Origin: a virus
Reading direction: 5' to 3' (one strand)
Length of the DNA stretch: 64,000 nt
Virus record (IMG/VR): IMGVR_UViG_3300043540_000091
Coordinates: 1 to 64,000 of that record
The translations under genes were made by a program, and so were the position numbers. This document shows positions 1-64,000 of this stretch, one piece after another; the stretch's first letter is position 1, and each line of letters begins with the position of its first letter. Under the pieces are notes generated by a model. It was given only the letters and a program-made list of their open reading frames with translations, was not told the origin of the DNA and did not search any database.

Positions 1-9300: not shown

Positions 9301-12300
9301 CGTGATGGTTCCAGCCTGGTTGAGCATGTTGGTGAAGCTGACGTTGTCGACCACGTAGGTACCAGCAGGAACCTCTACGCTGAACGAGTGCAGGGACACC
9401 GATATCACTCGGCCCTTGTACCCGCTGTTGGCAGGCAGGAAGCTTGTGTTCGCGGCCAGGAACATTATGTCACCTACGTGCACATCTGCTCCGAGGTTGT
9501 TGAACTTGGCTTCCGTTCCTGATCTCCAGGTGTACGTCACCACATCCTTGCCGCCGGTCGTCGTCTTGCTCACGGTGAAGGAGCTTGTGTAGTCCCAGCT
9601 TGGAGTGCGAACGGCAGGGCATGGAAGAAAGATCTTGGCGTCGATGACCTCGGACAGCTCGAAGCGGTGCGAGATGGCCGTCTGCGTGGCGGTGTCAGGA
9701 TACACGAAGCCGACGCGGACTCTGTTGCCTGACGGACCAAAGTCTGCGCTCTTGATCAGAACATCGTACGTTCCATCGGTCAGGTGAGTTCTCGCCTGTC
9801 TGTGGATCTTGAAGTTCGAGAAGTCGAAGTCGTAGAACGAGGCCGGATCGTTCAGTGCGAGGCTGGACTCAGCATCGCTCGCTGAGAAGTCCTGGTTGGA
9901 CGGAGTAGAGTGGCTCGAGACTGTCAGCTTGCGAGATACCGGCAAGGTATATGACTGAGTCTCTGCGTTACCGTCGACGACCGCGTTGGTGGTGTCAGCC
10001 GAGTAGAACTTGTACGGGCTGCGCAGGAAGAACCTGTCGCCTGCCTGCATCAACGAGTCAGGAGACTGCATGTAGATGGGCGGCTTCATGGACATGCGCT
10101 GGAGCGACGTGTCGTATCCCGTGATGAGCGAGCGTTCTCCGGCGTTAGAGTCGATGACCTGCTTGACTGCAGACGTGTCGTACTTGTTGAGAATCTCGAC
10201 GAAGTCACCGTCGTGACCACCGATGGCCTCGAAGTCAGGAAGGGTGAACACGGTGTCAGTGATAGCAAGTCCAAGGGTACTGTGAGTGAAGCTGGGTACT
10301 CCAGCCTCGGTGTCGGTCGCGGCCACGTTGCCGTAGTGGGCAGGAGTGTTCACGATGGCTGCGCCCAGAGGAAGCTGCAGAGCAGATCCGCCTTGGTCAG
10401 CCGCTGCGAAGTAGATCTCTCCGTCGTCAGAAAATGTCTTGGTAGAGATACGCACCTTAGATCCAACGATCTGAGCATCGACGCCTACCAGCGAGGTCTG
10501 GATCGTCTGAAGGAAGCTGACCAACGGCTGGGCAGCGAAGTCGATCATCTGCATCGGAGCTTGGCTGCGAACGATGACCAGACGGTCCGTGATCGGAGTG
10601 AAGCTGATGTTCAGGTTCGACCGGCTCGTGGTACCATCGTCCACTATGATCTGTCCTGTCTGAACAGACTGGATGCGCCAGAAACCTTGGTTGAAGATTA
10701 AGGGAGCTGGATCGGTTGGGTTTGCCCACACGATAAGCCAGTCACCTTCCTTAATATCGTCGAAGCCTTCCGGAACCAGCGCAGGGCTCGTAGCGGAGAT
10801 CGTCAGAAGAGTTCCGGTCTTGCTGAATGTGACTTGAGAGTTAGACTTAAGTCCGGTCTGAACAGGAAGAGATCCACCATCAGTCAGAAGCCATACGCGG
10901 CCTTGCTGCGTGGGACCGTTGGGGATGTCAGAGGTCAACGCAGATCCGCGAGTGTACTGGCTACCCATGGTGACCTTATCACCGGTAGCTAGCGCATTCG
11001 TGAATCCGACCTGTCCCGTCTGCTTGTTGAGCGTGTAGTCGGGCGATTGGCCGACGCTGTAAAGAGTATCAGTCGTGCTGAAGATCTGGTTCTTGAGAGT
11101 ACCGCCGGTGATCTCGAGCTTGGCCTTGTTGTCACTGCCTCGAGCGGACTGCAGCTGGATGATGTCGCCGAGAACCGTAGCGCTCACACCAGGCATGAGG
11201 TTGTTAATGACCTCTGCCCATATGGAGATGTCCGTCAATGATGACACGGTAGCGCCTGGATCTATGGCCTGGAAGTCGGACAGGTTGAAGACCGTCGTGA
11301 CCTCTGGGGTACCATCGACTCTGTACGACAATGTATCGCCGTCAGAGATGGCCGGTGACCACGAAGACTTCGCGCGAGTCTGAACATACGCGATCAGACC
11401 GTCCTGTTGCAGAGGCAGGTCGTTCTTGTACATGCGGCTGGTTACAGCCTTGGTCGTGGGGAATCCTAGAGCGTCGTTCGCATTCGTGCCTGTAGAAGGC
11501 ACCTTCACTTGGATGTCGTTCTTCGAGCGGTCACGAGGATAGATGACGAGGTATGTTCCGTCGCTGTTGGTCGTGCATAGGAAGTTGACGTTGGGATCTC
11601 CGTTGATTGATGCAGCGATCTCGTATGCCGTAGCGCTGGACGGGACCTTGAAGTCTGCGTCGACGAACTGGTGAACCGTCTCGACTCCAGCGATCTCGAC
11701 CGCGATGAAGGACAGGTTCTGGATCGGCCACGGACCAGCCACGTTGTTTCGTATGAGAGCCTGCGCGATCGGCTTCTGGCGAAGCTGGACCTCACGCTCG
11801 CCGCCTACCGCACTGTCGACGACGGTCTCGAACGGAGCGCCGACGAAGTTGGGCTCGTACCCTTGACCATCGTCGAACACCAGGTCGGTCGTGTTGTCAG
11901 CATAACGGATCACGTTCGAGGACTGAACCTTCTTGAGTTCGTCCTTGGCCACGACGTCCTTTGAAGCCGTCTCGATAGCCTGTTCGGTACCCTTGGACTT
12001 TGCAGACTCGTAGTCCTTGATGCGCTGACGGATGTCATCGTCGGTGTCAGCTTCTCGACCATTGTTGAAGCCGAGGCTGTTGTAGACCGTTCCGGTGAAC
12101 GCTACGCCGATGATCTCCTTGATAGCTCCGCGAGATACGTTGCCGATGGTTCCTGGCACCTGACAGCGTACTGGCACGTTCGTGACGGTTACCTCACCGT
12201 CGATGATAGTGGCCGCCGAGGTCGTAACGAAGGCGACGGCAGTGATCGACGCGCCCTGAGCGGTCTGAATCGTAGTGTTTGACGGGATGAAGCGGTTACC

Positions 12301-12864
12301 ACCTTGCGCGAGCGTAACTTCCTCGCCGAGGTTATGGAACTTGGTAGTGGGACTTGTTCCAGCAAGCGTGATGGACCAGTAAGATCCGCCAGCTTCGGCC
12401 TGGACCGAGGTATAGGTCAGAGGGCCTTCGACATTGGCCGTGCCGCGACCGATGTAAACCTTGCCGCCAGCCTGGGTAAACTTGGAAGCGTCTGCGACGT
12501 AGATCTTCAGAGATCCTGCGACCGGTGCCGGTTGACCAGCGTACACGCGGGAGGAGACCTTGGTAAACGAGGTGTCTGAGATGTCAACTCGACCGGTCGA
12601 CGCGAGCGCGGGAAGGATAGGGACGTTGGCGTCACGGGCCTGACGCTGAAGCTGTTCGCCCTCGGCGCGGTCTGCGCTCATGGCGTCGATCATGGTGATG
12701 AGGTTGGCTTCCGACTTGAAGAGTTCCTGAGCCATGGCCTGAACGAGCTGCGCGAGGTTTGAACTCTCGTTGAGGTCGAGGTCCTTGCGCAAACGCGCAC
12801 GGATACCGTCGATGAAGTCTCCAGCTATCTGTTCCTTACTGCGTAGGTCTGGTACCTTAGCCAT
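6313..12864 (-). CDS. giant baseplate wedge (baseplate J-like) protein with inserted beta-rich and CBM5/12-like domains
   Basis: baseplate-J N-terminus (GEQLQRQA...VPVRCQVPGTIGNV...GREADTDDDIRQRI) and C-terminus (VKSAVAGYVNGLDVGQSV...IPGVVSV); two YxxxTTYAxxxxVSYxGxxY...W modules. Confidence 0.85.
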   Translation of the reverse strand: MAKVPDLRSKEQIAGDFIDGIRARLRKDLDLNESSNLAQLVQAMAQELFKSEANLITMIDAMSADRAEGEQLQRQARDANVPILPALASTGRVDISDTSFTKVSSRVYAGQPAPVAGSLKIYVADASKFTQAGGKVYIGRGTANVEGPLTYTSVQAEAGGSYWSITLAGTSPTTKFHNLGEEVTLAQGGNRFIPSNTTIQTAQGASITAVAFVTTSAATIIDGEVTVTNVPVRCQVPGTIGNVSRGAIKEIIGVAFTGTVYNSLGFNNGREADTDDDIRQRIKDYESAKSKGTEQAIETASKDVVAKDELKKVQSSNVIRYADNTTDLVFDDGQGYEPNFVGAPFETVVDSAVGGEREVQLRQKPIAQALIRNNVAGPWPIQNLSFIAVEIAGVETVHQFVDADFKVPSSATAYEIAASINGDPNVNFLCTTNSDGTYLVIYPRDRSKNDIQVKVPSTGTNANDALGFPTTKAVTSRMYKNDLPLQQDGLIAYVQTRAKSSWSPAISDGDTLSYRVDGTPEVTTVFNLSDFQAIDPGATVSSLTDISIWAEVINNLMPGVSATVLGDIIQLQSARGSDNKAKLEITGGTLKNQIFSTTDTLYSVGQSPDYTLNKQTGQVGFTNALATGDKVTMGSQYTRGSALTSDIPNGPTQQGRVWLLTDGGSLPVQTGLKSNSQVTFSKTGTLLTISATSPALVPEGFDDIKEGDWLIVWANPTDPAPLIFNQGFWRIQSVQTGQIIVDDGTTSRSNLNISFTPITDRLVIVRSQAPMQMIDFAAQPLVSFLQTIQTSLVGVDAQIVGSKVRISTKTFSDDGEIYFAAADQGGSALQLPLGAAIVNTPAHYGNVAATDTEAGVPSFTHSTLGLAITDTVFTLPDFEAIGGHDGDFVEILNKYDTSAVKQVIDSNAGERSLITGYDTSLQRMSMKPPIYMQSPDSLMQAGDRFFLRSPYKFYSADTTNAVVDGNAETQSYTLPVSRKLTVSSHSTPSNQDFSASDAESSLALNDPASFYDFDFSNFKIHRQARTHLTDGTYDVLIKSADFGPSGNRVRVGFVYPDTATQTAISHRFELSEVIDAKIFLPCPAVRTPSWDYTSSFTVSKTTTGGKDVVTYTWRSGTEAKFNNLGADVHVGDIMFLAANTSFLPANSGYKGRVISVSLHSFSVEVPAGTYVVDNVSFTNMLNQAGTITVTAAGHGLSTGQRVGFWNTASYDGGTTFPLNTTYTVTVLNSNQFTVATPSGTPGGTLVNSSQVSNTVTITTSAAHNLIVSDVVLISGAGSPYDGLAAVSAVLGANQFQFIKSGSAASSGTGRFDFQSYSAGTTVSVSSISKAGTLMTANTATSHGLNPGDIVQVAGVTLDAYVPATTYAVGDLVSYSGQNYQSLQSGNVGHQPDISPTYWSVTILDLGGKFIVDSTPTSTQFKYYYSLSGSASGTNGTATRYVPTGSMARSLSGSTNENLQFATVSTTAQEVVDYISANMSDKLTASVGNGAPSATITRSTEDNDLGTNYISTTVTNFYTFMTSRRAKLRTTATIPAGSSIVISGMSGGAAAYNGSYIVLDTYLDQGIGAIVSEIQLPSLATATATLSPGGTVNGSTPMDMMYDGENGVLSNNLSSLASLPQFIAKKQWVSAPDIGEEIRLVAQSNEQLVRFWNKLVVTGVTNVGAVQLSRYGRELQISTQTFGGSGYIQVSGGTANSLSLALSGSGSLIGSKLGAVTVPYEIRQGLIKDQWVNLQNTVRQNKLIQLDETTAITLHADGAEIVSGSGTFQTIRSVSHTANTEIKIERQGNFVAIIGISGPSMNLISNGVKEGDWVRLNNVVEALYSSGTTYAISARVSYNGLSYTSLSNGNQNHQPDVSPAWWRHDEFDKANQGVFQVVRIFGNDSFWIEHENAAEEVIVLGNQNNMRFYDHESVMPGDTLVITTDSLGAQNVGRYIVVDESQGVGYSFPTATRIWTAAIPNPSGSPVILGGELSQFNVEESEPVSLWKRIFTVGPGAGTDATVVLDSPELTEKLSSSLGAVLIGKSKLNFDAGATTSAATIHSGIDAYKYYVGLIAELNKVIYGDPSDRINYPGWRAAGTAIGIKPAIIRRVTASFSIRTKSGVPFTEIRDRVKSAVAGYVNGLDVGQSVSISRMVTAAGSIPGVVSVAVTYPTYDASNDLIPIAADERARVVDPTTDVTISLI

Positions 12865-12890
12865 TATATTCTATCCTATGGTGTGCATTG

Positions 12891-12899
12891 AAGATTAGG
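12891..12899 (-). promoter_or_regulatory. putative late promoter CCTAATCTT
   Basis: recurrent motif, intergenic, ~27 nt upstream of the baseplate-J start. Confidence 0.7.
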
Positions 12900-12900
12900 C

Positions 12901-15477
12901 TCATCTGGGTATCTCCGCCTGCACCGGCAAGCTCAGCTGAGTGTTCTTGATACCCAGCAATAGAGATACTACCACAGCGCCTCCAGTTATCGTCACGTCC
13001 CCTGCCAATACACCAGCAAACCGAGGATCGGCGTCGAAGGCTCGCGCGAGCGATGCTAGGATCGACTTGGCCGACACGTCCGAAAGGGCCATGCCGGCGT
13101 CCACGGGGTTACCGAAGGAAGGGTTCTGCAGCAGCTCGTTGGTCTTGGTGTTGATGATCATCATGGCTGCCTGGATCAGATTCGTCAGTCCATACGCTAA
13201 CTTGATGTCACCGCCGCCTGTCAAGATCCAGTCGCCGGAAGAGTCCTGCAGGAAGTCGACCTTGGCCGTGCGCACGATGGGATCAAGCTCATTGATCTCA
13301 GGCGACGTCTTGAACGGGGTATTGATCAGAGGTGCATTAGACGAAGGTATTGCTATCAGCATGTCACTGTTGACCGTGTTGGGCATGGAAGTGTGTATCC
13401 TCGCGTTCTGGCTGGGCTTGTACGCCGTCAGTGGCACCGGCGAGTTGGAAGCCTCGAACGTAATGATGGTCTCGACCGACGACACGATGTCGATCGACCT
13501 GACCTTGCGCACCGTTGCCTCGATGGTATCAGACTTCACGCGCACGACCTGACCGATGTACAGGTACTGAGCGTCGGCCACGGTGAGGGTGTCGCCGCCG
13601 GACGATGCTGTCACAGCTATGTCGTATCCTACCTGGTCGACGTACGGTGCCTTGAGCCCGTTCAGGGCGGCGATCTCGATCCATCGCTCAGGAGCGCCAA
13701 GGTACTGAGTAGCGAGCTGCTCGAGCGTGCCGCCCTCAGGGAACGGAACGAAGAATCGGCTCAGGTTGGCGTTGCTGAAGTTCAGGCCAGAAGCGATGGC
13801 GTAGTCCGCGTAGAACCGGTAGTAGTCCTCTCGGTCGTTGCCGTCAGACTGGTCGAGCAGGGCGGCAAGGCTGTCCATCTGCTTGATGATGTCGTTCATG
13901 TTGTTGAGAAGGACGATGTCGTCGACGGTCAACTTCTTGTATGTGTTCTTCGGCGGAGCTAGGCCAAGGACTGCGTTGTAGGACGCAGATCCACCGCCGA
14001 GAGCTTCCGACACGTCTCGTGCGAAGTTGGCGACCGTAGTACGTCTCTGGATCACGTCGTCAGCGTTCATGGACATCACGCCTTCCGTGATGCTATCGAG
14101 CTGGTTGACGATCTCTCCAGGCAGGTTCATGTCGTCGATCGGGAAGTTCTGGAACACGTCAGGGTGATCGGCTGGGTTCTCGAAGAGCGCCTTGAGCGGA
14201 TCTGCGCTGTCGCCTGCCTGCTGATACTGCTCGGCCTGTCCAGATGACAGCTTATCGGTCGCGGACGTGTTCAGCGCGGACTGAGCCTTGCCTTGCGCCG
14301 TGAGACCGCCGATCAGCCCGATGCCTGCGACGGTAGCCGCCACTCTCTGCATGGACGACTTGTTGTCGATGAAGTACTGCTTGAACGACTCCTGCATCGC
14401 CTTCGTCGTGCTGCCGGAGAACGCGAAGTCGTACATGTCCTTGCGAAGACCTTGGAGATCCTTCGCCATCAGAGCTATCTCGCCGACTGGTCTGATGAAG
14501 GAATCGTTGATATCACTTCTGATACCAGCAAGGACTCTATGAGCTGCAGCTATAGTCGTGCGAGCCTGACGGATGCCGTTCAGGATGTTCGACAGCGTGT
14601 TGGTGACGGACCTTGAGGCGGACGGATCTGGTAGGCGCTTAGCTCCGCCTGGTACGGTAGGCAGACGTCTGAACGCGTTCAGGTTGATGGAGTACTGGTA
14701 CTCGTTCGTACCAGCCGACTTGGTGACGGAATAACTGGTCAAGCTGCATGCGTAGTACTTCTGATCCTTGTGCATCAGGAAGTACAAGCGCCAGCTTCTG
14801 TTCTCCTTCAGCTTCTTACCAGCAAGGTAATAGTCCAGGAATCGTTCGAGGTCATGGATCGATTCATACCCAGTGTGCAGCGTGTTGATCTCAGAGATCT
14901 TGTAGTTAAGAGGACCTTCGGTGCTATCAGATCCGCCGCTGAACGCTCTCACGGTTCTGTTGACCTGGTTCGCAGTGGCGTACGCGCTCTTGATCGTGTT
15001 CTGGAAGGCGTACTCGAGAGAGCGCTGCCAGTCTGGGCTCGCCGTGCCAGAGTCCTTGCCAGGAGTCTTGGTTATCACGTTCGTTCCTGTAGTACCGGCG
15101 ATGGAGATGGGACGGAACGGAGCGCCGTTGTGAGTCTCGACGATACCCTTCATGGTAGCTTCCATGACGGAAGCAGCTGGAACGGAGATGCTTATGTTCT
15201 GAGGAGCGAGAGGGAATGTGAACTCTGCCACGCGGGTATTAGTCATCTCGTCCATGATCCACAGCTTGTACGGATAACGCTGGTTGAACCGCGCCTTGTC
15301 TATCGCCGTGAAGCGGAAGAACAGATCGAACTGCTCGAGCTTCTTGTACTTCGCAGCAGACGAAGCTACCGCAGACAGCGGAGACTGTCCGACCGGCGCG
15401 ACGGTCAACGGTTCGTTGGCTATCTCGGCTACGTCAGCCAACGACTTGGTGCCAAAGGGTGAGGGAAAGTCGCTCAT
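12901..15477 (-). CDS. baseplate protein (tube-initiator-like N-terminus, LysM-like segment, gp25-like wedge C-terminus)
   Basis: TLEQLATQYLGAPERWIEIAALNGL LysM-like motif; C-terminal NLIQA...ELLQNPSFG...DADPRF resembles gp25; synteny. Confidence 0.7.
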   Translation of the reverse strand: MSDFPSPFGTKSLADVAEIANEPLTVAPVGQSPLSAVASSAAKYKKLEQFDLFFRFTAIDKARFNQRYPYKLWIMDEMTNTRVAEFTFPLAPQNISISVPAASVMEATMKGIVETHNGAPFRPISIAGTTGTNVITKTPGKDSGTASPDWQRSLEYAFQNTIKSAYATANQVNRTVRAFSGGSDSTEGPLNYKISEINTLHTGYESIHDLERFLDYYLAGKKLKENRSWRLYFLMHKDQKYYACSLTSYSVTKSAGTNEYQYSINLNAFRRLPTVPGGAKRLPDPSASRSVTNTLSNILNGIRQARTTIAAAHRVLAGIRSDINDSFIRPVGEIALMAKDLQGLRKDMYDFAFSGSTTKAMQESFKQYFIDNKSSMQRVAATVAGIGLIGGLTAQGKAQSALNTSATDKLSSGQAEQYQQAGDSADPLKALFENPADHPDVFQNFPIDDMNLPGEIVNQLDSITEGVMSMNADDVIQRRTTVANFARDVSEALGGGSASYNAVLGLAPPKNTYKKLTVDDIVLLNNMNDIIKQMDSLAALLDQSDGNDREDYYRFYADYAIASGLNFSNANLSRFFVPFPEGGTLEQLATQYLGAPERWIEIAALNGLKAPYVDQVGYDIAVTASSGGDTLTVADAQYLYIGQVVRVKSDTIEATVRKVRSIDIVSSVETIITFEASNSPVPLTAYKPSQNARIHTSMPNTVNSDMLIAIPSSNAPLINTPFKTSPEINELDPIVRTAKVDFLQDSSGDWILTGGGDIKLAYGLTNLIQAAMMIINTKTNELLQNPSFGNPVDAGMALSDVSAKSILASLARAFDADPRFAGVLAGDVTITGGAVVVSLLLGIKNTQLSLPVQAEIPR

Positions 15478-16067
15478 GATATAACTCCTGCTCCAACGCC
15501 TGCGCCTGGAGCTGGTATCCCGATGGGAGATCCTACGATTATGACCTGCCCTGTCGAGTTCTTCAAGATGTCAGTGCATATGCCGGTAGCAACGCATAGC
15601 GAGAATATCGTCCTGTTAGATCCGTTCGCGCCCTTTACCTTCAGCTGATCATCTATGTTCTTCGCCATCTCTGGAGCAAGGATCGAAGCTATGTGCATGA
15701 TCGTACCAACACCGATAGCTACCGGCGCATGGGTAGACTTGAGAGTTGCGGACGACTTGAGGTGATCGACTACCGCCATGTTGATCGCATCGAAGCACTT
15801 CCTCGCGTTCTCTCCCTTGGTTGGCATCATGGCGAGAGCGAGCTGAGTCATGTCATCATACATCAAGGTCTTAATGCCCGTCCCGTTGCCGACGCCTGGA
15901 CCTGCTACGGTACCAACGTCCTGAGTTATGAAGGGCTTGCCGACGATGGTCATGACGATGCCTGTAGCCAGTGCCTGACAGAACTTCTTCTGGTTGGCAC
16001 CGCCGTCCCCGTGCTTCTTGAGGTTGGCCTGGATCATGTCTGCGAGTGCGTCGGCTGACAAGTTCAT
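15474..16067 (-). CDS. putative baseplate/spike-associated protein with internal repeats
   Basis: position after the spike gene; repeated unit (GANQKKFCQALATGI / GSNRTIFSLCVATGI). Confidence 0.6.
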   Translation of the reverse strand: MNLSADALADMIQANLKKHGDGGANQKKFCQALATGIVMTIVGKPFITQDVGTVAGPGVGNGTGIKTLMYDDMTQLALAMMPTKGENARKCFDAINMAVVDHLKSSATLKSTHAPVAIGVGTIMHIASILAPEMAKNIDDQLKVKGANGSNRTIFSLCVATGICTDILKNSTGQVIIVGSPIGIPAPGAGVGAGVIS

Positions 16068-16801
16068 CCTCCCGCCTTCACCGTCTCTACGCCCTGCGTT
16101 GGAACTCCGAAGATGGAGTCAACGACGGGATCTGTAAGAGTGGTCAGGACCTTGCCTGCCTTGCCGTTGAGAGTGATGTTACCTGCCTTCACGTCGCAAT
16201 CTCCGCCAGCCTCGATCTTTGCCTTACCACCTATCTTGGCGGTCATATCACCTCCAACGGAGGCGTTCAGCTTGCCGCTTACGTTCACCGTAGCATCACC
16301 GGTCACGTTGATGTTGAGCGTCTTGCATTCTATGGTGAGAGTCTGAGACGCCTTGTCGAAGGTGACCTTCTGTCCCTTGGAATCGTCTATGATGATCTTG
16401 TCGGGCTTGATCTGAAGATTAGGACCACTGTCGGATGTGACCGAGTAGTTGCCGTCCTTGTCTATTATCTGGACGACCTTATTGAACCGACGACGCCAGT
16501 GCTTGCCCAGCACTGGGTTCATGGGAGCTGGGTAGTTACGAGTCGCCTCGGTTATGATACCTAGGCTACGGTCGCCGCGCGGAAACTTCACCATGACCTT
16601 GGTAGCAACTTCCAAGACCACGTCATCGAAGTCGTCGGCTGATCCGAACTCGTCCTTGCGGATGCAGCGGACGGGGATGGACGCATAGTCATCACCGATG
16701 ACTAGAACCTGATACTCGTACTGGTACTTCGACGCGTTCTCCTTGTCGGTAGGAGAGTATACGTTGGTTATCATTCCGAAGTAGTATGAGTCCATCAGCA
16801 T
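16064..16801 (-). CDS. baseplate central spike (gpV/gp5-like)
   Basis: OB-fold-like N-terminus followed by beta-helix repeats INVTGDATVNVSGKLNASVGGDMTAKIGG. Confidence 0.75.
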   Translation of the reverse strand: MLMDSYYFGMITNVYSPTDKENASKYQYEYQVLVIGDDYASIPVRCIRKDEFGSADDFDDVVLEVATKVMVKFPRGDRSLGIITEATRNYPAPMNPVLGKHWRRRFNKVVQIIDKDGNYSVTSDSGPNLQIKPDKIIIDDSKGQKVTFDKASQTLTIECKTLNINVTGDATVNVSGKLNASVGGDMTAKIGGKAKIEAGGDCDVKAGNITLNGKAGKVLTTLTDPVVDSIFGVPTQGVETVKAGG

Positions 16802-18951
16802 TATTCGCCATCCTCGTTGCGGCCTTTACGAGGGCCTGTAGCCTGAACATCGGTGTATCCAGGCAGGTTGTTTGCGTCAGAGATCTGTTCGGTGAGAGAG
16901 CCCGACTCGAGACCGACTGCGTACGTCGGGATACCGTCTTCGCTGTCGAGCGAGGCGGCGACGATGCCGTTCGACACGGTCAATGTGGTCGTGAACTGCT
17001 TCTGTCCGCTTGAGCTGAGAGATCCACTGTGGTGGACGGCGTCGATGTGGTACAGGATACCCCTGCACTCCACGTTGTCACCTTCGCAGATCGGCTCGGT
17101 TATACCGGCGCATGTGATGGTGCCTGACAGCTTCAGGTGACCGTTGAACAACCAGTCGCCGCGCATCCTGCACAGGATATGACTGATCGTACCCATGGTG
17201 CTCGAGATCACGTCGTAGTTTGTCTCCGAGATGTCTGCTCTCAGGCCGTGACGCTTGATGTCGGGAACGTCTGCTATATAGTTCGGTACCAGGAACTGAG
17301 CTTGCTTCAGCACCTCCTGGTTCACGTTCAGGCCGAGCATCTCGACTCCGCGACTCCTACCCCAGACCTGTACGAAGTTGATCCTGGCAGATTCAGCAGA
17401 TGCGGTGTTGACGCTCTTCACGACCGACTCATCCAGTACCCATCTCGGCACGTTGTTGTACATGGTGCGAGTAGTGATCTCGTTTGAGACCGACGCAAGC
17501 CGCTCGTATTCCTTCTTGTAGGCATCAACCTGCTGGGCAGCTTCCTGAGCGACGCTCTTCTTGACTCCCTTCACGGCGGACGATTGCTTGCTCGATGAGC
17601 CCTTCTTTGGCACGAAAGTGGGAGCGACCTTAAGGAGCTTGTCGAACAGCTTGGTGCTGAACGGCTTCTCTCGCACGATGAGAGCTGGCATGATGCGTCC
17701 GTCGCGGTTGACTCTGAGCGCGGTATACATCTCGTTCACGATGGGATTAAGGAACTGACCATATATGTTCCAGAACGTGTTGTTGTCCCAGATCGGGGGA
17801 ACGAGGAACGGTACGAATCCCTTGCACCGAGTAGGAGTGCTGTAGAACACCGAGTTGGCCACGTCAGTCTGCGGCGTAAGGTCCGGCATGAACATCTTCC
17901 AAGGCTGCTTCGGATTGGCGAGCATGCTGTACTTCTGAAGGCCTAGGTAGACGTTGTACATCTGCCACAGCTTGTTGCCCTTCTTACCGAGGATGCCCGA
18001 CACGCTCTTTGGTATACCTATCGCATCGCTGAATGTTCCCGTAGCGCCTGGGATGGCCTTGTCGACGCGAGCGTTCAGATCCTTGGCATCGACGCCCATA
18101 GTTATGATGAACATCAAGCCGATGATCGCCTCAGGGCTGGTATCACCGACAGATTCATCCTTACCGTCGAGACGTCTGTAGAAGTTATCGAACGCATAAG
18201 ACAGGTTGGTGAGAGCTGCTTCCAGGCCATTGGACGCTGGCTTCTGTCCTTGGCTATTCTTCTGTGGAGCGGTCGACTTCTTCTGGCCCGACAATCCGTT
18301 GATCTGCTGCTCGAAGAACGCGGTCGTAGCTACCTCATCCTTGATCTTCTGATCGAGAGTGAGGACGTTCTGAGCGATGAACGTGTAGTAGACCGACGAA
18401 GCCATCTCCAGGAACGCTTGACATGTGATGGACTGGCCGACCACGCGCTGACCGCCAGCCTGTATGGTATCAGTCTCCGGAACCGAGATGACGCGACCAA
18501 CGAACTTGAATCCGCTGTCCCAGTTGTTCAGGTACATGTTGTTGTTGTCAGTCTTCCTGCGGCGAGATGTTCCGTTAGGATCTTTCATCAAGCGATCCAG
18601 AACCTGCTCGATGTTATCCTGCTGATCGGACATCCAAACGAATACCCAGTCACCAGGAGACACGGCGTTCCGGTAGTAGACCTCGCCGATCTTCATGTTC
18701 AACGTGCACATCTTGGCGAACGACGACTTTTGGTTGTCGACGTCGACGCTGACACAGTCGTTCTCGACGATGAGAACGCTTCTTTCTGCGAACGGATCTT
18801 CCTTGCCTATGAACATAGCGCCAGGAGTCTTGAACCTGACGAAGGCAACACACCACGACGGAGTTCTGTCTGCCTTGGTGCCAGCAGAGTCAGAGTTCCA
18901 GCTCTTGTTCGCGGTATCCTTGAGAGTGACGACGTATCGCGGTGCTGGCAT
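16801..18951 (-). CDS. baseplate hub protein
   Basis: lies between tape measure and spike; C-terminal SGTITCAG...ICEGDNV...YHIDAVHH...FTTTLTVSNG typical of hub proteins. Confidence 0.65.
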   Translation of the reverse strand: MPAPRYVVTLKDTANKSWNSDSAGTKADRTPSWCVAFVRFKTPGAMFIGKEDPFAERSVLIVENDCVSVDVDNQKSSFAKMCTLNMKIGEVYYRNAVSPGDWVFVWMSDQQDNIEQVLDRLMKDPNGTSRRRKTDNNNMYLNNWDSGFKFVGRVISVPETDTIQAGGQRVVGQSITCQAFLEMASSVYYTFIAQNVLTLDQKIKDEVATTAFFEQQINGLSGQKKSTAPQKNSQGQKPASNGLEAALTNLSYAFDNFYRRLDGKDESVGDTSPEAIIGLMFIITMGVDAKDLNARVDKAIPGATGTFSDAIGIPKSVSGILGKKGNKLWQMYNVYLGLQKYSMLANPKQPWKMFMPDLTPQTDVANSVFYSTPTRCKGFVPFLVPPIWDNNTFWNIYGQFLNPIVNEMYTALRVNRDGRIMPALIVREKPFSTKLFDKLLKVAPTFVPKKGSSSKQSSAVKGVKKSVAQEAAQQVDAYKKEYERLASVSNEITTRTMYNNVPRWVLDESVVKSVNTASAESARINFVQVWGRSRGVEMLGLNVNQEVLKQAQFLVPNYIADVPDIKRHGLRADISETNYDVISSTMGTISHILCRMRGDWLFNGHLKLSGTITCAGITEPICEGDNVECRGILYHIDAVHHSGSLSSSGQKQFTTTLTVSNGIVAASLDSEDGIPTYAVGLESGSLTEQISDANNLPGYTDVQATGPRKGRNEDGE

Positions 18952-18954
18952 CCG

Positions 18955-21228
18955 TTACCCCTGCTGTCCGCGTGGCATGCGATTCTTTGTTCCGGTAACG
19001 GGAGCTGTAGGAGATGAACCTTTATTATCAGCAGCGCTCTTGTTGTATCTTTCGCCAGCTTCACGCACAGCCGTTGCGGTCCTTGTAAAGCCATCCACGA
19101 TACTGTCCATGATAGCGCTCGTGACTTCCTTGCCAGTTCCCGCGATTGCCTCTTTTACGGCAGCGTCTATCTGTCGCTGAAGATCGGCCTGGGCCTTGTT
19201 CGTCTTGTCACCTCCAGAGTCAGCCAGCATATTGAAGCCCTTCATGCTGGTGTCGCCAGTACCTGCGCCTTCCTTGAACATTCCCTCACTGGCTTGTTGG
19301 AACGTAGCTCCGCCAGCTTGAGTATTCTCGAAGGCCTTCTTATTCTCAGTGTATAGAGTTGTAACGTCGCCTTTGGTAGCGGCATTCAGCTTCTTAAGTT
19401 CATCTCCACCAATGGTGTCCTTTACCATGTTGCTGTACGTGCCTATGACACCTCGTAAAGCTTCGCGGACTTTAGACGCGGTCATGCCTCCGCCGACGTA
19501 TCTTGCGATAGCATCGTGCGTCTTCCGATTGCCCAGGCCCATCTTCATGAATGTGTCGATAGCGAAAGCGTTAGTTACACCAAGCTCTCTCAACTTCGAG
19601 ATGGTCATGGCAGACATGGCGGAAGATCCGCCGTTCATCAAATTGTCCACGGTCTGCGTGGCTGTTATACCCTGCTGAACTCCCTCGACCTTATTGAAAC
19701 CTGGAGCGTTTGCAGATATTGCACCAGACACAGATGCGCCAACAGATCCAAAATCCTGGCTTGCTCCGGAGTTGGCCATCAGTCCGGATACATATCCGGC
19801 CAGCGATCTGTTAGCAGCTACGTCGGTAGCATGGAGTCCAGCGCCAGCGAGTACTCCGGTCATCTGATTGTTCACTGCCGTGAGAGATGAGCCTGACAAG
19901 GCCGAAACCCTGATCATCTGCTGTCTGGTCGTATCGTCGTATCCAGATCGGAACATGGCGTTGGCGAACATTGCCTGGTCACGCATGTCACGCCGCGTCG
20001 GATTCAGGCCTTGAGCGATCATCATGTTGATGATTGGGTTCGCGCGGTCCATGCTGACGCCGTTTGCAGCGTAGTTCAATGATATATTGTGAGCGCCGTG
20101 GATGGTATTGATCCTTTGAAGATCTCCAAGCTCTGCGTTCTCTCGGAGCTGCATCTGTGCGGCATTACCAAACACGACGCCGTAAGCTTCCTTGTCTCTC
20201 GCGCGAAGTGCGGCTTGTTCCTCAGCTCTTATCTGCGCATACGGCTTGTTCGCAGCCGTGAAGGATGACGCCATCATACCGATACCGCCGCCAGCCGCGA
20301 GAAGGCTGAGACCTCCAGAAGGTATCGCTCCGAGCACGGATGCCGCAAGAGCTGCAGCGCCAGCACCAAACCGTGCATACGGGTTCTGTACGAGATATTG
20401 TCCGGTGACGGACATCCTGTTCCAGATACTGTCGTTGGCGGCGTTTTCAAGTCCTCCGCCGAACTTGTTCACCATGAGAGTGGTCGGATCTCCCGCCATG
20501 GCTTCCTGAGCAGCGCCTCTCTTCAGTCTCTGCTGCGCGATCCACGCGTCGGCTTCCTTGGTGTAAAGCTCCTGCATTCCAAGTCTACCGGCTACGCTCA
20601 TCACCTGACCGGCAGCGTATGGCAATCCCGCCACTGCTGCGCCTGCCATGATAGCTCCGCCTACGGTAGCATACTGGCCGAGACCGTACTTGGAAGCGAA
20701 CGCATGAGCACCTTCGCTGATCGGCTGCTTGATAAACAGCTCGCGCTGCAGCTGAGCCTTCTCCGATGCGATGGCCGTCCCCTGAGCCCTCAGACTGTTC
20801 AGTTCGCGCTGGTGGTTGGAGATACCCTCTTGGTAATCCTGCTCGTTCATCGTCTTTCGACGCGACTTGAAGGACTCGAGAGCGTTCTCAGATTCCTTGA
20901 TCTTGTTCAGGATCTTGTCTGACTCAAGCTCGAAGTTCTTGACTTCCTGTTTCATCGCGTCGATGATGCCGCGATACGACTTGCCCAAGAACTCGTTTGA
21001 TCGGCGGTTCAGTTCATCGAACCGGTTGAACAACCCGTTGATGCCGCCGCCGGTCTTGTTCAAGGTTTCGAGAGATTGCTGGAACTCCTTGAGGCGGGAG
21101 TCGACGCCGTGAAGAGCATAGTCGCCGACTCGACCAAAGTCGTTCATCCGCTCTTCGGCGCGCTTGAGCAGGTCGAGCACCTGCTCCATGCCGTTCATTT
21201 TAGCCTCGAACGTCAGCTTAGCTGCCAT
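18955..21228 (-). CDS. tail tape measure protein
   Basis: Ala/Gly-rich helical 757-aa protein with hydrophobic segments, downstream of the tail chaperones. Confidence 0.7.
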   Translation of the reverse strand: MAAKLTFEAKMNGMEQVLDLLKRAEERMNDFGRVGDYALHGVDSRLKEFQQSLETLNKTGGGINGLFNRFDELNRRSNEFLGKSYRGIIDAMKQEVKNFELESDKILNKIKESENALESFKSRRKTMNEQDYQEGISNHQRELNSLRAQGTAIASEKAQLQRELFIKQPISEGAHAFASKYGLGQYATVGGAIMAGAAVAGLPYAAGQVMSVAGRLGMQELYTKEADAWIAQQRLKRGAAQEAMAGDPTTLMVNKFGGGLENAANDSIWNRMSVTGQYLVQNPYARFGAGAAALAASVLGAIPSGGLSLLAAGGGIGMMASSFTAANKPYAQIRAEEQAALRARDKEAYGVVFGNAAQMQLRENAELGDLQRINTIHGAHNISLNYAANGVSMDRANPIINMMIAQGLNPTRRDMRDQAMFANAMFRSGYDDTTRQQMIRVSALSGSSLTAVNNQMTGVLAGAGLHATDVAANRSLAGYVSGLMANSGASQDFGSVGASVSGAISANAPGFNKVEGVQQGITATQTVDNLMNGGSSAMSAMTISKLRELGVTNAFAIDTFMKMGLGNRKTHDAIARYVGGGMTASKVREALRGVIGTYSNMVKDTIGGDELKKLNAATKGDVTTLYTENKKAFENTQAGGATFQQASEGMFKEGAGTGDTSMKGFNMLADSGGDKTNKAQADLQRQIDAAVKEAIAGTGKEVTSAIMDSIVDGFTRTATAVREAGERYNKSAADNKGSSPTAPVTGTKNRMPRGQQG

Positions 21229-21694
21229 AGATCATCTTGTCGCTTTTCTTAAGATTGTCAATAGCCCATAAAGTCTGAAGATTAGTAAAATGAAACGCCT
21301 TTCTTACTTCAGAAGCGTCGCGCATGTCGAATGAGGATGGAGGTATGATGTGATCTATATGCCACTCGCCGTGATTGTCCCAAGACATTTCAGGCTTAAA
21401 CATAGACTGAAGATGAGTTTTTAGCTCTGAGACTGAGCATCCAAGAAGGCCTACGGTCGTGTACTGGCACTTTCTTTCCTTTAGCACTTCTTTCAGCCTG
21501 TTGCGAAGATAACGCTTGATCTTGAACTGCACGTCGGTCTTTAATCTGACTCGCTCGCGCTCAAGAGCTTTAGCTTTAACCTTTTCCCAATTCTTTTCAC
21601 GATACACAGCATTACGAGCAAGAATCTTGTCGCGATTCTTTTCGTAATAGAGTCTTTCTGCCTGCTTAGCGGTTTCGACGTCTTTATAGGCCAT
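21218..21694 (-). CDS. HNH homing endonuclease
   Basis: MSWDNHGEWHIDHIIP...FHFTNLQTLWAIDNLKKSDK HNH motif; AT-richer than neighbours. Confidence 0.85.
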   Translation of the reverse strand: MAYKDVETAKQAERLYYEKNRDKILARNAVYREKNWEKVKAKALERERVRLKTDVQFKIKRYLRNRLKEVLKERKCQYTTVGLLGCSVSELKTHLQSMFKPEMSWDNHGEWHIDHIIPPSSFDMRDASEVRKAFHFTNLQTLWAIDNLKKSDKMIYGS

Positions 21695-22194
21695 TAATCA
21701 AGTCCTTCATCGTCGGGGAACGGATCTTCGCCCTGAACGAAACGTGTGGTAGGTCTTGAATCAAGATTAGGCTCCTGGGAAGAAGCCTTCGGAACACTCT
21801 TATTTCCGTTTTTACCAGACATTACGGGAGCTTGCTTGTTAAGCTTCTTCTCGATCTCGGCCAACTCCTGTTGATACCAGTCGTCATCCTCAGCTTCAGC
21901 CTCAGCCTGCTCCTCCTGGCCTTTGGTCGTGCTACCCGCAACGGTATCTTCTATGATACGATCGAACCGTTCCAGCACCTCGTCACTGTCCGAGTTGCGA
22001 AGCTTCCAGTACGTATCCTCGAACCATGTCTTGATCACTTCCTCGTCGGCCATCTCCATGACGTCGGCGAGGGGAGTGTGAAACTCACGAGAGTACCATC
22101 GACACAATGACTTGTACCAGGCGTCGTAGGTGTACCCATCGGCGTGAGCAAGGGCTATCACCCTCAACGCCTTAAGCGTATCGGGCTTAATCAT
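21694..22194 (-). CDS. tail assembly chaperone (second)
   Basis: synteny before the tape measure; RWYSREFHTP motif, acidic C-terminus. Confidence 0.55.
   Translation of the reverse strand: MIKPDTLKALRVIALAHADGYTYDAWYKSLCRWYSREFHTPLADVMEMADEEVIKTWFEDTYWKLRNSDSDEVLERFDRIIEDTVAGSTTKGQEEQAEAEAEDDDWYQQELAEIEKKLNKQAPVMSGKNGNKSVPKASSQEPNLDSRPTTRFVQGEDPFPDDEGLD
21763..21771 (-). promoter_or_regulatory. putative late promoter CCTAATCTT (inside chaperone 3' end, upstream of HNH and tape measure)
   Basis: exact motif copy about 69 nt before the HNH start. Confidence 0.5.
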
Positions 22195-22200
22195 ATGATT

Positions 22201-22617
22201 TTACTCAGCTTCTTGGTCGCGAGTGTCAACTTTCTTGACGCTCTTGGCGAGAGTCTTGAGAGCCTTCTCAGATTGAGACTGAAGCTCCTTCTCGCGTTCG
22301 GCGATTGCATCCTCGGTCAGCTTGTAAAGCTCGCCGATGACGTTCTCATCTTCCAGCTCGAGGCCGCCGTCCGAGTTCTTCCACCAGTCCGGACCGTCGA
22401 CGATGCGAACGTACAGGAGGCCAAGCATGAACGCTTCTCCCTGCAGCGCTGGCGGCGCGGATGCGGCGTTACCACCTAAGATGAAGCGACGGCGCTCGTC
22501 GGCCAAGAAGTTCTCTCGGCGATTCAAGACCGTCTTCACGGTGATCTTGCCCTGATAGGGCTTACCGGTACGGGTACCAGTAGTACTGATGGATACGGTT
22601 GACGTTGTTTCGGCCAT
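22201..22617 (-). CDS. tail assembly chaperone
   Basis: GKPYQGKITVK...LYVRIVDGPDWW...VIGELY pattern resembles myovirus chaperones; synteny. Confidence 0.65.
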   Translation of the reverse strand: MAETTSTVSISTTGTRTGKPYQGKITVKTVLNRRENFLADERRRFILGGNAASAPPALQGEAFMLGLLYVRIVDGPDWWKNSDGGLELEDENVIGELYKLTEDAIAEREKELQSQSEKALKTLAKSVKKVDTRDQEAE

Positions 22618-22666
22618 GATAGGACCTCCTGTGAACCGATAATACTACATTTTGTGGGATGTAGAC

Positions 22667-22675
22667 AAGATTAGG
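22667..22675 (-). promoter_or_regulatory. putative late promoter CCTAATCTT, overlapping a divergent sigma70-like promoter (TAGACA 22662, TGnTATGAT to 22689)
   Basis: motif in the intergenic region upstream of the chaperone operon. Confidence 0.7.
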
Positions 22676-22695
22676 ATCTATGGTATGATCATTAC

Positions 22696-23136
22696 ATGAC
22701 TTTTGAACCAAATAACGTACACATCCTAGGCCTGTCTCCCAAGGACCAGTATGTGCTACGTCTGCTCATGACGAACCTGATGGCAGGGTACATCGACAAG
22801 GCAGTGGGAGACGCTGCCAACATAAGGACGCTGGAAGTCGTGGACAAGGCCGCGCAGCGGACCGTGTCGCTCTTCACGAGATTCTGTGACTTCGTCGATA
22901 TGCTGTGTCCCGAGTCGATGCTTGGAAGGGCCAAGCCGAAGGTCCTGATGATCAAGCCCGAACTCATGAAGTATGTTGTCGGCGCGTGCAACGGATGGAA
23001 CGCGTACAACAACTACCTGAACTCTGAGCAGCGGTCGATGGTCGCAGGCTCGTTCGACGCGATCAACATGAAGATTGTAGAATCTTACAAGTATACCTAT
23101 AACAAGTGGGAGATAGAGGGAGCCCGAAAGGGTTAG
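22696..23136 (+). CDS. hypothetical protein, probably leaderless
   Basis: 146-aa ORF; ATG 6 nt after TATGAT. Confidence 0.7.
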   Translation: MTFEPNNVHILGLSPKDQYVLRLLMTNLMAGYIDKAVGDAANIRTLEVVDKAAQRTVSLFTRFCDFVDMLCPESMLGRAKPKVLMIKPELMKYVVGACNGWNAYNNYLNSEQRSMVAGSFDAINMKIVESYKYTYNKWEIEGARKG

Positions 23137-23144
23137 GAGATCAT

Positions 23145-24029
23145 ATGAAGATGTACATATTCGACGTTTCAAATATATTCTACCGTGCGTTCTACGCGAA
23201 CAATCTCGCAACGTCCTATGGATTCCCAACAGGCGGACTCCATGGGTTCCTGCGCATGTCGCTCAGCATCATCCGCGACGCAAGGCCTGAGCTGGTAGCG
23301 TTCGCGATGGAAGGCGAAGGTCCTTCGCCTCGCAAGCAGATCGAGCCATTGTACAAGGCCAACCGTACGGACGTGCCGCCGGAGCTGAAGCAGCAACTTG
23401 CGGTGCTTCCGGAGCTGATGCACGTCATGGGCTTCCCGACTTTCAAGTTCCAGAGCTTCGAGGCTGACGACATCATCGCCAGTATAGTCAAGCTCGCGCT
23501 CAAGCAGGGCATCGAGCCCGTCATCGTCTCGTCCGACAAGGACTTCTGCCAGCTGGTCCAGGGACCGGTCAAGATGTACAACATCGGCAAGGAGGAGATG
23601 GTCGACGAGAACGGCGTGTTCGCACGATACGGCATTCGTCCAGATCAGTTCATAGACTACCTCTCGATCGTCGGAGATACCTCTGACAACATCCAAGGAG
23701 TGAAGGGTGTTGGTCCCAAGGGAGCTGAGAAACTTCTGCAGGAGTACGGGACGCTCGATGCTATCTACCAGAATGTAGGCCTCATCAAGGGGGCGACTCA
23801 GAAGAAATTGATCGAGTCGAAGGATCAGGTCTTCAGGGCTCGCGAGCTTGTGAAGTTCATGGACGTTCCGTTCATCGCAGACCTGCGCACTGTGTGCAAC
23901 TGGGCTGGTCCGCGCCGCGCTGAATGCATCGACTTCCTCAAGAAGTATGAGTTCAGAGAGATCGAGTCGATCCTGTTCCGTACCGAGGTAGTCACCGTTG
24001 GTGGAGTTGAGATAGGAGTTCGCCGATGA
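23145..24029 (+). CDS. 5'-3' exonuclease / flap endonuclease (PolA N-terminal-like)
   Basis: FDVSNIFYRAFY, YKANR, EADDIIAS, SSDKDF, GDTSDNIQGVKGVGPKGA motifs. Confidence 0.95.
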   Translation: MKMYIFDVSNIFYRAFYANNLATSYGFPTGGLHGFLRMSLSIIRDARPELVAFAMEGEGPSPRKQIEPLYKANRTDVPPELKQQLAVLPELMHVMGFPTFKFQSFEADDIIASIVKLALKQGIEPVIVSSDKDFCQLVQGPVKMYNIGKEEMVDENGVFARYGIRPDQFIDYLSIVGDTSDNIQGVKGVGPKGAEKLLQEYGTLDAIYQNVGLIKGATQKKLIESKDQVFRARELVKFMDVPFIADLRTVCNWAGPRRAECIDFLKKYEFREIESILFRTEVVTVGGVEIGVRR

Positions 24030-24499
24030 AACAAGTACTCATCCGCAAGAATGATCAGATCAAGGAGCTTAGCGGCAGCCGCATCTCCTTCTATCACAAG
24101 ACTGACAATCCAGAACCAAACGCGCATCTTGGCGTAAGCGTGTCGGACCGCCAGATCACCAAGCTGGTCTTCCCGTTCGCTGCCAAGATCGTGTCGGGAG
24201 GTACTCTTGACATAGACTTCTCTCTACCAGAGAACGTCGCATCGAAGGGTATCACTCTCCTGGGAGCTTACTGGGACGGCACGAAGGTGACCGCCTATCT
24301 GCGCTCCATCCTGGATCTTCCACAGTGGATTCCTGAAGAAGAGCCGGTTCTGATCGGTACGCTCGTGCAAGTCACGACCATGCGACAGATCGAAGATGCG
24401 CTGCTCGGCGACTACAAGCTGAACGAGGAGAAGTCTGGTGCTGCGCTAGTGCTCGAGAAGGAAGAACCCAAACCAAAGAAGCGCGGACGGAATAAGTGA
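24026..24499 (+). CDS. hypothetical protein, possible degenerate dUTPase-like fold
   Basis: ASKGITLL...DG...YL...IPEEEPVLIGTLVQV spacing resembles trimeric dUTPase but lacks the catalytic motifs. Confidence 0.45.
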   Translation: MKQVLIRKNDQIKELSGSRISFYHKTDNPEPNAHLGVSVSDRQITKLVFPFAAKIVSGGTLDIDFSLPENVASKGITLLGAYWDGTKVTAYLRSILDLPQWIPEEEPVLIGTLVQVTTMRQIEDALLGDYKLNEEKSGAALVLEKEEPKPKKRGRNK

Positions 24500-25167
24500 T
24501 GCTTGGCAAGCCTCTGTTCGCAACCAGCGACTGGCACATCGGTCATGAGAAGGCTATTGAATATGACAAGAGGCCTTTCAAGAATCTTGATCACATGCAC
24601 GAGTCCCTGATCACTCGATACAACGCTACCGTTCCAGAGAACGGAGTGTGCATGTTCCTCGGTGACATGAGCAACAGGCCTGAGGAGATGCGCAAGGTCA
24701 TCAGCCGACTTAACGGAACGAAGATCCTATTCCTAGGCAATCACGACAAGGGTATGGGTACGATGTACAACTGCGGCTTCGACTTCGTCCTATGGGGAGG
24801 GGTGATGTACATCGGCGACATCCGAGTGACGATCAGTCACTGTCCTCTTCTCGGCGTGTGGCGCGAAGATACCTCCAACATGGGCAGGCGCAAGAAGATG
24901 ACCGAGCAGGAGAAGCGCAACAACCCTCCTGAGAACTGGCATGGCGAGACGCGCGAGAAGCATCGCATGTCGTCCATGACGGATGAAGGACAGTTCCACC
25001 TGCACGGCCACATCCACAGTACAGACTGGAAGACTCAGAGTCAGAAGATCCTCGGCAAGCAGTTCGACGTCGGAGTGACGGCCAACAACTACACTCCCGT
25101 GAGCTGGAGCACCATCGTGTCATGGGTAATGAAGATGTCGAACAAGGAGTTTAAGGATGAAGGATAA
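24496..25167 (+). CDS. calcineurin-like metallophosphoesterase
   Basis: SDWHIGH, LGD, GNHD, SHCP, HGHIH motifs. Confidence 0.9.
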   Translation: MMLGKPLFATSDWHIGHEKAIEYDKRPFKNLDHMHESLITRYNATVPENGVCMFLGDMSNRPEEMRKVISRLNGTKILFLGNHDKGMGTMYNCGFDFVLWGGVMYIGDIRVTISHCPLLGVWREDTSNMGRRKKMTEQEKRNNPPENWHGETREKHRMSSMTDEGQFHLHGHIHSTDWKTQSQKILGKQFDVGVTANNYTPVSWSTIVSWVMKMSNKEFKDEG

Positions 25168-25378
25168 CGTCGGGAACGAGATCTATCAGGGAGATATCAT
25201 AGAACTCGTCAACTGTCACATGGCCATCGACGGTATGCTCAGTCTAGTGAAGCAGTATGCCGTCATAGGGCTTCGCGAAGACGAAGGTAGGGTTGTCATA
25301 ATTGATGATCGTGGACTTGAAGGATGGTACAGGTCCGACAGGTTCGTAACCCGCCAGCACTTTTCGGAGTTACCTTAG
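25157..25378 (+). CDS. hypothetical protein (YopX-like start KDxxGxEIYxGDI)
   Basis: motif MKDNVGNEIYQGDII. Confidence 0.55.
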   Translation: MKDNVGNEIYQGDIIELVNCHMAIDGMLSLVKQYAVIGLREDEGRVVIIDDRGLEGWYRSDRFVTRQHFSELP

Positions 25379-25641
25379 TCTTGGGACGGAGGCGGTGGAG
25401 GAGGCAAGGCCTTCTGCGCGGCTTCAACTTCGATCTTCTTCTGCCAAACCTTACCACCGAACGCAGCGCCCACGAAGACGCCTACCAGAGTGGCTAGGCC
25501 GACGAGATCAGACTTCACGTCGAGACCATGGATCGCGAGATAGCCTCCGATGAGGAGGCTGATGAAGGACATCACTCTGGTCGAGGATACCTTGGACTGT
25601 TCAGAGAAGAGGGCTTCTAGCCAGTCTCCGATTCTACTCAC
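25375..25641 (-). CDS. putative holin-like two-TM protein
   Basis: two hydrophobic helices (SSTRVMSFISLLIGG; LVGLATLVGVFVGAAFGGK), charged C-terminus. Confidence 0.55.
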   Translation of the reverse strand: MSRIGDWLEALFSEQSKVSSTRVMSFISLLIGGYLAIHGLDVKSDLVGLATLVGVFVGAAFGGKVWQKKIEVEAAQKALPPPPPPSQD

Positions 25642-26060
25642 AGCTTGATTACTCCGGTGATCTTAAGGATAATGGTAACGATCGCGGCGATAGCGGCGAT
25701 GATGGGAGCGGCTCCCTTGAGGAAGTTCCACGTCGCGATGAGCCATGTGATCGGCTTCTCTGCTATGATGAGGCGTTCGTTTATGATGATGTCTCGCTGC
25801 TTGATCTCTTCCTTGGTGAGACGGTTCATCTCTTTCAGCTCAAGGACGCCAGCGATGTGAGTCTTGAGTTCTGCGTTGTACACGGCCATGTTCTCGTTGA
25901 GTTTCGCAAGTTCTGCAGCCATGCGATCGGACTGACGCATGTAGCTGTCCATATTAACTTCTTGCTTGGCTACCGTGACTTCCAGCGCGGAGATCTTCTC
26001 CGTCTGCTGATCCTGCTTCTCGTGCAACCTGTCTAACGACTTCTTCAACTCCGAACTCAT
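25638..26060 (-). CDS. coiled-coil protein with C-terminal TM (holin/XhlA-like)
   Basis: heptads followed by AAPIIAAIAAIVTIILKI. Confidence 0.55.
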   Translation of the reverse strand: MSSELKKSLDRLHEKQDQQTEKISALEVTVAKQEVNMDSYMRQSDRMAAELAKLNENMAVYNAELKTHIAGVLELKEMNRLTKEEIKQRDIIINERLIIAEKPITWLIATWNFLKGAAPIIAAIAAIVTIILKITGVIKL

Positions 26061-26093
26061 TCAAGACCTCTGAAATAGTTGACTACATTGGTA

Positions 26094-26102
26094 AAGATTA
26101 GG
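26094..26102 (-). promoter_or_regulatory. putative late promoter CCTAATCTT
   Basis: overlaps the TAA stop of the upstream gene, ~34 nt before 26060. Confidence 0.7.
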
Positions 26103-26592
26103 ATAGACCTTTGGACTCCAGGAACGCATATATGTCATCTGGGCCAATCAGGTTTCTGTCCTTATCCGTCCATTCCCCGTATATCTCGCGCAGGATGAGG
26201 TAGGCCCATTCCGAGCAGTTCATTCCGTCATCGATGGGGTTCCTACCTATCTTGATGCCGACCTTGGCCGCCAGCCGGACTAGACCTATGCCTAGGTTCT
26301 GGAGGTAGCCGTATGAGGTTCCCGCATAGTCGTGGCAATCCTGCATGATGCGAGCGTACAACTCGTCCGAGATCTCGAGCTTCACTTCCTTCACGACCTG
26401 GTTGATCCTTAGGAAGGAGTTCTCGGCCATGGCCGCGCATCCGTGTCCGGTCTCTTGGCTGACCGTTCGATCAGAGAACTGCGGTTCCTGATACATGAAG
26501 TACACATGGCTGAACGGTCGTCCCATGCACCAACGAAGGATTATCGATCCTATCTTAGGGCTCTTAGAGAACCCAAACCATATGGTCTTCAT
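26098..26592 (-). CDS. permuted papain-like (NlpC/P60, YiiX-like) amidase
   Basis: His motif FSHVY precedes Cys motif NCSE; Y-G-Y and terminal P-D-D pattern. Confidence 0.75.
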   Translation of the reverse strand: MKTIWFGFSKSPKIGSIILRWCMGRPFSHVYFMYQEPQFSDRTVSQETGHGCAAMAENSFLRINQVVKEVKLEISDELYARIMQDCHDYAGTSYGYLQNLGIGLVRLAAKVGIKIGRNPIDDGMNCSEWAYLILREIYGEWTDKDRNLIGPDDIYAFLESKGLS

Positions 26593-26593
26593 G

Positions 26594-27688
26594 TTACATC
26601 ACCGTGGCCAAGATCAGGTTCGCGGCGTTCGTTACCTTGATGGCAGCAGAGGCTATGGAGGCGGCGTTCGTGGCCAACGTAGCGTTGGTAGACACCATCG
26701 TGCTGACCTCGGCTGCGAGGTTCGCAAGATCGGTCGCGAACGTGGACAGCTGGGTTCCGAACGTGGCTACATCGCCTGCCAGCAACGTCTCAGTTGCGGC
26801 GATGGCCGTGGCCGTGGAAGCCAAGCTGCTCGCCGACGCCGTCAGGCTGGTAGCAGAAGACGCGATGCTGCTCGCCGATGCCGTCAGGCTGGTAGCGGAT
26901 GCTCCGATCGAGGTGTTCAAGCCTGCAAGCGTGGTCAGGTCGGAAGCCAACGTTGAGAGATATCCTGACAATGCGGTGAGATCCGACTGGAACGCTGCGT
27001 GGTCTCCCTGGAAGGCTATATGGTCTGCCAAGAAGTTCGAGTGGTCCGCCTGGAAGTTCGCATGATCTCCAGTAAGATCCAGGTGATCCTGGTGTAGATC
27101 AGCATGATCGGCTTGGAACGCAGCGTCATCAGCTTGGAAGTTGGTATGATCCGTCTGGAAGTTGGTGTGATCCGTCTGGAAGTTGGTGTGATCCGTCTGG
27201 AAGTTGGCGTGATCAGCAGCCAGATCGGTCTCTGTATTCTGAAGCTGCGTGGCCGTGCTCTGCAACTGGTCAGGAAGGTTGGCCGTAGCTATCGCGGTGA
27301 CGTTGAGCGTGGCGGTGTTGTTGTCCAAGATGTTGTTCGCGGAGAACGCTCTCACGCCGACAGTGTATACCTGACCTTTCAAGAGATACGTTGTCTGATC
27401 TCCAAGCTGGATGAACCTAAGAGAAGTCCAGGTAGATCTTCCTTCTGCGACGATGTTAGATCCGACGAACAAGGATGCTGCCGGTACGCTCGCTCCCAAG
27501 GCGGCGTACACGATGTACCTTATAGGCGTTGCCGCTCCGTTGACTGCCGCGAGAGTCCACGATGCCTGGATAGATCCATCCACTCCGGCGGTCGCGGCGG
27601 TGATACCCGCAAATGACGGAGTGGTAGTGTTGGTCTGCGCTGTTGTACCAAAGGTCTTGGTCCAGAGGCCAGTCCAGGCGTAGCTCAT
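26594..27688 (-). CDS. fibre-like protein: FN3-like domain plus long coiled coil
   Basis: beta-sandwich N-terminus (ASW...YIVY...YTVGVRA) followed by DHxNFQx heptads. Confidence 0.7.
   Translation of the reverse strand: MSYAWTGLWTKTFGTTAQTNTTTPSFAGITAATAGVDGSIQASWTLAAVNGAATPIRYIVYAALGASVPAASLFVGSNIVAEGRSTWTSLRFIQLGDQTTYLLKGQVYTVGVRAFSANNILDNNTATLNVTAIATANLPDQLQSTATQLQNTETDLAADHANFQTDHTNFQTDHTNFQTDHTNFQADDAAFQADHADLHQDHLDLTGDHANFQADHSNFLADHIAFQGDHAAFQSDLTALSGYLSTLASDLTTLAGLNTSIGASATSLTASASSIASSATSLTASASSLASTATAIAATETLLAGDVATFGTQLSTFATDLANLAAEVSTMVSTNATLATNAASIASAAIKVTNAANLILATVM
26980..27215 (-). repeat. 21-bp tandem coding repeat (DHTNFQT heptads)
   Basis: near-perfect ctggaagttggtgtgatccgt units at ~27135-27214, degenerating towards 26980. 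Confidence 0.85.
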
Positions 27689-27689
27689 G

Positions 27690-29897
27690 TTATGACTCCC
27701 TGATAGTAACGAACGTCAACACTCCAGGAGGCGACACGACGTTGAATCGAACGCGCGTTCCAACAGTGTTTGGGATAGTTCCGAGAGGTAACCATGTCGT
27801 ACCTCCGTCCGTCGAGTAAGAGAACAGAGAGGCGTTCGTGACGGTGTCACCGCTGAACATCAAGCTGCCGCTCGCGTCGTATCCTCTGACGTATAGTCTA
27901 GGAACAGATGTGGCGTATGCAGCCGACAGATCGAAGGCGACGTAGCTCGGGTTGTCGGTTCCGGTAGTCGTGTTGTCATGGTCACCGGACCAGTTGTCGC
28001 TCAGCTCAGTCAACAGCTGGAGAGCCACGTTGATCTCGTTGATCTGAGCAGGGCTGTTTGCGAAGTGCGTCGCTACATATGGATTGATGCGGATCTGATA
28101 GTACTGCTGGATCGACAGGTTGTTGTCGAACGCTGTCTGAACCGTTGTCCATCCGCCGCTGGTCGTGTTGAAGATCGGATCGATATCGGTAGCTGCAGAT
28201 CGAATCTGGAACTGCACTGAGTCAGTCACGTTGAACAGCTGCTCAGCCGTCTGGATGAATCTCAGGACAGATCCGATCGACGGAGTAGACATCACCTTAC
28301 TGATGATGTACGAGTATCCGAAGTAAGCGTCTGATCTCAGATCCATCGCGATCACACCACGCTGACCGACAGTGCTGCCAGAGATGAACAACCATCCGTC
28401 TCTTGTGTCGATGTTCGTGACCGACGCGAGTGACGCTGGTACGCTCTGGATGGATGCGCCTTCCAGATACGCGTTGCCCAACCCGCCGAACGTGAGGCTG
28501 ATAGCACTGTTCTGAAGCGGCTTGACCACGAACGATGACGTGTTCGTGACGTAGATGAATCGATCCAGCACGCTCGAGTAGGCGATGTAAGTAGCCGTTG
28601 GAGCTACGATGTCTGCACCTGCGCCGGTAAGAGTCGCGGCGGTCAGAGATGGCCAGCCCGTCACGCCGCTCGTCAGCTCAGAGATCTTGCCCATGTACAA
28701 GTTGGTTGACGTACCAAGACAGAAGCAGTCCTGACCGTTGAGTGAAGAGTTCAGCGGAGCGCTTGTAGGAACACAATAATCGAAGGAGTTTGCTGACAAG
28801 ATTGTACCAGTCAGCGTAGGAGCGATGATACCGGTCTTGAAGCTGAACGTGTTACCACTGATACCGAACGCCCTCAGCATGCTGAAGCTTGAGTTTGAGG
28901 AAGTTGGTACGATCGCGGCACCTGTAGCTGTAGCAGCCAGGTTGAAGTACCACTGACCGCCGACCTGTTGCAGATCGCGTATGAAGTATACGTTGGAAGC
29001 TGCAGCTTGCGCAGTACCGTTAGCCCACGCATTGAAGTTCGTTGGGACCGCGCCGGTACCGGCCATGAGTACTACAGCCTCGAACAAGGCCGAAGTTGGA
29101 GTAGTTGACGAGTATCCGTTGTTGGAAGCTCCCATCGTGAAGTAAGCTACCGGCGACGTACCTGCGTACGCAGTAGTCTGAGCGTTCACGCCGTTGGTGA
29201 TAGCTCCGCTGGGAGCTGGGTTGGAAGCAAGATCCCACGCATAGTACGATAACGAAGAGGATGCACCGTTCTGTTGATATACCTTACTGTTGATCGATAC
29301 GTCCGAGCTTGTCCAAGGTAACGCGACACCATCAGACACTGTCGCGACATGGTTAAGACCAAGAGCTGAAGAGTCTTGAAGGAAGTACACGGCCTTCGCG
29401 CCAGTCAACGAAGATGGATAGATCGCGGTACCGCCAGCCGTGAAGTCCTCAGCCACGACTCCCCACGCTACGTACGTTCCACCGTTGATCACTACAGATC
29501 CCGTAGTAGATATCACGATCTGCCAGGTCGCGCCGCTATCGTTTACCTTGAATCCCTTGATTGTCTGAGTAGTAGAAGCGGCGTTGGCGAGTGATACAGA
29601 GATCTTTCCGACGTACGAGTATGTTCCCAAGATGTTGTCATAGTTGAACAGCGCGACGGTGACAGTACCTGATGCCGGAGCACCAAGGACGAACAGTCTG
29701 TTAGTGTTTGGATTGAGGTATGTTGCCGTAGGCACGATACCGGCCAGCGTCTGAGTATCGATGAACTGAGTCAACGGCGGTCCGAGTACGGCCTGACCGT
29801 TCAGCGACTTCGACGAAACGCGACCTGCTATGGTCGTTCTCGTCTTGTCGTACGTGTTGCCTACGCTAGATAGCAGACCTAAGTTATATGACTTCAT
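27690..29897 (-). CDS. virion structural / tail-fibre-associated beta-rich protein
   Basis: 735 aa, S/T/G/A-rich, in late operon. Confidence 0.65.
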   Translation of the reverse strand: MKSYNLGLLSSVGNTYDKTRTTIAGRVSSKSLNGQAVLGPPLTQFIDTQTLAGIVPTATYLNPNTNRLFVLGAPASGTVTVALFNYDNILGTYSYVGKISVSLANAASTTQTIKGFKVNDSGATWQIVISTTGSVVINGGTYVAWGVVAEDFTAGGTAIYPSSLTGAKAVYFLQDSSALGLNHVATVSDGVALPWTSSDVSINSKVYQQNGASSSLSYYAWDLASNPAPSGAITNGVNAQTTAYAGTSPVAYFTMGASNNGYSSTTPTSALFEAVVLMAGTGAVPTNFNAWANGTAQAAASNVYFIRDLQQVGGQWYFNLAATATGAAIVPTSSNSSFSMLRAFGISGNTFSFKTGIIAPTLTGTILSANSFDYCVPTSAPLNSSLNGQDCFCLGTSTNLYMGKISELTSGVTGWPSLTAATLTGAGADIVAPTATYIAYSSVLDRFIYVTNTSSFVVKPLQNSAISLTFGGLGNAYLEGASIQSVPASLASVTNIDTRDGWLFISGSTVGQRGVIAMDLRSDAYFGYSYIISKVMSTPSIGSVLRFIQTAEQLFNVTDSVQFQIRSAATDIDPIFNTTSGGWTTVQTAFDNNLSIQQYYQIRINPYVATHFANSPAQINEINVALQLLTELSDNWSGDHDNTTTGTDNPSYVAFDLSAAYATSVPRLYVRGYDASGSLMFSGDTVTNASLFSYSTDGGTTWLPLGTIPNTVGTRVRFNVVSPPGVLTFVTIRES

Positions 29898-29899
29898 GT

Positions 29900-30352
29900 T
29901 TATCCCCTATACGCTTCAGTTTCATCGGGAGCAGTGTTTAAGATCGCAGCTGCCCTATCAGCTGAGATCAAGTTCAATCCTATCAACTCGCTGACACCTG
30001 CGATCGTGTCAGATCTCTTAAGGTCAACGAACGTGGCGGCCTGGACGTTCTGCAGCAGGATGGCCGGAATGGATACTGGATTCTTCTCGACGTAGTCCAG
30101 TATCGCAAGTCGCTCAGGAACAGTAAAGCGGCGGAGCATGCCGAGCTTCGTGATCAACATAGATTGTGGTACGTTTCCCGCATGATCGAGTAGCTGCCTA
30201 CCGTCGAAGTACCATCCAATCATCGGCTGAGGAATCATTCCTGTCACGTCCACGACAGCGTCGAAGATCTTAGAGATGGACATGTACTGCTCGTCGGTGT
30301 CGACGGTGCACAAGCCTACAACGGAAGAGTTACGAACTAACGCGCAAAGCAT
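29900..30352 (-). CDS. tail fibre assembly-like protein
   Basis: PQPMIGWYFDG and ITKLGMLRRFTVPER...VDL...RAAAIL motifs seen in fibre-associated small proteins. Confidence 0.55.
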   Translation of the reverse strand: MLCALVRNSSVVGLCTVDTDEQYMSISKIFDAVVDVTGMIPQPMIGWYFDGRQLLDHAGNVPQSMLITKLGMLRRFTVPERLAILDYVEKNPVSIPAILLQNVQAATFVDLKRSDTIAGVSELIGLNLISADRAAAILNTAPDETEAYRG

Positions 30353-30359
30353 ATCGACC

Positions 30360-31079
30360 TCATGGAGTATAAATCCTTGTCACATTCTTGAAAGTGCCGT
30401 CTGGGTTATACTGGATGTCCTTCTCAAGCATCTGCCCATCATACACTCTCGTTACGACAACCTTGGTGAGCTGGCCGCTCAGGTTCCAGGTATAGTCCTT
30501 GTGAAACACATGGACGATCTTGGAGCTTGAGTCCCAGGTATCTGACGAGGCTATCGTACCATCTGGATTATACGTCGGTTCAGTATAGAAGCTCGGGTAG
30601 TTGATGTCCCACGCAAGTTCGAGACTGAGTGCGTCTGGGAACTCCAAGGTATCGAAGTCTGCCTTGGTGAATCCAACGGTGTCGATATAGATCACGCCCT
30701 GAGTAGCATCCTGCTTGAGCACCGTGGCGCATGGCATGCCAGACGGAGCGGCTGACAGGTTACCGGCGTTGTCGGAGAATAGCTTGGTTCCTATCGGCCA
30801 TGCGCTGGTGTTCAGAGGGACGGTAGCCGTGCCGATCATGAAACCTAAGGCCGTGATGTAGCCAGTGTTCTGCCCAGAGGCAGACTGGATCACGCTGGAC
30901 GTAACGCCACGGATGACCTGCGTTACGCTCGTATGGAGCTGGGCTGCTGGATATCCGAGAGGTCCGATGCCCGTGAAGGTGACGACCTTGAACGCGGCTA
31001 TCGGCGTACCGGCGTCGTTCTCGACCAGCTCGTTACTTGGCGCATGTAGGTCGCTGCCGCGAAGAGACTTGTGTAGCAT
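30360..31079 (-). CDS. putative virion structural protein
   Basis: 239 aa in late operon, beta-rich. Confidence 0.6.
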   Translation of the reverse strand: MLHKSLRGSDLHAPSNELVENDAGTPIAAFKVVTFTGIGPLGYPAAQLHTSVTQVIRGVTSSVIQSASGQNTGYITALGFMIGTATVPLNTSAWPIGTKLFSDNAGNLSAAPSGMPCATVLKQDATQGVIYIDTVGFTKADFDTLEFPDALSLELAWDINYPSFYTEPTYNPDGTIASSDTWDSSSKIVHVFHKDYTWNLSGQLTKVVVTRVYDGQMLEKDIQYNPDGTFKNVTRIYTP

Positions 31080-31297
31080 TATGTTACCACCACGTTACCG
31101 TTCTCGTCAGTTACGACGAGAGGGCCGAGATCAACGTACTGCCCAGTGACCGGATCGATAAGCTTGAGAGCGTTGCCAGCCTGGTTCTTGTCATGAGTGA
31201 CGATACGGTTCGGGTTGAACACGCGCACCATATCCAACTTCTTGGTGATCGGGTTCAGTACCAGTTCTTCTCTGTCACGTTCTTTCTTGTCAGCCAT
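31079..31297 (-). CDS. small hypothetical protein
   Basis: start reassigned to MADKKERDREELVLNPITKKLD, 1 nt after the upstream stop. Confidence 0.6.
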   Translation of the reverse strand: MADKKERDREELVLNPITKKLDMVRVFNPNRIVTHDKNQAGNALKLIDPVTGQYVDLGPLVVTDENGNVVVT

Positions 31298-31298
31298 A

Positions 31299-31889
31299 TT
31301 ATACCAATACCGTCGTCTTGTACTCGACGGCGCTTCCGTTATTATTGTATATGATGTCCACGTAGTACTGCTCGACGTTGGCAAGCATGAAGTGGTACCT
31401 GAGCGGCTTGTCGTCGGCGTCGCGGTCAATGATGATGTCGTCCGAGTCCGGCAGCTTGTCGGCGTCCACCTGGAGGCGGTTGTTCCCTTGAGTGTCGATC
31501 GAGGTGTCGATCGGATTGCCGTATCTTCCGACCAAGAGATTGCGAAGGGCGACGGCTGGCTCTTCCTCGTACACCGCGCGGAGGACGATGTTCGAGTCGA
31601 ACTTGTTGCGTTCCTGCTCGGACATGGTCAGCATGCCGCCGTTGAACTGAACGGGGTTCATGAACGACAACATGCCGCTGTCGGCTGATCCTACCTGAAT
31701 CTGGGTATCGCTGAGGACTCTCTTGATCTCGAAGTCTTGAGATTGCTGGCCGGTTTTACTGAGCGTGACTATCTGCTTCGTGTGAAGTCCTGCCGTACTG
31801 GATACAGTTACGACATGATTCGCCACTGATATGGGCGTAAGAATAACTGTAGGCCACTTCCTCTCGAAAGTGGACGGAGTGTTAGCCAT
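31299..31889 (-). CDS. putative virion structural protein
   Basis: 196 aa, first gene after the late promoter at 31962. Confidence 0.6.
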   Translation of the reverse strand: MANTPSTFERKWPTVILTPISVANHVVTVSSTAGLHTKQIVTLSKTGQQSQDFEIKRVLSDTQIQVGSADSGMLSFMNPVQFNGGMLTMSEQERNKFDSNIVLRAVYEEEPAVALRNLLVGRYGNPIDTSIDTQGNNRLQVDADKLPDSDDIIIDRDADDKPLRYHFMLANVEQYYVDIIYNNNGSAVEYKTTVLV

Positions 31890-31961
31890 CTTTTCAAATC
31901 CTCAGTCTTTTCAAACTGTTACAACCCACGTTGCATGCTAAGGCCGATCCTCAGCATATAG

Positions 31962-31970
31962 AAGATTAGG
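31962..31970 (-). promoter_or_regulatory. putative late promoter CCTAATCTT
   Basis: intergenic motif copy heading the 31889-26098 operon. Confidence 0.7.
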
Positions 31971-32010
31971 TTTGGCAAGGTCTCGAAATGAGTCATGTTC
32001 ACAGAAAAGT

Positions 32011-32039
32011 TTGACCGGAGGAATAGGTCGTGCGATACT
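32011..32039 (+). promoter_or_regulatory. sigma70-like early promoter
   Basis: TTGACC-17 nt-GATACT with TG extension. Confidence 0.6.
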
Positions 32040-32064
32040 AGACCAAGGTAATAAGGAGAAAAGA

Positions 32065-32352
32065 ATGAAGAACAAGAACATCACAAACGCTGCCTTGCAA
32101 CGGTTCATCGAGCTGAAGGCCGAGATCAAACGTCTCGAGTCTGAGGTTGATGCCATCAAGAAGGACCTCGTTGCGACTGGTCCGTTTGAAACGGATCGCT
32201 TCGTGGTGGACATCAAGTCCGTTACAAAGCATCTGACGATCGATGCGGATACGCTCTGCACGATCTTAGATCCTGCGTTCGTAGCACAGAACAACCTGAT
32301 CAAGCAGATCTCGTATCCGCTGGTCCAGGTTCAGCCTAAGAAGGCTGCTTGA
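32065..32352 (+). CDS. hypothetical protein (N-terminal coiled coil)
   Basis: AAGGAG RBS, ATG at 32065. Confidence 0.7.
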   Translation: MKNKNITNAALQRFIELKAEIKRLESEVDAIKKDLVATGPFETDRFVVDIKSVTKHLTIDADTLCTILDPAFVAQNNLIKQISYPLVQVQPKKAA

Positions 32353-32362
32353 TACCGAATTA

Positions 32363-32449
32363 GGGAGTTACTGACGTCGTCAGCGGCGGTCCAGGACGGA
32401 CTGCTAGTCCGAGATTAGACTCGGAGCCGGTGTAAGTCCGGACCTCCCA
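32363..32449 (+). ncRNA. atypical tRNA-like RNA (Ser-GCT-like anticodon loop)
   Basis: GGGAGTT/ACCTCCC acceptor, CGGA-CTGCTAG-TCCG arm, GAG-attaga-CTC variable arm, CCGG-TGTAAGT-CCGG T-like arm; D region non-canonical. Confidence 0.45.
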
Positions 32450-32468
32450 GCTTTTATAGGAGGATACC

Positions 32469-32804
32469 GTGAGAGAACAGACGAAGGACTACACTTTCCT
32501 CGAGGAGGTTACCACGGGCGTGGTAACTATTACACACCTCCCTGGAGGATTCGGGCAGAACAGCCAGAAGCTGGCTGAGCCGATCGAGATCATCAAGACG
32601 GAGATCGTCGACGTCGGGAACGGACTTGATCGCCCGTTCAAGAGCTCGGGCTTGGCCGCCGAGATAATGCCTCAGCGCGTTCGCACGTGCCGGAGCTGCG
32701 GCAAGACGCTGACGCCGGACCGTCACTTGAACTGCAAGAAATGCCTTCCCAAGCTTCCAGATGAACTGGACGGCCTCGAATACTGCGGAGTCTCAGGTGA
32801 GTAA
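32469..32804 (+). CDS. hypothetical protein with CxxC...CxxC zinc ribbon
   Basis: AGGAGG RBS; CRSC...CKKC. Confidence 0.7.
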   Translation: MREQTKDYTFLEEVTTGVVTITHLPGGFGQNSQKLAEPIEIIKTEIVDVGNGLDRPFKSSGLAAEIMPQRVRTCRSCGKTLTPDRHLNCKKCLPKLPDELDGLEYCGVSGE

Positions 32805-33027
32805 AAAGATATTGATCGACCATCAGGCGCTCAAAAAGATCCAGGACATGGCAATCATCGAGTTCCACAACACTCGGCATACGCCGGAGGACTCGCGCGA
32901 GACGCAGATCTTCCTCATCCTGAAGGGGTTCCATGCCTTCCTCGTGTCGCAGGGCATCGATCCTCAGTTCACCGTCAAACCGGCAAAGGACGAGCCAGGA
33001 GACTGCACTCCGCTCGATGACCTATGA
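32797..33027 (+). CDS. hypothetical protein
   Basis: GTG start overlapping the upstream gene; ATGA overlap downstream. Confidence 0.6.
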   Translation: MSKKILIDHQALKKIQDMAIIEFHNTRHTPEDSRETQIFLILKGFHAFLVSQGIDPQFTVKPAKDEPGDCTPLDDL

Positions 33028-33572
33028 AGGTCCTGTTCATCGGCTGCAATCCTTCGCTCAAGAACATCGATCCGAAGGTGCCTTTCGAGGGCACTCGCTC
33101 GGGCAAGGCGCTCGACGGATGGATCGCCAAACTTGGCCTTTCCAAGGACCAGGTGAGCTTCATGAACCTGACCAAGTATGCCACTCAGAATCAGGCCAAA
33201 CTGAAGAAGTCTGACGTCAACTTGGACCAGTTCAGGTTTGAGCTTGGCCTTAAGCTCATCGCCGCAGAACATGGTGAGGATCGCGCACTCAGCATGATCA
33301 TCTCGATGTACCAGTCTCAAGGCAAGCTAGATCTGCAGGCGCTCGGTCCGAATCCTCCAGAGCAGGTAGAGGCGGACCTTGCCGCCATCTCCTCGACTCC
33401 GCTGCCAAAAGTCGTCGTTCTTGGAGAGATGGCTTCCTGGGGTTTGTCCAAGGTCGGTGGGAGCCTCCCGCACTTCAAGCTTCCTCATCCGTCTGGACTC
33501 AACCATAAGCTCAACGATACCGGAGCTTTAGAGAACACACTTGCGAACTGTAAAGATTGGCTGTATAGTTGA
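33024..33572 (+). CDS. uracil-DNA glycosylase-superfamily protein
   Basis: VLFIGCNPS...PFEGTRSG and VVVLG...LPHPSGLN motifs. Confidence 0.75.
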   Translation: MKVLFIGCNPSLKNIDPKVPFEGTRSGKALDGWIAKLGLSKDQVSFMNLTKYATQNQAKLKKSDVNLDQFRFELGLKLIAAEHGEDRALSMIISMYQSQGKLDLQALGPNPPEQVEADLAAISSTPLPKVVVLGEMASWGLSKVGGSLPHFKLPHPSGLNHKLNDTGALENTLANCKDWLYS

Positions 33573-33604
33573 CCAAAATGGTTAGTTTATCGTGGAGGTA
33601 AGGT

Positions 33605-34045
33605 ATGAGAGAAGTCCCGATCAGTCGATATCTGAACATGAACTTGGTCGACCTCCTGCGCAAGCTTGATGCGGTCGGAGAAACCAGCACCTACGCAACT
33701 AGAGTGTACCTCTCGCACGAGGACGCTGCCGTCCTGCGCCGCAACAACCGCCGCAAGATACGCTCTCAGATGAAGTATGCCTCCAAGAAGGCCGTAGACC
33801 ACGCGATCGGCATGGACTGGCTCAACCATGGTCCCAATACGTCCCTTGGCAAGTCGATACGCCCAGGATGGGCGCTCGTCGACGATGACGGTATCCGCAC
33901 AGACAAGTTCGTGGAACGAGTACGTAAGGCCATCGAAGAGAAGCTTGAGGAACCACAGCCGCCGACGTTGAAGGAACGACTGCTCGCATTCTTCGAGAAG
34001 CACTTCATCTTCAGAGGACCACATGAAACTGCCGGAGAGGGTTAG
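33605..34045 (+). CDS. hypothetical protein
   Basis: GGAGG RBS, 146 aa. Confidence 0.65.
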   Translation: MREVPISRYLNMNLVDLLRKLDAVGETSTYATRVYLSHEDAAVLRRNNRRKIRSQMKYASKKAVDHAIGMDWLNHGPNTSLGKSIRPGWALVDDDGIRTDKFVERVRKAIEEKLEEPQPPTLKERLLAFFEKHFIFRGPHETAGEG

Positions 34046-34355
34046 GATAGCGGTAGACGTGCTACATCATCTCAAGACCGCTACCGGTGGACAGCCGCAG
34101 AAGGTCAGAGATCTGGCCGTCATCGTTGATACTTCTGAGAACTTCCTGCATCAAGTTGTCGCCAAGCTTGGCGCTGCCAAGAAGATATCTGTCATCAAAG
34201 GTCCCAAGGGCGGCGTTGCACCGGCATTGTCAGACGTGAACCTACTTCAGGTATATCAAGTGTTTGGGTACATGAACGAGGAGATCGCTGGAAGCATGCC
34301 GAGTTCTGACATCGAGAGGAAGCTCCGGTCTGTGCTTGAAAACATTGTTCTGTGA
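34023..34355 (+). CDS. Rrf2-family winged-helix transcription regulator
   Basis: SENFLHQVVAKL...VIKGPKGG...VNLLQVY; no Fe-S cysteines. Confidence 0.8.
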   Translation: MKLPERVRIAVDVLHHLKTATGGQPQKVRDLAVIVDTSENFLHQVVAKLGAAKKISVIKGPKGGVAPALSDVNLLQVYQVFGYMNEEIAGSMPSSDIERKLRSVLENIVL

Positions 34356-34398
34356 TGCTAGACTTAGGTTATAAATCAAGCTTCAAAGGAGAGGTTAC

Positions 34399-35058
34399 AT
34401 GAAGAAGATCTTGGCAATCGTACTGACGCTCACGCTGGCAGGGTGTCCTGGCCGCAAGGAGACGGTGACGATCTATGACGGCACGAACGGTGCTCCTGGC
34501 GCTGACGGAACGAATGGAAACGATGGAGCCTCGTGCTCGGCGACTCAACTGCCCGAAGGCGTGCGTATCACATGCGGCAGTAGCGTTGCCTACGTGTATA
34601 ACGGCACGAACGGCACGAACGGGACCAACGGAACGAACGGCACGTCGTGCAGCATCTCGAACGCCAACGGCGGAGCGATGATCACATGCGGCGGTACCAG
34701 CCAGATGATCTACGACGGAAGAGACGGAGCGGTCGGTCCTGCCGGTCCCGCCGGACCGCAAGGCCAGCCAGGTCAGAATGCTCTCGCGAACGCGATCGGT
34801 ATCGAGGGATACATCTATCTGTGCGGAATCAACTTCAGTAACGACGAGATCTTCCTGCGACTCACGGACGGAAAGATCCTTGCACTGTACGACGGTGGAG
34901 CTAACCAGGACCGTCTCGTACTTCTTGCGCCTGGTAACTACATCACGACCGACGACAATAACCAGAACCAAGCATGCCACTTCTCCGTGTCGAGCGACGC
35001 ACGACCGAAGGTCACGAGCGCATCGGGATGGCCTGCTTCCACAGGATTGGTGCAGTAA
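34399..35058 (+). CDS. lipoprotein with collagen-like G-X-Y repeats
   Basis: lipobox LTLAG-C; GTNGTNG and GPAGPAGPQGQPG repeats alternating with SC...ITCG units. Confidence 0.8.
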   Translation: MKKILAIVLTLTLAGCPGRKETVTIYDGTNGAPGADGTNGNDGASCSATQLPEGVRITCGSSVAYVYNGTNGTNGTNGTNGTSCSISNANGGAMITCGGTSQMIYDGRDGAVGPAGPAGPQGQPGQNALANAIGIEGYIYLCGINFSNDEIFLRLTDGKILALYDGGANQDRLVLLAPGNYITTDDNNQNQACHFSVSSDARPKVTSASGWPASTGLVQ

Positions 35059-35579
35059 TGAAAACACTCATCGCCATCATCATGATCCTACTACCCGCAT
35101 ACTCGTTCGGATCTGAGTCTTGCCAAACTCAACCTGGCGAGGAAGTCGTTCAAGAGAAGATGGTCATCGACACCAAGGTTCCAGAGAACCTGAAGGGAGC
35201 TACGATCATCGTTCGTACGGCTGACGGCAAAGAAGAAGCCATGCCGGTCGAGAAGTTCAAGGTCGTACCTCGCAAGCAGCAGTATGTCGTGACCAAGGTC
35301 AAGCAACAGGTCTTCACGACGTGCAACGAGGCTCCCAAGGTTGAGACCGTGGTCGTTACCAAGGTCAAGACCTACAAGAATCGGATCAGCCTTCTGGCAG
35401 GTGAAGGTCCTAACAAGAACGTGGACATAACCCGCTCAGGAAGCTCGGTCACGATGGAGTCGAAGTCCGGCGCGGACGGCGGGATTCAGTATCAGAGATC
35501 CCTCACCGAGCGCCTGAACGTAGGCGTGCAGCTTCAGACCAACGAGACTGGCCTTCTCAGTGTAGGCCTGGACTTCTAG
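35058..35579 (+). CDS. secreted protein with C-terminal outer-membrane beta-strands
   Basis: Sec signal MKTLIAIIMILLPAYSFG; alternating strands ending LSVGLDF. Confidence 0.65.
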   Translation: MKTLIAIIMILLPAYSFGSESCQTQPGEEVVQEKMVIDTKVPENLKGATIIVRTADGKEEAMPVEKFKVVPRKQQYVVTKVKQQVFTTCNEAPKVETVVVTKVKTYKNRISLLAGEGPNKNVDITRSGSSVTMESKSGADGGIQYQRSLTERLNVGVQLQTNETGLLSVGLDF

Positions 35580-35589
35580 TCTATAAAGC

Positions 35590-35625
35590 AGAAGGGCCGG
35601 TCACCATACGGCAACCAGCCCTTCT
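35590..35625. terminator. probable bidirectional intrinsic terminator
   Basis: AGAAGGGC...GCCCTTCT hairpin between convergent genes. Confidence 0.65.
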
Positions 35626-35650
35626 TCGATCATTCTATTATTATAAGGTA

Positions 35651-36127
35651 TTAGGTGCCATCGTCCAAGTTGGCGGAGCTTCCACCCTCGTCGTCTCCGC
35701 CATCGCGTATGCCGAACTCGTCCTCACCACGGATGCCGATGATGTCAATGCGGATGTCCGAGACGCCGCGAGCAGCGACGCCTGACGACCAGCCCTGAAC
35801 GCGACAGCCGACTGCGGTGAAGATGGTCTTGTTCGTCTGACGATCCAAGATCGCAATCGAGAAGTCTTCTTCAGACAGTAGGTTCTTCAACAGCGTAGCA
35901 TTGGCGACCTTGTAAGGACCAGCGTCAACGACACGGTATCCGGTCAGAGACAACTGCACCGGTTCCTGAGTCGTTGGGATGATCTCTGCGGGGTTGTAGC
36001 GCCCAAGGATGAACGCCGGGTCTTTACCCTGACGAATGGACCAAGTACATTGGCTGAACAAACCGACGGGGTTCCCGTTCACCAGAACCTTCGCTCGCGC
36101 ACCTGTTAAGATCTTTGCCTTTGCCAT
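35651..36127 (-). CDS. tail tube protein
   Basis: immediately downstream of the sheath; ILTGARAKVLVNG...LGRYNPAEI pattern. Confidence 0.85.
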   Translation of the reverse strand: MAKAKILTGARAKVLVNGNPVGLFSQCTWSIRQGKDPAFILGRYNPAEIIPTTQEPVQLSLTGYRVVDAGPYKVANATLLKNLLSEEDFSIAILDRQTNKTIFTAVGCRVQGWSSGVAARGVSDIRIDIIGIRGEDEFGIRDGGDDEGGSSANLDDGT

Positions 36128-36139
36128 TTCAGTCTCCCA

Positions 36140-38908
36140 TTACTGCTGAGTGGCCGTCTGCTCTACCTGGCTGGCCAGGAGAGAGATCGGGACGAAGTAG
36201 ATCAGACCGGCCAGCTTGATCTCGCAAGAGATTACCAGGGCGCCGCCCTGCAGATTCGCAGTGGCGTTCTTGTAACCTTTCGGAGCATCGTCGGAAGCGG
36301 CGATCCAGCGCAGGCGCTTGAAGTTGAACATCTGGGCTTCCAGGATGCTCAGAGCAGCTGCTGCGGTGATCTCCGCGACAGACTTACCGACCACCAAGCG
36401 ATCGAACTGATCAATCAAGGTGAGCGTGATCAAGTCGGAAACATACACGGCCTGAAGGCTGTTGTACACGAAGTTGTTGTCCACAGAGTAGGTCGTCTGG
36501 TCCGATACCCAACGGAATCCGCCGGTCGGAACCTTCTCGAGGAATAGCAAGCCTGCCTTGAGAGCATCCTTGCGGTCACCAGGAGATGACGGGTCCCATC
36601 CATCCACCGCGCCGATGCCGCCGCAGTTCGCGAACTTCTTGACGATGCCCTTGTATCCAGCGGCAGCGGACATACCAGCAGCATCGACAGCGGACATCCA
36701 CGGTTGGAACATCTTGTTGTTGCCCTGCGAGTCCTGAGCCTTGAACGGCTGGAATGCGAGTCCGATGCGGTACGCTGCCAAGATACCGGCCTCTTCTTTA
36801 CAAGCGGCATACGGAGCTTGGATCGAGCAGATACCTTGACGATTCGCACGCATCTCGATCTGGCTCATCTTGTTGATGTGCGACTTGAGATACTCGTTCA
36901 CGGCGTCGACGGTGTACGTCGAGCTTGACTCGGTCTCTTCCAGAGCGATGTCCTGATCGGCGTCGACAGACACCAGAGGAACGATGAAGTTCGTGGTGAG
37001 CTTCTCGCAGGCGTCGATGGCCGTGGTGAACGCGGCGGACGAGGTTCCGTTCTTAGCTCCATTCGCCAAGAACTGAGCGTTGTCCATTGCTTCAGGCAAG
37101 CCCGACTGCTCGACAGTCCAGCCAACTAAACCATCTGCGTTGACAGCTGACGACCAGGAGTTTGCATCTGCCTTGATGCGAGCGTTCTTATGAGAAGCGA
37201 GACCAGAGGCGAGGTAGGTGTTCTCGTCAAGAGCCGAGGGAGCTACGGCGTTGAAGCGAGCCGACGTCACCTGAGCGGACCAACCGGTCTGCGAGCTGAT
37301 GTAGTTCGCCAAGTCAGCCATGATCTTGAACTGCTTGTAGGTGCAGCTAAAGATGATGTTTGCGTCGACCTTGAAGTCGATCTGAGTCGGACCAACCACG
37401 ATGCTCGCGTTGTCGGAGATACAACCGACCTCGAGGATAACGTCGCCGCCTGCCTTGTAAGCGTTCGACACGTTGCCCTTGGCGATAGTCATCTGGTTGA
37501 CATACTCAGCGCCGCTGATCAAGCGACTGTTGGAGAGTCCCATGTCGTTTCCACCGGCATCCAACCACACTGCGCTGACATCGCCCTCGATGGACAGCGT
37601 CTTGCCAGTTCCGGTCTTCTGAGCGGCCATCACGACCAACGGTTCAGATCCAGACGAATAAGCATGAAAAGCGGTACCAGTGCCTGACGAACCTTCGCTT
37701 ACGCGAGTGGCTGACAGGGTAGTAGCCGTTGAAGCCGTGATCTGATAGAATCCAGGCTGAACGGTTCCGAAGGCCGATGCGATGGCCATCATGTCGCCAG
37801 CTTTAGGATTGGCGTTCCAAGACTTGCTCGGAGGAGTTTGGATCTGGATGTTTGAACCGTCGTTCAAGAGGATCGAGTAGGTCCCGAACACATCCTGCAT
37901 AGATTGACGAGCGTCACCCGACACGTTCTTGACTTCGATCTGACTGTAGAGGACCAGGTCATTCAGGTCAGAAGAAGCCGATCCGGATGCTGCCACGAGA
38001 GCGGCAGTCGACGAGATCCTCTTAAGGGTGAGGACAGCCGACGTGATCGTGTTCACCACAGACTCAACGACGTATGTACCGACGTTAGCATGAGCGTTTC
38101 CAGAGATGGCCGAGTTCTGAGCAGCGCCGTAGTCACCGTTTGCGGGGATGACTGCGGTGTCACCGATGACCGGAGCGTTGGCCCACTGACTTCCAGACTG
38201 GAGAGTCACGGTGAGAGTATCCGCATCCACGACAGCTGCAGTCAAGCTCAGGCCGGAGGACGGGATGACAAGCTTGCGGTTACCGCCGTTTGCTTGGATT
38301 CCAAGAGAGATGGATTCCAGCGCAGCGACGAGAGCGTCCGGAGCTTGCTTGGGAGTGATGGTCACGTTCAGCTTGCTTCCGCCGTTTGCACGAAGAGCGA
38401 GCGTGGTCGATCCAGTCAAGCGAGGAGCGTACGTGAACAAGCTGGTAGTCGGAGCTATCTCGGCTTGCGAGACGTCAGACTTATAGGTGATGAGGTTACC
38501 AGGAGCGCCCTGGCGCTTAGCCTTAGCAGAAGCGTACTCGGGCTGGCCCTTCTTATCCAAGGACAGAGCAGCGGAGGCGGCGCTCGACATGTTGGTCTTG
38601 ATCATGCGGACCAAGGTAACACCGCCCAAGATGTTAGGATCGTTGGCGGCTGAGATCACCTTTGCGAACGCGTCAACCAGGCGGCCAGAGCCGTACTTGG
38701 CGACAACGCGACCGTATTGGTCGGGAGTATATGCGACCTGGGACAGGTCAGACTCATCAAGGAAGCCAGGACCTTCGTCCGCTTCGCCGATAAGAGTAAC
38801 CACACCAGCCGAGGCTGAGTTCCCTTGCCCTGACTGAACGGTCAGCGACACATATGTGCCAGGATCGATCAGCGTGATACCGTCTTGTGTAGTATAAGCC
38901 TGAGCCAT
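36140..38908 (-). CDS. tail sheath protein (with large insertion)
   Basis: PGTYV...LIGEADEGP N-terminus; LKAGLLFLEK...RWVSDQTTY sheath C-terminal domain; 922 aa. Confidence 0.9.
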   Translation of the reverse strand: MAQAYTTQDGITLIDPGTYVSLTVQSGQGNSASAGVVTLIGEADEGPGFLDESDLSQVAYTPDQYGRVVAKYGSGRLVDAFAKVISAANDPNILGGVTLVRMIKTNMSSAASAALSLDKKGQPEYASAKAKRQGAPGNLITYKSDVSQAEIAPTTSLFTYAPRLTGSTTLALRANGGSKLNVTITPKQAPDALVAALESISLGIQANGGNRKLVIPSSGLSLTAAVVDADTLTVTLQSGSQWANAPVIGDTAVIPANGDYGAAQNSAISGNAHANVGTYVVESVVNTITSAVLTLKRISSTAALVAASGSASSDLNDLVLYSQIEVKNVSGDARQSMQDVFGTYSILLNDGSNIQIQTPPSKSWNANPKAGDMMAIASAFGTVQPGFYQITASTATTLSATRVSEGSSGTGTAFHAYSSGSEPLVVMAAQKTGTGKTLSIEGDVSAVWLDAGGNDMGLSNSRLISGAEYVNQMTIAKGNVSNAYKAGGDVILEVGCISDNASIVVGPTQIDFKVDANIIFSCTYKQFKIMADLANYISSQTGWSAQVTSARFNAVAPSALDENTYLASGLASHKNARIKADANSWSSAVNADGLVGWTVEQSGLPEAMDNAQFLANGAKNGTSSAAFTTAIDACEKLTTNFIVPLVSVDADQDIALEETESSSTYTVDAVNEYLKSHINKMSQIEMRANRQGICSIQAPYAACKEEAGILAAYRIGLAFQPFKAQDSQGNNKMFQPWMSAVDAAGMSAAAGYKGIVKKFANCGGIGAVDGWDPSSPGDRKDALKAGLLFLEKVPTGGFRWVSDQTTYSVDNNFVYNSLQAVYVSDLITLTLIDQFDRLVVGKSVAEITAAAALSILEAQMFNFKRLRWIAASDDAPKGYKNATANLQGGALVISCEIKLAGLIYFVPISLLASQVEQTATQQ

Positions 38909-38932
38909 TTACGCTACCTCCAAATCACCAGA

Positions 38933-38941
38933 TAGATTAGG
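38933..38941 (-). promoter_or_regulatory. putative late promoter variant CCTAATCTA
   Basis: 8/9 match, ~25 nt upstream of the sheath ATG. Confidence 0.65.
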
Positions 38942-39194
38942 TTCTGAACCCGAAGTCTTTCAAACCTTGATCGAACTTCTTGTAGTCCATAAACCCTCTA
39001 GACTCAAAGTGCCGCTTGATGGCAGCTTTCAGATCTTGGTTGAGATTATATTTAGTCGCAGTACGAATCCACCAAGCATCGAAGGAGATCGGGATCGACA
39101 CGGGCGCTGGAGTTACGGGAGCACGCTCCGGCGCTGCATCTTCCTGACCTACGACGATGACTTCGTCAACCATACCTTTACGTTTCGAGTTCAT
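38937..39194 (-). CDS. small hypothetical protein preceding sheath
   Basis: 85-aa ORF, contiguous with neighbours. Confidence 0.65.
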   Translation of the reverse strand: MNSKRKGMVDEVIVVGQEDAAPERAPVTPAPVSIPISFDAWWIRTATKYNLNQDLKAAIKRHFESRGFMDYKKFDQGLKDFGFRT

Positions 39195-39195
39195 C

Positions 39196-40302
39196 TTAGC
39201 GTCCTTCCATCTTCTTGGACTTCTTAGGTTCCCAAGGCTTCTTGAGATCTTCTTTGATCTCTTCCTTGCTCATACGTATACCAGCCGGTTTAGCTGGCAT
39301 CTTTGGAGCTGCCATGGCAGGCTTCGGAGCAGCCGGAGCTGGCGCGGGAGCGGCCATTGCCTTGGTCAACTCTTCAAACTTGGCAGGCTCGTTCTTGGCA
39401 AGATCGATTAGATCTTTGGCTGCCTTGATGATCTCTGCTTTGTTCATGGGTTTCTTCTCGTCGGCGGACATACCTGCCTCCTTGTTCTCTTCAGATCGCG
39501 CTTGTGATGGATCGTGTAAGGTGCGAAGATGCGCGAGCATCGCACGCTGGCGTTCTGGGGTATCCAAGATCTTCATGGCATGACCGATCGTGTCGGCATG
39601 CTCAGATACATCATGAGCCTTGTCCTGCGGGCTGTTAGGCGCATGAGGCATATCGTCCTTCTTGACCTCGGACAGAGCCAAGCCCATCTCGGATGTTTTT
39701 TCCATTTCCTTCTCGGCCTTGGGCAGATTGGGCTTAGGCATTTCTTTAAGTTCTGCCAGCTTGTCCTTGTGCTGTTCCTTCGCCCAAGCGTTTGTCTTAG
39801 CGCTTGCGCCGCCAGGTGCCATGTGAGCTCCGACGCTTGAAGTTCCAGTCTTATGGCTTGCTCCGAAGTGAGCTTCGTGAACGCCCTTCTGTTTGCCCTT
39901 CTCGCCCTTTTCCATCTCAGCCTTGGGGAGGTTCGGCTTAGGAGCTTGCTTCATGTGAGCGAGACGGTCAGCAGCATCTTCCTTGGCCGATGACATGTAC
40001 TGCGCCGGTTCACGGACCTTCGTACCCATCGAGGATTGACCGGCTGGACGGCGCGGATCTTGATGGTTGATGCCGAAGTGATGAGAACGATTGGGATCAT
40101 TGTTGGTTATGAAGTTGCCGCCATGCTTGTCAGGGCCTATGTTACGCTTCCACTTCTCGTGGTGCGCGGCAGACGCCATGGACTTGCGACGTGCCTGTTC
40201 TTCTTTCGGAATAGCCTTGCCAAGTTCTTGAAATTGCTCAGGGTTTTCCTTAGCAGCCTTCAAGAGTCCCTTCGCTTGTTGAATAGCCTTATCTCTGCTC
40301 AC
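39196..40302 (-). CDS. low-complexity putative internal head protein with many [LM]xK[AST] motifs
   Basis: LGKA, LPKA x2, MEKT, MNKA, LAKN, LTKA; K/E/A/P-rich. Confidence 0.65.
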   Translation of the reverse strand: MSRDKAIQQAKGLLKAAKENPEQFQELGKAIPKEEQARRKSMASAAHHEKWKRNIGPDKHGGNFITNNDPNRSHHFGINHQDPRRPAGQSSMGTKVREPAQYMSSAKEDAADRLAHMKQAPKPNLPKAEMEKGEKGKQKGVHEAHFGASHKTGTSSVGAHMAPGGASAKTNAWAKEQHKDKLAELKEMPKPNLPKAEKEMEKTSEMGLALSEVKKDDMPHAPNSPQDKAHDVSEHADTIGHAMKILDTPERQRAMLAHLRTLHDPSQARSEENKEAGMSADEKKPMNKAEIIKAAKDLIDLAKNEPAKFEELTKAMAAPAPAPAAPKPAMAAPKMPAKPAGIRMSKEEIKEDLKKPWEPKKSKKMEGR

Positions 40303-40326
40303 CGTGCAATTCTCCTAACTGATCGA

Positions 40327-40335
40327 AAGATTAGG
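40327..40335 (-). promoter_or_regulatory. putative late promoter CCTAATCTT
   Basis: intergenic, ~25 nt upstream of 40302. Confidence 0.7.
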
Positions 40336-40339
40336 TTAT

Positions 40340-42640
40340 TCATGCAGGCTCTTCCGAATGGACCTTTACCGGATGGAACATGGCAACCACGTTCGGCAGC
40401 GGCGAGCTGGAGTTGGTGTAGCCGTGGTATCCGGCGTCACGTATCCTGCCAAGGATCATGTCAGAGTTCCACGCGCCGCCGTTGTCAGAGATCGCGGACT
40501 TCACATGGCTATCTGGATCTTTGGCGAGGTCATAGATCTTGGTCGTGTGAGGCAAGGACACCTTGTACTTCGCCGAAGAGCGGCTGCGCACGATGTCTTC
40601 CGGTTGAGATCCGGCACGATAGAAGTAGGAGCGAGCAACTTCCGGCAGGCCGCGCTTGTATTCCTGTGATGGTGCGCCGGTACCCATGTGACCAGGAGAG
40701 ATCTCGCTCAGTCCCTTGATCGCGCTGTAGTGTTCAAGCTGGATCGGAGCATTCTTTGCCATCGGATGAGGGAAGTTGAGTCGGAACTTGAAGGATGACC
40801 CGTCAGGCATGCGTACTTCAGTGTGATCTCCGGATGGATCTGTCACCTCAGAGTGACCAGCGCCGATGCCCATCGGTTTGTGAGACGGATGCGTTGCGAT
40901 CTCTTCGTGTTGCCCATGCTCTCCGTGGATGACCGCGAGCTGCCCATACTTCTTACCGAGCTGTATCGCATGCTCTCGCGACATTCCTGGAACGACGTAG
41001 CTAGGCTCGGTAGAGCCTCCCCATCGACCGACAGCATGAAGAGGTGAGTACCCAAGGCTCGCAACGTCAGACAAGAACGACTTGTGCGCTGCGGCGTTGT
41101 CAGCCTCTCCTGCTCCAGATCTGTGAGGAGTCAGGATCGCGAACCGGCCATTGGTAAGAAGCTTGGAGACGTGCTCGGAGTTCTTTGCAAGATCGCTCTT
41201 GGCCATGCGCTTCTTGAGCTTCGATCTGAAATACGCCTGAGCCTTACTGCGAGCTTCTTCATGATGGCCCTGGCCGCGAAGATTGATAGCGGTATGAGGC
41301 GACGGCTTGGTTACCCATCCTTTATCCGGTGAGTACTTCGCGTTTGAAGACTCGCGTTCCTCGAACAGCTTGGCTGTCTCAGGAGTATAGACTTCCTTAC
41401 CTCCGGCGATGTACTTACCGTTTGGCAGCTTGCGAGCTACCTGTACGTCCGGACGATCTGCGGCCATCTCGAATCCAGGCTTCTTGACTACACGTCCCTT
41501 CGCGTGAGCTGGGAGCCCAAGCTGACGACGGATCTGGTTCTCGCGAGCGGTCGATTCGTACTCGTCCTTGACACGCGCCTGTTGCTTGTATCCGTACTTT
41601 ACGTTCTGCGCTCCCCACTCCTTGTCCATCATCTCCTGGAACTGCTTCATGGCTACCTTCTCAGGTGCCATGTCCAAGTGAGCGAGTTCGTGAGCGAGAG
41701 AGTCGGGATTGCCGATATGTTCAAGATATCCAGTAGTTAAGTCGGGCTTGTTGATCATTTTTCCGGAAGAAGATTTCTTGCCCTTTGCCTGCCTTACCTT
41801 AACTCCATACTTCTTCTCGGCGTACTCAGACAATGTCTTCATCTGCTTCGCGCGTTGCTTGGAGTTGGGAGAGGTCTTCCAACTTCCAAACACCTTCTTG
41901 CGCTGCTCACGAACGTTCTTTGACTTCTCGAGGTCGTTTACAGTCGCTTCAGACTTGCCGCCGCCGAAGCCGATCGCAGCAAGGAGTTGCTTACTTTCTT
42001 GAGCTACGTTGTCGAGTCCAGTCTTCTCCGGCAGTCCTCCTGACAAGCTTTGCTGGATGGCCTTGCCCTGTTCAGCCGTGGGGAACTTCGGAGGAGTCGT
42101 GCCGCCTGGTTCGATCTTCTTCGCGGGAAGCTCTCCCTTGATCGTAGTGTATCCTGGCTTCACGTTCGGATTGATGACCTTGCCGCCCTCGCCTATTCCA
42201 AGCAGCTTCTCAGACATGCGGCGACCTTCGTTCTGGTCTCGACGCCAAACGCTCGTTACGAAGCGTGCTGCCTCTTCTCTGGCTGGATGATTGTATGGGA
42301 CGGGCTGGCCGGATAAGAAATGTTGCTTGAGAGAATCTGGGATCTGAACACCGGCGACATGGGTAGTCTCCGGAGTCTTCGGCACGATGGCAGATCCGAC
42401 CTTCTTAGACTTCTGGATGACCTTCCCGAAACCCTTGGGCTTGGGAGGCTCTTTGACGGTGACAGAGCCAAGAGGCTGCTTCGGCGGTTCCTTCATAGTG
42501 ACCGAGCCGAGAGGCTGCTTCGGAGCTGGCTTAACGGTGACAGATCCAACGGGAGGAGTCGCCGTGGGCTTCACGGTAACGGTACCGAACTCTCCGGATC
42601 TAGCTAACTTCTTGCCAAAAATCTTCTTGAAGGCGTTCAT
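40340..42640 (-). CDS. polyvalent protein: repeats + HExxH zincin + T3-SAMase/DUF3293-like + ART-like domains
   Basis: HELAH...E at 41678; FAILTPHRS...N...H...GRW...EPS...LGKKYGQ; LEHYS...GTG...RSYFY...IYD...GYHGY...VVAMFHP. Confidence 0.7.
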   Translation of the reverse strand: MNAFKKIFGKKLARSGEFGTVTVKPTATPPVGSVTVKPAPKQPLGSVTMKEPPKQPLGSVTVKEPPKPKGFGKVIQKSKKVGSAIVPKTPETTHVAGVQIPDSLKQHFLSGQPVPYNHPAREEAARFVTSVWRRDQNEGRRMSEKLLGIGEGGKVINPNVKPGYTTIKGELPAKKIEPGGTTPPKFPTAEQGKAIQQSLSGGLPEKTGLDNVAQESKQLLAAIGFGGGKSEATVNDLEKSKNVREQRKKVFGSWKTSPNSKQRAKQMKTLSEYAEKKYGVKVRQAKGKKSSSGKMINKPDLTTGYLEHIGNPDSLAHELAHLDMAPEKVAMKQFQEMMDKEWGAQNVKYGYKQQARVKDEYESTARENQIRRQLGLPAHAKGRVVKKPGFEMAADRPDVQVARKLPNGKYIAGGKEVYTPETAKLFEERESSNAKYSPDKGWVTKPSPHTAINLRGQGHHEEARSKAQAYFRSKLKKRMAKSDLAKNSEHVSKLLTNGRFAILTPHRSGAGEADNAAAHKSFLSDVASLGYSPLHAVGRWGGSTEPSYVVPGMSREHAIQLGKKYGQLAVIHGEHGQHEEIATHPSHKPMGIGAGHSEVTDPSGDHTEVRMPDGSSFKFRLNFPHPMAKNAPIQLEHYSAIKGLSEISPGHMGTGAPSQEYKRGLPEVARSYFYRAGSQPEDIVRSRSSAKYKVSLPHTTKIYDLAKDPDSHVKSAISDNGGAWNSDMILGRIRDAGYHGYTNSSSPLPNVVAMFHPVKVHSEEPA
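42430..42590 (-). repeat. ~12-aa coding repeat GSVTVKxPPKQPL
   Basis: four degenerate copies at the protein N-terminus. Confidence 0.75.
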
Positions 42641-42646
42641 GGTCTA

Positions 42647-42655
42647 AAGATTAGG
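42647..42655 (-). promoter_or_regulatory. putative late promoter CCTAATCTT (leaderless configuration)
   Basis: CCTAATCTT-TAGACC-ATG, no room for an RBS. Confidence 0.7.
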
Positions 42656-43837
42656 CTAATACGTCCTGAGTACCTGGATACCAGACGTAAGTTCGAGTGG
42701 ATGTATGATGATGCCTGCGTCCTCGGCGGAGATGGCCGGTCCGAACGATGACAGTTTCTTGAACGTGGGTTCATCGATCTCCACATGTGGCTCGTTTGAG
42801 CTAGACGTAGGTCCTATAGGAGACGTCGCGGCCATGAGGTGAGTCAGCTTCTCTGGCATCCCATGGACCACCAAGACGTGCTTCTTGCGGCCAACGGCTG
42901 CGATCTCTTGAGGAACGAACACGAGCTTTGACGATTGGATCGGAACGGAGGCATCGTGCGCGGACACCAGCTCGTGCAGCTTAGGATGCTGTGCGGCGGC
43001 CATCGGCCCAAAGTTCTTTACCACCATGCGAAATGGCTTGCCGTCATCGCTAGACGTACGTCCATATACCGTGACGGGGTACGACAAGATGAGATCCTTC
43101 TGGACCGGTTCTGCCTTCTTAAGTGACGGATCTTTTATGAAGCTGTTTGCCCAATGCACCGCGTCCTGAGTCATGTCTCGACTGCGGACGATCTTCTTGC
43201 CGGAGATCTTCTGAGCGTGCGCGGCCATGGTCGTCCCGATACCTTTACGACGATGAAGTCTGTTCACCTCGAAGTTGAACGGCATCAGGTCGCCGGACGG
43301 CGTATGGGTTACAGCCAAGAAACCAACCTGCTTCCCGCCACGTATAGCCTTGACGATGAAGTCGTGATTCTTTGGGTTGAACGCGCCTGGATCAACCGCA
43401 AACGATTCGACCTTGATCTTTGTAGCGGACTTCTCAACAGGCTCAGGCTTCTTCATCGTGTGGTTCATCCATTCCACGAGGATGTTACGTTCTTTTGGAA
43501 TGTGAAGGCTGTCGTGCGACGTCGGATCAAGGAACTTGAAGGTGACGAACTCTGAGTCAGGATCTGCGCCAGCATACGGGCTGAAGCCTTCCGGATACTC
43601 ACACGAGAACAGGTGAACGTGGGCGTCTCCATACATGTTCTCGTGCATGTGGTCGAGCTTAACTCCCTTGAGTCCAGTCTCTTCCTCGAGTTCGCGTGAC
43701 GCGGCTTCGCTGTCGATCTCGCCGCTCTTCGCATGTCCACCTGCCAATGCCCACCTATGATTGTCACGACGAAGGCCGTGCAGAAATAGGTTCGGCATCT
43801 CAGGATGTCTGATTGCGATGGCGACGATCTTCTTCAT
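42656..43837 (-). CDS. Nudix hydrolase + GNAT acetyltransferase + degenerate 2H-phosphoesterase-like fusion
   Basis: Nudix box GGHAKSGEIDSEAASRELEEETGL; GNAT VNRLHRRKGIGT; C-terminal domain with PHVEI; start at TAATG overlap 43837. Confidence 0.8.
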   Translation of the reverse strand: MKKIVAIAIRHPEMPNLFLHGLRRDNHRWALAGGHAKSGEIDSEAASRELEEETGLKGVKLDHMHENMYGDAHVHLFSCEYPEGFSPYAGADPDSEFVTFKFLDPTSHDSLHIPKERNILVEWMNHTMKKPEPVEKSATKIKVESFAVDPGAFNPKNHDFIVKAIRGGKQVGFLAVTHTPSGDLMPFNFEVNRLHRRKGIGTTMAAHAQKISGKKIVRSRDMTQDAVHWANSFIKDPSLKKAEPVQKDLILSYPVTVYGRTSSDDGKPFRMVVKNFGPMAAAQHPKLHELVSAHDASVPIQSSKLVFVPQEIAAVGRKKHVLVVHGMPEKLTHLMAATSPIGPTSSSNEPHVEIDEPTFKKLSSFGPAISAEDAGIIIHPLELTSGIQVLRTY

Positions 43838-44796
43838 TAAGGGTCTTCCTCCATCTTCCATCCCTGCGACTGAGCGTAGATCTGGTATTCATCTGGAGTG
43901 CGCGGACCGTCAATGATCCTGATGCCGCCCTTGATACCTTGGATCTTGGGAGCTGCGTACTTGATGAAGTTAGCTTCTACCTGGCCCGACAAGCTCATCG
44001 AGCAGCTGTATACACGCTCAGCTCCGTTGAAGTGCGGGTTCTCATCGATAGACCCAAGAGTGAAGGTCGATAGCTCGAATCCTCTACGCTCAAGATACGC
44101 TTCTTTGTAGCGGAGGAAGATGTACTGCGCGATCTGTCTAAGCCATATCGCCTGATTAAGATCAGACTCGGCGTGCAGGCCTATGGCGAACTGCTCTTCG
44201 AGGAAGGTCAGTTCCTTGTTCAGGTTCCACAGCGCGGTGGGCGGTACTACGTACGCATTGGTGAAGTCATCGTCGATGCCAGGTGTTATGAGGAACGCCT
44301 TTGGTCCGAGAACGGCGTTGATCACGTATGCCTTACTCGAACGCTTGGACACAAGATACTGCCCTGGCAACATGTTCGTGGTGTCGATGTTGTCGGGCAG
44401 GGTGAAGAGCCCCTTCTGCTTGTTGTACGCCTTAGGAGTGAACTCTGTATATGTCACCTGGATCTGCTTCGTGATATCGATCGGATCAAAATCTTCCTCT
44501 GATCCGATGTCCGCGAGTGAGTCTCGCTCTGTCATCTCTCTTGAGGAGGTGCGTACCACGGTAATGCAAGGGAAGCGAGGGGTGTCGACGCGGTTGACCA
44601 GGTAGACATCGATGTTGTTGCCAAGGAACCACTCCCTCGCACGTTGGATCTCCTTGTGACCATAGTCTAGTCGAGCGAGAGGATCGTTCGCGAGATCTGC
44701 GAAGATGTCGTCCAAGATCCAGTTGTTCTTGCGCAGGTCGGCAAGCGCTCCCTCGATCATGGTCTTGATAAGGATGTCAGTCGCGAGTATTCCCAT
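43837..44796 (-). CDS. tail completion/terminator-like protein
   Basis: PRFPCITV...E motif, synteny between neck and sheath genes. Confidence 0.6.
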   Translation of the reverse strand: MGILATDILIKTMIEGALADLRKNNWILDDIFADLANDPLARLDYGHKEIQRAREWFLGNNIDVYLVNRVDTPRFPCITVVRTSSREMTERDSLADIGSEEDFDPIDITKQIQVTYTEFTPKAYNKQKGLFTLPDNIDTTNMLPGQYLVSKRSSKAYVINAVLGPKAFLITPGIDDDFTNAYVVPPTALWNLNKELTFLEEQFAIGLHAESDLNQAIWLRQIAQYIFLRYKEAYLERRGFELSTFTLGSIDENPHFNGAERVYSCSMSLSGQVEANFIKYAAPKIQGIKGGIRIIDGPRTPDEYQIYAQSQGWKMEEDP

Positions 44797-44797
44797 G

Positions 44798-45772
44798 TTA
44801 TTGTCCTAACGTCTCCTCGATATTCTTCACTATCGTCTCCCACTGCGCGTTCGCATGGTCATACGCCTTCTGAAGAAAGTTTGCAGGCTCGACTGCGGGA
44901 TACATCCATCGATTCTCTTGCTTATGCTTCGACGATATAACCCTGAAGACAACCGTCTCCTTCTTAACAGAACCCTTCTTGGTCGCGGCGATCTTAGCAG
45001 CGTCGCGCTTGTTCGTTACGAGCTTGCCCTTGTCATACACGTTCTGAAAGACTGCGGCTCCCTGTAATTTGAATATACCAGAATGAGGGCGAAGGCCAGT
45101 CCTGGCCGCCTCCGTTTCCGTTCGCGGTCTGGAATAGATCACGCCAGGAGCATAGCCAGCGGCGTCATGTGGACGTATGTCCAGCTTCCTGATCAACCCA
45201 AGCTTAGGAGTATTGTCCAGGTTCTTCTCGATCTTTGTCAGATTGATCTTGTTCTGCTTGGTGTAATCTCGCACGATCTGTGACAAGGCAGGGTGAGAAG
45301 CGGTATCCTTCTTGTTGGAGGTCTCTTTGAACGGGATGGCCCTGTACAGAGATCCATCCTTCGCGCGTTTTACTCCACGGGCACCTGGCTTCAATAGCCA
45401 TTCTCCCATGAATGTTTCCTTACGGCCCTCTTCCAGCCAGCGTGCGCGTTCGTCAATCTCAACTACCCACAGTCCATCACCGACCTTGATCCAGCGAAGG
45501 TACTTTGGGACCTGGTCTACGTGAGGATCGTTGGTAGATCTGCTGGACGCGTCCTTGCCGAACTCGCCCGTACCAAGGTAGAAGTTACGCTTGAAGTCAT
45601 CGTCCTTCCATTTCTCCTTGGTTAAGCCGATGATGTATGCGTGGGAGGCTTTAGACAGAAGCTCGACTTGCTGGACGACTACGTCTTCGACAAGCTCGCG
45701 TGCGAGTCTTACCTTCGCAGCGATCTCGTCTACGTTTACCCTGAATCTAAAGAGGCCCTTCATGTCGTTCAT
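44798..45772 (-). CDS. neck / head-tail joining protein
   Basis: WLEEG...YRAIPF...VFRVISSK...WMYP pattern of large-myovirus neck proteins. Confidence 0.6.
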   Translation of the reverse strand: MNDMKGLFRFRVNVDEIAAKVRLARELVEDVVVQQVELLSKASHAYIIGLTKEKWKDDDFKRNFYLGTGEFGKDASSRSTNDPHVDQVPKYLRWIKVGDGLWVVEIDERARWLEEGRKETFMGEWLLKPGARGVKRAKDGSLYRAIPFKETSNKKDTASHPALSQIVRDYTKQNKINLTKIEKNLDNTPKLGLIRKLDIRPHDAAGYAPGVIYSRPRTETEAARTGLRPHSGIFKLQGAAVFQNVYDKGKLVTNKRDAAKIAATKKGSVKKETVVFRVISSKHKQENRWMYPAVEPANFLQKAYDHANAQWETIVKNIEETLGQ

Positions 45773-46962
45773 TAGGTAGCACCTTGATCACCGGCCTTCG
45801 AGTTGTGCGACTCGACTGATATGGCGTTACCTTTATCGTCTTGCACTTGCCCTGCTGCGACGGAACGCCACTTGGCCTTGCCATCGACGATCACCTTCTT
45901 CTTGCGGTTCTTAACTGTTCCGACAGGATACCGAATCTTGAGAGCCTTGTTCAGCTCTTCGGTCAGCGACGTGACTTCAAACTTCTTGGTGCTGCCTTCC
46001 TTGCGGCTCTTCACCATACCAACAAGCTTGTGGATCAGCGTGACTACCTTCTTGAATGCCTCTGGATTCTTATCGTGAAGCTCCATCAGCTTCGGCATGC
46101 GATCCTGCACGTCGGCCAGGAGCTTGCCAAGCTTCTCATTGTCATCTCCAGAATCATCGTCAGATTCACTGTCCGACTCGTCTGAATCATCGTCGCTCTT
46201 GGACTTGGAGCTGTCTTCCGAGTCTTCGGAATCACTGGACTTCTCCTTTGACTCAGTCTTCGGCTTGTCGCTCTTCTTCTCGCCGGACAGGGCTTCGAGC
46301 AAGCTGTCAGGCCCTTCACCTTGTTGTTGTTGCTCAGCCTGCTGCTGTTGTTGTTGCATCATCTGCTGCATCTCCTGAGCAGGTCCCATCAACTGCGATA
46401 CCGTAGCTTGGATGAGCTGATTCTCTGCCTCGAGAGCTTGCTGCGGATTAAGGCCAGGGACGTACTTGCCGACAGAATCTTTGCTCGAATCTGCCTTGGG
46501 AGACGGTGGATGAGTCTCGTCGAACAGATTCGGCTGGAAGTTGAAGGAATCATCCTCGATCTGGAGACTCTTCTTCATCTCGTCGTATGACTCATCTTTG
46601 GGATCGTACAGCTCGATGTCGTTCGTGTATACAGACTTCTTTGCGGCCAACGCAGCCTCTCTCAGATTGAGGCCCATGCCGACAGCCATGAGCATGCCGA
46701 ACACCTTCTTGTATCCTGCGAGGATCAGCGGGAGTTCTTCTGCTACTGTGACGGGAAGTTCTAGGATCTGACGTTCGTAGGTCGACAGCTTTACCTGTCC
46801 ACCGCGCTCGCCGACGAGCTTGTTGACCTTATCAGCGACAGACTTCAGTTGATAGTCTAGGCCTTGAGCTTCGGACAGATAGCCGCTGTCGACCAGATCT
46901 CTGATCTTGTCGGCTACGCCGTCCGTTATGATCATTACCCAAACTGATGTCTGCGTTGACAT
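45772..46962 (-). CDS. protein with degenerate mCpol (minimal CRISPR polymerase)-like N-terminal domain
   Basis: TDGVADKI...GGQVKLSTYE...VGMGLNLREAALA...IELYDP follows mCpol layout, but DGD and GGD are eroded; Q-rich and acidic linkers. Confidence 0.55.
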   Translation of the reverse strand: MSTQTSVWVMIITDGVADKIRDLVDSGYLSEAQGLDYQLKSVADKVNKLVGERGGQVKLSTYERQILELPVTVAEELPLILAGYKKVFGMLMAVGMGLNLREAALAAKKSVYTNDIELYDPKDESYDEMKKSLQIEDDSFNFQPNLFDETHPPSPKADSSKDSVGKYVPGLNPQQALEAENQLIQATVSQLMGPAQEMQQMMQQQQQQAEQQQQGEGPDSLLEALSGEKKSDKPKTESKEKSSDSEDSEDSSKSKSDDDSDESDSESDDDSGDDNEKLGKLLADVQDRMPKLMELHDKNPEAFKKVVTLIHKLVGMVKSRKEGSTKKFEVTSLTEELNKALKIRYPVGTVKNRKKKVIVDGKAKWRSVAAGQVQDDKGNAISVESHNSKAGDQGAT

Positions 46963-46976
46963 CGGATCTCCTCATC

Positions 46977-48923
46977 TTAGATACCGTGGTTCTTCTTGAT
47001 CAGCAGCCTTGCTTTAAGAGTCAAGAGGAACATCTTCACTGCTTCTGGATCGGCATCCTTGTCAAACTCAAGTCCGTACGTTCCATCGCTCTTTCGGATG
47101 GCATGAACGAACTTGGCCGGATGCCCTTCCTCGTCCTTCTTCAGAACTCTGAAACATGCGCACGGAGTAAACTCAGGGTTACCGTCTTCGCCCTTCACGA
47201 ACTCGGGCTTGCCACATTCCGGACAGGTAGACTTGAAGAGCATCTCTTCTGTGGCGATCTCGGTCTTGCCGAGCTTGCTACGGAAGTAGTCGCTCTTGGT
47301 CATATTCGGCTTCATGGTCGGGTTCTTCGGCTTCATAGCGCCTGGAGTCTGAGGAGGTTTGTACCCGCCGGTACCAGACATCTGAGCTTGCTTGGCTGCA
47401 GAGGCCTGCGGATTATTGCCAGCCGGTACCGGAGGTTTGGGAGGCTGCGGAGCGTGAGGAGCCTTCGGCTGACCTGCGCCTTTCGGCATCTCCGCCTTGC
47501 CCATCTCTTCCTTCTTGACGTGCTCGGGAAGATCTCTACCTTTAGACTCCTGATCCCAGTGATGAACAGCTTCCTTGCCGCCGAGAGCCTTGGTCCCAGC
47601 ATCGGTGTGAGCCCAGCGACGCTGAGCATCTGAAGCGTATGGCTTGGACAGAAGTTCTGACTTCGGAAGGTTTGGCTTAGGCATCTTCTTATACTGAAGA
47701 AGATCTCTCTGGCGTCCCCAGAATGCAAGAGGAGATTGTCTGCTGTCGCCTCTGGCCTTCGGATGAAGATGTTCGTTTGTTCCAGACGGCTTGACAGCTG
47801 CGTCAGCTCGCTCTTGTCGAATCTTACGCTTCTCTCTGTCGGATGGACCAGACTCGAGCTTGGCCTTCTCCATCTCTTCCTTCTTGATACCATCAGAAGA
47901 CATGCGCTGCTCTATGCCGGTCTGTTGTTCCTTCTGTGTGGCAGCCATGCGCGGAGACGCGATGTTGCGAGATGCCTGCTGGTTTGCTGCCTTGTTGCCA
48001 TCAGTCGCAGTGGACATGGCTTGCTTAGCCATCTTACCTTCAGCGGCATCTTCGCCTTCCTTGACCTTCTTAGGTTCTGGGCCTTCCTGAGCAAGCTTCT
48101 GAGTAGGTTCTGCTTTATGGTCACGGACCTCGAGGATGGACTGTTGCTTCTCTTTGATTGCAGGATTCGCGGCGATTGCCTTGATGTCAGCCTTGTTCTT
48201 CTCTTCTGGAGTCTGAGCGTTCTCACGCTTCTGCGGATCGCCCTCGACTTCCTTCTCAGATACCTTATCCAACTCGTCCTCCAGCTTCCTGCCAAACATA
48301 TGGCGAGCGGTCAACGAGTCGACTAGCTTGCCTATTACTGCTGTAAGTTCGCGCACGTTTGCGTGCGACATCTCCCACTTGATCTGTTCAGGATCGCTCG
48401 CAGGCTTAACGTTGGCAAGCTCTATCATTTGGTGTAACGCGGAGAACTCAGGCTTCTTACCTTCCTCAGAGTGCTTCTCCTCAGAGATTTCCAAGGCCTT
48501 TTCGTGATCATAGACCTTTGCTACTTCAGGCTTATTAGCTTCACCGAACTCATCATACAACTCGCCGACCGTCATGAGGTGGGCAGACGCTGCGGGAAGG
48601 GACTGCTTCTCGAACGAATGAATAACTCGACCGCCCGACACAAACTCGGCGCGGTACTGGTCGATGTCCTGCTTCTCAAAGTGGATGGCGATGTCGTCGC
48701 GACCAGGGAACTTGACGTCCTTGATCTCACCTGGTTTCATGGGCTTGATCGTTTGGATAAGCCACGACAGGATGGTACGCGGGACGACGATGAGAGGAAG
48801 GTAGTATTCCAAAGGATCTACGACAGCCTGAGTCCGTTGCTTATAGATGGCCTTCTCGAGAGTCTCGTACCCTCGATCACCAAGCATGGCTTTAAGCAAC
48901 TTCTGGCTGTCGTTCATGAACAA
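46977..48923 (-). CDS. putative internal head protein with C-terminal zinc ribbon
   Basis: LEKA, MEKA, LPKS, MGKA, MTKS, LGKT, LFKS motifs; CPECG...CAC. Confidence 0.65.
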   Translation of the reverse strand: MFMNDSQKLLKAMLGDRGYETLEKAIYKQRTQAVVDPLEYYLPLIVVPRTILSWLIQTIKPMKPGEIKDVKFPGRDDIAIHFEKQDIDQYRAEFVSGGRVIHSFEKQSLPAASAHLMTVGELYDEFGEANKPEVAKVYDHEKALEISEEKHSEEGKKPEFSALHQMIELANVKPASDPEQIKWEMSHANVRELTAVIGKLVDSLTARHMFGRKLEDELDKVSEKEVEGDPQKRENAQTPEEKNKADIKAIAANPAIKEKQQSILEVRDHKAEPTQKLAQEGPEPKKVKEGEDAAEGKMAKQAMSTATDGNKAANQQASRNIASPRMAATQKEQQTGIEQRMSSDGIKKEEMEKAKLESGPSDREKRKIRQERADAAVKPSGTNEHLHPKARGDSRQSPLAFWGRQRDLLQYKKMPKPNLPKSELLSKPYASDAQRRWAHTDAGTKALGGKEAVHHWDQESKGRDLPEHVKKEEMGKAEMPKGAGQPKAPHAPQPPKPPVPAGNNPQASAAKQAQMSGTGGYKPPQTPGAMKPKNPTMKPNMTKSDYFRSKLGKTEIATEEMLFKSTCPECGKPEFVKGEDGNPEFTPCACFRVLKKDEEGHPAKFVHAIRKSDGTYGLEFDKDADPEAVKMFLLTLKARLLIKKNHGI

Positions 48924-48926
48924 TCC

Positions 48927-49325
48927 TTAAGTGTTTGAGCCGCTGTTCGGATTGTACTCAAGCTCATCGGAGATCTCATATCCGAAGCAGGTCGCTGCGG
49001 ATGCTATGATGAACAAGTCTGAACCCATGGCTATGATGGTGTAAGCGTTCGGAGTCAGAGCGATACCATCAGCGCCGCCGGTGGGAGCAGTCACTGACGA
49101 GTTAGGTCCAGTCTTTGCCCAAGCCACAGATGACGAGTTGTTGTAAACCGCTATCAACCTGCCCATCTTGGAGGCTGCTTTGGCAGCATTCAATGCTCCC
49201 ATGATCGAGACTTTTCCAAGGATAGGGCCTAAGGTCTTAAGTGCTCCAGATTCCTGGTTAAAAGAGTAGTCAGTGGCCGTTGAGCCAACTCTATCCTGAC
49301 TAGCTTTTGATCGCTTCATGTTCAT
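48927..49325 (-). CDS. putative structural protein
   Basis: AGGAG RBS, follows a late promoter. Confidence 0.65.
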   Translation of the reverse strand: MNMKRSKASQDRVGSTATDYSFNQESGALKTLGPILGKVSIMGALNAAKAASKMGRLIAVYNNSSSVAWAKTGPNSSVTAPTGGADGIALTPNAYTIIAMGSDLFIIASAATCFGYEISDELEYNPNSGSNT

Positions 49326-49347
49326 GGGAATCTCCTATATACGCTGA

Positions 49348-49356
49348 AAGATTAGG
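49348..49356 (-). promoter_or_regulatory. putative late promoter CCTAATCTT
   Basis: intergenic, ~23 nt upstream of 49325. Confidence 0.7.
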
Positions 49357-49357
49357 T

Positions 49358-50266
49358 TCATAGCATGCCGCCGTCCGGTCCAGAATCGTTTGGTCCAGTG
49401 ACTCCGCCAACGGGAGGAGCGCCTTGGAATCGCTGGTCCATGATATGCTGGTTCGGATCTCGGTTTTGGTCGCTAAGTACGTGTTCTCTAATGACTAATG
49501 CCTGAAACGGTGTACGCTGAAGCTTGCGATTGAAGGTTTCAGGATCGGTGACCTGCGAAACCCTGATCTCGTGGAGCATCCGCGCTACGATGAAGTACGG
49601 GGTATACCGGTATCGGATGGAATATACCGTACCACGGCCAAGCTTCTCGTTGAATCCTGGTCGGTCCTGGCTGATCCACTTGATGAAGCCTTCCTTGGTG
49701 ATCTCGAAGTGCGTTCCTTCCTTGTATTCCTTGCCGTCCGCGTCGATTAGGTGCTCGACGCAGGTCGCTGGATACTGAAGCTTGTCTACTCCGGTCGTGT
49801 TCGCTTCGACATACTGGAAGGCGATGACTCGGACCTCGATATCTTTGAGGTAGAATCGGTCCCACGGTGCTAGAAGAACTTCCTTGTCTGGGCAGTTCTC
49901 GTACCATAGCTGGCTCGTCACTATCGCGACGTCGTGTTTGGTCATACCCTCGACCTCTACGTTCCAGTCGGACGTATTCTGGCTAAACCACAGAGTCAGT
50001 TCGCCTACCTCCTTGTAGATGAAGCCGTCAGACGACTGGCGTTTAGACTGGACAGCATGAACGTCGCCGATGGATGCCATGCCTGACGGATCTGGTATCG
50101 CACGCATGTGGATGACTTTGACGCCCTGACCTCTGATCAGACTCTCGAATGCTTCCATGTCGAAGGACTGCTGGAACTCGCCGAGCTTGAAGATTTGCTG
50201 CATCGCATCGGTCGGCTTGGAGGCCCTGGCTCGCGGACCGCCGCGACGTTTAGGATTGTCAGCCAT
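49358..50266 (-). CDS. head closure / head completion protein
   Basis: FESLIRGQG...PWDRF...YSIRYRYTPYFIV...HEIR pattern like Herelleviridae head-completion proteins; start MADNPK with AGGAGG RBS. Confidence 0.6.
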   Translation of the reverse strand: MADNPKRRGGPRARASKPTDAMQQIFKLGEFQQSFDMEAFESLIRGQGVKVIHMRAIPDPSGMASIGDVHAVQSKRQSSDGFIYKEVGELTLWFSQNTSDWNVEVEGMTKHDVAIVTSQLWYENCPDKEVLLAPWDRFYLKDIEVRVIAFQYVEANTTGVDKLQYPATCVEHLIDADGKEYKEGTHFEITKEGFIKWISQDRPGFNEKLGRGTVYSIRYRYTPYFIVARMLHEIRVSQVTDPETFNRKLQRTPFQALVIREHVLSDQNRDPNQHIMDQRFQGAPPVGGVTGPNDSGPDGGML

Positions 50267-50753
50267 CTTGGTCCTCCTTGAGGTCCTCGCAGTCTTGAGC
50301 AAGAGTCACCGGACTGGAAAGAGATGTGTCTCTCACCATGGCATACCGTGAAACTGTTCCGGACTTGAGTTCTTCCATTAGGTCAGACTTTCGCATGACT
50401 TCAATGGAACCCTTATTGATGTCGTATACCATGTAGACTCCGGTCTTGTCACCGTTTGTTGACAGCGGAGTCAGGATCGCATTGCGCATCCTCTGGAACA
50501 GCTCTCCTTCTGACTTGGTAAGATCTTCAGACTTATGGAAGTCTTCCTTCCACTTGATGTCATGCTTCTTGCTGGCAAGGTACTTGGCGATGGCGCGGTG
50601 AGGAGCCGCTCCAATCGACGAGATGGAACCATCCTCGTCCTTCATGAAGAACGCGTGCAGGCCGCCCTTGGTAGCGATATACACCACCGGCTTCCCATCG
50701 GTTGTCTTGCCAGCTATAGCCTTCTTTTCGATCTGATCAGAGCTGATCTTCAT
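50259..50753 (-). CDS. hypothetical protein with FHKSEDLTKSE linker
   Basis: 164 aa, two halves joined by tandem xxKS motifs. Confidence 0.65.
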   Translation of the reverse strand: MKISSDQIEKKAIAGKTTDGKPVVYIATKGGLHAFFMKDEDGSISSIGAAPHRAIAKYLASKKHDIKWKEDFHKSEDLTKSEGELFQRMRNAILTPLSTNGDKTGVYMVYDINKGSIEVMRKSDLMEELKSGTVSRYAMVRDTSLSSPVTLAQDCEDLKEDQDG

Positions 50754-51790
50754 TACTTCCTCTCATTGGCGGTCTTTACGTTGTCCGCCAGCTTCTGCAT
50801 AGAAGACTTCATCGAGTCGGGCTTGACTTCATCCAGCTTCTCGTCGCGTATCCGGCCTGGATCTGGCTGAAAGTTAGAAGAGCGCATCGGATCTTCTGTG
50901 ATCTCATCTTCTCTTCGCTTGTACCAGTTCTTTACCCTCATCTTGAAGTCTTCAGATTCCACTTCAGGCATCGACTTCGACAGTCCTGTAGGTTTCCTGA
51001 ATGGATTGAGCTGGCTTATGGCGGTGAACTTATTTACATAATCGCTGCTGGACAGCTTATCCTTGGTGATGTCGCGTGGCATCAGATTGTGGCCATGCAG
51101 CCACGCATACGCAGCTCTCTGCAGGTTACCACCCTGTCTCCTTATCACATGCTGAGCAAGCCTCCTGGCCAACCCAAGCTCGATCTGCGGATTCTTCTTG
51201 AAGTGCTCGTCCAGCTGGTCGCGCGACATGTTCTCCAGCTTCGCATACTCTGGAGTCAAAGATCCGTCCATGCGCATCCTGCCAACGAGTTCCTTTACGG
51301 TAGGCTTGAGCAATCCCCACTTGCCAACCGCTCTCATCCCCTTGAACTTGCCAGATCTGATCGGTTTGTGATTGACGTTGTTGCCTCCAGAAGATTCGAT
51401 CTGCTGGATGTTCCAAAGGAAGCTGTCGCTCGGATGACTGCCGAAGTCATCTTTGGGAGCTTCTGCCTGGACAGGAGTTGCATGCATCGAAGGAGATACC
51501 ATAGGATGCGGAGCTTGTGTAACGGAAGGAACTGAAGAAGCCAGGGCAATGCCGAGTGCCGCAGCCTTGGATCTGAGAGACTTCGATATCTCGGCGTCTT
51601 CAACCCAAGACCTCATGTTGTGGCCATCTAAGTATTCAGCAATGCACTGTACTGCCTCTTTGAGAGTACTGCAGCCCATGGCGATGTCTTCGGCCATCGG
51701 GAAATGCATGTAGACCTGCGCCAGATCCTCGACATCGGAGATCTTGTACCACTGGCGTTCTCCTGGCGCGAACTCAACATACAAAATCAT
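50753..51790 (-). CDS. lytic transglycosylase (lysozyme-like fold) protein
   Basis: IQQIESSGG (catalytic Glu), AVGKWGLLKPT, AYAWLHG, YVNKF motifs. Confidence 0.75.
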   Translation of the reverse strand: MILYVEFAPGERQWYKISDVEDLAQVYMHFPMAEDIAMGCSTLKEAVQCIAEYLDGHNMRSWVEDAEISKSLRSKAAALGIALASSVPSVTQAPHPMVSPSMHATPVQAEAPKDDFGSHPSDSFLWNIQQIESSGGNNVNHKPIRSGKFKGMRAVGKWGLLKPTVKELVGRMRMDGSLTPEYAKLENMSRDQLDEHFKKNPQIELGLARRLAQHVIRRQGGNLQRAAYAWLHGHNLMPRDITKDKLSSSDYVNKFTAISQLNPFRKPTGLSKSMPEVESEDFKMRVKNWYKRREDEITEDPMRSSNFQPDPGRIRDEKLDEVKPDSMKSSMQKLADNVKTANERK

Positions 51791-53625
51791 GCAGCTCCTC
51801 TCTGGCCAGCTATCCTGCTACGGTAGGATTCAGCCCAAGATTTGAGCATCTCCTTCTTGTCTTCCGGCATTTCGTCGATGGCGTTGGCGATGGCTTCCAT
51901 GTGAGGGACTTTGTACACCGGATTGTTGTCCTTGTCATAGCCCTTCATCTCCCAGAAATGCCGAAGCATCCGGTTCTTTGGATCTACGTCTGGGTTGGAC
52001 CGAACGGCTTCAGTCTCCATGTAAGGATTGCCAGCCAGAGACTTGAACGCAGAGGCCGCTTCCTCCGGAGTCATGCTGTCCAAGATGTTCTCGAGCGCAG
52101 ACCTCAGCATGTGAGTCTGGTTGTAGGTAAGATTCGGCTTGCGGTTCACCATGTCGGCGATTGCAAACATAGCGTCGCGCTTGTCTTTAGGAAGTGAGCG
52201 TATGGACTTGGCGCTGATCCGAGGAGTCTCCGGCTTCTTGATCCTGGCCGACTCAAAGGTGTTTCCCAGTGACTCTTGGTTGTACATGTGATCTGAGTCA
52301 GGATCTGCAGCCATCGACTTGGCCCACTGGTCCATCTTATGCCAACGGTCCATGAAGTTGCTACGGATGTGCTTGCGAAGAGTCTCGTCCTTGACTGAGC
52401 TGAGTTGATTCTCCATCTCGTCTCTGATGTTGCCGCCGTTGCCGTTCCACCAGTCGACGAGATCTTGGTGAGAATGCCAACCGCCGCCTGCCGAGTTCTG
52501 AGCGTGGTTCAGGACAGAGCCTTTTATGTAAGCCCAAGGCGTTTCCTTGTCCAGCGGAGACTGATCGGCTGCGCCGCCGAACATCATTCGCTGCCTGCGA
52601 TTCATGGCAGAGTCTTTGATTGGCTTATGGTACTGGAAGTTGCGTTCATGGTCGATGGCTAAGACAGGATCGTATCCGCGAGCATCGCTGTGACTGCCTA
52701 CCATCAAGTTACCCTGGTGCCGATCGAGATTGTTCGCGAGGTAGTCCATGACTCCGATCTTATGCACGTCAGAAGGATTCACAGTTCTCTCGATCCGGTA
52801 TCCACCGCGCGGCTGCCACACCATCAGAGAGCCTATCGGCTTATGGTCCTTGGCGAACTTGTGCACGGTCAAAGGGACTCCTTCATGTTCATGAGCAGAG
52901 ACGTCTTCCGCCAGGTGACCGATCTTGCCAGCGTTGAAGAGTACCTTCGTCGCCATTGTTGCCCAGCCGGTGATCGGAGCTTTAACCCAGCTCTTGGTGT
53001 GATACTCAAGCTTCTTATGGTACGGCTTGGCCATGTAGATGTCGGTATACACCGGCGGCTTGTGTACAGGACGAACCATCTTGGCAGAGATACCTCCGAT
53101 CGAGTCATCGTCGTGAGCGGCTACCTTCTCTGGGCTCGCCAATAGCTTGCCGTAGTCAGCGTGCACGGGAAACTGTTTCAGGTGTGCGGCATGGTCCACA
53201 GTCAGGTGCGCGTCGGGATGCTGCTTCTTTGCTACGCGATTCCAGTCCTTCGCCTTGACTGCCTTCGAGAGGTCGCTGAGAGACAGTCCATTGAGATAGC
53301 CGGTAGTCTCAGAAGCAAGGCGCTCGCATGACTTTCTAAGCATACACTTCTCGAAGTTCGATCCTACCTGATGGTTTATCTCCTGGGCAAACTTGGGATC
53401 GGTAAGATAGGACTCTACGAAACGTAGAACATCCATGCCCTTTGACATCCGCTTCATGATGGAAGGCGACTTCGACTTCACGAGAGCGGCGAATGCGTCT
53501 GCGGCTTCCTGTCCAAGCTCAGACGACAAGGCTTCGACGAACGCATCTACGCGCACGACCTCCGGAGATCCTGTTTTCTCTAGGCGGTCATATCGTCTGT
53601 CGAGCCAGCGTCTGATCTTACCCAT
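51787..53625 (-). CDS. PI3K/PI4K-HipA-like kinase domain protein
   Basis: YMAKP (ATP-binding Lys), DYLANNLDRHQGNLMV, VLAIDH. Confidence 0.8.
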   Translation of the reverse strand: MGKIRRWLDRRYDRLEKTGSPEVVRVDAFVEALSSELGQEAADAFAALVKSKSPSIMKRMSKGMDVLRFVESYLTDPKFAQEINHQVGSNFEKCMLRKSCERLASETTGYLNGLSLSDLSKAVKAKDWNRVAKKQHPDAHLTVDHAAHLKQFPVHADYGKLLASPEKVAAHDDDSIGGISAKMVRPVHKPPVYTDIYMAKPYHKKLEYHTKSWVKAPITGWATMATKVLFNAGKIGHLAEDVSAHEHEGVPLTVHKFAKDHKPIGSLMVWQPRGGYRIERTVNPSDVHKIGVMDYLANNLDRHQGNLMVGSHSDARGYDPVLAIDHERNFQYHKPIKDSAMNRRQRMMFGGAADQSPLDKETPWAYIKGSVLNHAQNSAGGGWHSHQDLVDWWNGNGGNIRDEMENQLSSVKDETLRKHIRSNFMDRWHKMDQWAKSMAADPDSDHMYNQESLGNTFESARIKKPETPRISAKSIRSLPKDKRDAMFAIADMVNRKPNLTYNQTHMLRSALENILDSMTPEEAASAFKSLAGNPYMETEAVRSNPDVDPKNRMLRHFWEMKGYDKDNNPVYKVPHMEAIANAIDEMPEDKKEMLKSWAESYRSRIAGQRGAA

Positions 53626-53626
53626 G

Positions 53627-54520
53627 TTACACGTTTGAACTGAATAGGTTGTTCCCGAACATGGTCTTGAGCTGCTTCACGATGTCCTTATATCGGGTAT
53701 CCAGAGCCTGCCTCTTGTCCTGCAGAAGCTCGATCATCCGATCGTTGATGGACTGGCTCAGGCCGTCGATGGACATGGACTGCGATGCGGTCCTGAACAG
53801 CGGCAAGAGAAGATCGCAAGCGTAGATCGCGGCCATCGAACCGATAGCCTCGTTGACGACGACAGGTACGGTCCCGTCCTCGCACATCAGGCCGGTCTCG
53901 CACTCCACCGTCCAGTAGGCCGGTACCCAGCCCTGCTGACCGATGAACTGAAGTATCGTCGCGCCAGCCGCGCCAGTGGCGTTGGCCGTTCCAAGCGCCG
54001 TGAATGCCGGTGACAGCGGGTTCACGTTCAGGTAGCCACGGACGGCATTGCCCATCTCGATCCAGTCGGCTGGAATGCGATAGATCTCCCCGCCGGACGG
54101 AAACTGCTTGTTGGCTTCCAGGTTACCCTGATCGTCCACTACTTCGGTGTAGTTCGAGGATACGATAGCCATGCGGATCACGCGTCGGATCGGCTTGAAG
54201 GGGATCTCGAGGAAGATGTGCTGGTTGTAGAGGTTCGGATCGAATGCCAGCCTATGACGCAGGACCTTGGTCTGTACCAAGGCCTTGGTATCCAGCTGAA
54301 ACTTCGCCAAGCCACGTTTGATAAAATCCTCAAGATCCTCAGGAGTTAGCTTCTCCTTAGTAATCGGAGATACCAGAGGAATACCGAACAAGAATCGACG
54401 GGCCATCTTATTGCCGTCGAGCATCGGCTCAAGTTCGGCGTATAGACCGGTTCCGTCTATCGCACGCTCTGGGAACACTGCGCCTGTTGGCTTCTTAGCC
54501 TTTGAAAAGTCTGAACTCAT
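53627..54520 (-). CDS. head-tail adaptor/connector protein
   Basis: FLFGIPL...VPAYWTVECETG...SQSMSIDGLSQS resembles the Herelleviridae adaptor. Confidence 0.7.
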   Translation of the reverse strand: MSSDFSKAKKPTGAVFPERAIDGTGLYAELEPMLDGNKMARRFLFGIPLVSPITKEKLTPEDLEDFIKRGLAKFQLDTKALVQTKVLRHRLAFDPNLYNQHIFLEIPFKPIRRVIRMAIVSSNYTEVVDDQGNLEANKQFPSGGEIYRIPADWIEMGNAVRGYLNVNPLSPAFTALGTANATGAAGATILQFIGQQGWVPAYWTVECETGLMCEDGTVPVVVNEAIGSMAAIYACDLLLPLFRTASQSMSIDGLSQSINDRMIELLQDKRQALDTRYKDIVKQLKTMFGNNLFSSNV

Positions 54521-54927
54521 TAGCAGAAGAACCTTCCAGAATCTGCATCAGAAGCGATGAGCCTGCCGTCCAGCAGGAGGGTTTCGGACAGTCCGCCATC
54601 AGTCAGGACTGCAGTCACTGAGCCAGATATCGACTCGGTGGACAGCAGGGTGACCTTGAATATCGACCGATCGTCCGTTGGGTACACCATGATTCCAGAC
54701 CTGGTTATGACTCCGGCCTGGTCTATATTATCGAACGTGAACCGGAGAGTAGCGCCAGAACTTGGCAGCCACCTTTGAAGATCATCTCCAGGGCTGGCAT
54801 CGGCTGGCACCTGTATGATCTGAAAGTACAGGTCCTGCTGCGATCCGTTCACATGCTCGAATCTATCGACAGGACGGAACGTATTAAAACCCTTTACGTT
54901 TTCGAGTAAGCGGAGCATACGCTTCAT
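54520..54927 (-). CDS. putative structural protein (beta-sandwich)
   Basis: GGAGG RBS, first gene after the late promoter at 54957. Confidence 0.6.
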   Translation of the reverse strand: MKRMLRLLENVKGFNTFRPVDRFEHVNGSQQDLYFQIIQVPADASPGDDLQRWLPSSGATLRFTFDNIDQAGVITRSGIMVYPTDDRSIFKVTLLSTESISGSVTAVLTDGGLSETLLLDGRLIASDADSGRFFC

Positions 54928-54956
54928 GTCAGGACCTCCCTACAGGCGCTGATCTG

Positions 54957-54965
54957 AAGATTAGG
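54957..54965 (-). promoter_or_regulatory. putative late promoter CCTAATCTT
   Basis: intergenic, where structural genes resume after the early island. Confidence 0.7.
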
Positions 54966-54998
54966 CTCGATAATGACCTCATTTAACTTCTCGTATTG

Positions 54999-55265
54999 TC
55001 AGGATAATGAAGGATCTTCGGAGTCGTCGACTTCGAGGTCGCTCAAGCTCAACCCGAACTCTCGGGCCATCTCGTTCATGTGGCGGTTGGCTTCTGCAAG
55101 GTCAGCCTGGACTCTTGCGTCCCTCTCCATCAGTGCGGTGAAGATGGTCAGGACCTGCTCGAAGGAACCGATATGTATGTCACTCGACTTCTGCTGTGGC
55201 CGCATAGACTTGAGGTGCTCGACAAGCCGCTCTTCGATCTTCTTGAAGAATACCTTCGCCGTCAT
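54999..55265 (-). CDS. hypothetical protein
   Basis: GGAGG RBS, ATGA overlap. Confidence 0.6.
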   Translation of the reverse strand: MTAKVFFKKIEERLVEHLKSMRPQQKSSDIHIGSFEQVLTIFTALMERDARVQADLAEANRHMNEMAREFGLSLSDLEVDDSEDPSLS

Positions 55266-55555
55266 ACATCATCCTCCAGCATAATTTCCCGCGAATCATC
55301 GTTGATCTTTTCCAGACTCAGAGTGATGGCTTCCACGCAGTTTCCGCCGCTGTTCCGAGGGGTAACCCACAATGCTTGGCCGGTACCGATCGCGATCGAT
55401 TCGGCATATCCACGCGAGGCTATGAAGCACTTCCACACTGGACCTTCGATGACGACGAATCCACCGACAAGCTCTCCGCGCTGGTTTAGGATCGGGAACG
55501 ATTCGTTGGCCGGAGACCAATACCCATTGAAGAACGTGGTGAACGAACGTGTCAT
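55262..55555 (-). CDS. hypothetical protein
   Basis: start reassigned to MTRSFTTFF at the ATGA overlap. Confidence 0.55.
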   Translation of the reverse strand: MTRSFTTFFNGYWSPANESFPILNQRGELVGGFVVIEGPVWKCFIASRGYAESIAIGTGQALWVTPRNSGGNCVEAITLSLEKINDDSREIMLEDDV

Positions 55556-55788
55556 AAGTCCTTCTTCTCCTCTTCGATGATCCTCTCCTCTACCACTTCC
55601 ATTCCATGCTCGCAAACCCAAAGACCAGCGAGGTTCATCGCCAGCGCGATCAGCATCTTCGTCATGTCGGCCTGAAGATTGTGCAGTATCATGAGCGAGA
55701 TGCAGCAAGCAAAGATCGAGATCCGCGCGACAACGCGCGACACCTTGAACCAGGCTCGAGTGAACTTCAAGTAGCTAAGGAGCTTCAT
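55552..55788 (-). CDS. small two-TM membrane protein
   Basis: GGAGG RBS; two hydrophobic segments. Confidence 0.55.
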   Translation of the reverse strand: MKLLSYLKFTRAWFKVSRVVARISIFACCISLMILHNLQADMTKMLIALAMNLAGLWVCEHGMEVVEERIIEEEKKDL

Positions 55789-56296
55789 ATTTCCTCCGGA
55801 AACGAGCATCGAGTTCCTGCCGCTTCAGTCTTATCTGTTTCTCTGTCGGCATTTTCCCAGTCATCCAGATGCGCTTGTAAACCCAAAGGTCAAGCTTCTT
55901 GCGCGACTTGAACTTCCAGATCGGTATCGTGAGCTGCAGCTCTCTGAAGATGCGTTCCTGGTACTTCGCGTCGGACTTCTCCATCTCATAGATGAGACGG
56001 TTGTGTTCCTTGGTAGCTTCCCCGTTTGCGTCAGCTTCAAGGGCGCGGTCGATATGTATCGGAGTCTTCTTGTCTGCCGCGATCCAGGCCATGTGATGGG
56101 CAAACTCGTGAACAAGATCCAGGATGATGCCAGTCTTTGACCTCTGAGCCCAGAGGTAGACGGTGATCTCGCTTCCGTCCGTAGACCACTCGGCGGCTGT
56201 TACCTGTCCGCGTTCGTACTTCTTCCACAGGATCTTGATACCAAGGCCAGCGGCGTACTTCTCCAGGCGGTCAATTTCTTTGTCGCGGATTCTCAT
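55775..56296 (-). CDS. HExxH metallopeptidase-like protein (ImmA/IrrE-like)
   Basis: LVHEFAH...EMEKSDA. Confidence 0.65.
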   Translation of the reverse strand: MRIRDKEIDRLEKYAAGLGIKILWKKYERGQVTAAEWSTDGSEITVYLWAQRSKTGIILDLVHEFAHHMAWIAADKKTPIHIDRALEADANGEATKEHNRLIYEMEKSDAKYQERIFRELQLTIPIWKFKSRKKLDLWVYKRIWMTGKMPTEKQIRLKRQELDARFRRKYEAP

Positions 56297-56312
56297 GAAA
56301 CAATAATAGCAC

Positions 56313-56340
56313 AAAAGCCCACCTTTTACAGTGGGCCTTT
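56313..56340 (-). terminator. intrinsic terminator
   Basis: GCCCAC/GTGGGC stem with T-run. Confidence 0.65.
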
Positions 56341-56348
56341 GGTCTAGT

Positions 56349-56618
56349 CTAGTTACCTTTCGGAGCTTCGATCTGGACCGAGGTCGGTGCCGTCCAGCCA
56401 GGAGCTTCCTTGGCGACGTGGGAGAGCCAGATCTTCCCTGACATCACTTCCGTGGCCAGCTGCATCGCAGCAACGAGTCCCATCTGATTTCCAGGGTAGG
56501 GGTTGGTCTCAACCAACCCGCCCTTCTGCATCGAGATATAGACTCGGTACCCAACCGCAGGATCTAAGACCACTTGAACCAGCTCGTGGTTCACGATCGT
56601 CTTGTTCTTGGTTTTCAT
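56349..56618 (-). CDS. hypothetical protein
   Basis: GGAGG RBS, ATGA overlap. Confidence 0.65.
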   Translation of the reverse strand: MKTKNKTIVNHELVQVVLDPAVGYRVYISMQKGGLVETNPYPGNQMGLVAAMQLATEVMSGKIWLSHVAKEAPGWTAPTSVQIEAPKGN

Positions 56619-57580
56619 TGTGCACCTCCAGCAGCCATCGTAGTGGCAACGCTCATCGCGCGAGCGTTGATGTCCTTTGACTGACCGAACCAGAGGCTGT
56701 CGAAGCGCTTGTCAGCATTGTCCTTCGCCTCGTAGCTGAGGTACTGGGTTACTCCGTTGTAGAGTCCCCACATCGTACCGCCAACACCTTTGATGTCAGC
56801 TCCGAATCCAGTCTCGAACAACCGGCGGATATCCTCAGTAATCGCATGCAAGCGAGTCTGTTGACGCTCGGTGATCTCCTGCTCGGTGACGTTCGGGTAG
56901 AACACCAGGTGAACGTATTTCTTGAGATCGGCTTCCTTGACTCCCATGCGAACCATCGCCTTGAAGCGCTCACCGGAAGCTTCAAACTGCTGATTCGCAG
57001 TGTTTACCATCTCTTGGATGTTCTCGAGAGCCAGCTCGATCTTCTTGGTGTGGCGTACGCGTAGCAACGCACTGTCCGTCGCGCCGATCGCTGCAGCGAG
57101 AGTGTTCGCGCATACGACGCGGATCGGAGTGAAGCCAACCTGAGCGGAGGCCATACCGTCGTGACGGTTCGTGAGGAGGATGTACTTGCGAACCTCGTCG
57201 CCCTTGACGATCGTCATCGGATCGCGGTTGAGCTGAGCGAGAACCCAGATCTTCCTGCCGTTGTCCAACGAACCAGCGGTCTCGAGGGAGACTTCACCAG
57301 ACTGAATGAAGGGCTCGAAGAACTCAAACGCTTTGGCGTTCTGAAGAGGATGATACTTGCTTCCGACTTCTCCCAGGATGGAGTTGTCGGTTTCACGAAC
57401 AACAACTTGTCCTTGGAGCTTGCGGCCATCGGCCATAAAAGTGGGCTCCATGCGAACGGTCCAGTTGAGACCTGCTTGGACGATTCCTTCTGCGATTGAC
57501 GGTGCATCCTGAACGATCTTGCCCAGCTGATGCCAGGGAACTTCTTTGACGCTGAACATGTTTTCAACTTCGTGTGCCAT
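56615..57580 (-). CDS. DUF932-family phage/plasmid protein
   Basis: MAHEVE...PWHQLG...ETAGSL..GRKIW...NRHDG...TPIRVVCANTL...WGLYNGVT. Confidence 0.9.
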   Translation of the reverse strand: MAHEVENMFSVKEVPWHQLGKIVQDAPSIAEGIVQAGLNWTVRMEPTFMADGRKLQGQVVVRETDNSILGEVGSKYHPLQNAKAFEFFEPFIQSGEVSLETAGSLDNGRKIWVLAQLNRDPMTIVKGDEVRKYILLTNRHDGMASAQVGFTPIRVVCANTLAAAIGATDSALLRVRHTKKIELALENIQEMVNTANQQFEASGERFKAMVRMGVKEADLKKYVHLVFYPNVTEQEITERQQTRLHAITEDIRRLFETGFGADIKGVGGTMWGLYNGVTQYLSYEAKDNADKRFDSLWFGQSKDINARAMSVATTMAAGGAQ

Positions 57581-57614
57581 TTTTGACTCCTTGAGAGTAG
57601 TTGGTTACAGACTC

Positions 57615-57643
57615 AGTGTAACCCGACCTCAGTCCAGAGTCAA
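57615..57643 (-). promoter_or_regulatory. sigma70-like early promoter
   Basis: TTGACT-17 nt-TACACT. Confidence 0.7.
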
Positions 57644-57710
57644 AAATCTTTTATGAGATTCTCGTATTACGAATCATGATATGTAATAAACCAATCTTAT
57701 CACATACTTA

Positions 57711-58289
57711 TCACATACTTAGCATCTTCTCCGCGCATCTCACCATGAGATGTGTATCACCTTTGGCCGTGTGCAGGTCTTTAGGATCGGCGTGGACTCC
57801 CAGGAAGTTGGCCAGCGTCTCGAGCTTGAAGCGGGTATTCCACGGGAGCTTGCCGGTCACCTTACGCTCGCGAGCCATGCATGACGTATCAAGAACTCCG
57901 CCGTAGTCTGTGAATCGGTTGAAGATGTCGGGCCTCAGGATGTTGTTCACGACGAAGCTCCTGTCAAAGGCCTCGTTGTGTCCCATCCGCACGAGTCTGT
58001 TAGATCCGTTGCCGGATTCCTCCTTGAGGAAGTTGAAGAGTTCTATCGCGGCATCGTCGAGGCTTCTTGCAACGGCGTCGTGCTTGACGAGATCGATGCG
58101 ATTCACCTTCATGGCCTCAGCCGTCACGACGTATACGCCATCATGAGGCTTTAGCTTCAGGTCGATCTCGTTCAGCAACTTGAACTTGCCGTTCTCGAGA
58201 GAGAACGTGGCGGCATAGTAGGTCAGCAGCATGTGCTTACTCGGATCTGTGCCGCCGGTCTCGCAATCATGCGCGTAGAACTTGTCCAC
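57711..58289 (-). CDS. DEDDh 3'-5' exonuclease (DnaQ-like)
   Basis: DCETGG, GHNEAFD, LDT, HTAKGD motifs. Confidence 0.9.
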   Translation of the reverse strand: MDKFYAHDCETGGTDPSKHMLLTYYAATFSLENGKFKLLNEIDLKLKPHDGVYVVTAEAMKVNRIDLVKHDAVARSLDDAAIELFNFLKEESGNGSNRLVRMGHNEAFDRSFVVNNILRPDIFNRFTDYGGVLDTSCMARERKVTGKLPWNTRFKLETLANFLGVHADPKDLHTAKGDTHLMVRCAEKMLSM

Positions 58290-59477
58290 CTACTCCTCGT
58301 TTCTGATGCGAAGTCCAACAGGGAAGCGAGGTACGCCGTTAGCGCCGGTGAGTCCTTGGAACTGCACTGTCAACAGTTTGTTCTTCCATAGAGACTCATC
58401 CTCGAACAGCTTGCGAAGATTGTCGAGCGAGCCCGACATCTTAGCCTTGAACTCATGACCTTCCTTGGTGCGGCACAGTAAGGCACCTACGTGCCCTTGG
58501 AGCTTGCCGCGACCTTCTTCGATGCCGGTGATCTGGAACTCAGCATCCTCGAACTCCTTCATCTTCTGGAGGTCGTACGAACGCTTATTCTGCGCGTACA
58601 GGCCAGCGCCGTTGCGCAGCATGACGCCCTCGTATCCTGCGGCGCGGAGCTGCGTGAACAGTACTGTGACTTCGGTCTCGTCGTTCGCCAACTGCGTGGC
58701 TACTGGGACGATCACGTTGAAGTCAACCTGCGACAAGGAAGAGAACAGCTCATCGTTACGATCGGCGAACGGTTTGTCAGTAACCATGTCGTAGACGTGA
58801 TACTGAACATTCTCATGACCAGGAGCGGGAACTTCCTGTCTAATCAAGGACGCAAGCTCCTCGAAGTTGTTGTGATAGCTGTGATTGTACAGCTCGCCAT
58901 CCAGGATGATGTCCGTGAAGTTGGCTTCCAGCTCCACGATGATGTGGGGTACGGAAGTGATGGGCTTGCGAGTGCGAGACCACAGAGTGGCCTTGCCGTT
59001 CTTCACGATGGCGATGCAGCGATGGCCGTCAAGCTTCGGCTGAACGTAGCAGGGCCAAGCGATCTTCTTCGCGTGCTTGGAGAACGACTGGGCCAGCATC
59101 GGGAACAGTCCACCGGCCACGAAGTCAGAGTCAACTTCCTGTGCGCGAGCGGCCTCTTCCGACTCGACGTACCCTTCCTTCTTCTGCTTCTCCCACTTGG
59201 ACTTAGCTTCCTTGACGGCCTGTTCGAAGGCGGTCGTCGCGTTGCGTTTGCCGAGGTTCTTGCCTTCAAGAACGGTGTCGGAAGTGCGCTGAGGGCTCGT
59301 GGTTCCAACCTGTCCGTACATGGTGACGATCTCGCCGACCTTGTTGCCGTTCGGATACGTCTTCTCTTGAACGAAGATGTCCCAGTACTGGATCGCGCCA
59401 GTGTTGGTCTTCTTGAAGAGTCGAGAGAACTTGTTGACGTTCAATCGCTCGCTGAATGTGCTTTGTACCATGTTCAT
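58290..59477 (-). CDS. ATP-dependent DNA ligase
   Basis: QPKLDGHRC, LDGELY, YEGVMLR, KRSYDLQKMK, PRFP motifs. Confidence 0.95.
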   Translation of the reverse strand: MNMVQSTFSERLNVNKFSRLFKKTNTGAIQYWDIFVQEKTYPNGNKVGEIVTMYGQVGTTSPQRTSDTVLEGKNLGKRNATTAFEQAVKEAKSKWEKQKKEGYVESEEAARAQEVDSDFVAGGLFPMLAQSFSKHAKKIAWPCYVQPKLDGHRCIAIVKNGKATLWSRTRKPITSVPHIIVELEANFTDIILDGELYNHSYHNNFEELASLIRQEVPAPGHENVQYHVYDMVTDKPFADRNDELFSSLSQVDFNVIVPVATQLANDETEVTVLFTQLRAAGYEGVMLRNGAGLYAQNKRSYDLQKMKEFEDAEFQITGIEEGRGKLQGHVGALLCRTKEGHEFKAKMSGSLDNLRKLFEDESLWKNKLLTVQFQGLTGANGVPRFPVGLRIRNEE

Positions 59478-59905
59478 TACTGCTTCTCCTTCGTGGCGTA
59501 CACCTTTTCGTATGACTCGTCGATCTCGCTCTCGATCTGGTCAAGGTCGTCTCTTCCAAGACCTCTGATGGACGTCACGGTGTATGCGACCGCGAAGAGG
59601 CACTTCTTGTCGTCCGGTTTACAGAAGCCCTTGCCCTGCAGCTCGTTCGGAAGTGTTTCTTCCAGAATCTGAAGGCATACCATGCCGCGAGTCATCGCGA
59701 GAGCTTGTCCCATCTGCTGGTCCTTTACGCCTGCAGCCGTGCAGCCGCTGGCCATCGTAGTGACGATCAGCGCGTGCTGAGCTTCCTTCACCGCGATCTT
59801 CTCGACCAAGGTAGGCGGACGATTGACGTACGCCACGACTCCCAGAATAACCACCGCCAAAGCGGTCACGGCCAACATCATGGCGTATTTCAAGATCTTA
59901 TTCAC
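59477..59905 (-). CDS. membrane-anchored hypothetical protein
   Basis: N-terminal TM helix, paired Cys. Confidence 0.65.
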   Translation of the reverse strand: MNKILKYAMMLAVTALAVVILGVVAYVNRPPTLVEKIAVKEAQHALIVTTMASGCTAAGVKDQQMGQALAMTRGMVCLQILEETLPNELQGKGFCKPDDKKCLFAVAYTVTSIRGLGRDDLDQIESEIDESYEKVYATKEKQ

Positions 59906-59942
59906 CTATTCCTCCAAGGTTACATGTATCATACCCAAAATT

Positions 59943-60287
59943 CTACGATCGACGCAAGAGACCTGCATCGTTCGGATTCGCACCGCGAAGCGCTGTGGAT
60001 GAACCCTCTTCCTTCAAGATCCCCATCCGGCGCAGAGTCTGACGCTCGAACTGCGTGTGCCTGCCGATGTAGTTTACCTTGCGCTCAAGTCTCTGTAGGG
60101 TGTCGTTCAGTTCGTTCACTCGAACCAAGGTCGCATGCTGCGTGTCAGATCCGAAGAACTGACGAATGCGAGGGAGAAGCGTCGCGCGGTTCCGGTAGAT
60201 GTAGACGGCTGCGGCCATCTCACCGACGATGAATGCGCCTACCAAGATACCACCTAAGAGAGCGAGTGCGTTGAGTAACATTTCCAT
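59943..60287 (-). CDS. membrane-anchored coiled-coil hypothetical protein
   Basis: GGAGG RBS, N-terminal TM. Confidence 0.65.
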   Translation of the reverse strand: MEMLLNALALLGGILVGAFIVGEMAAAVYIYRNRATLLPRIRQFFGSDTQHATLVRVNELNDTLQRLERKVNYIGRHTQFERQTLRRMGILKEEGSSTALRGANPNDAGLLRRS

Positions 60288-60307
60288 ATGGACCTCCGTT
60301 TCATACC

Positions 60308-60336
60308 AATATACTGGACCGAGATCCGTTAGTCAA
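60308..60336 (-). promoter_or_regulatory. sigma70-like promoter
   Basis: TTGACT-17 nt-TATATT. Confidence 0.65.
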
Positions 60337-60580
60337 CTGAAGATTGCTTTGTCCCAGAACGAGACACAGCCTGCTCGAATATGTCGAAGAATAGCTCATG
60401 GTCAAACACCACGAACATCAGAATGTCAATGACCTGTTCCTTGGTCAGAGTTTGAAGGGCCTGCTCTGCAGCCAGTTCCAGCCCTGACTTCATGGCCTCG
60501 ACCGAAGCAGATCGGTCCGCGCGGCTGGTCAGGTTCAAGATCTCTTCCGTGAATCTTACGACCGCGTCTTCTCTACTCAT
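60329..60580 (-). CDS. hypothetical protein
   Basis: 83 aa, ATGA overlap. Confidence 0.6.
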   Translation of the reverse strand: MSREDAVVRFTEEILNLTSRADRSASVEAMKSGLELAAEQALQTLTKEQVIDILMFVVFDHELFFDIFEQAVSRSGTKQSSVD

Positions 60581-61185
60581 CTGGCCGCCATGTTGTAGCG
60601 CTTGCCAGAGTAGATCTCGTAGAGCGACTCGTTCTCGATGTCCTTGTTGGTGATGCCGAACTCATCGTACATCCACTTCTTCCAGCGGCCAAGGATCTTG
60701 AGAGAGTCCGCAACGGGAGCCTCGTGGACCTCGACCTCGAGGAAGTCGCGCGTGGGCGCTCCGTCGACCGTCACGCGATACCAGACCACGTCGACGATAT
60801 ACCTGCCTTCCTGGATGAAGTATATGTCGCAGTCCTTGTGAATCGGTAGGATCTTGGTTATACCAAGCTCTCGCATGAAGTCCTGGACCTGGATCGGAGA
60901 CGTTTCCTTGGCGAGCTTGAGGTTGATCTCGCGGCGGCGCGTGGTGGACTTCTTGGACAGGCGAGCCTTGATGGTCAGCTCGTTGGTCGTAGATCCGTGG
61001 CGATGGCGCGGGACGCCGCGATTCGATTTGTAGTAGTAGTCGAAGCCAGCCACGGTCAGCTTGCGGAACTTCTTGCCTCGAACGTACTTGCGGATCGCCT
61101 TGTTGAAGTCAGAACGCTCGACCGGCTTGTCCAGCTCGGTCGAGTAGCCGCTCCACTTGATCTCGATCTCTTCGTTCTTGGCCAC
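60577..61185 (-). CDS. CYTH-domain protein (triphosphate tunnel metalloenzyme / class IV adenylate cyclase-like)
   Basis: EIEIK N-terminal motif, DYYY, R-H-R, LTIK, RREI, FLEVEV, SLYE. Confidence 0.85.
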   Translation of the reverse strand: MAKNEEIEIKWSGYSTELDKPVERSDFNKAIRKYVRGKKFRKLTVAGFDYYYKSNRGVPRHRHGSTTNELTIKARLSKKSTTRRREINLKLAKETSPIQVQDFMRELGITKILPIHKDCDIYFIQEGRYIVDVVWYRVTVDGAPTRDFLEVEVHEAPVADSLKILGRWKKWMYDEFGITNKDIENESLYEIYSGKRYNMAAR

Positions 61186-61499
61186 TATCCAGCCTTGTCC
61201 GGTACGGGCATCGCGAGGAACGCGTTGATGACCTCAGGAGTGCTGTTGCGTAGCTCGCGGACCGTGCGGCGAAGCACGTTCATGGCCTGCAGCATCTCGA
61301 CGTCGAAGAGCTTGGGTTCCATCTTGCCGGTGTCAGGGTTCTTCTCCATGATCACGCCGCCCTTGCCGTCCTTTTTCATGAACTTCTTGAAGACTCCGGT
61401 GCCGGTGAAGGTGATCTCATCCTTCACGCCCATCTCCGTCAGCTTCTTGGTGAGGAGTCTCGAGATTCGCTTCTGTTCCTTCTTCGATAAGTACGACAT
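61185..61499 (-). CDS. hypothetical protein
   Basis: AGGAGG RBS before MSYLSKKEQ. Confidence 0.65.
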   Translation of the reverse strand: MSYLSKKEQKRISRLLTKKLTEMGVKDEITFTGTGVFKKFMKKDGKGGVIMEKNPDTGKMEPKLFDVEMLQAMNVLRRTVRELRNSTPEVINAFLAMPVPDKAG

Positions 61500-61552
61500 G
61501 GTACCTCCTGTCTCGGTATTATACGCCAAAACGACTTTCTTGCAAGTAGGTG

Positions 61553-61581
61553 TTGACACTGGACCAAGGTCGTGAGAAGAT
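61553..61581 (+). promoter_or_regulatory. sigma70-like promoter
   Basis: TTGACA-17 nt-GAAGAT with TG extension; weak -10. Confidence 0.5.
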
Positions 61582-61600
61582 GGCCTGACTGGAGGTTCAT

Positions 61601-61921
61601 ATGAAGTTTGGAGAAGCACTTGACATGGCGATGCAGATCGTGGACGACGTCTTGAATACTCCTGGCTACGGCCAGCAGCGTCTAGCGATGACGCTCGAGA
61701 ACAAGCCCATCATCGACGAGCTTGTCGCCGCCGCTGAGAGCAATCCGTTCCTGGAATGGTTTGCAATGGGAACTGTGGATACGACGAACGGATACTTCGT
61801 GATCCGCGCCAAGTACATGAGCGTCAACGACTTTCACTTCCCGTCAGATCCTGATCCGGTGCCGGATAACGTGATCCACGTTGACTTCCGCGCACGCCGC
61901 CGCGTGAAGAGAGCCGCCTAG
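61601..61921 (+). CDS. hypothetical protein
   Basis: GGAGG RBS; ends NVIHVDFRARRRVKRAA. Confidence 0.7.
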   Translation: MKFGEALDMAMQIVDDVLNTPGYGQQRLAMTLENKPIIDELVAAAESNPFLEWFAMGTVDTTNGYFVIRAKYMSVNDFHFPSDPDPVPDNVIHVDFRARRRVKRAA

Positions 61922-61953
61922 AAAAGCGAAAGGCCCAGTTTCCTGAGCCTTTC
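61921..61953. terminator. intrinsic terminator after major capsid gene
   Basis: GAAAGGC...GCCTTTC hairpin between convergent genes. Confidence 0.7.
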
Positions 61954-61981
61954 ATCAAGATCCTTACTTTTAATCGACGAC

Positions 61982-63373
61982 TTAGAACAAGTTGTCGACG
62001 ATGACGTTCTTGCGGGGTTGGTAACCGGCAAGAGTCCGGAAGCAGAAGTGAGCTTCCGGAACGCTGAGATCCGAGATAGCCAGCTTCATGCGGCTGTACG
62101 GAGCCAGTTCGTGGAATCCCCAGCAATCCTTCTGGATGAGGTATCCAGTCACGAAGGCCGGAGCCTTGTTGCCGAGGTCAGTGAACACAACCGAGGCAGC
62201 GCCGTTCGCAGCCATGCGACCGATGTACTTGGCGTTGGTAGCCGAGATACCGCGATACACGTTGTAGTGAGTAGCACCGGCCACGCCAGCGATCGTCAAG
62301 GAGACGTGCTGACCGGAGGTCACAGCCACGCCAGCCGAAGCGACTGCCACGCCTTCCGAGCGTTCGTTCTCAGCCGTCACCAGGTACACATAGGTACCGG
62401 CGGGGATCAAGGCACCAGTGCCGGACGCTGCGCCAGTGGCGGAAGCGGGAGCGGCGGGAGCGCCGATGATCGGGCGGAGAGGAGCGGTCTTACCAGAGAG
62501 GAAGCGGCTGTCTTCGATGCCGACAGTGCCGTTCGATACCCATTGGCGGCGGAGGTCCGCGCCGGAGGCATCTTGAGCCGAACCTGCCAACACGATGCGC
62601 TGGATGCTGTTAGCACCAGAACCGAGGGCGAAGGCTTTGTTGTAACCCGACAAGATCGTCGGATCAACGAACAAGGTCTCAGCCTTACCCATGTTCATGC
62701 GGCTACGGAGAGCGGCATCTTCGATGATGGGCTGGTCAAGGGCACCGTTCTTCGACAGAACAACCGACTGATTGCTGCCGTACGAAGCGAACATGAGGTC
62801 CTGAGTCGACACCAAGATGTCCGACATACGGACTTGAGCGTCAACGCCGAGGATGTTCGGCAACTCGGGCATGGTCGCGGGGTTACCGTCGAACACACCG
62901 TTGTTCGAGAAGTCGGCCTTACCTTTGAAGGAGTCGAACTCGATGTCCGCGCTCAACTTGATCGCGGCGTTATCGGCCTCACGATCTTCAGCCTTTTTGC
63001 CGTCGATGGTCTCAACCATGTTGGCGGCCACAGTCACGCGTTCAACGCAGCTGTAGAAGCACATGGGGACCGTCGCACGGATATAGTCGCCGACGTTCAG
63101 ATCGCCAACCGCGCCTTCGCGCTGAGCCGATCCGCCGAAGCGTCCATAAGACAGCTGACGGTTGAACTGAACCAGGAGGGACTTCGCCTTCTTGACGCCA
63201 AACAGCTTCTGCAGCTTGATGTGGCTGTCGTCGAAGGTGACGTTCTGCATCACCGGCTCGAGGTTCTCGATCTGCAATGCAGATCCTTGGACCAACTGCG
63301 AGGGAGCTACGTTGTAGTTGCCAGCCTCGAGTGTTTTCACCAGACTCTCAAGAGTCTTGACGAGATCGTTCAT
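61982..63373 (-). CDS. major capsid protein (Herelleviridae-like, with FN3-like insertion)
   Basis: LVKTLEAG...GSALQIENLE...FKG...Y.Y.VTAEN..SE...YNVYR...FTDLG; 463 aa. Confidence 0.9.
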   Translation of the reverse strand: MNDLVKTLESLVKTLEAGNYNVAPSQLVQGSALQIENLEPVMQNVTFDDSHIKLQKLFGVKKAKSLLVQFNRQLSYGRFGGSAQREGAVGDLNVGDYIRATVPMCFYSCVERVTVAANMVETIDGKKAEDREADNAAIKLSADIEFDSFKGKADFSNNGVFDGNPATMPELPNILGVDAQVRMSDILVSTQDLMFASYGSNQSVVLSKNGALDQPIIEDAALRSRMNMGKAETLFVDPTILSGYNKAFALGSGANSIQRIVLAGSAQDASGADLRRQWVSNGTVGIEDSRFLSGKTAPLRPIIGAPAAPASATGAASGTGALIPAGTYVYLVTAENERSEGVAVASAGVAVTSGQHVSLTIAGVAGATHYNVYRGISATNAKYIGRMAANGAASVVFTDLGNKAPAFVTGYLIQKDCWGFHELAPYSRMKLAISDLSVPEAHFCFRTLAGYQPRKNVIVDNLF

Positions 63374-63374
63374 T

Positions 63375-64000
63375 TTACTTTCCCCCTTTGGAGTGTATTA
63401 GCTTCTCGATATCACCGTGTCCTTCACCAGTGATGAAGAACTTATTTACCAGTTCACGTTCGCTCTTTTCGAGCTTGGTCATCGGGATCTTGCGAAGAGC
63501 ATCCTTAGCCTGTTGCGCAGTCATCGCCTTAACTTCACCGCCATTGCTGGCCGGAGCGTCAAGCTCAGATTTCTGGATCACCTGGATGTCAGTGATCGAC
63601 TTGCGCGAGGGCTTCGTCAAGACCTCGAAGGCCTTCACGATCTGCTCGTTGGCTTGCACCAGCTCACCAACTTGCTTCTTCAACGCTTCAATCTCAACGT
63701 CCTTTTCGGACTTGCCCATCTCAGCCGGAGCTGCGGCGGGTTCTGCAGCGGGTTCTGCGGCAGGAGCCGGAGCTGCGTCAGCAGCGCCTTCATCCTGTGC
63801 ATACGATGCTTGCAGGGCCTGACGGAGGATCGAGTAATGACGCTCGAGTTCTTCCGGAGGCATGCTTGAATAGATCTGCGACAGTTCTTCATCAGAAAGA
63901 GGAGCATCTTCTGCGCCAGCTTCCTGTTCAAGAGCCTGATCGCCTTCTGCGGCAGGAGCAGCATCGGCAGCGGGAGCGGCAGGAGCAGCATCGGCAGCGG
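63375..64000 (-). CDS. capsid scaffolding-like protein (5' end beyond window)
   Basis: frame stays open to the window edge (AADAAPAA repeats); acidic, Ala/Pro-rich, with MGKSE, IQKSE, LEKSE motifs; directly upstream of the capsid gene. Confidence 0.7.
   Translation of the reverse strand, partial: AADAAPAAPAADAAPAAEGDQALEQEAGAEDAPLSDEELSQIYSSMPPEELERHYSILRQALQASYAQDEGAADAAPAPAAEPAAEPAAAPAEMGKSEKDVEIEALKKQVGELVQANEQIVKAFEVLTKPSRKSITDIQVIQKSELDAPASNGGEVKAMTAQQAKDALRKIPMTKLEKSERELVNKFFITGEGHGDIEKLIHSKGGK

Follow-up and report, generated by a model that had tools for sequence, protein, structure and literature searches.

Assemblin cleaves V/L/I-x-A-S between Ala and Ser, T4 gp21 cleaves at L/I-x-E, and HK97 gp4 cleaves after a Lys preceding Ser; P1 is Glu at prohead-protease sites of the T4 and phiKZ type. 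The available sections of PMC10052503 and PMC5694885 describe one assemblin-type prohead protease (gp21 in T4; also in phiKZ/SPN3US) with one short motif; besides itself, it cuts the capsid protein, the scaffold and internal proteins whose ejection follows later. In T4 the latter are Alt, an ADP-ribosyltransferase (PMC5512222), and IPI-III. Injected, peptidase-processed multi-domain phage effectors have already been published as 'polyvalent proteins' (Iyer, Burroughs, Anand, de Souza and Aravind 2017; PMC5512222). According to the sections of that paper available to us, their domains include Nudix, GNAT, zincin peptidase, ART and lysozyme/transglycosylase types, and the proteins are predicted to be packaged, injected with the DNA and processed by a peptidase. 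Several unrelated enzyme domains per polypeptide, encoded beside virion genes, are common to them and to the locus analysed here, which is read as akin to polyvalent proteins and to the processed head proteins of the T4 or phiKZ type.

The window, i.e., the whole stretch of 64,000 nucleotides, covers the initial 64 kb of the 139-kb genome of a contractile-tailed phage. The closest named relative is Myxococcus phage Mx1 (OR576727.2), which is the sole named member of a large, mostly uncultured phage family. It is also the only cultured relative, and its genome announcement (PMC10720576) contains no proteomics. The gene order from terminase to sheath is identical in the two phages, and their capsid proteins share 52.6% identity.

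Gene cluster between the capsid and sheath genes

The region that extends from the capsid to the sheath genes contains genes for multi-domain enzymes, which alternate with conserved neck genes. An earlier note proposed that these genes encode enzyme domains separated by the motif [LMVI]xK[SATN]. All nine motif groups that it cited were found at their positions on the minus strand, each coordinate being the low one of a 12-nt site (e.g., LEKS at 41921-41932). The features are listed below, with homology break points in amino acid positions.

39196..40302, minus: 368-aa Lys-rich protein; 9 motif instances, 2.1 expected
40327..40335, minus: CCTAATCTT late-gene motif; further copies at 42647-42655, 49348-49356 and 54957-54965
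40340..42640, minus: 766-aa polyprotein (AF2 model, mean pLDDT 80); disordered N-terminal repeat region, then a small folded domain (aa 90-155), module B (HExxH zincin-like, aa 241-480), module C (predicted SAM-lyase fold, aa 488-625) and module D (ART-like, aa 629-766)
41921..41932, minus: LEKS (K239/S240), start of the zincin module; break point 233, n=6
41180..41206, minus: MAKSDLAKN (K481/S, K486/N), between the zincin and SAM-lyase modules; break point 483, n=3
40751..40762, minus: MAKN (K629/N630), between the SAM-lyase and ART-like modules; break point 628, n=5
42656..43861, minus: 401-aa protein; Nudix (aa 25-116), GNAT (aa 160-221) and a further C-terminal domain
43427-43438 and 43112-43123, minus: VEKS and LKKA, between domains of the 401-aa protein
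43837..45772, minus: conserved pair of structural genes (319 and 324 aa) of the neck or head-completion type; not motif-enriched
45772..46962, minus: 396-aa protein; N-terminal weakly mCpol-like domain, MKKS, long acidic low-complexity region
46567-46578, minus: MKKS, after the mCpol-like domain
46977..48923, minus: 648-aa protein; both ends match a 312-aa Mx1 protein, with a Lys-rich insert between
47658-47669 and 47493-47504, minus: LPKS and MGKA, flanking a mobile module of about 57 aa (aa 423-479) in this insert
48927..50302, minus: conserved virion structural genes, 132 and 314 aa
50259..50753, minus: 164-aa protein; LTKS at 50511-50522
50753..51790, minus: 345-aa protein; SLT-like core, aa 72-262 approximately
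51578-51589 and 50972-50983, minus: ISKS and LSKS, flanking the SLT-like core
51787..53625, minus: 612-aa PI3/PI4-kinase-like protein; LSKA at 53260-53271, ahead of the conserved part
53627..54927, minus: conserved structural genes of 297 aa (orthologues in 50 loci) and 135 aa (orthologues in 18 loci)

The enzyme assignments made in the earlier note held to different degrees. Nudix in the 401-aa protein and the PI3/PI4-kinase-like domain in the 612-aa protein (PF00454, 31.3 bits vs a cut-off of 27.1) scored above the Pfam cut-offs. Module C gave a T3 SAM lyase/SAMH match, with 8bb1_E in Foldseek (E 1.6e-4) and 7ock_L (VIA Z 11.5, rmsd 3.6, 129 residues aligned). The Pfam family S-AdoMet_lyase matched four of 47 module C homologues (best E 2e-8), and the window module itself was below the cut-off (16.1 vs 28 bits). 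The predicted fold of module C is shared with T3 SAM lyase (SAMase) and the phage SAM lyase Svi3-3, but these are small early proteins in the known phages, whereas the fold forms an internal module of a late protein here. The 766-aa protein also gave a DUF3293 match (E 3e-10). GNAT was borderline (20.4 bits vs 20.7), and four other calls are leads: the zincin-like module, whose HExxH is conserved in homologues; module D, which gave ART-fold toxins at Z 5-6.5 and an Atlas lead to ART-PolyVal; the SLT-like core, with an Atlas lead to PF01464 SLT and no match in the Pfam search of the 345-aa protein; and the mCpol-like domain (Pfam E 0.11, below the cut-off). The 2H-like domain was supported by none of the analyses run. 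The SLT-like core recurs inside a 1479-aa 'NUDIX hydrolase' polyprotein of Mx1, so that the Nudix and SLT-like cores are in one protein in Mx1 and in two separate genes in the window phage.

Among the interleaved structural genes, the 319- and 324-aa proteins have Mx1 orthologues at 32% and 28% identity, and the 132/314-aa pair matches phrog_1004 'virion structural protein' (E 4e-12), with orthologues in 23 loci. Ligase and exonuclease genes, which are not virion-related, are also inside the cluster.

The genome contains 12 exact copies of CCTAATCTT, all on the minus strand, and 11 of them precede a minus-strand gene by 7-73 nt. The motif is common to the candidate genes and the tail genes, which indicates late co-regulation. 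Only three copies are inside the cluster as the note delimited it.

Enrichment of the motif in head proteins

The frequency of [LMVI]xK[SATN] was compared with shuffled sequences in a candidate set of eight proteins and in an upstream head set of nine, seven of which are encoded beyond the window and had been unseen when the motif was proposed. The candidates contained 41 instances against 18.2 expected (z 5.7; reached in 0 of 1000 whole-protein shuffles). When shuffling was confined to 10- or 20-residue windows, the expectation was 18.4-18.6 (z 5.2-5.5; 41 reached in 0 of 400). The head set contained 46 instances (23.8 expected), of which the seven proteins beyond the window had 35 (21.5-22.4 expected, z 2.9-3.1). 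On the other hand, 21 tail proteins (31 vs 28.7), six conserved neck genes (7 vs 5.2) and the remaining 143 proteins (130 vs about 121-125) were at expectation. The 297- and 135-aa structural proteins had zero instances. Control motifs (K to R, K to E, reversed, shifted spacing) gave 0.46-1.34 of the expectation in both head sets. The 368-aa protein showed the highest enrichment among 166 proteins (Poisson p 3.5e-4); its instances include two copies of the peptide PKPNLPKAE, and its residues 139-203 recur within a 706-aa protease polyprotein of relatives. The 648-aa protein had 10 instances (3.1 expected), and a 2170-aa head-module protein was not enriched, its homologues scoring 0.79.

The enrichment is common to the window phage and Mx1, in which the accessory, scaffold and protease proteins had 43 instances (20.8 expected) and the conserved structural proteins 8 (8.0 expected). 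Across 1174 proteins of related loci, [LMVI]xK[SA] was 1.88-fold enriched, reaching 5.9-fold in scaffold homologues and 2.3-fold in protease polyproteins, with 0.73 in terminase and 0.91 in ligase. Two sharper forms stood out in 150 database representatives, i.e., [LMVIF]xKSE (128 vs 11.5 expected, 11-fold) and [LMVI]xASE (57 vs 7.9, 7-fold).

The motif was picked after the candidate proteins had been viewed, and these contain 10.5% Lys, so that it might be a by-product of Lys-, Ser- and Ala-rich composition, chosen post hoc. This explanation is hardly credible, because the signal survived the local-composition shuffles and the four control motifs and recurred in the unseen head genes, in Mx1, in the related loci and in the representatives. 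About 18 of the 41 candidate instances are nevertheless expected by chance, and individual sites cannot be predicted from the loose four-residue motif.

The same motif was found in the capsid and scaffold proteins at the right end of the window, as the earlier note had pointed out.

61982..63373, minus: major capsid protein, SPO1/Mx1 type; phrog_752
63332-63343, minus: proposed capsid maturation site, L11-V-K13/T14
63375..64000, minus: scaffold protein, part in the window; full ORF at genome 63375-64223, 282 aa

The capsid protein has LVKT twice, at aa 4 and 11. The pattern [LMVI]xK[AT][LM][ETD][ALV]G was present near the N-terminus in all 80 related loci, and it comes after a stretch that varies in length and sequence. 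The conservation of L-x-K-[AT] could be structural and not that of a cleavage site. The scaffold contained six instances (1.2 expected), including LAKS besides MGKS, IQKS and LEKS. In 62 aligned scaffolds, each with 4-6 conserved copies, the motif lysines were the best conserved columns (K171 in 59, K218 in 60, K253 in 56 and K27 in 51). These comparisons support the motif as a real and specific signal, which the multi-domain enzymes have in common with the protease protein, the scaffold and the capsid N-terminus.

Motif sites and module edges

The proposed position of the motif at domain boundaries was largely borne out. For seven of the nine cited groups, the nearest homology break point was no more than 12 residues away; LSKA was a marginal case, and the break-point data do not cover MKKS. 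The same distance holds for 12 of the 41 candidate instances, and some uncited ones fall inside homology-defined modules (IVKA169 and VVKN280). Family-wide, 55 of 428 terminus-mapped break points had [LMVI]xK[SA] no more than 8 aa away (24.5 expected), while six control motifs (altered P1, P3 or P1', reversed, re-spaced) gave 0.80-1.22 of the expectation. In the 150 representatives, from which the module edges of the 766-aa protein were taken, the motif was present at internal zincin starts in 56 of 66 cases, at SAM-lyase ends in 16 of 21 and at ART-like ends in 32 of 58, and the K-to-R and K-to-E controls gave 0-5 at the same edges.

In the AF2 model of the 766-aa protein, pLDDT was 57 in block 231-240 at LEKS, and dipped to 65 in block 481-490 at MAKSDLAKN and to 68 in block 621-630 at MAKN. 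Structural matches around MAKN stop at 625 and resume at 629. MAKS and LAKN are predicted, at low confidence, within a long helix (aa 460-497).

At the motifs, modules have been exchanged, inserted or split among relatives. In many of them Nudix forms a protein of its own of about 131 aa (break point aa 135, n=15), and in one relative about 295 aa are inserted into the 401-aa protein where LKKA is located. Another insert, of about 305 aa in one relative, is exactly at LTKS of the 164-aa protein (break point aa 80). Break points bound the mobile module of the 648-aa protein (aa 421 and 482, n=9 each) and the SLT-like core (aa 73, n=6; aa 263, n=5). For the 612-aa protein, a 433-aa form in a relative begins at the residue equivalent to aa 149, and the break-point match of LSKA is marginal.

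Since the motif marks module exchange points, it might serve as a conserved, uncleaved linker or docking element, touching the capsid interior or the scaffold, or as a junction where related phages recombine modules, with the multi-domain proteins staying intact. The helix predicted at one site fits this explanation, and the available sections of PMC5512222 describe transfer without cleavage for the N4 virion RNA polymerase and for some polyvalent proteins of plasmids. However, a recombination junction at the DNA level fails to explain the amino-acid specificity (K, not R or E, at a fixed spacing), and the conserved scaffold copies and the capsid N-terminal site after a variable stretch are left unexplained. 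We consider it rather unlikely.

A predicted prohead protease and proposed processing of the polyproteins

The prohead protease that the earlier note expected beyond the right edge was found there as a prediction.

Genome 72447-74198: predicted prohead protease, fused to a second kinase-like domain

Sequence-profile searches matched it to no Pfam or PDB family. Its AF2 model (pLDDT 89) gave herpesvirus assemblins as the leading PDB matches (4v07, 2wpo and 2pbk; E 2e-4, probability 1.0). In BFVD it had 194 matches, and prohead protease, HK97 proheadase ('Proheadase_HK97') and XkdF were the names of many of these. His47 and Ser124 were invariant in 31 sequences. The predicted fold is therefore that of the herpesvirus assemblin/HK97-family prohead proteases. 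Mx1 carries a 1239-aa 'putative prohead protease' that combines the same two parts, the protease at the N-terminus and the kinase-like one at the C-terminus. The protease was the N-terminal domain in 47 of 49 distinct relatives' proteins, while the available text of PMC5512222 records fusions to an assemblin-like peptidase as always C-terminal. Of these 49 proteins, 48 are longer than 400 aa and 13 longer than 1000 aa. The fused part is PI3/PI4-kinase-like in the window phage and comprises up to about 1400 further residues in relatives, with the window's zincin module in four of the 49 and a kinase-like domain in ten. A motif instance was present within aa 151-260 in 46, and in 25 the capsid N-terminal segment recurs internally, including its K-[AT] junction. 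The post-protease site of the window phage deviates (LMKFES vs [LI]FK[ST]E in relatives).

Fusion behind the protease in relatives, together with the copied capsid segment, suggests that the polyproteins are located inside the prohead. They might instead be late cytoplasmic enzymes that are not packaged and remodel the cell late or at lysis, with the motif serving another purpose. An SLT-like enzyme and kinases could work inside the cell, and the ligase and exonuclease share the cluster. This is very improbable in view of the protease fusions, the position of the modules among head and neck genes in the window phage, Mx1 and related contigs, and a structural similarity, though moderate (Z 6.7), to the pre-ejectosome protein of a cyanophage.

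The processing enzyme might also be the zincin-like metallopeptidase of the polyproteins themselves, cutting the linkers in the head or after injection, with the prohead protease uninvolved. The available sections of PMC5512222 favour zincin-like peptidases for polyvalent proteins, and the conserved HExxH module in the 766-aa protein is itself bordered by motif sites. This seems quite improbable, because the motif is conserved in typical substrates of prohead proteases, i.e., at the capsid N-terminus, in the scaffold and behind the protease domain, and because Mx1 shows the same enrichment although a search of its genome, which had no positive control, did not detect the zincin module. The form with a hydrophobic P3 and a small P1' also suits assemblin-fold enzymes. 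The hydrophobic P3 is common to the motif and the assemblin, gp21 and gp4 sites, and was therefore counted for the prohead protease. The window phage has the assemblin-like form hydrophobic-x-P1-Ser, of which L-A-A-S-E is the variant enriched in the representatives, and P1 is Lys (or Ala), in contrast to Glu.

Our preferred reading, which we hold with middling confidence, is that the head protease cuts motif-linked, head-packaged polyproteins into separate enzymes that are ejected with the DNA. A hydrophobic residue, x and K followed by S or A, and often then E, would be the recognition site of the assemblin-fold serine protease, and this one site type would serve trimming of the capsid N-terminus, degradation of the scaffold and self-release of the protease. 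The polyproteins would be built into the prohead, their linkers would be cut during head maturation, and the freed enzymes would be expelled with the DNA to act early on host defences and metabolism. The anti-defence role is suggested by the domain types only (SAM-lyase fold, ART-like fold, Nudix, GNAT and kinase). While the available text of PMC5512222 names no cleavage motif ('linker' has 0 occurrences), the site here is defined and common to capsid and scaffold. The known cuts in SPN3US, as described in the available sections of the cited papers, remove only N-terminal propeptides, whereas the sites in the window separate consecutive enzyme domains; cleavage at several positions within a protein would therefore be new. 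If the polyproteins are cut between their domains, several products would be released from one gene.

The lysine motif in the head region

The contig that holds the window is a single one of 138,678 bp, of which the window is the first 64 kb, and the minus strand carries all genes of the finding. The genes of the eight candidate proteins, i.e., those with enzyme-like domains, alternate with conserved structural genes in the interval from capsid to sheath. The protease gene is located between portal and scaffold/capsid.

Main genes (genome coordinates, covering the whole contig)
75888-78065, minus strand: portal protein
72447-74198, minus strand: predicted prohead protease, beyond the window
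63375-64223, minus strand: scaffold protein
61982-63373, minus strand: major capsid protein
40340-42640, minus strand: 766-aa candidate protein, with an N-terminal region A and modules B (zincin-like), C (SAM-lyase fold) and D (ART-like)

The earlier note had proposed that the enzyme domains of the candidates are separated by a capsid-maturation-type motif, [LMVI]xK[SATN]. Every site cited there was present, the coordinates being the low end of each 12-nt site, and the motif proved to be enriched: the eight candidates hold 41 instances against 18.2 expected from within-protein shuffles, and 0 of 1000 shuffles reached 41. By the same procedure, nine upstream head proteins hold 46 against 23.8 expected. 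Elsewhere the motif was at expectation, with 7 vs 5.2 in six conserved neck genes, 31 vs 28.7 in 21 tail proteins and 99 vs 93.8 in 122 other proteins. When the shuffles preserved local composition (windows of 10 or 20 residues), z was 5.2-5.5 for the candidates, 4.2-4.3 for the nine upstream head proteins and 0.5-0.7 for the remaining 143 proteins. Seven head genes beyond the window, outside the view of the earlier note, hold 35 instances against about 22 (z about 3). The signal was lost with K->R, K->E, the reversed motif or altered spacing, and its bulk is K followed by S or A (2.2-2.6-fold). About 18 of the 41 candidate instances are expected by chance, and just 12 of the 41 lie by a mapped break point.

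Between the scaffold and protease genes, beyond the window, lies the gene of a 2170-aa protein (genome 65330-71842, minus strand). In contrast to the neighbouring proteins, this one shows no motif enrichment, and its homologues are at 0.79 of expectation. Neither Pfam nor PHROG matched it, and a counterpart was absent from the first 50 kb of Mx1.

Other features of the region were noted. A gene for a GIY-YIG homing endonuclease (genome 74180-74968, minus strand) is inserted between the protease gene and the portal-adjacent head gene. The late strand also has, at 55262-61619, a run of replication/early-type genes that separates the capsid gene from the neck block; it includes a DUF932 gene (56615-57580), an exonuclease-like gene (57711-58289) and an ATP-dependent DNA-ligase-like gene (58290-59477), the latter two named from sequence. 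Mx1 has a thymidylate synthase and a dNMP kinase at the equivalent place. Long open frames on the plus strand, antisense to late genes, such as the 471-aa frame opposite the capsid gene (62018-63433, +), were taken as non-coding shadows of minus-strand genes. The sequence CCTAATCTT occurs in 12 exact copies, all on the minus strand, and 11 of them precede a minus-strand gene, mostly a tail, neck or head gene, at a distance of 7-73 nt from its start. At 42647, just 6 nt separate the end of the copy from the ATG, an unusual spacing for a promoter element.

Copies of CCTAATCTT
Window 12891, 16415, 21763, 22667, 26094, 31962, 40327, 42647, 49348, 54957: minus strand
Genome 79074, 110857: minus strand

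The phage family and the motif in relatives

The major capsid protein is 52.6% identical to its counterpart in Myxococcus phage Mx1, the closest named relative, and SPO1-type capsid proteins are more distant. The gene order from terminase to tail sheath is the same as in Mx1, whose publication is a genome announcement (PMC10720576). A related-locus search with one protein as the query returned no relatives, and alignments including Mx1 orthologues were required; an alignment of two capsid proteins, those of this phage and of Mx1, gave 96 relatives in IMG/VR. The best 80 of the 96, with capsid identities of 47-87% and contigs of up to 182 kb, were used as the set of related loci. The phage thus belongs to a large, mostly uncultured family. 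A near-identity DNA search of 50,697 phage records gave no near-identical phage for the candidate block, and tblastn of the 766-aa protein against these records gave no match. PDB sequence searches with two conserved neck proteins returned nothing useful, so the head-completion label comes from synteny and PHROGs only.

In Mx1, 13 accessory, scaffold and protease proteins hold 43 motif instances against 20.8 expected, and nine conserved structural proteins hold 8 against 8.0. Over 1174 distinct proteins encoded in the related loci, the enrichment of [LMVI]xK[SA] was 1.88-fold. By class, the enrichment was 5.9-fold in scaffold homologues, 2.3-fold in protease-bearing proteins and 2.3-fold in proteins without a counterpart in this genome; the motif was not enriched in terminase (0.73), ligase (0.91) or the conserved neck genes (0.78-1.07). 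A sharper form was obtained from 150 representatives of 50%-identity clusters matching the 766-aa protein, in which [LMVIF]xKSE has 128 occurrences (11.5 expected) and [LMVI]xASE has 57 (7.9 expected). On sequence evidence, both the motif and its link to head maturation are well supported.

Module edges, break points and exchange

A search of a library of 1.8 billion representatives with the 766-aa protein gave 676 homologues at E <= 0.001. They match in blocks, the ends of which cluster at 1-219, 229-239 to 475-491, 479-494 to 623-642 and 622-636 to 758-766, and these ends coincide with LEKS (K239), MAKS/LAKN (K481, K486) and MAKN (K629). In an AlphaFold model of the protein (47 sequences, pLDDT 80), residues 90-155, 241-480, 491-620 and 631-766 form the folded parts. 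IQKS and VPKT fall within the disordered stretch 14-88, and LEKS is at the edge of another, 161-232. The sole inter-domain dips in confidence are at 481-490 (65), which is drawn as part of a long helix, and at 621-630 (68). Structural matches keep the same edges, namely YfcM at 250-431 (Z 6.5), SAM lyase at 488-625 (Z 11.5) and ART-fold toxins at 629-766 (Z 5-6.5).

The identities of the modules are supported to different degrees. Module C matches the SAM-lyase fold with Z 11.5 (Foldseek E 1.6e-4); Pfam S-AdoMet_lyase gave 16.1 bits against a cut-off of 28, and DUF3293 passed with 41 against 25 bits. In VIA, module D gave Z 5-6.5 to MbcT, ParT, diphtheria-toxin-type and PARP catalytic domains, values below 8 that may reflect a common arrangement; its Atlas lead is PF18760, ART-PolyVal, in 20% of cluster members. 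Pfam names nothing in residues 1-236 (the module A region) or in module D, and gives module B a single weak unrelated match, Cupin_8 (E 0.063). A PDB sequence search with the whole protein gave nothing useful, and the zincin module found no match in the whole Mx1 record in a search that lacked a positive control. Among the remaining candidates, Pfam is silent on the C-terminal domain of the 401-aa protein, the core of the 345-aa protein, the 164-aa protein and the N-terminus of the 612-aa protein. Nothing was found in support of the 2H-like domain listed in the earlier note.

Modules B, C and D recur in proteins of 100 to 3568 aa. Among the 150 representatives, motif instances adjoin module B at 56 of its 66 internal starts, module C at 10 of 15 starts and 16 of 21 ends, and module D at 38 of 79 starts and 32 of 58 ends; the K->R and K->E controls gave 0-12. 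Break points were mapped in five candidates.

Break points in candidate proteins (residue)
766-aa protein: 233, 483, 628
401-aa protein: 135
345-aa protein: 73, 263
648-aa protein: 421, 482
164-aa protein: 80

A first, unfiltered break-point test was noisy (1.27-fold), and the refined version was limited to terminus-mapped break points. In this version, covering 1309 proteins, [LMVI]xK[SA] lies within 8 residues of 55 of the 428 break points against 24.5 expected, and six other motifs (altered P1, P3 or P1', reversed, or re-spaced) gave 0.80-1.22. The swapping of domains at these motifs in related phages, raised in the earlier note, was indeed seen: one relative has about 295 extra residues at LKKA of the 401-aa protein, and another about 305 at the LTKS site in the 164-aa protein. 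The 401-aa protein holds Nudix and GNAT in one polypeptide; in many relatives its Nudix (residues 9-139) forms a protein by itself, of about 131 aa, and in a third relative it is joined directly to module D. The data suggest that module exchange between phages occurs in units bounded by putative cleavage sites.

Several repeated elements were observed in these proteins. At 42400-42600, aa 14-75 of the 766-aa protein hold tandem GSVTVK-x-PPKQP-x-GSVTVK-type repeats within a stretch of predicted disorder, and these repeats are also found at the ends of several database homologues (P0005, P0006, P0015, P0018 and P0026). A mobile mini-module of about 57 residues starting with ELLSKPYASDAQRRWAH (47487-47657, aa 423-479 of the 648-aa protein) lies between LPKS and MGKA; it turns up again in relatives, within polyproteins that are unrelated, and among database representatives, e.g., P0012. 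The peptide (M/A)PKPNLPK[AS]E has three copies in two proteins (39700-39935, 47658-47690); in relatives it forms the end of a recurrent module, and one database protein terminates exactly there. Mx1 has a different four-fold repeat, of KMEMPATKE type, flanking its DUF3293 domain. Residues 541-766 of the 766-aa model also show a moderate structural resemblance to chain 9k3a_B of the cyanophage A4 pre-ejectosome (Z 6.7, 120 residues), a solved assembly of virion-internal ejection proteins (9k3a).

The prohead protease and a putative processing route

The prohead protease that had been predicted beyond the right edge of the window was located at genome 72447-74198. Its first 290 residues share 41% identity with the "putative prohead protease" of Mx1, and it carries a PI3/PI4-kinase-like domain at its C-terminus; the head module has a second such domain at 51787-53625. 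The first 200 residues were modelled with AlphaFold (AF2; 31 sequences, pLDDT 89). In Foldseek against the PDB, herpesvirus assemblins lead, and all six matches at E <= 0.001 are assemblins (E 2e-4, probability 1.0). Among viral models (BFVD) there were 194 matches, many named prohead protease, HK97 proheadase or XkdF, and the best is a 584-aa phage protein of the same protease-plus-kinase build. The sole curated-family match is phrog_1028, "head maturation protease" (E 9e-4). Pfam searches of the 31 members up to E 1 gave no protease family, only 12 unrelated weak matches in one member each, and PDB sequence and profile searches (the latter up to E 10) gave no useful match. On the predicted structure, the protease has an assemblin-type fold. 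His47 and Ser124 (in FSIEG) are invariant in the 31 aligned sequences and are probably the catalytic residues. Assemblin cuts V/L/I-x-A↓S and T4 gp21 cuts L/I-x-E (the arrow marks the cut), and therefore enzymes of the assemblin fold typically have a hydrophobic residue at P3 and a small one at P1'.

The motif recurs in the capsid, scaffold and protease proteins. The capsid N-terminus has [LMVI]xK[AT][LM][ETD][ALV]G in 80 of 80 capsid genes (the best 80 of the 96 relatives), preceded by an N-terminal stretch variable in length and sequence. The scaffold gene of this phage runs past the window edge and encodes 282 aa with one further motif site. Conservation across 62 distinct scaffold proteins is otherwise poor, and the sequences are of low complexity, yet the motif lysines are the best conserved columns (K171 in 59, K218 in 60, K253 in 56 and K27 in 51 of the 62), and S-E is usually next. 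In the alignment of 31 protease domains, the domain is followed by a site of [LI]FK[ST]E type, from which this phage deviates (LMKFES). A motif instance lies in residues 151-260 of 46 of 49 distinct protease proteins, and in 25 of the 49 a copy of the capsid N-terminal segment, including the K↓[AT] junction, lies inside the chain. Thus, as judged from the sequences, one motif is common to the capsid protein, scaffold, protease and putative internal proteins.

In 47 of the 49 distinct relatives, the protease makes up the N-terminal domain of a longer chain; 48 of the 49 proteins exceed 400 aa, 29 exceed 600 aa and 13 exceed 1000 aa. Ten have a kinase-like domain and four have the zincin module of the 766-aa protein, one of these four also holding a piece of the 368-aa protein that ends MPKPNLPK↓SE.

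The candidates resemble polyvalent proteins in the respects tested: unrelated activities lie in one chain (Nudix and GNAT in the 401-aa protein; HExxH, a SAM-lyase fold and an ART-like fold in the 766-aa protein), they are phage-encoded beside virion genes, and the same domains recur alone or recombined in relatives. The accessible text of the polyvalent-protein paper (Iyer et al. 2017, PMC5512222) predicts injection and peptidase processing and reports assemblin-like peptidase fusions. However, it favours a zincin as the processor, puts the assemblin-like domain at the C-terminus and names no site, whereas here a site is defined and the protease is N-terminal in 47/49. Literature searches and a search of that text gave no cleavage motif for polyvalent proteins, and subscription journals and supplementary files may hold some. 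The candidates may also work in the mode of T4 Alt/internal proteins and of phiKZ/SPN3US (PMC10052503, PMC5694885), by analogy, but here the P1 residue is another and the sites lie between successive domains; the SPN3US protease is reported to produce N-terminal propeptides only.

Cleavage into free domains, followed by ejection, is the most likely reading of these patterns, and we give it about even chances. A wider reading, which we hold somewhat less likely than not, is a general processing code for injected phage effectors, hydrophobic-x-(K/A)↓S-E, which would be read by an assemblin-fold prohead protease in the maturing capsid. The protease itself would be the first domain of a polyprotein, and proteins of up to ~3500 residues would be cut inside the maturing capsid into a dozen free enzymes. 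The product would be an exchangeable anti-defence kit, delivered to the host as a DNA-phage counterpart of RNA-virus polyprotein processing, and this may be widespread in uncultured phages, since 676 database representatives match one such protein.

The 2017 prediction was that polyvalent proteins are injected effector cocktails. How such a long chain gives rise to active enzymes is a question that a junction motif common to capsid and scaffold, and linked to an identified protease, makes directly testable. The motif would also be a rule for dividing thousands of unannotated metagenomic polyproteins into functional units, among which are candidate counter-defence enzymes such as SAM-lyase-like, ART-like, Nudix, GNAT and kinase modules.
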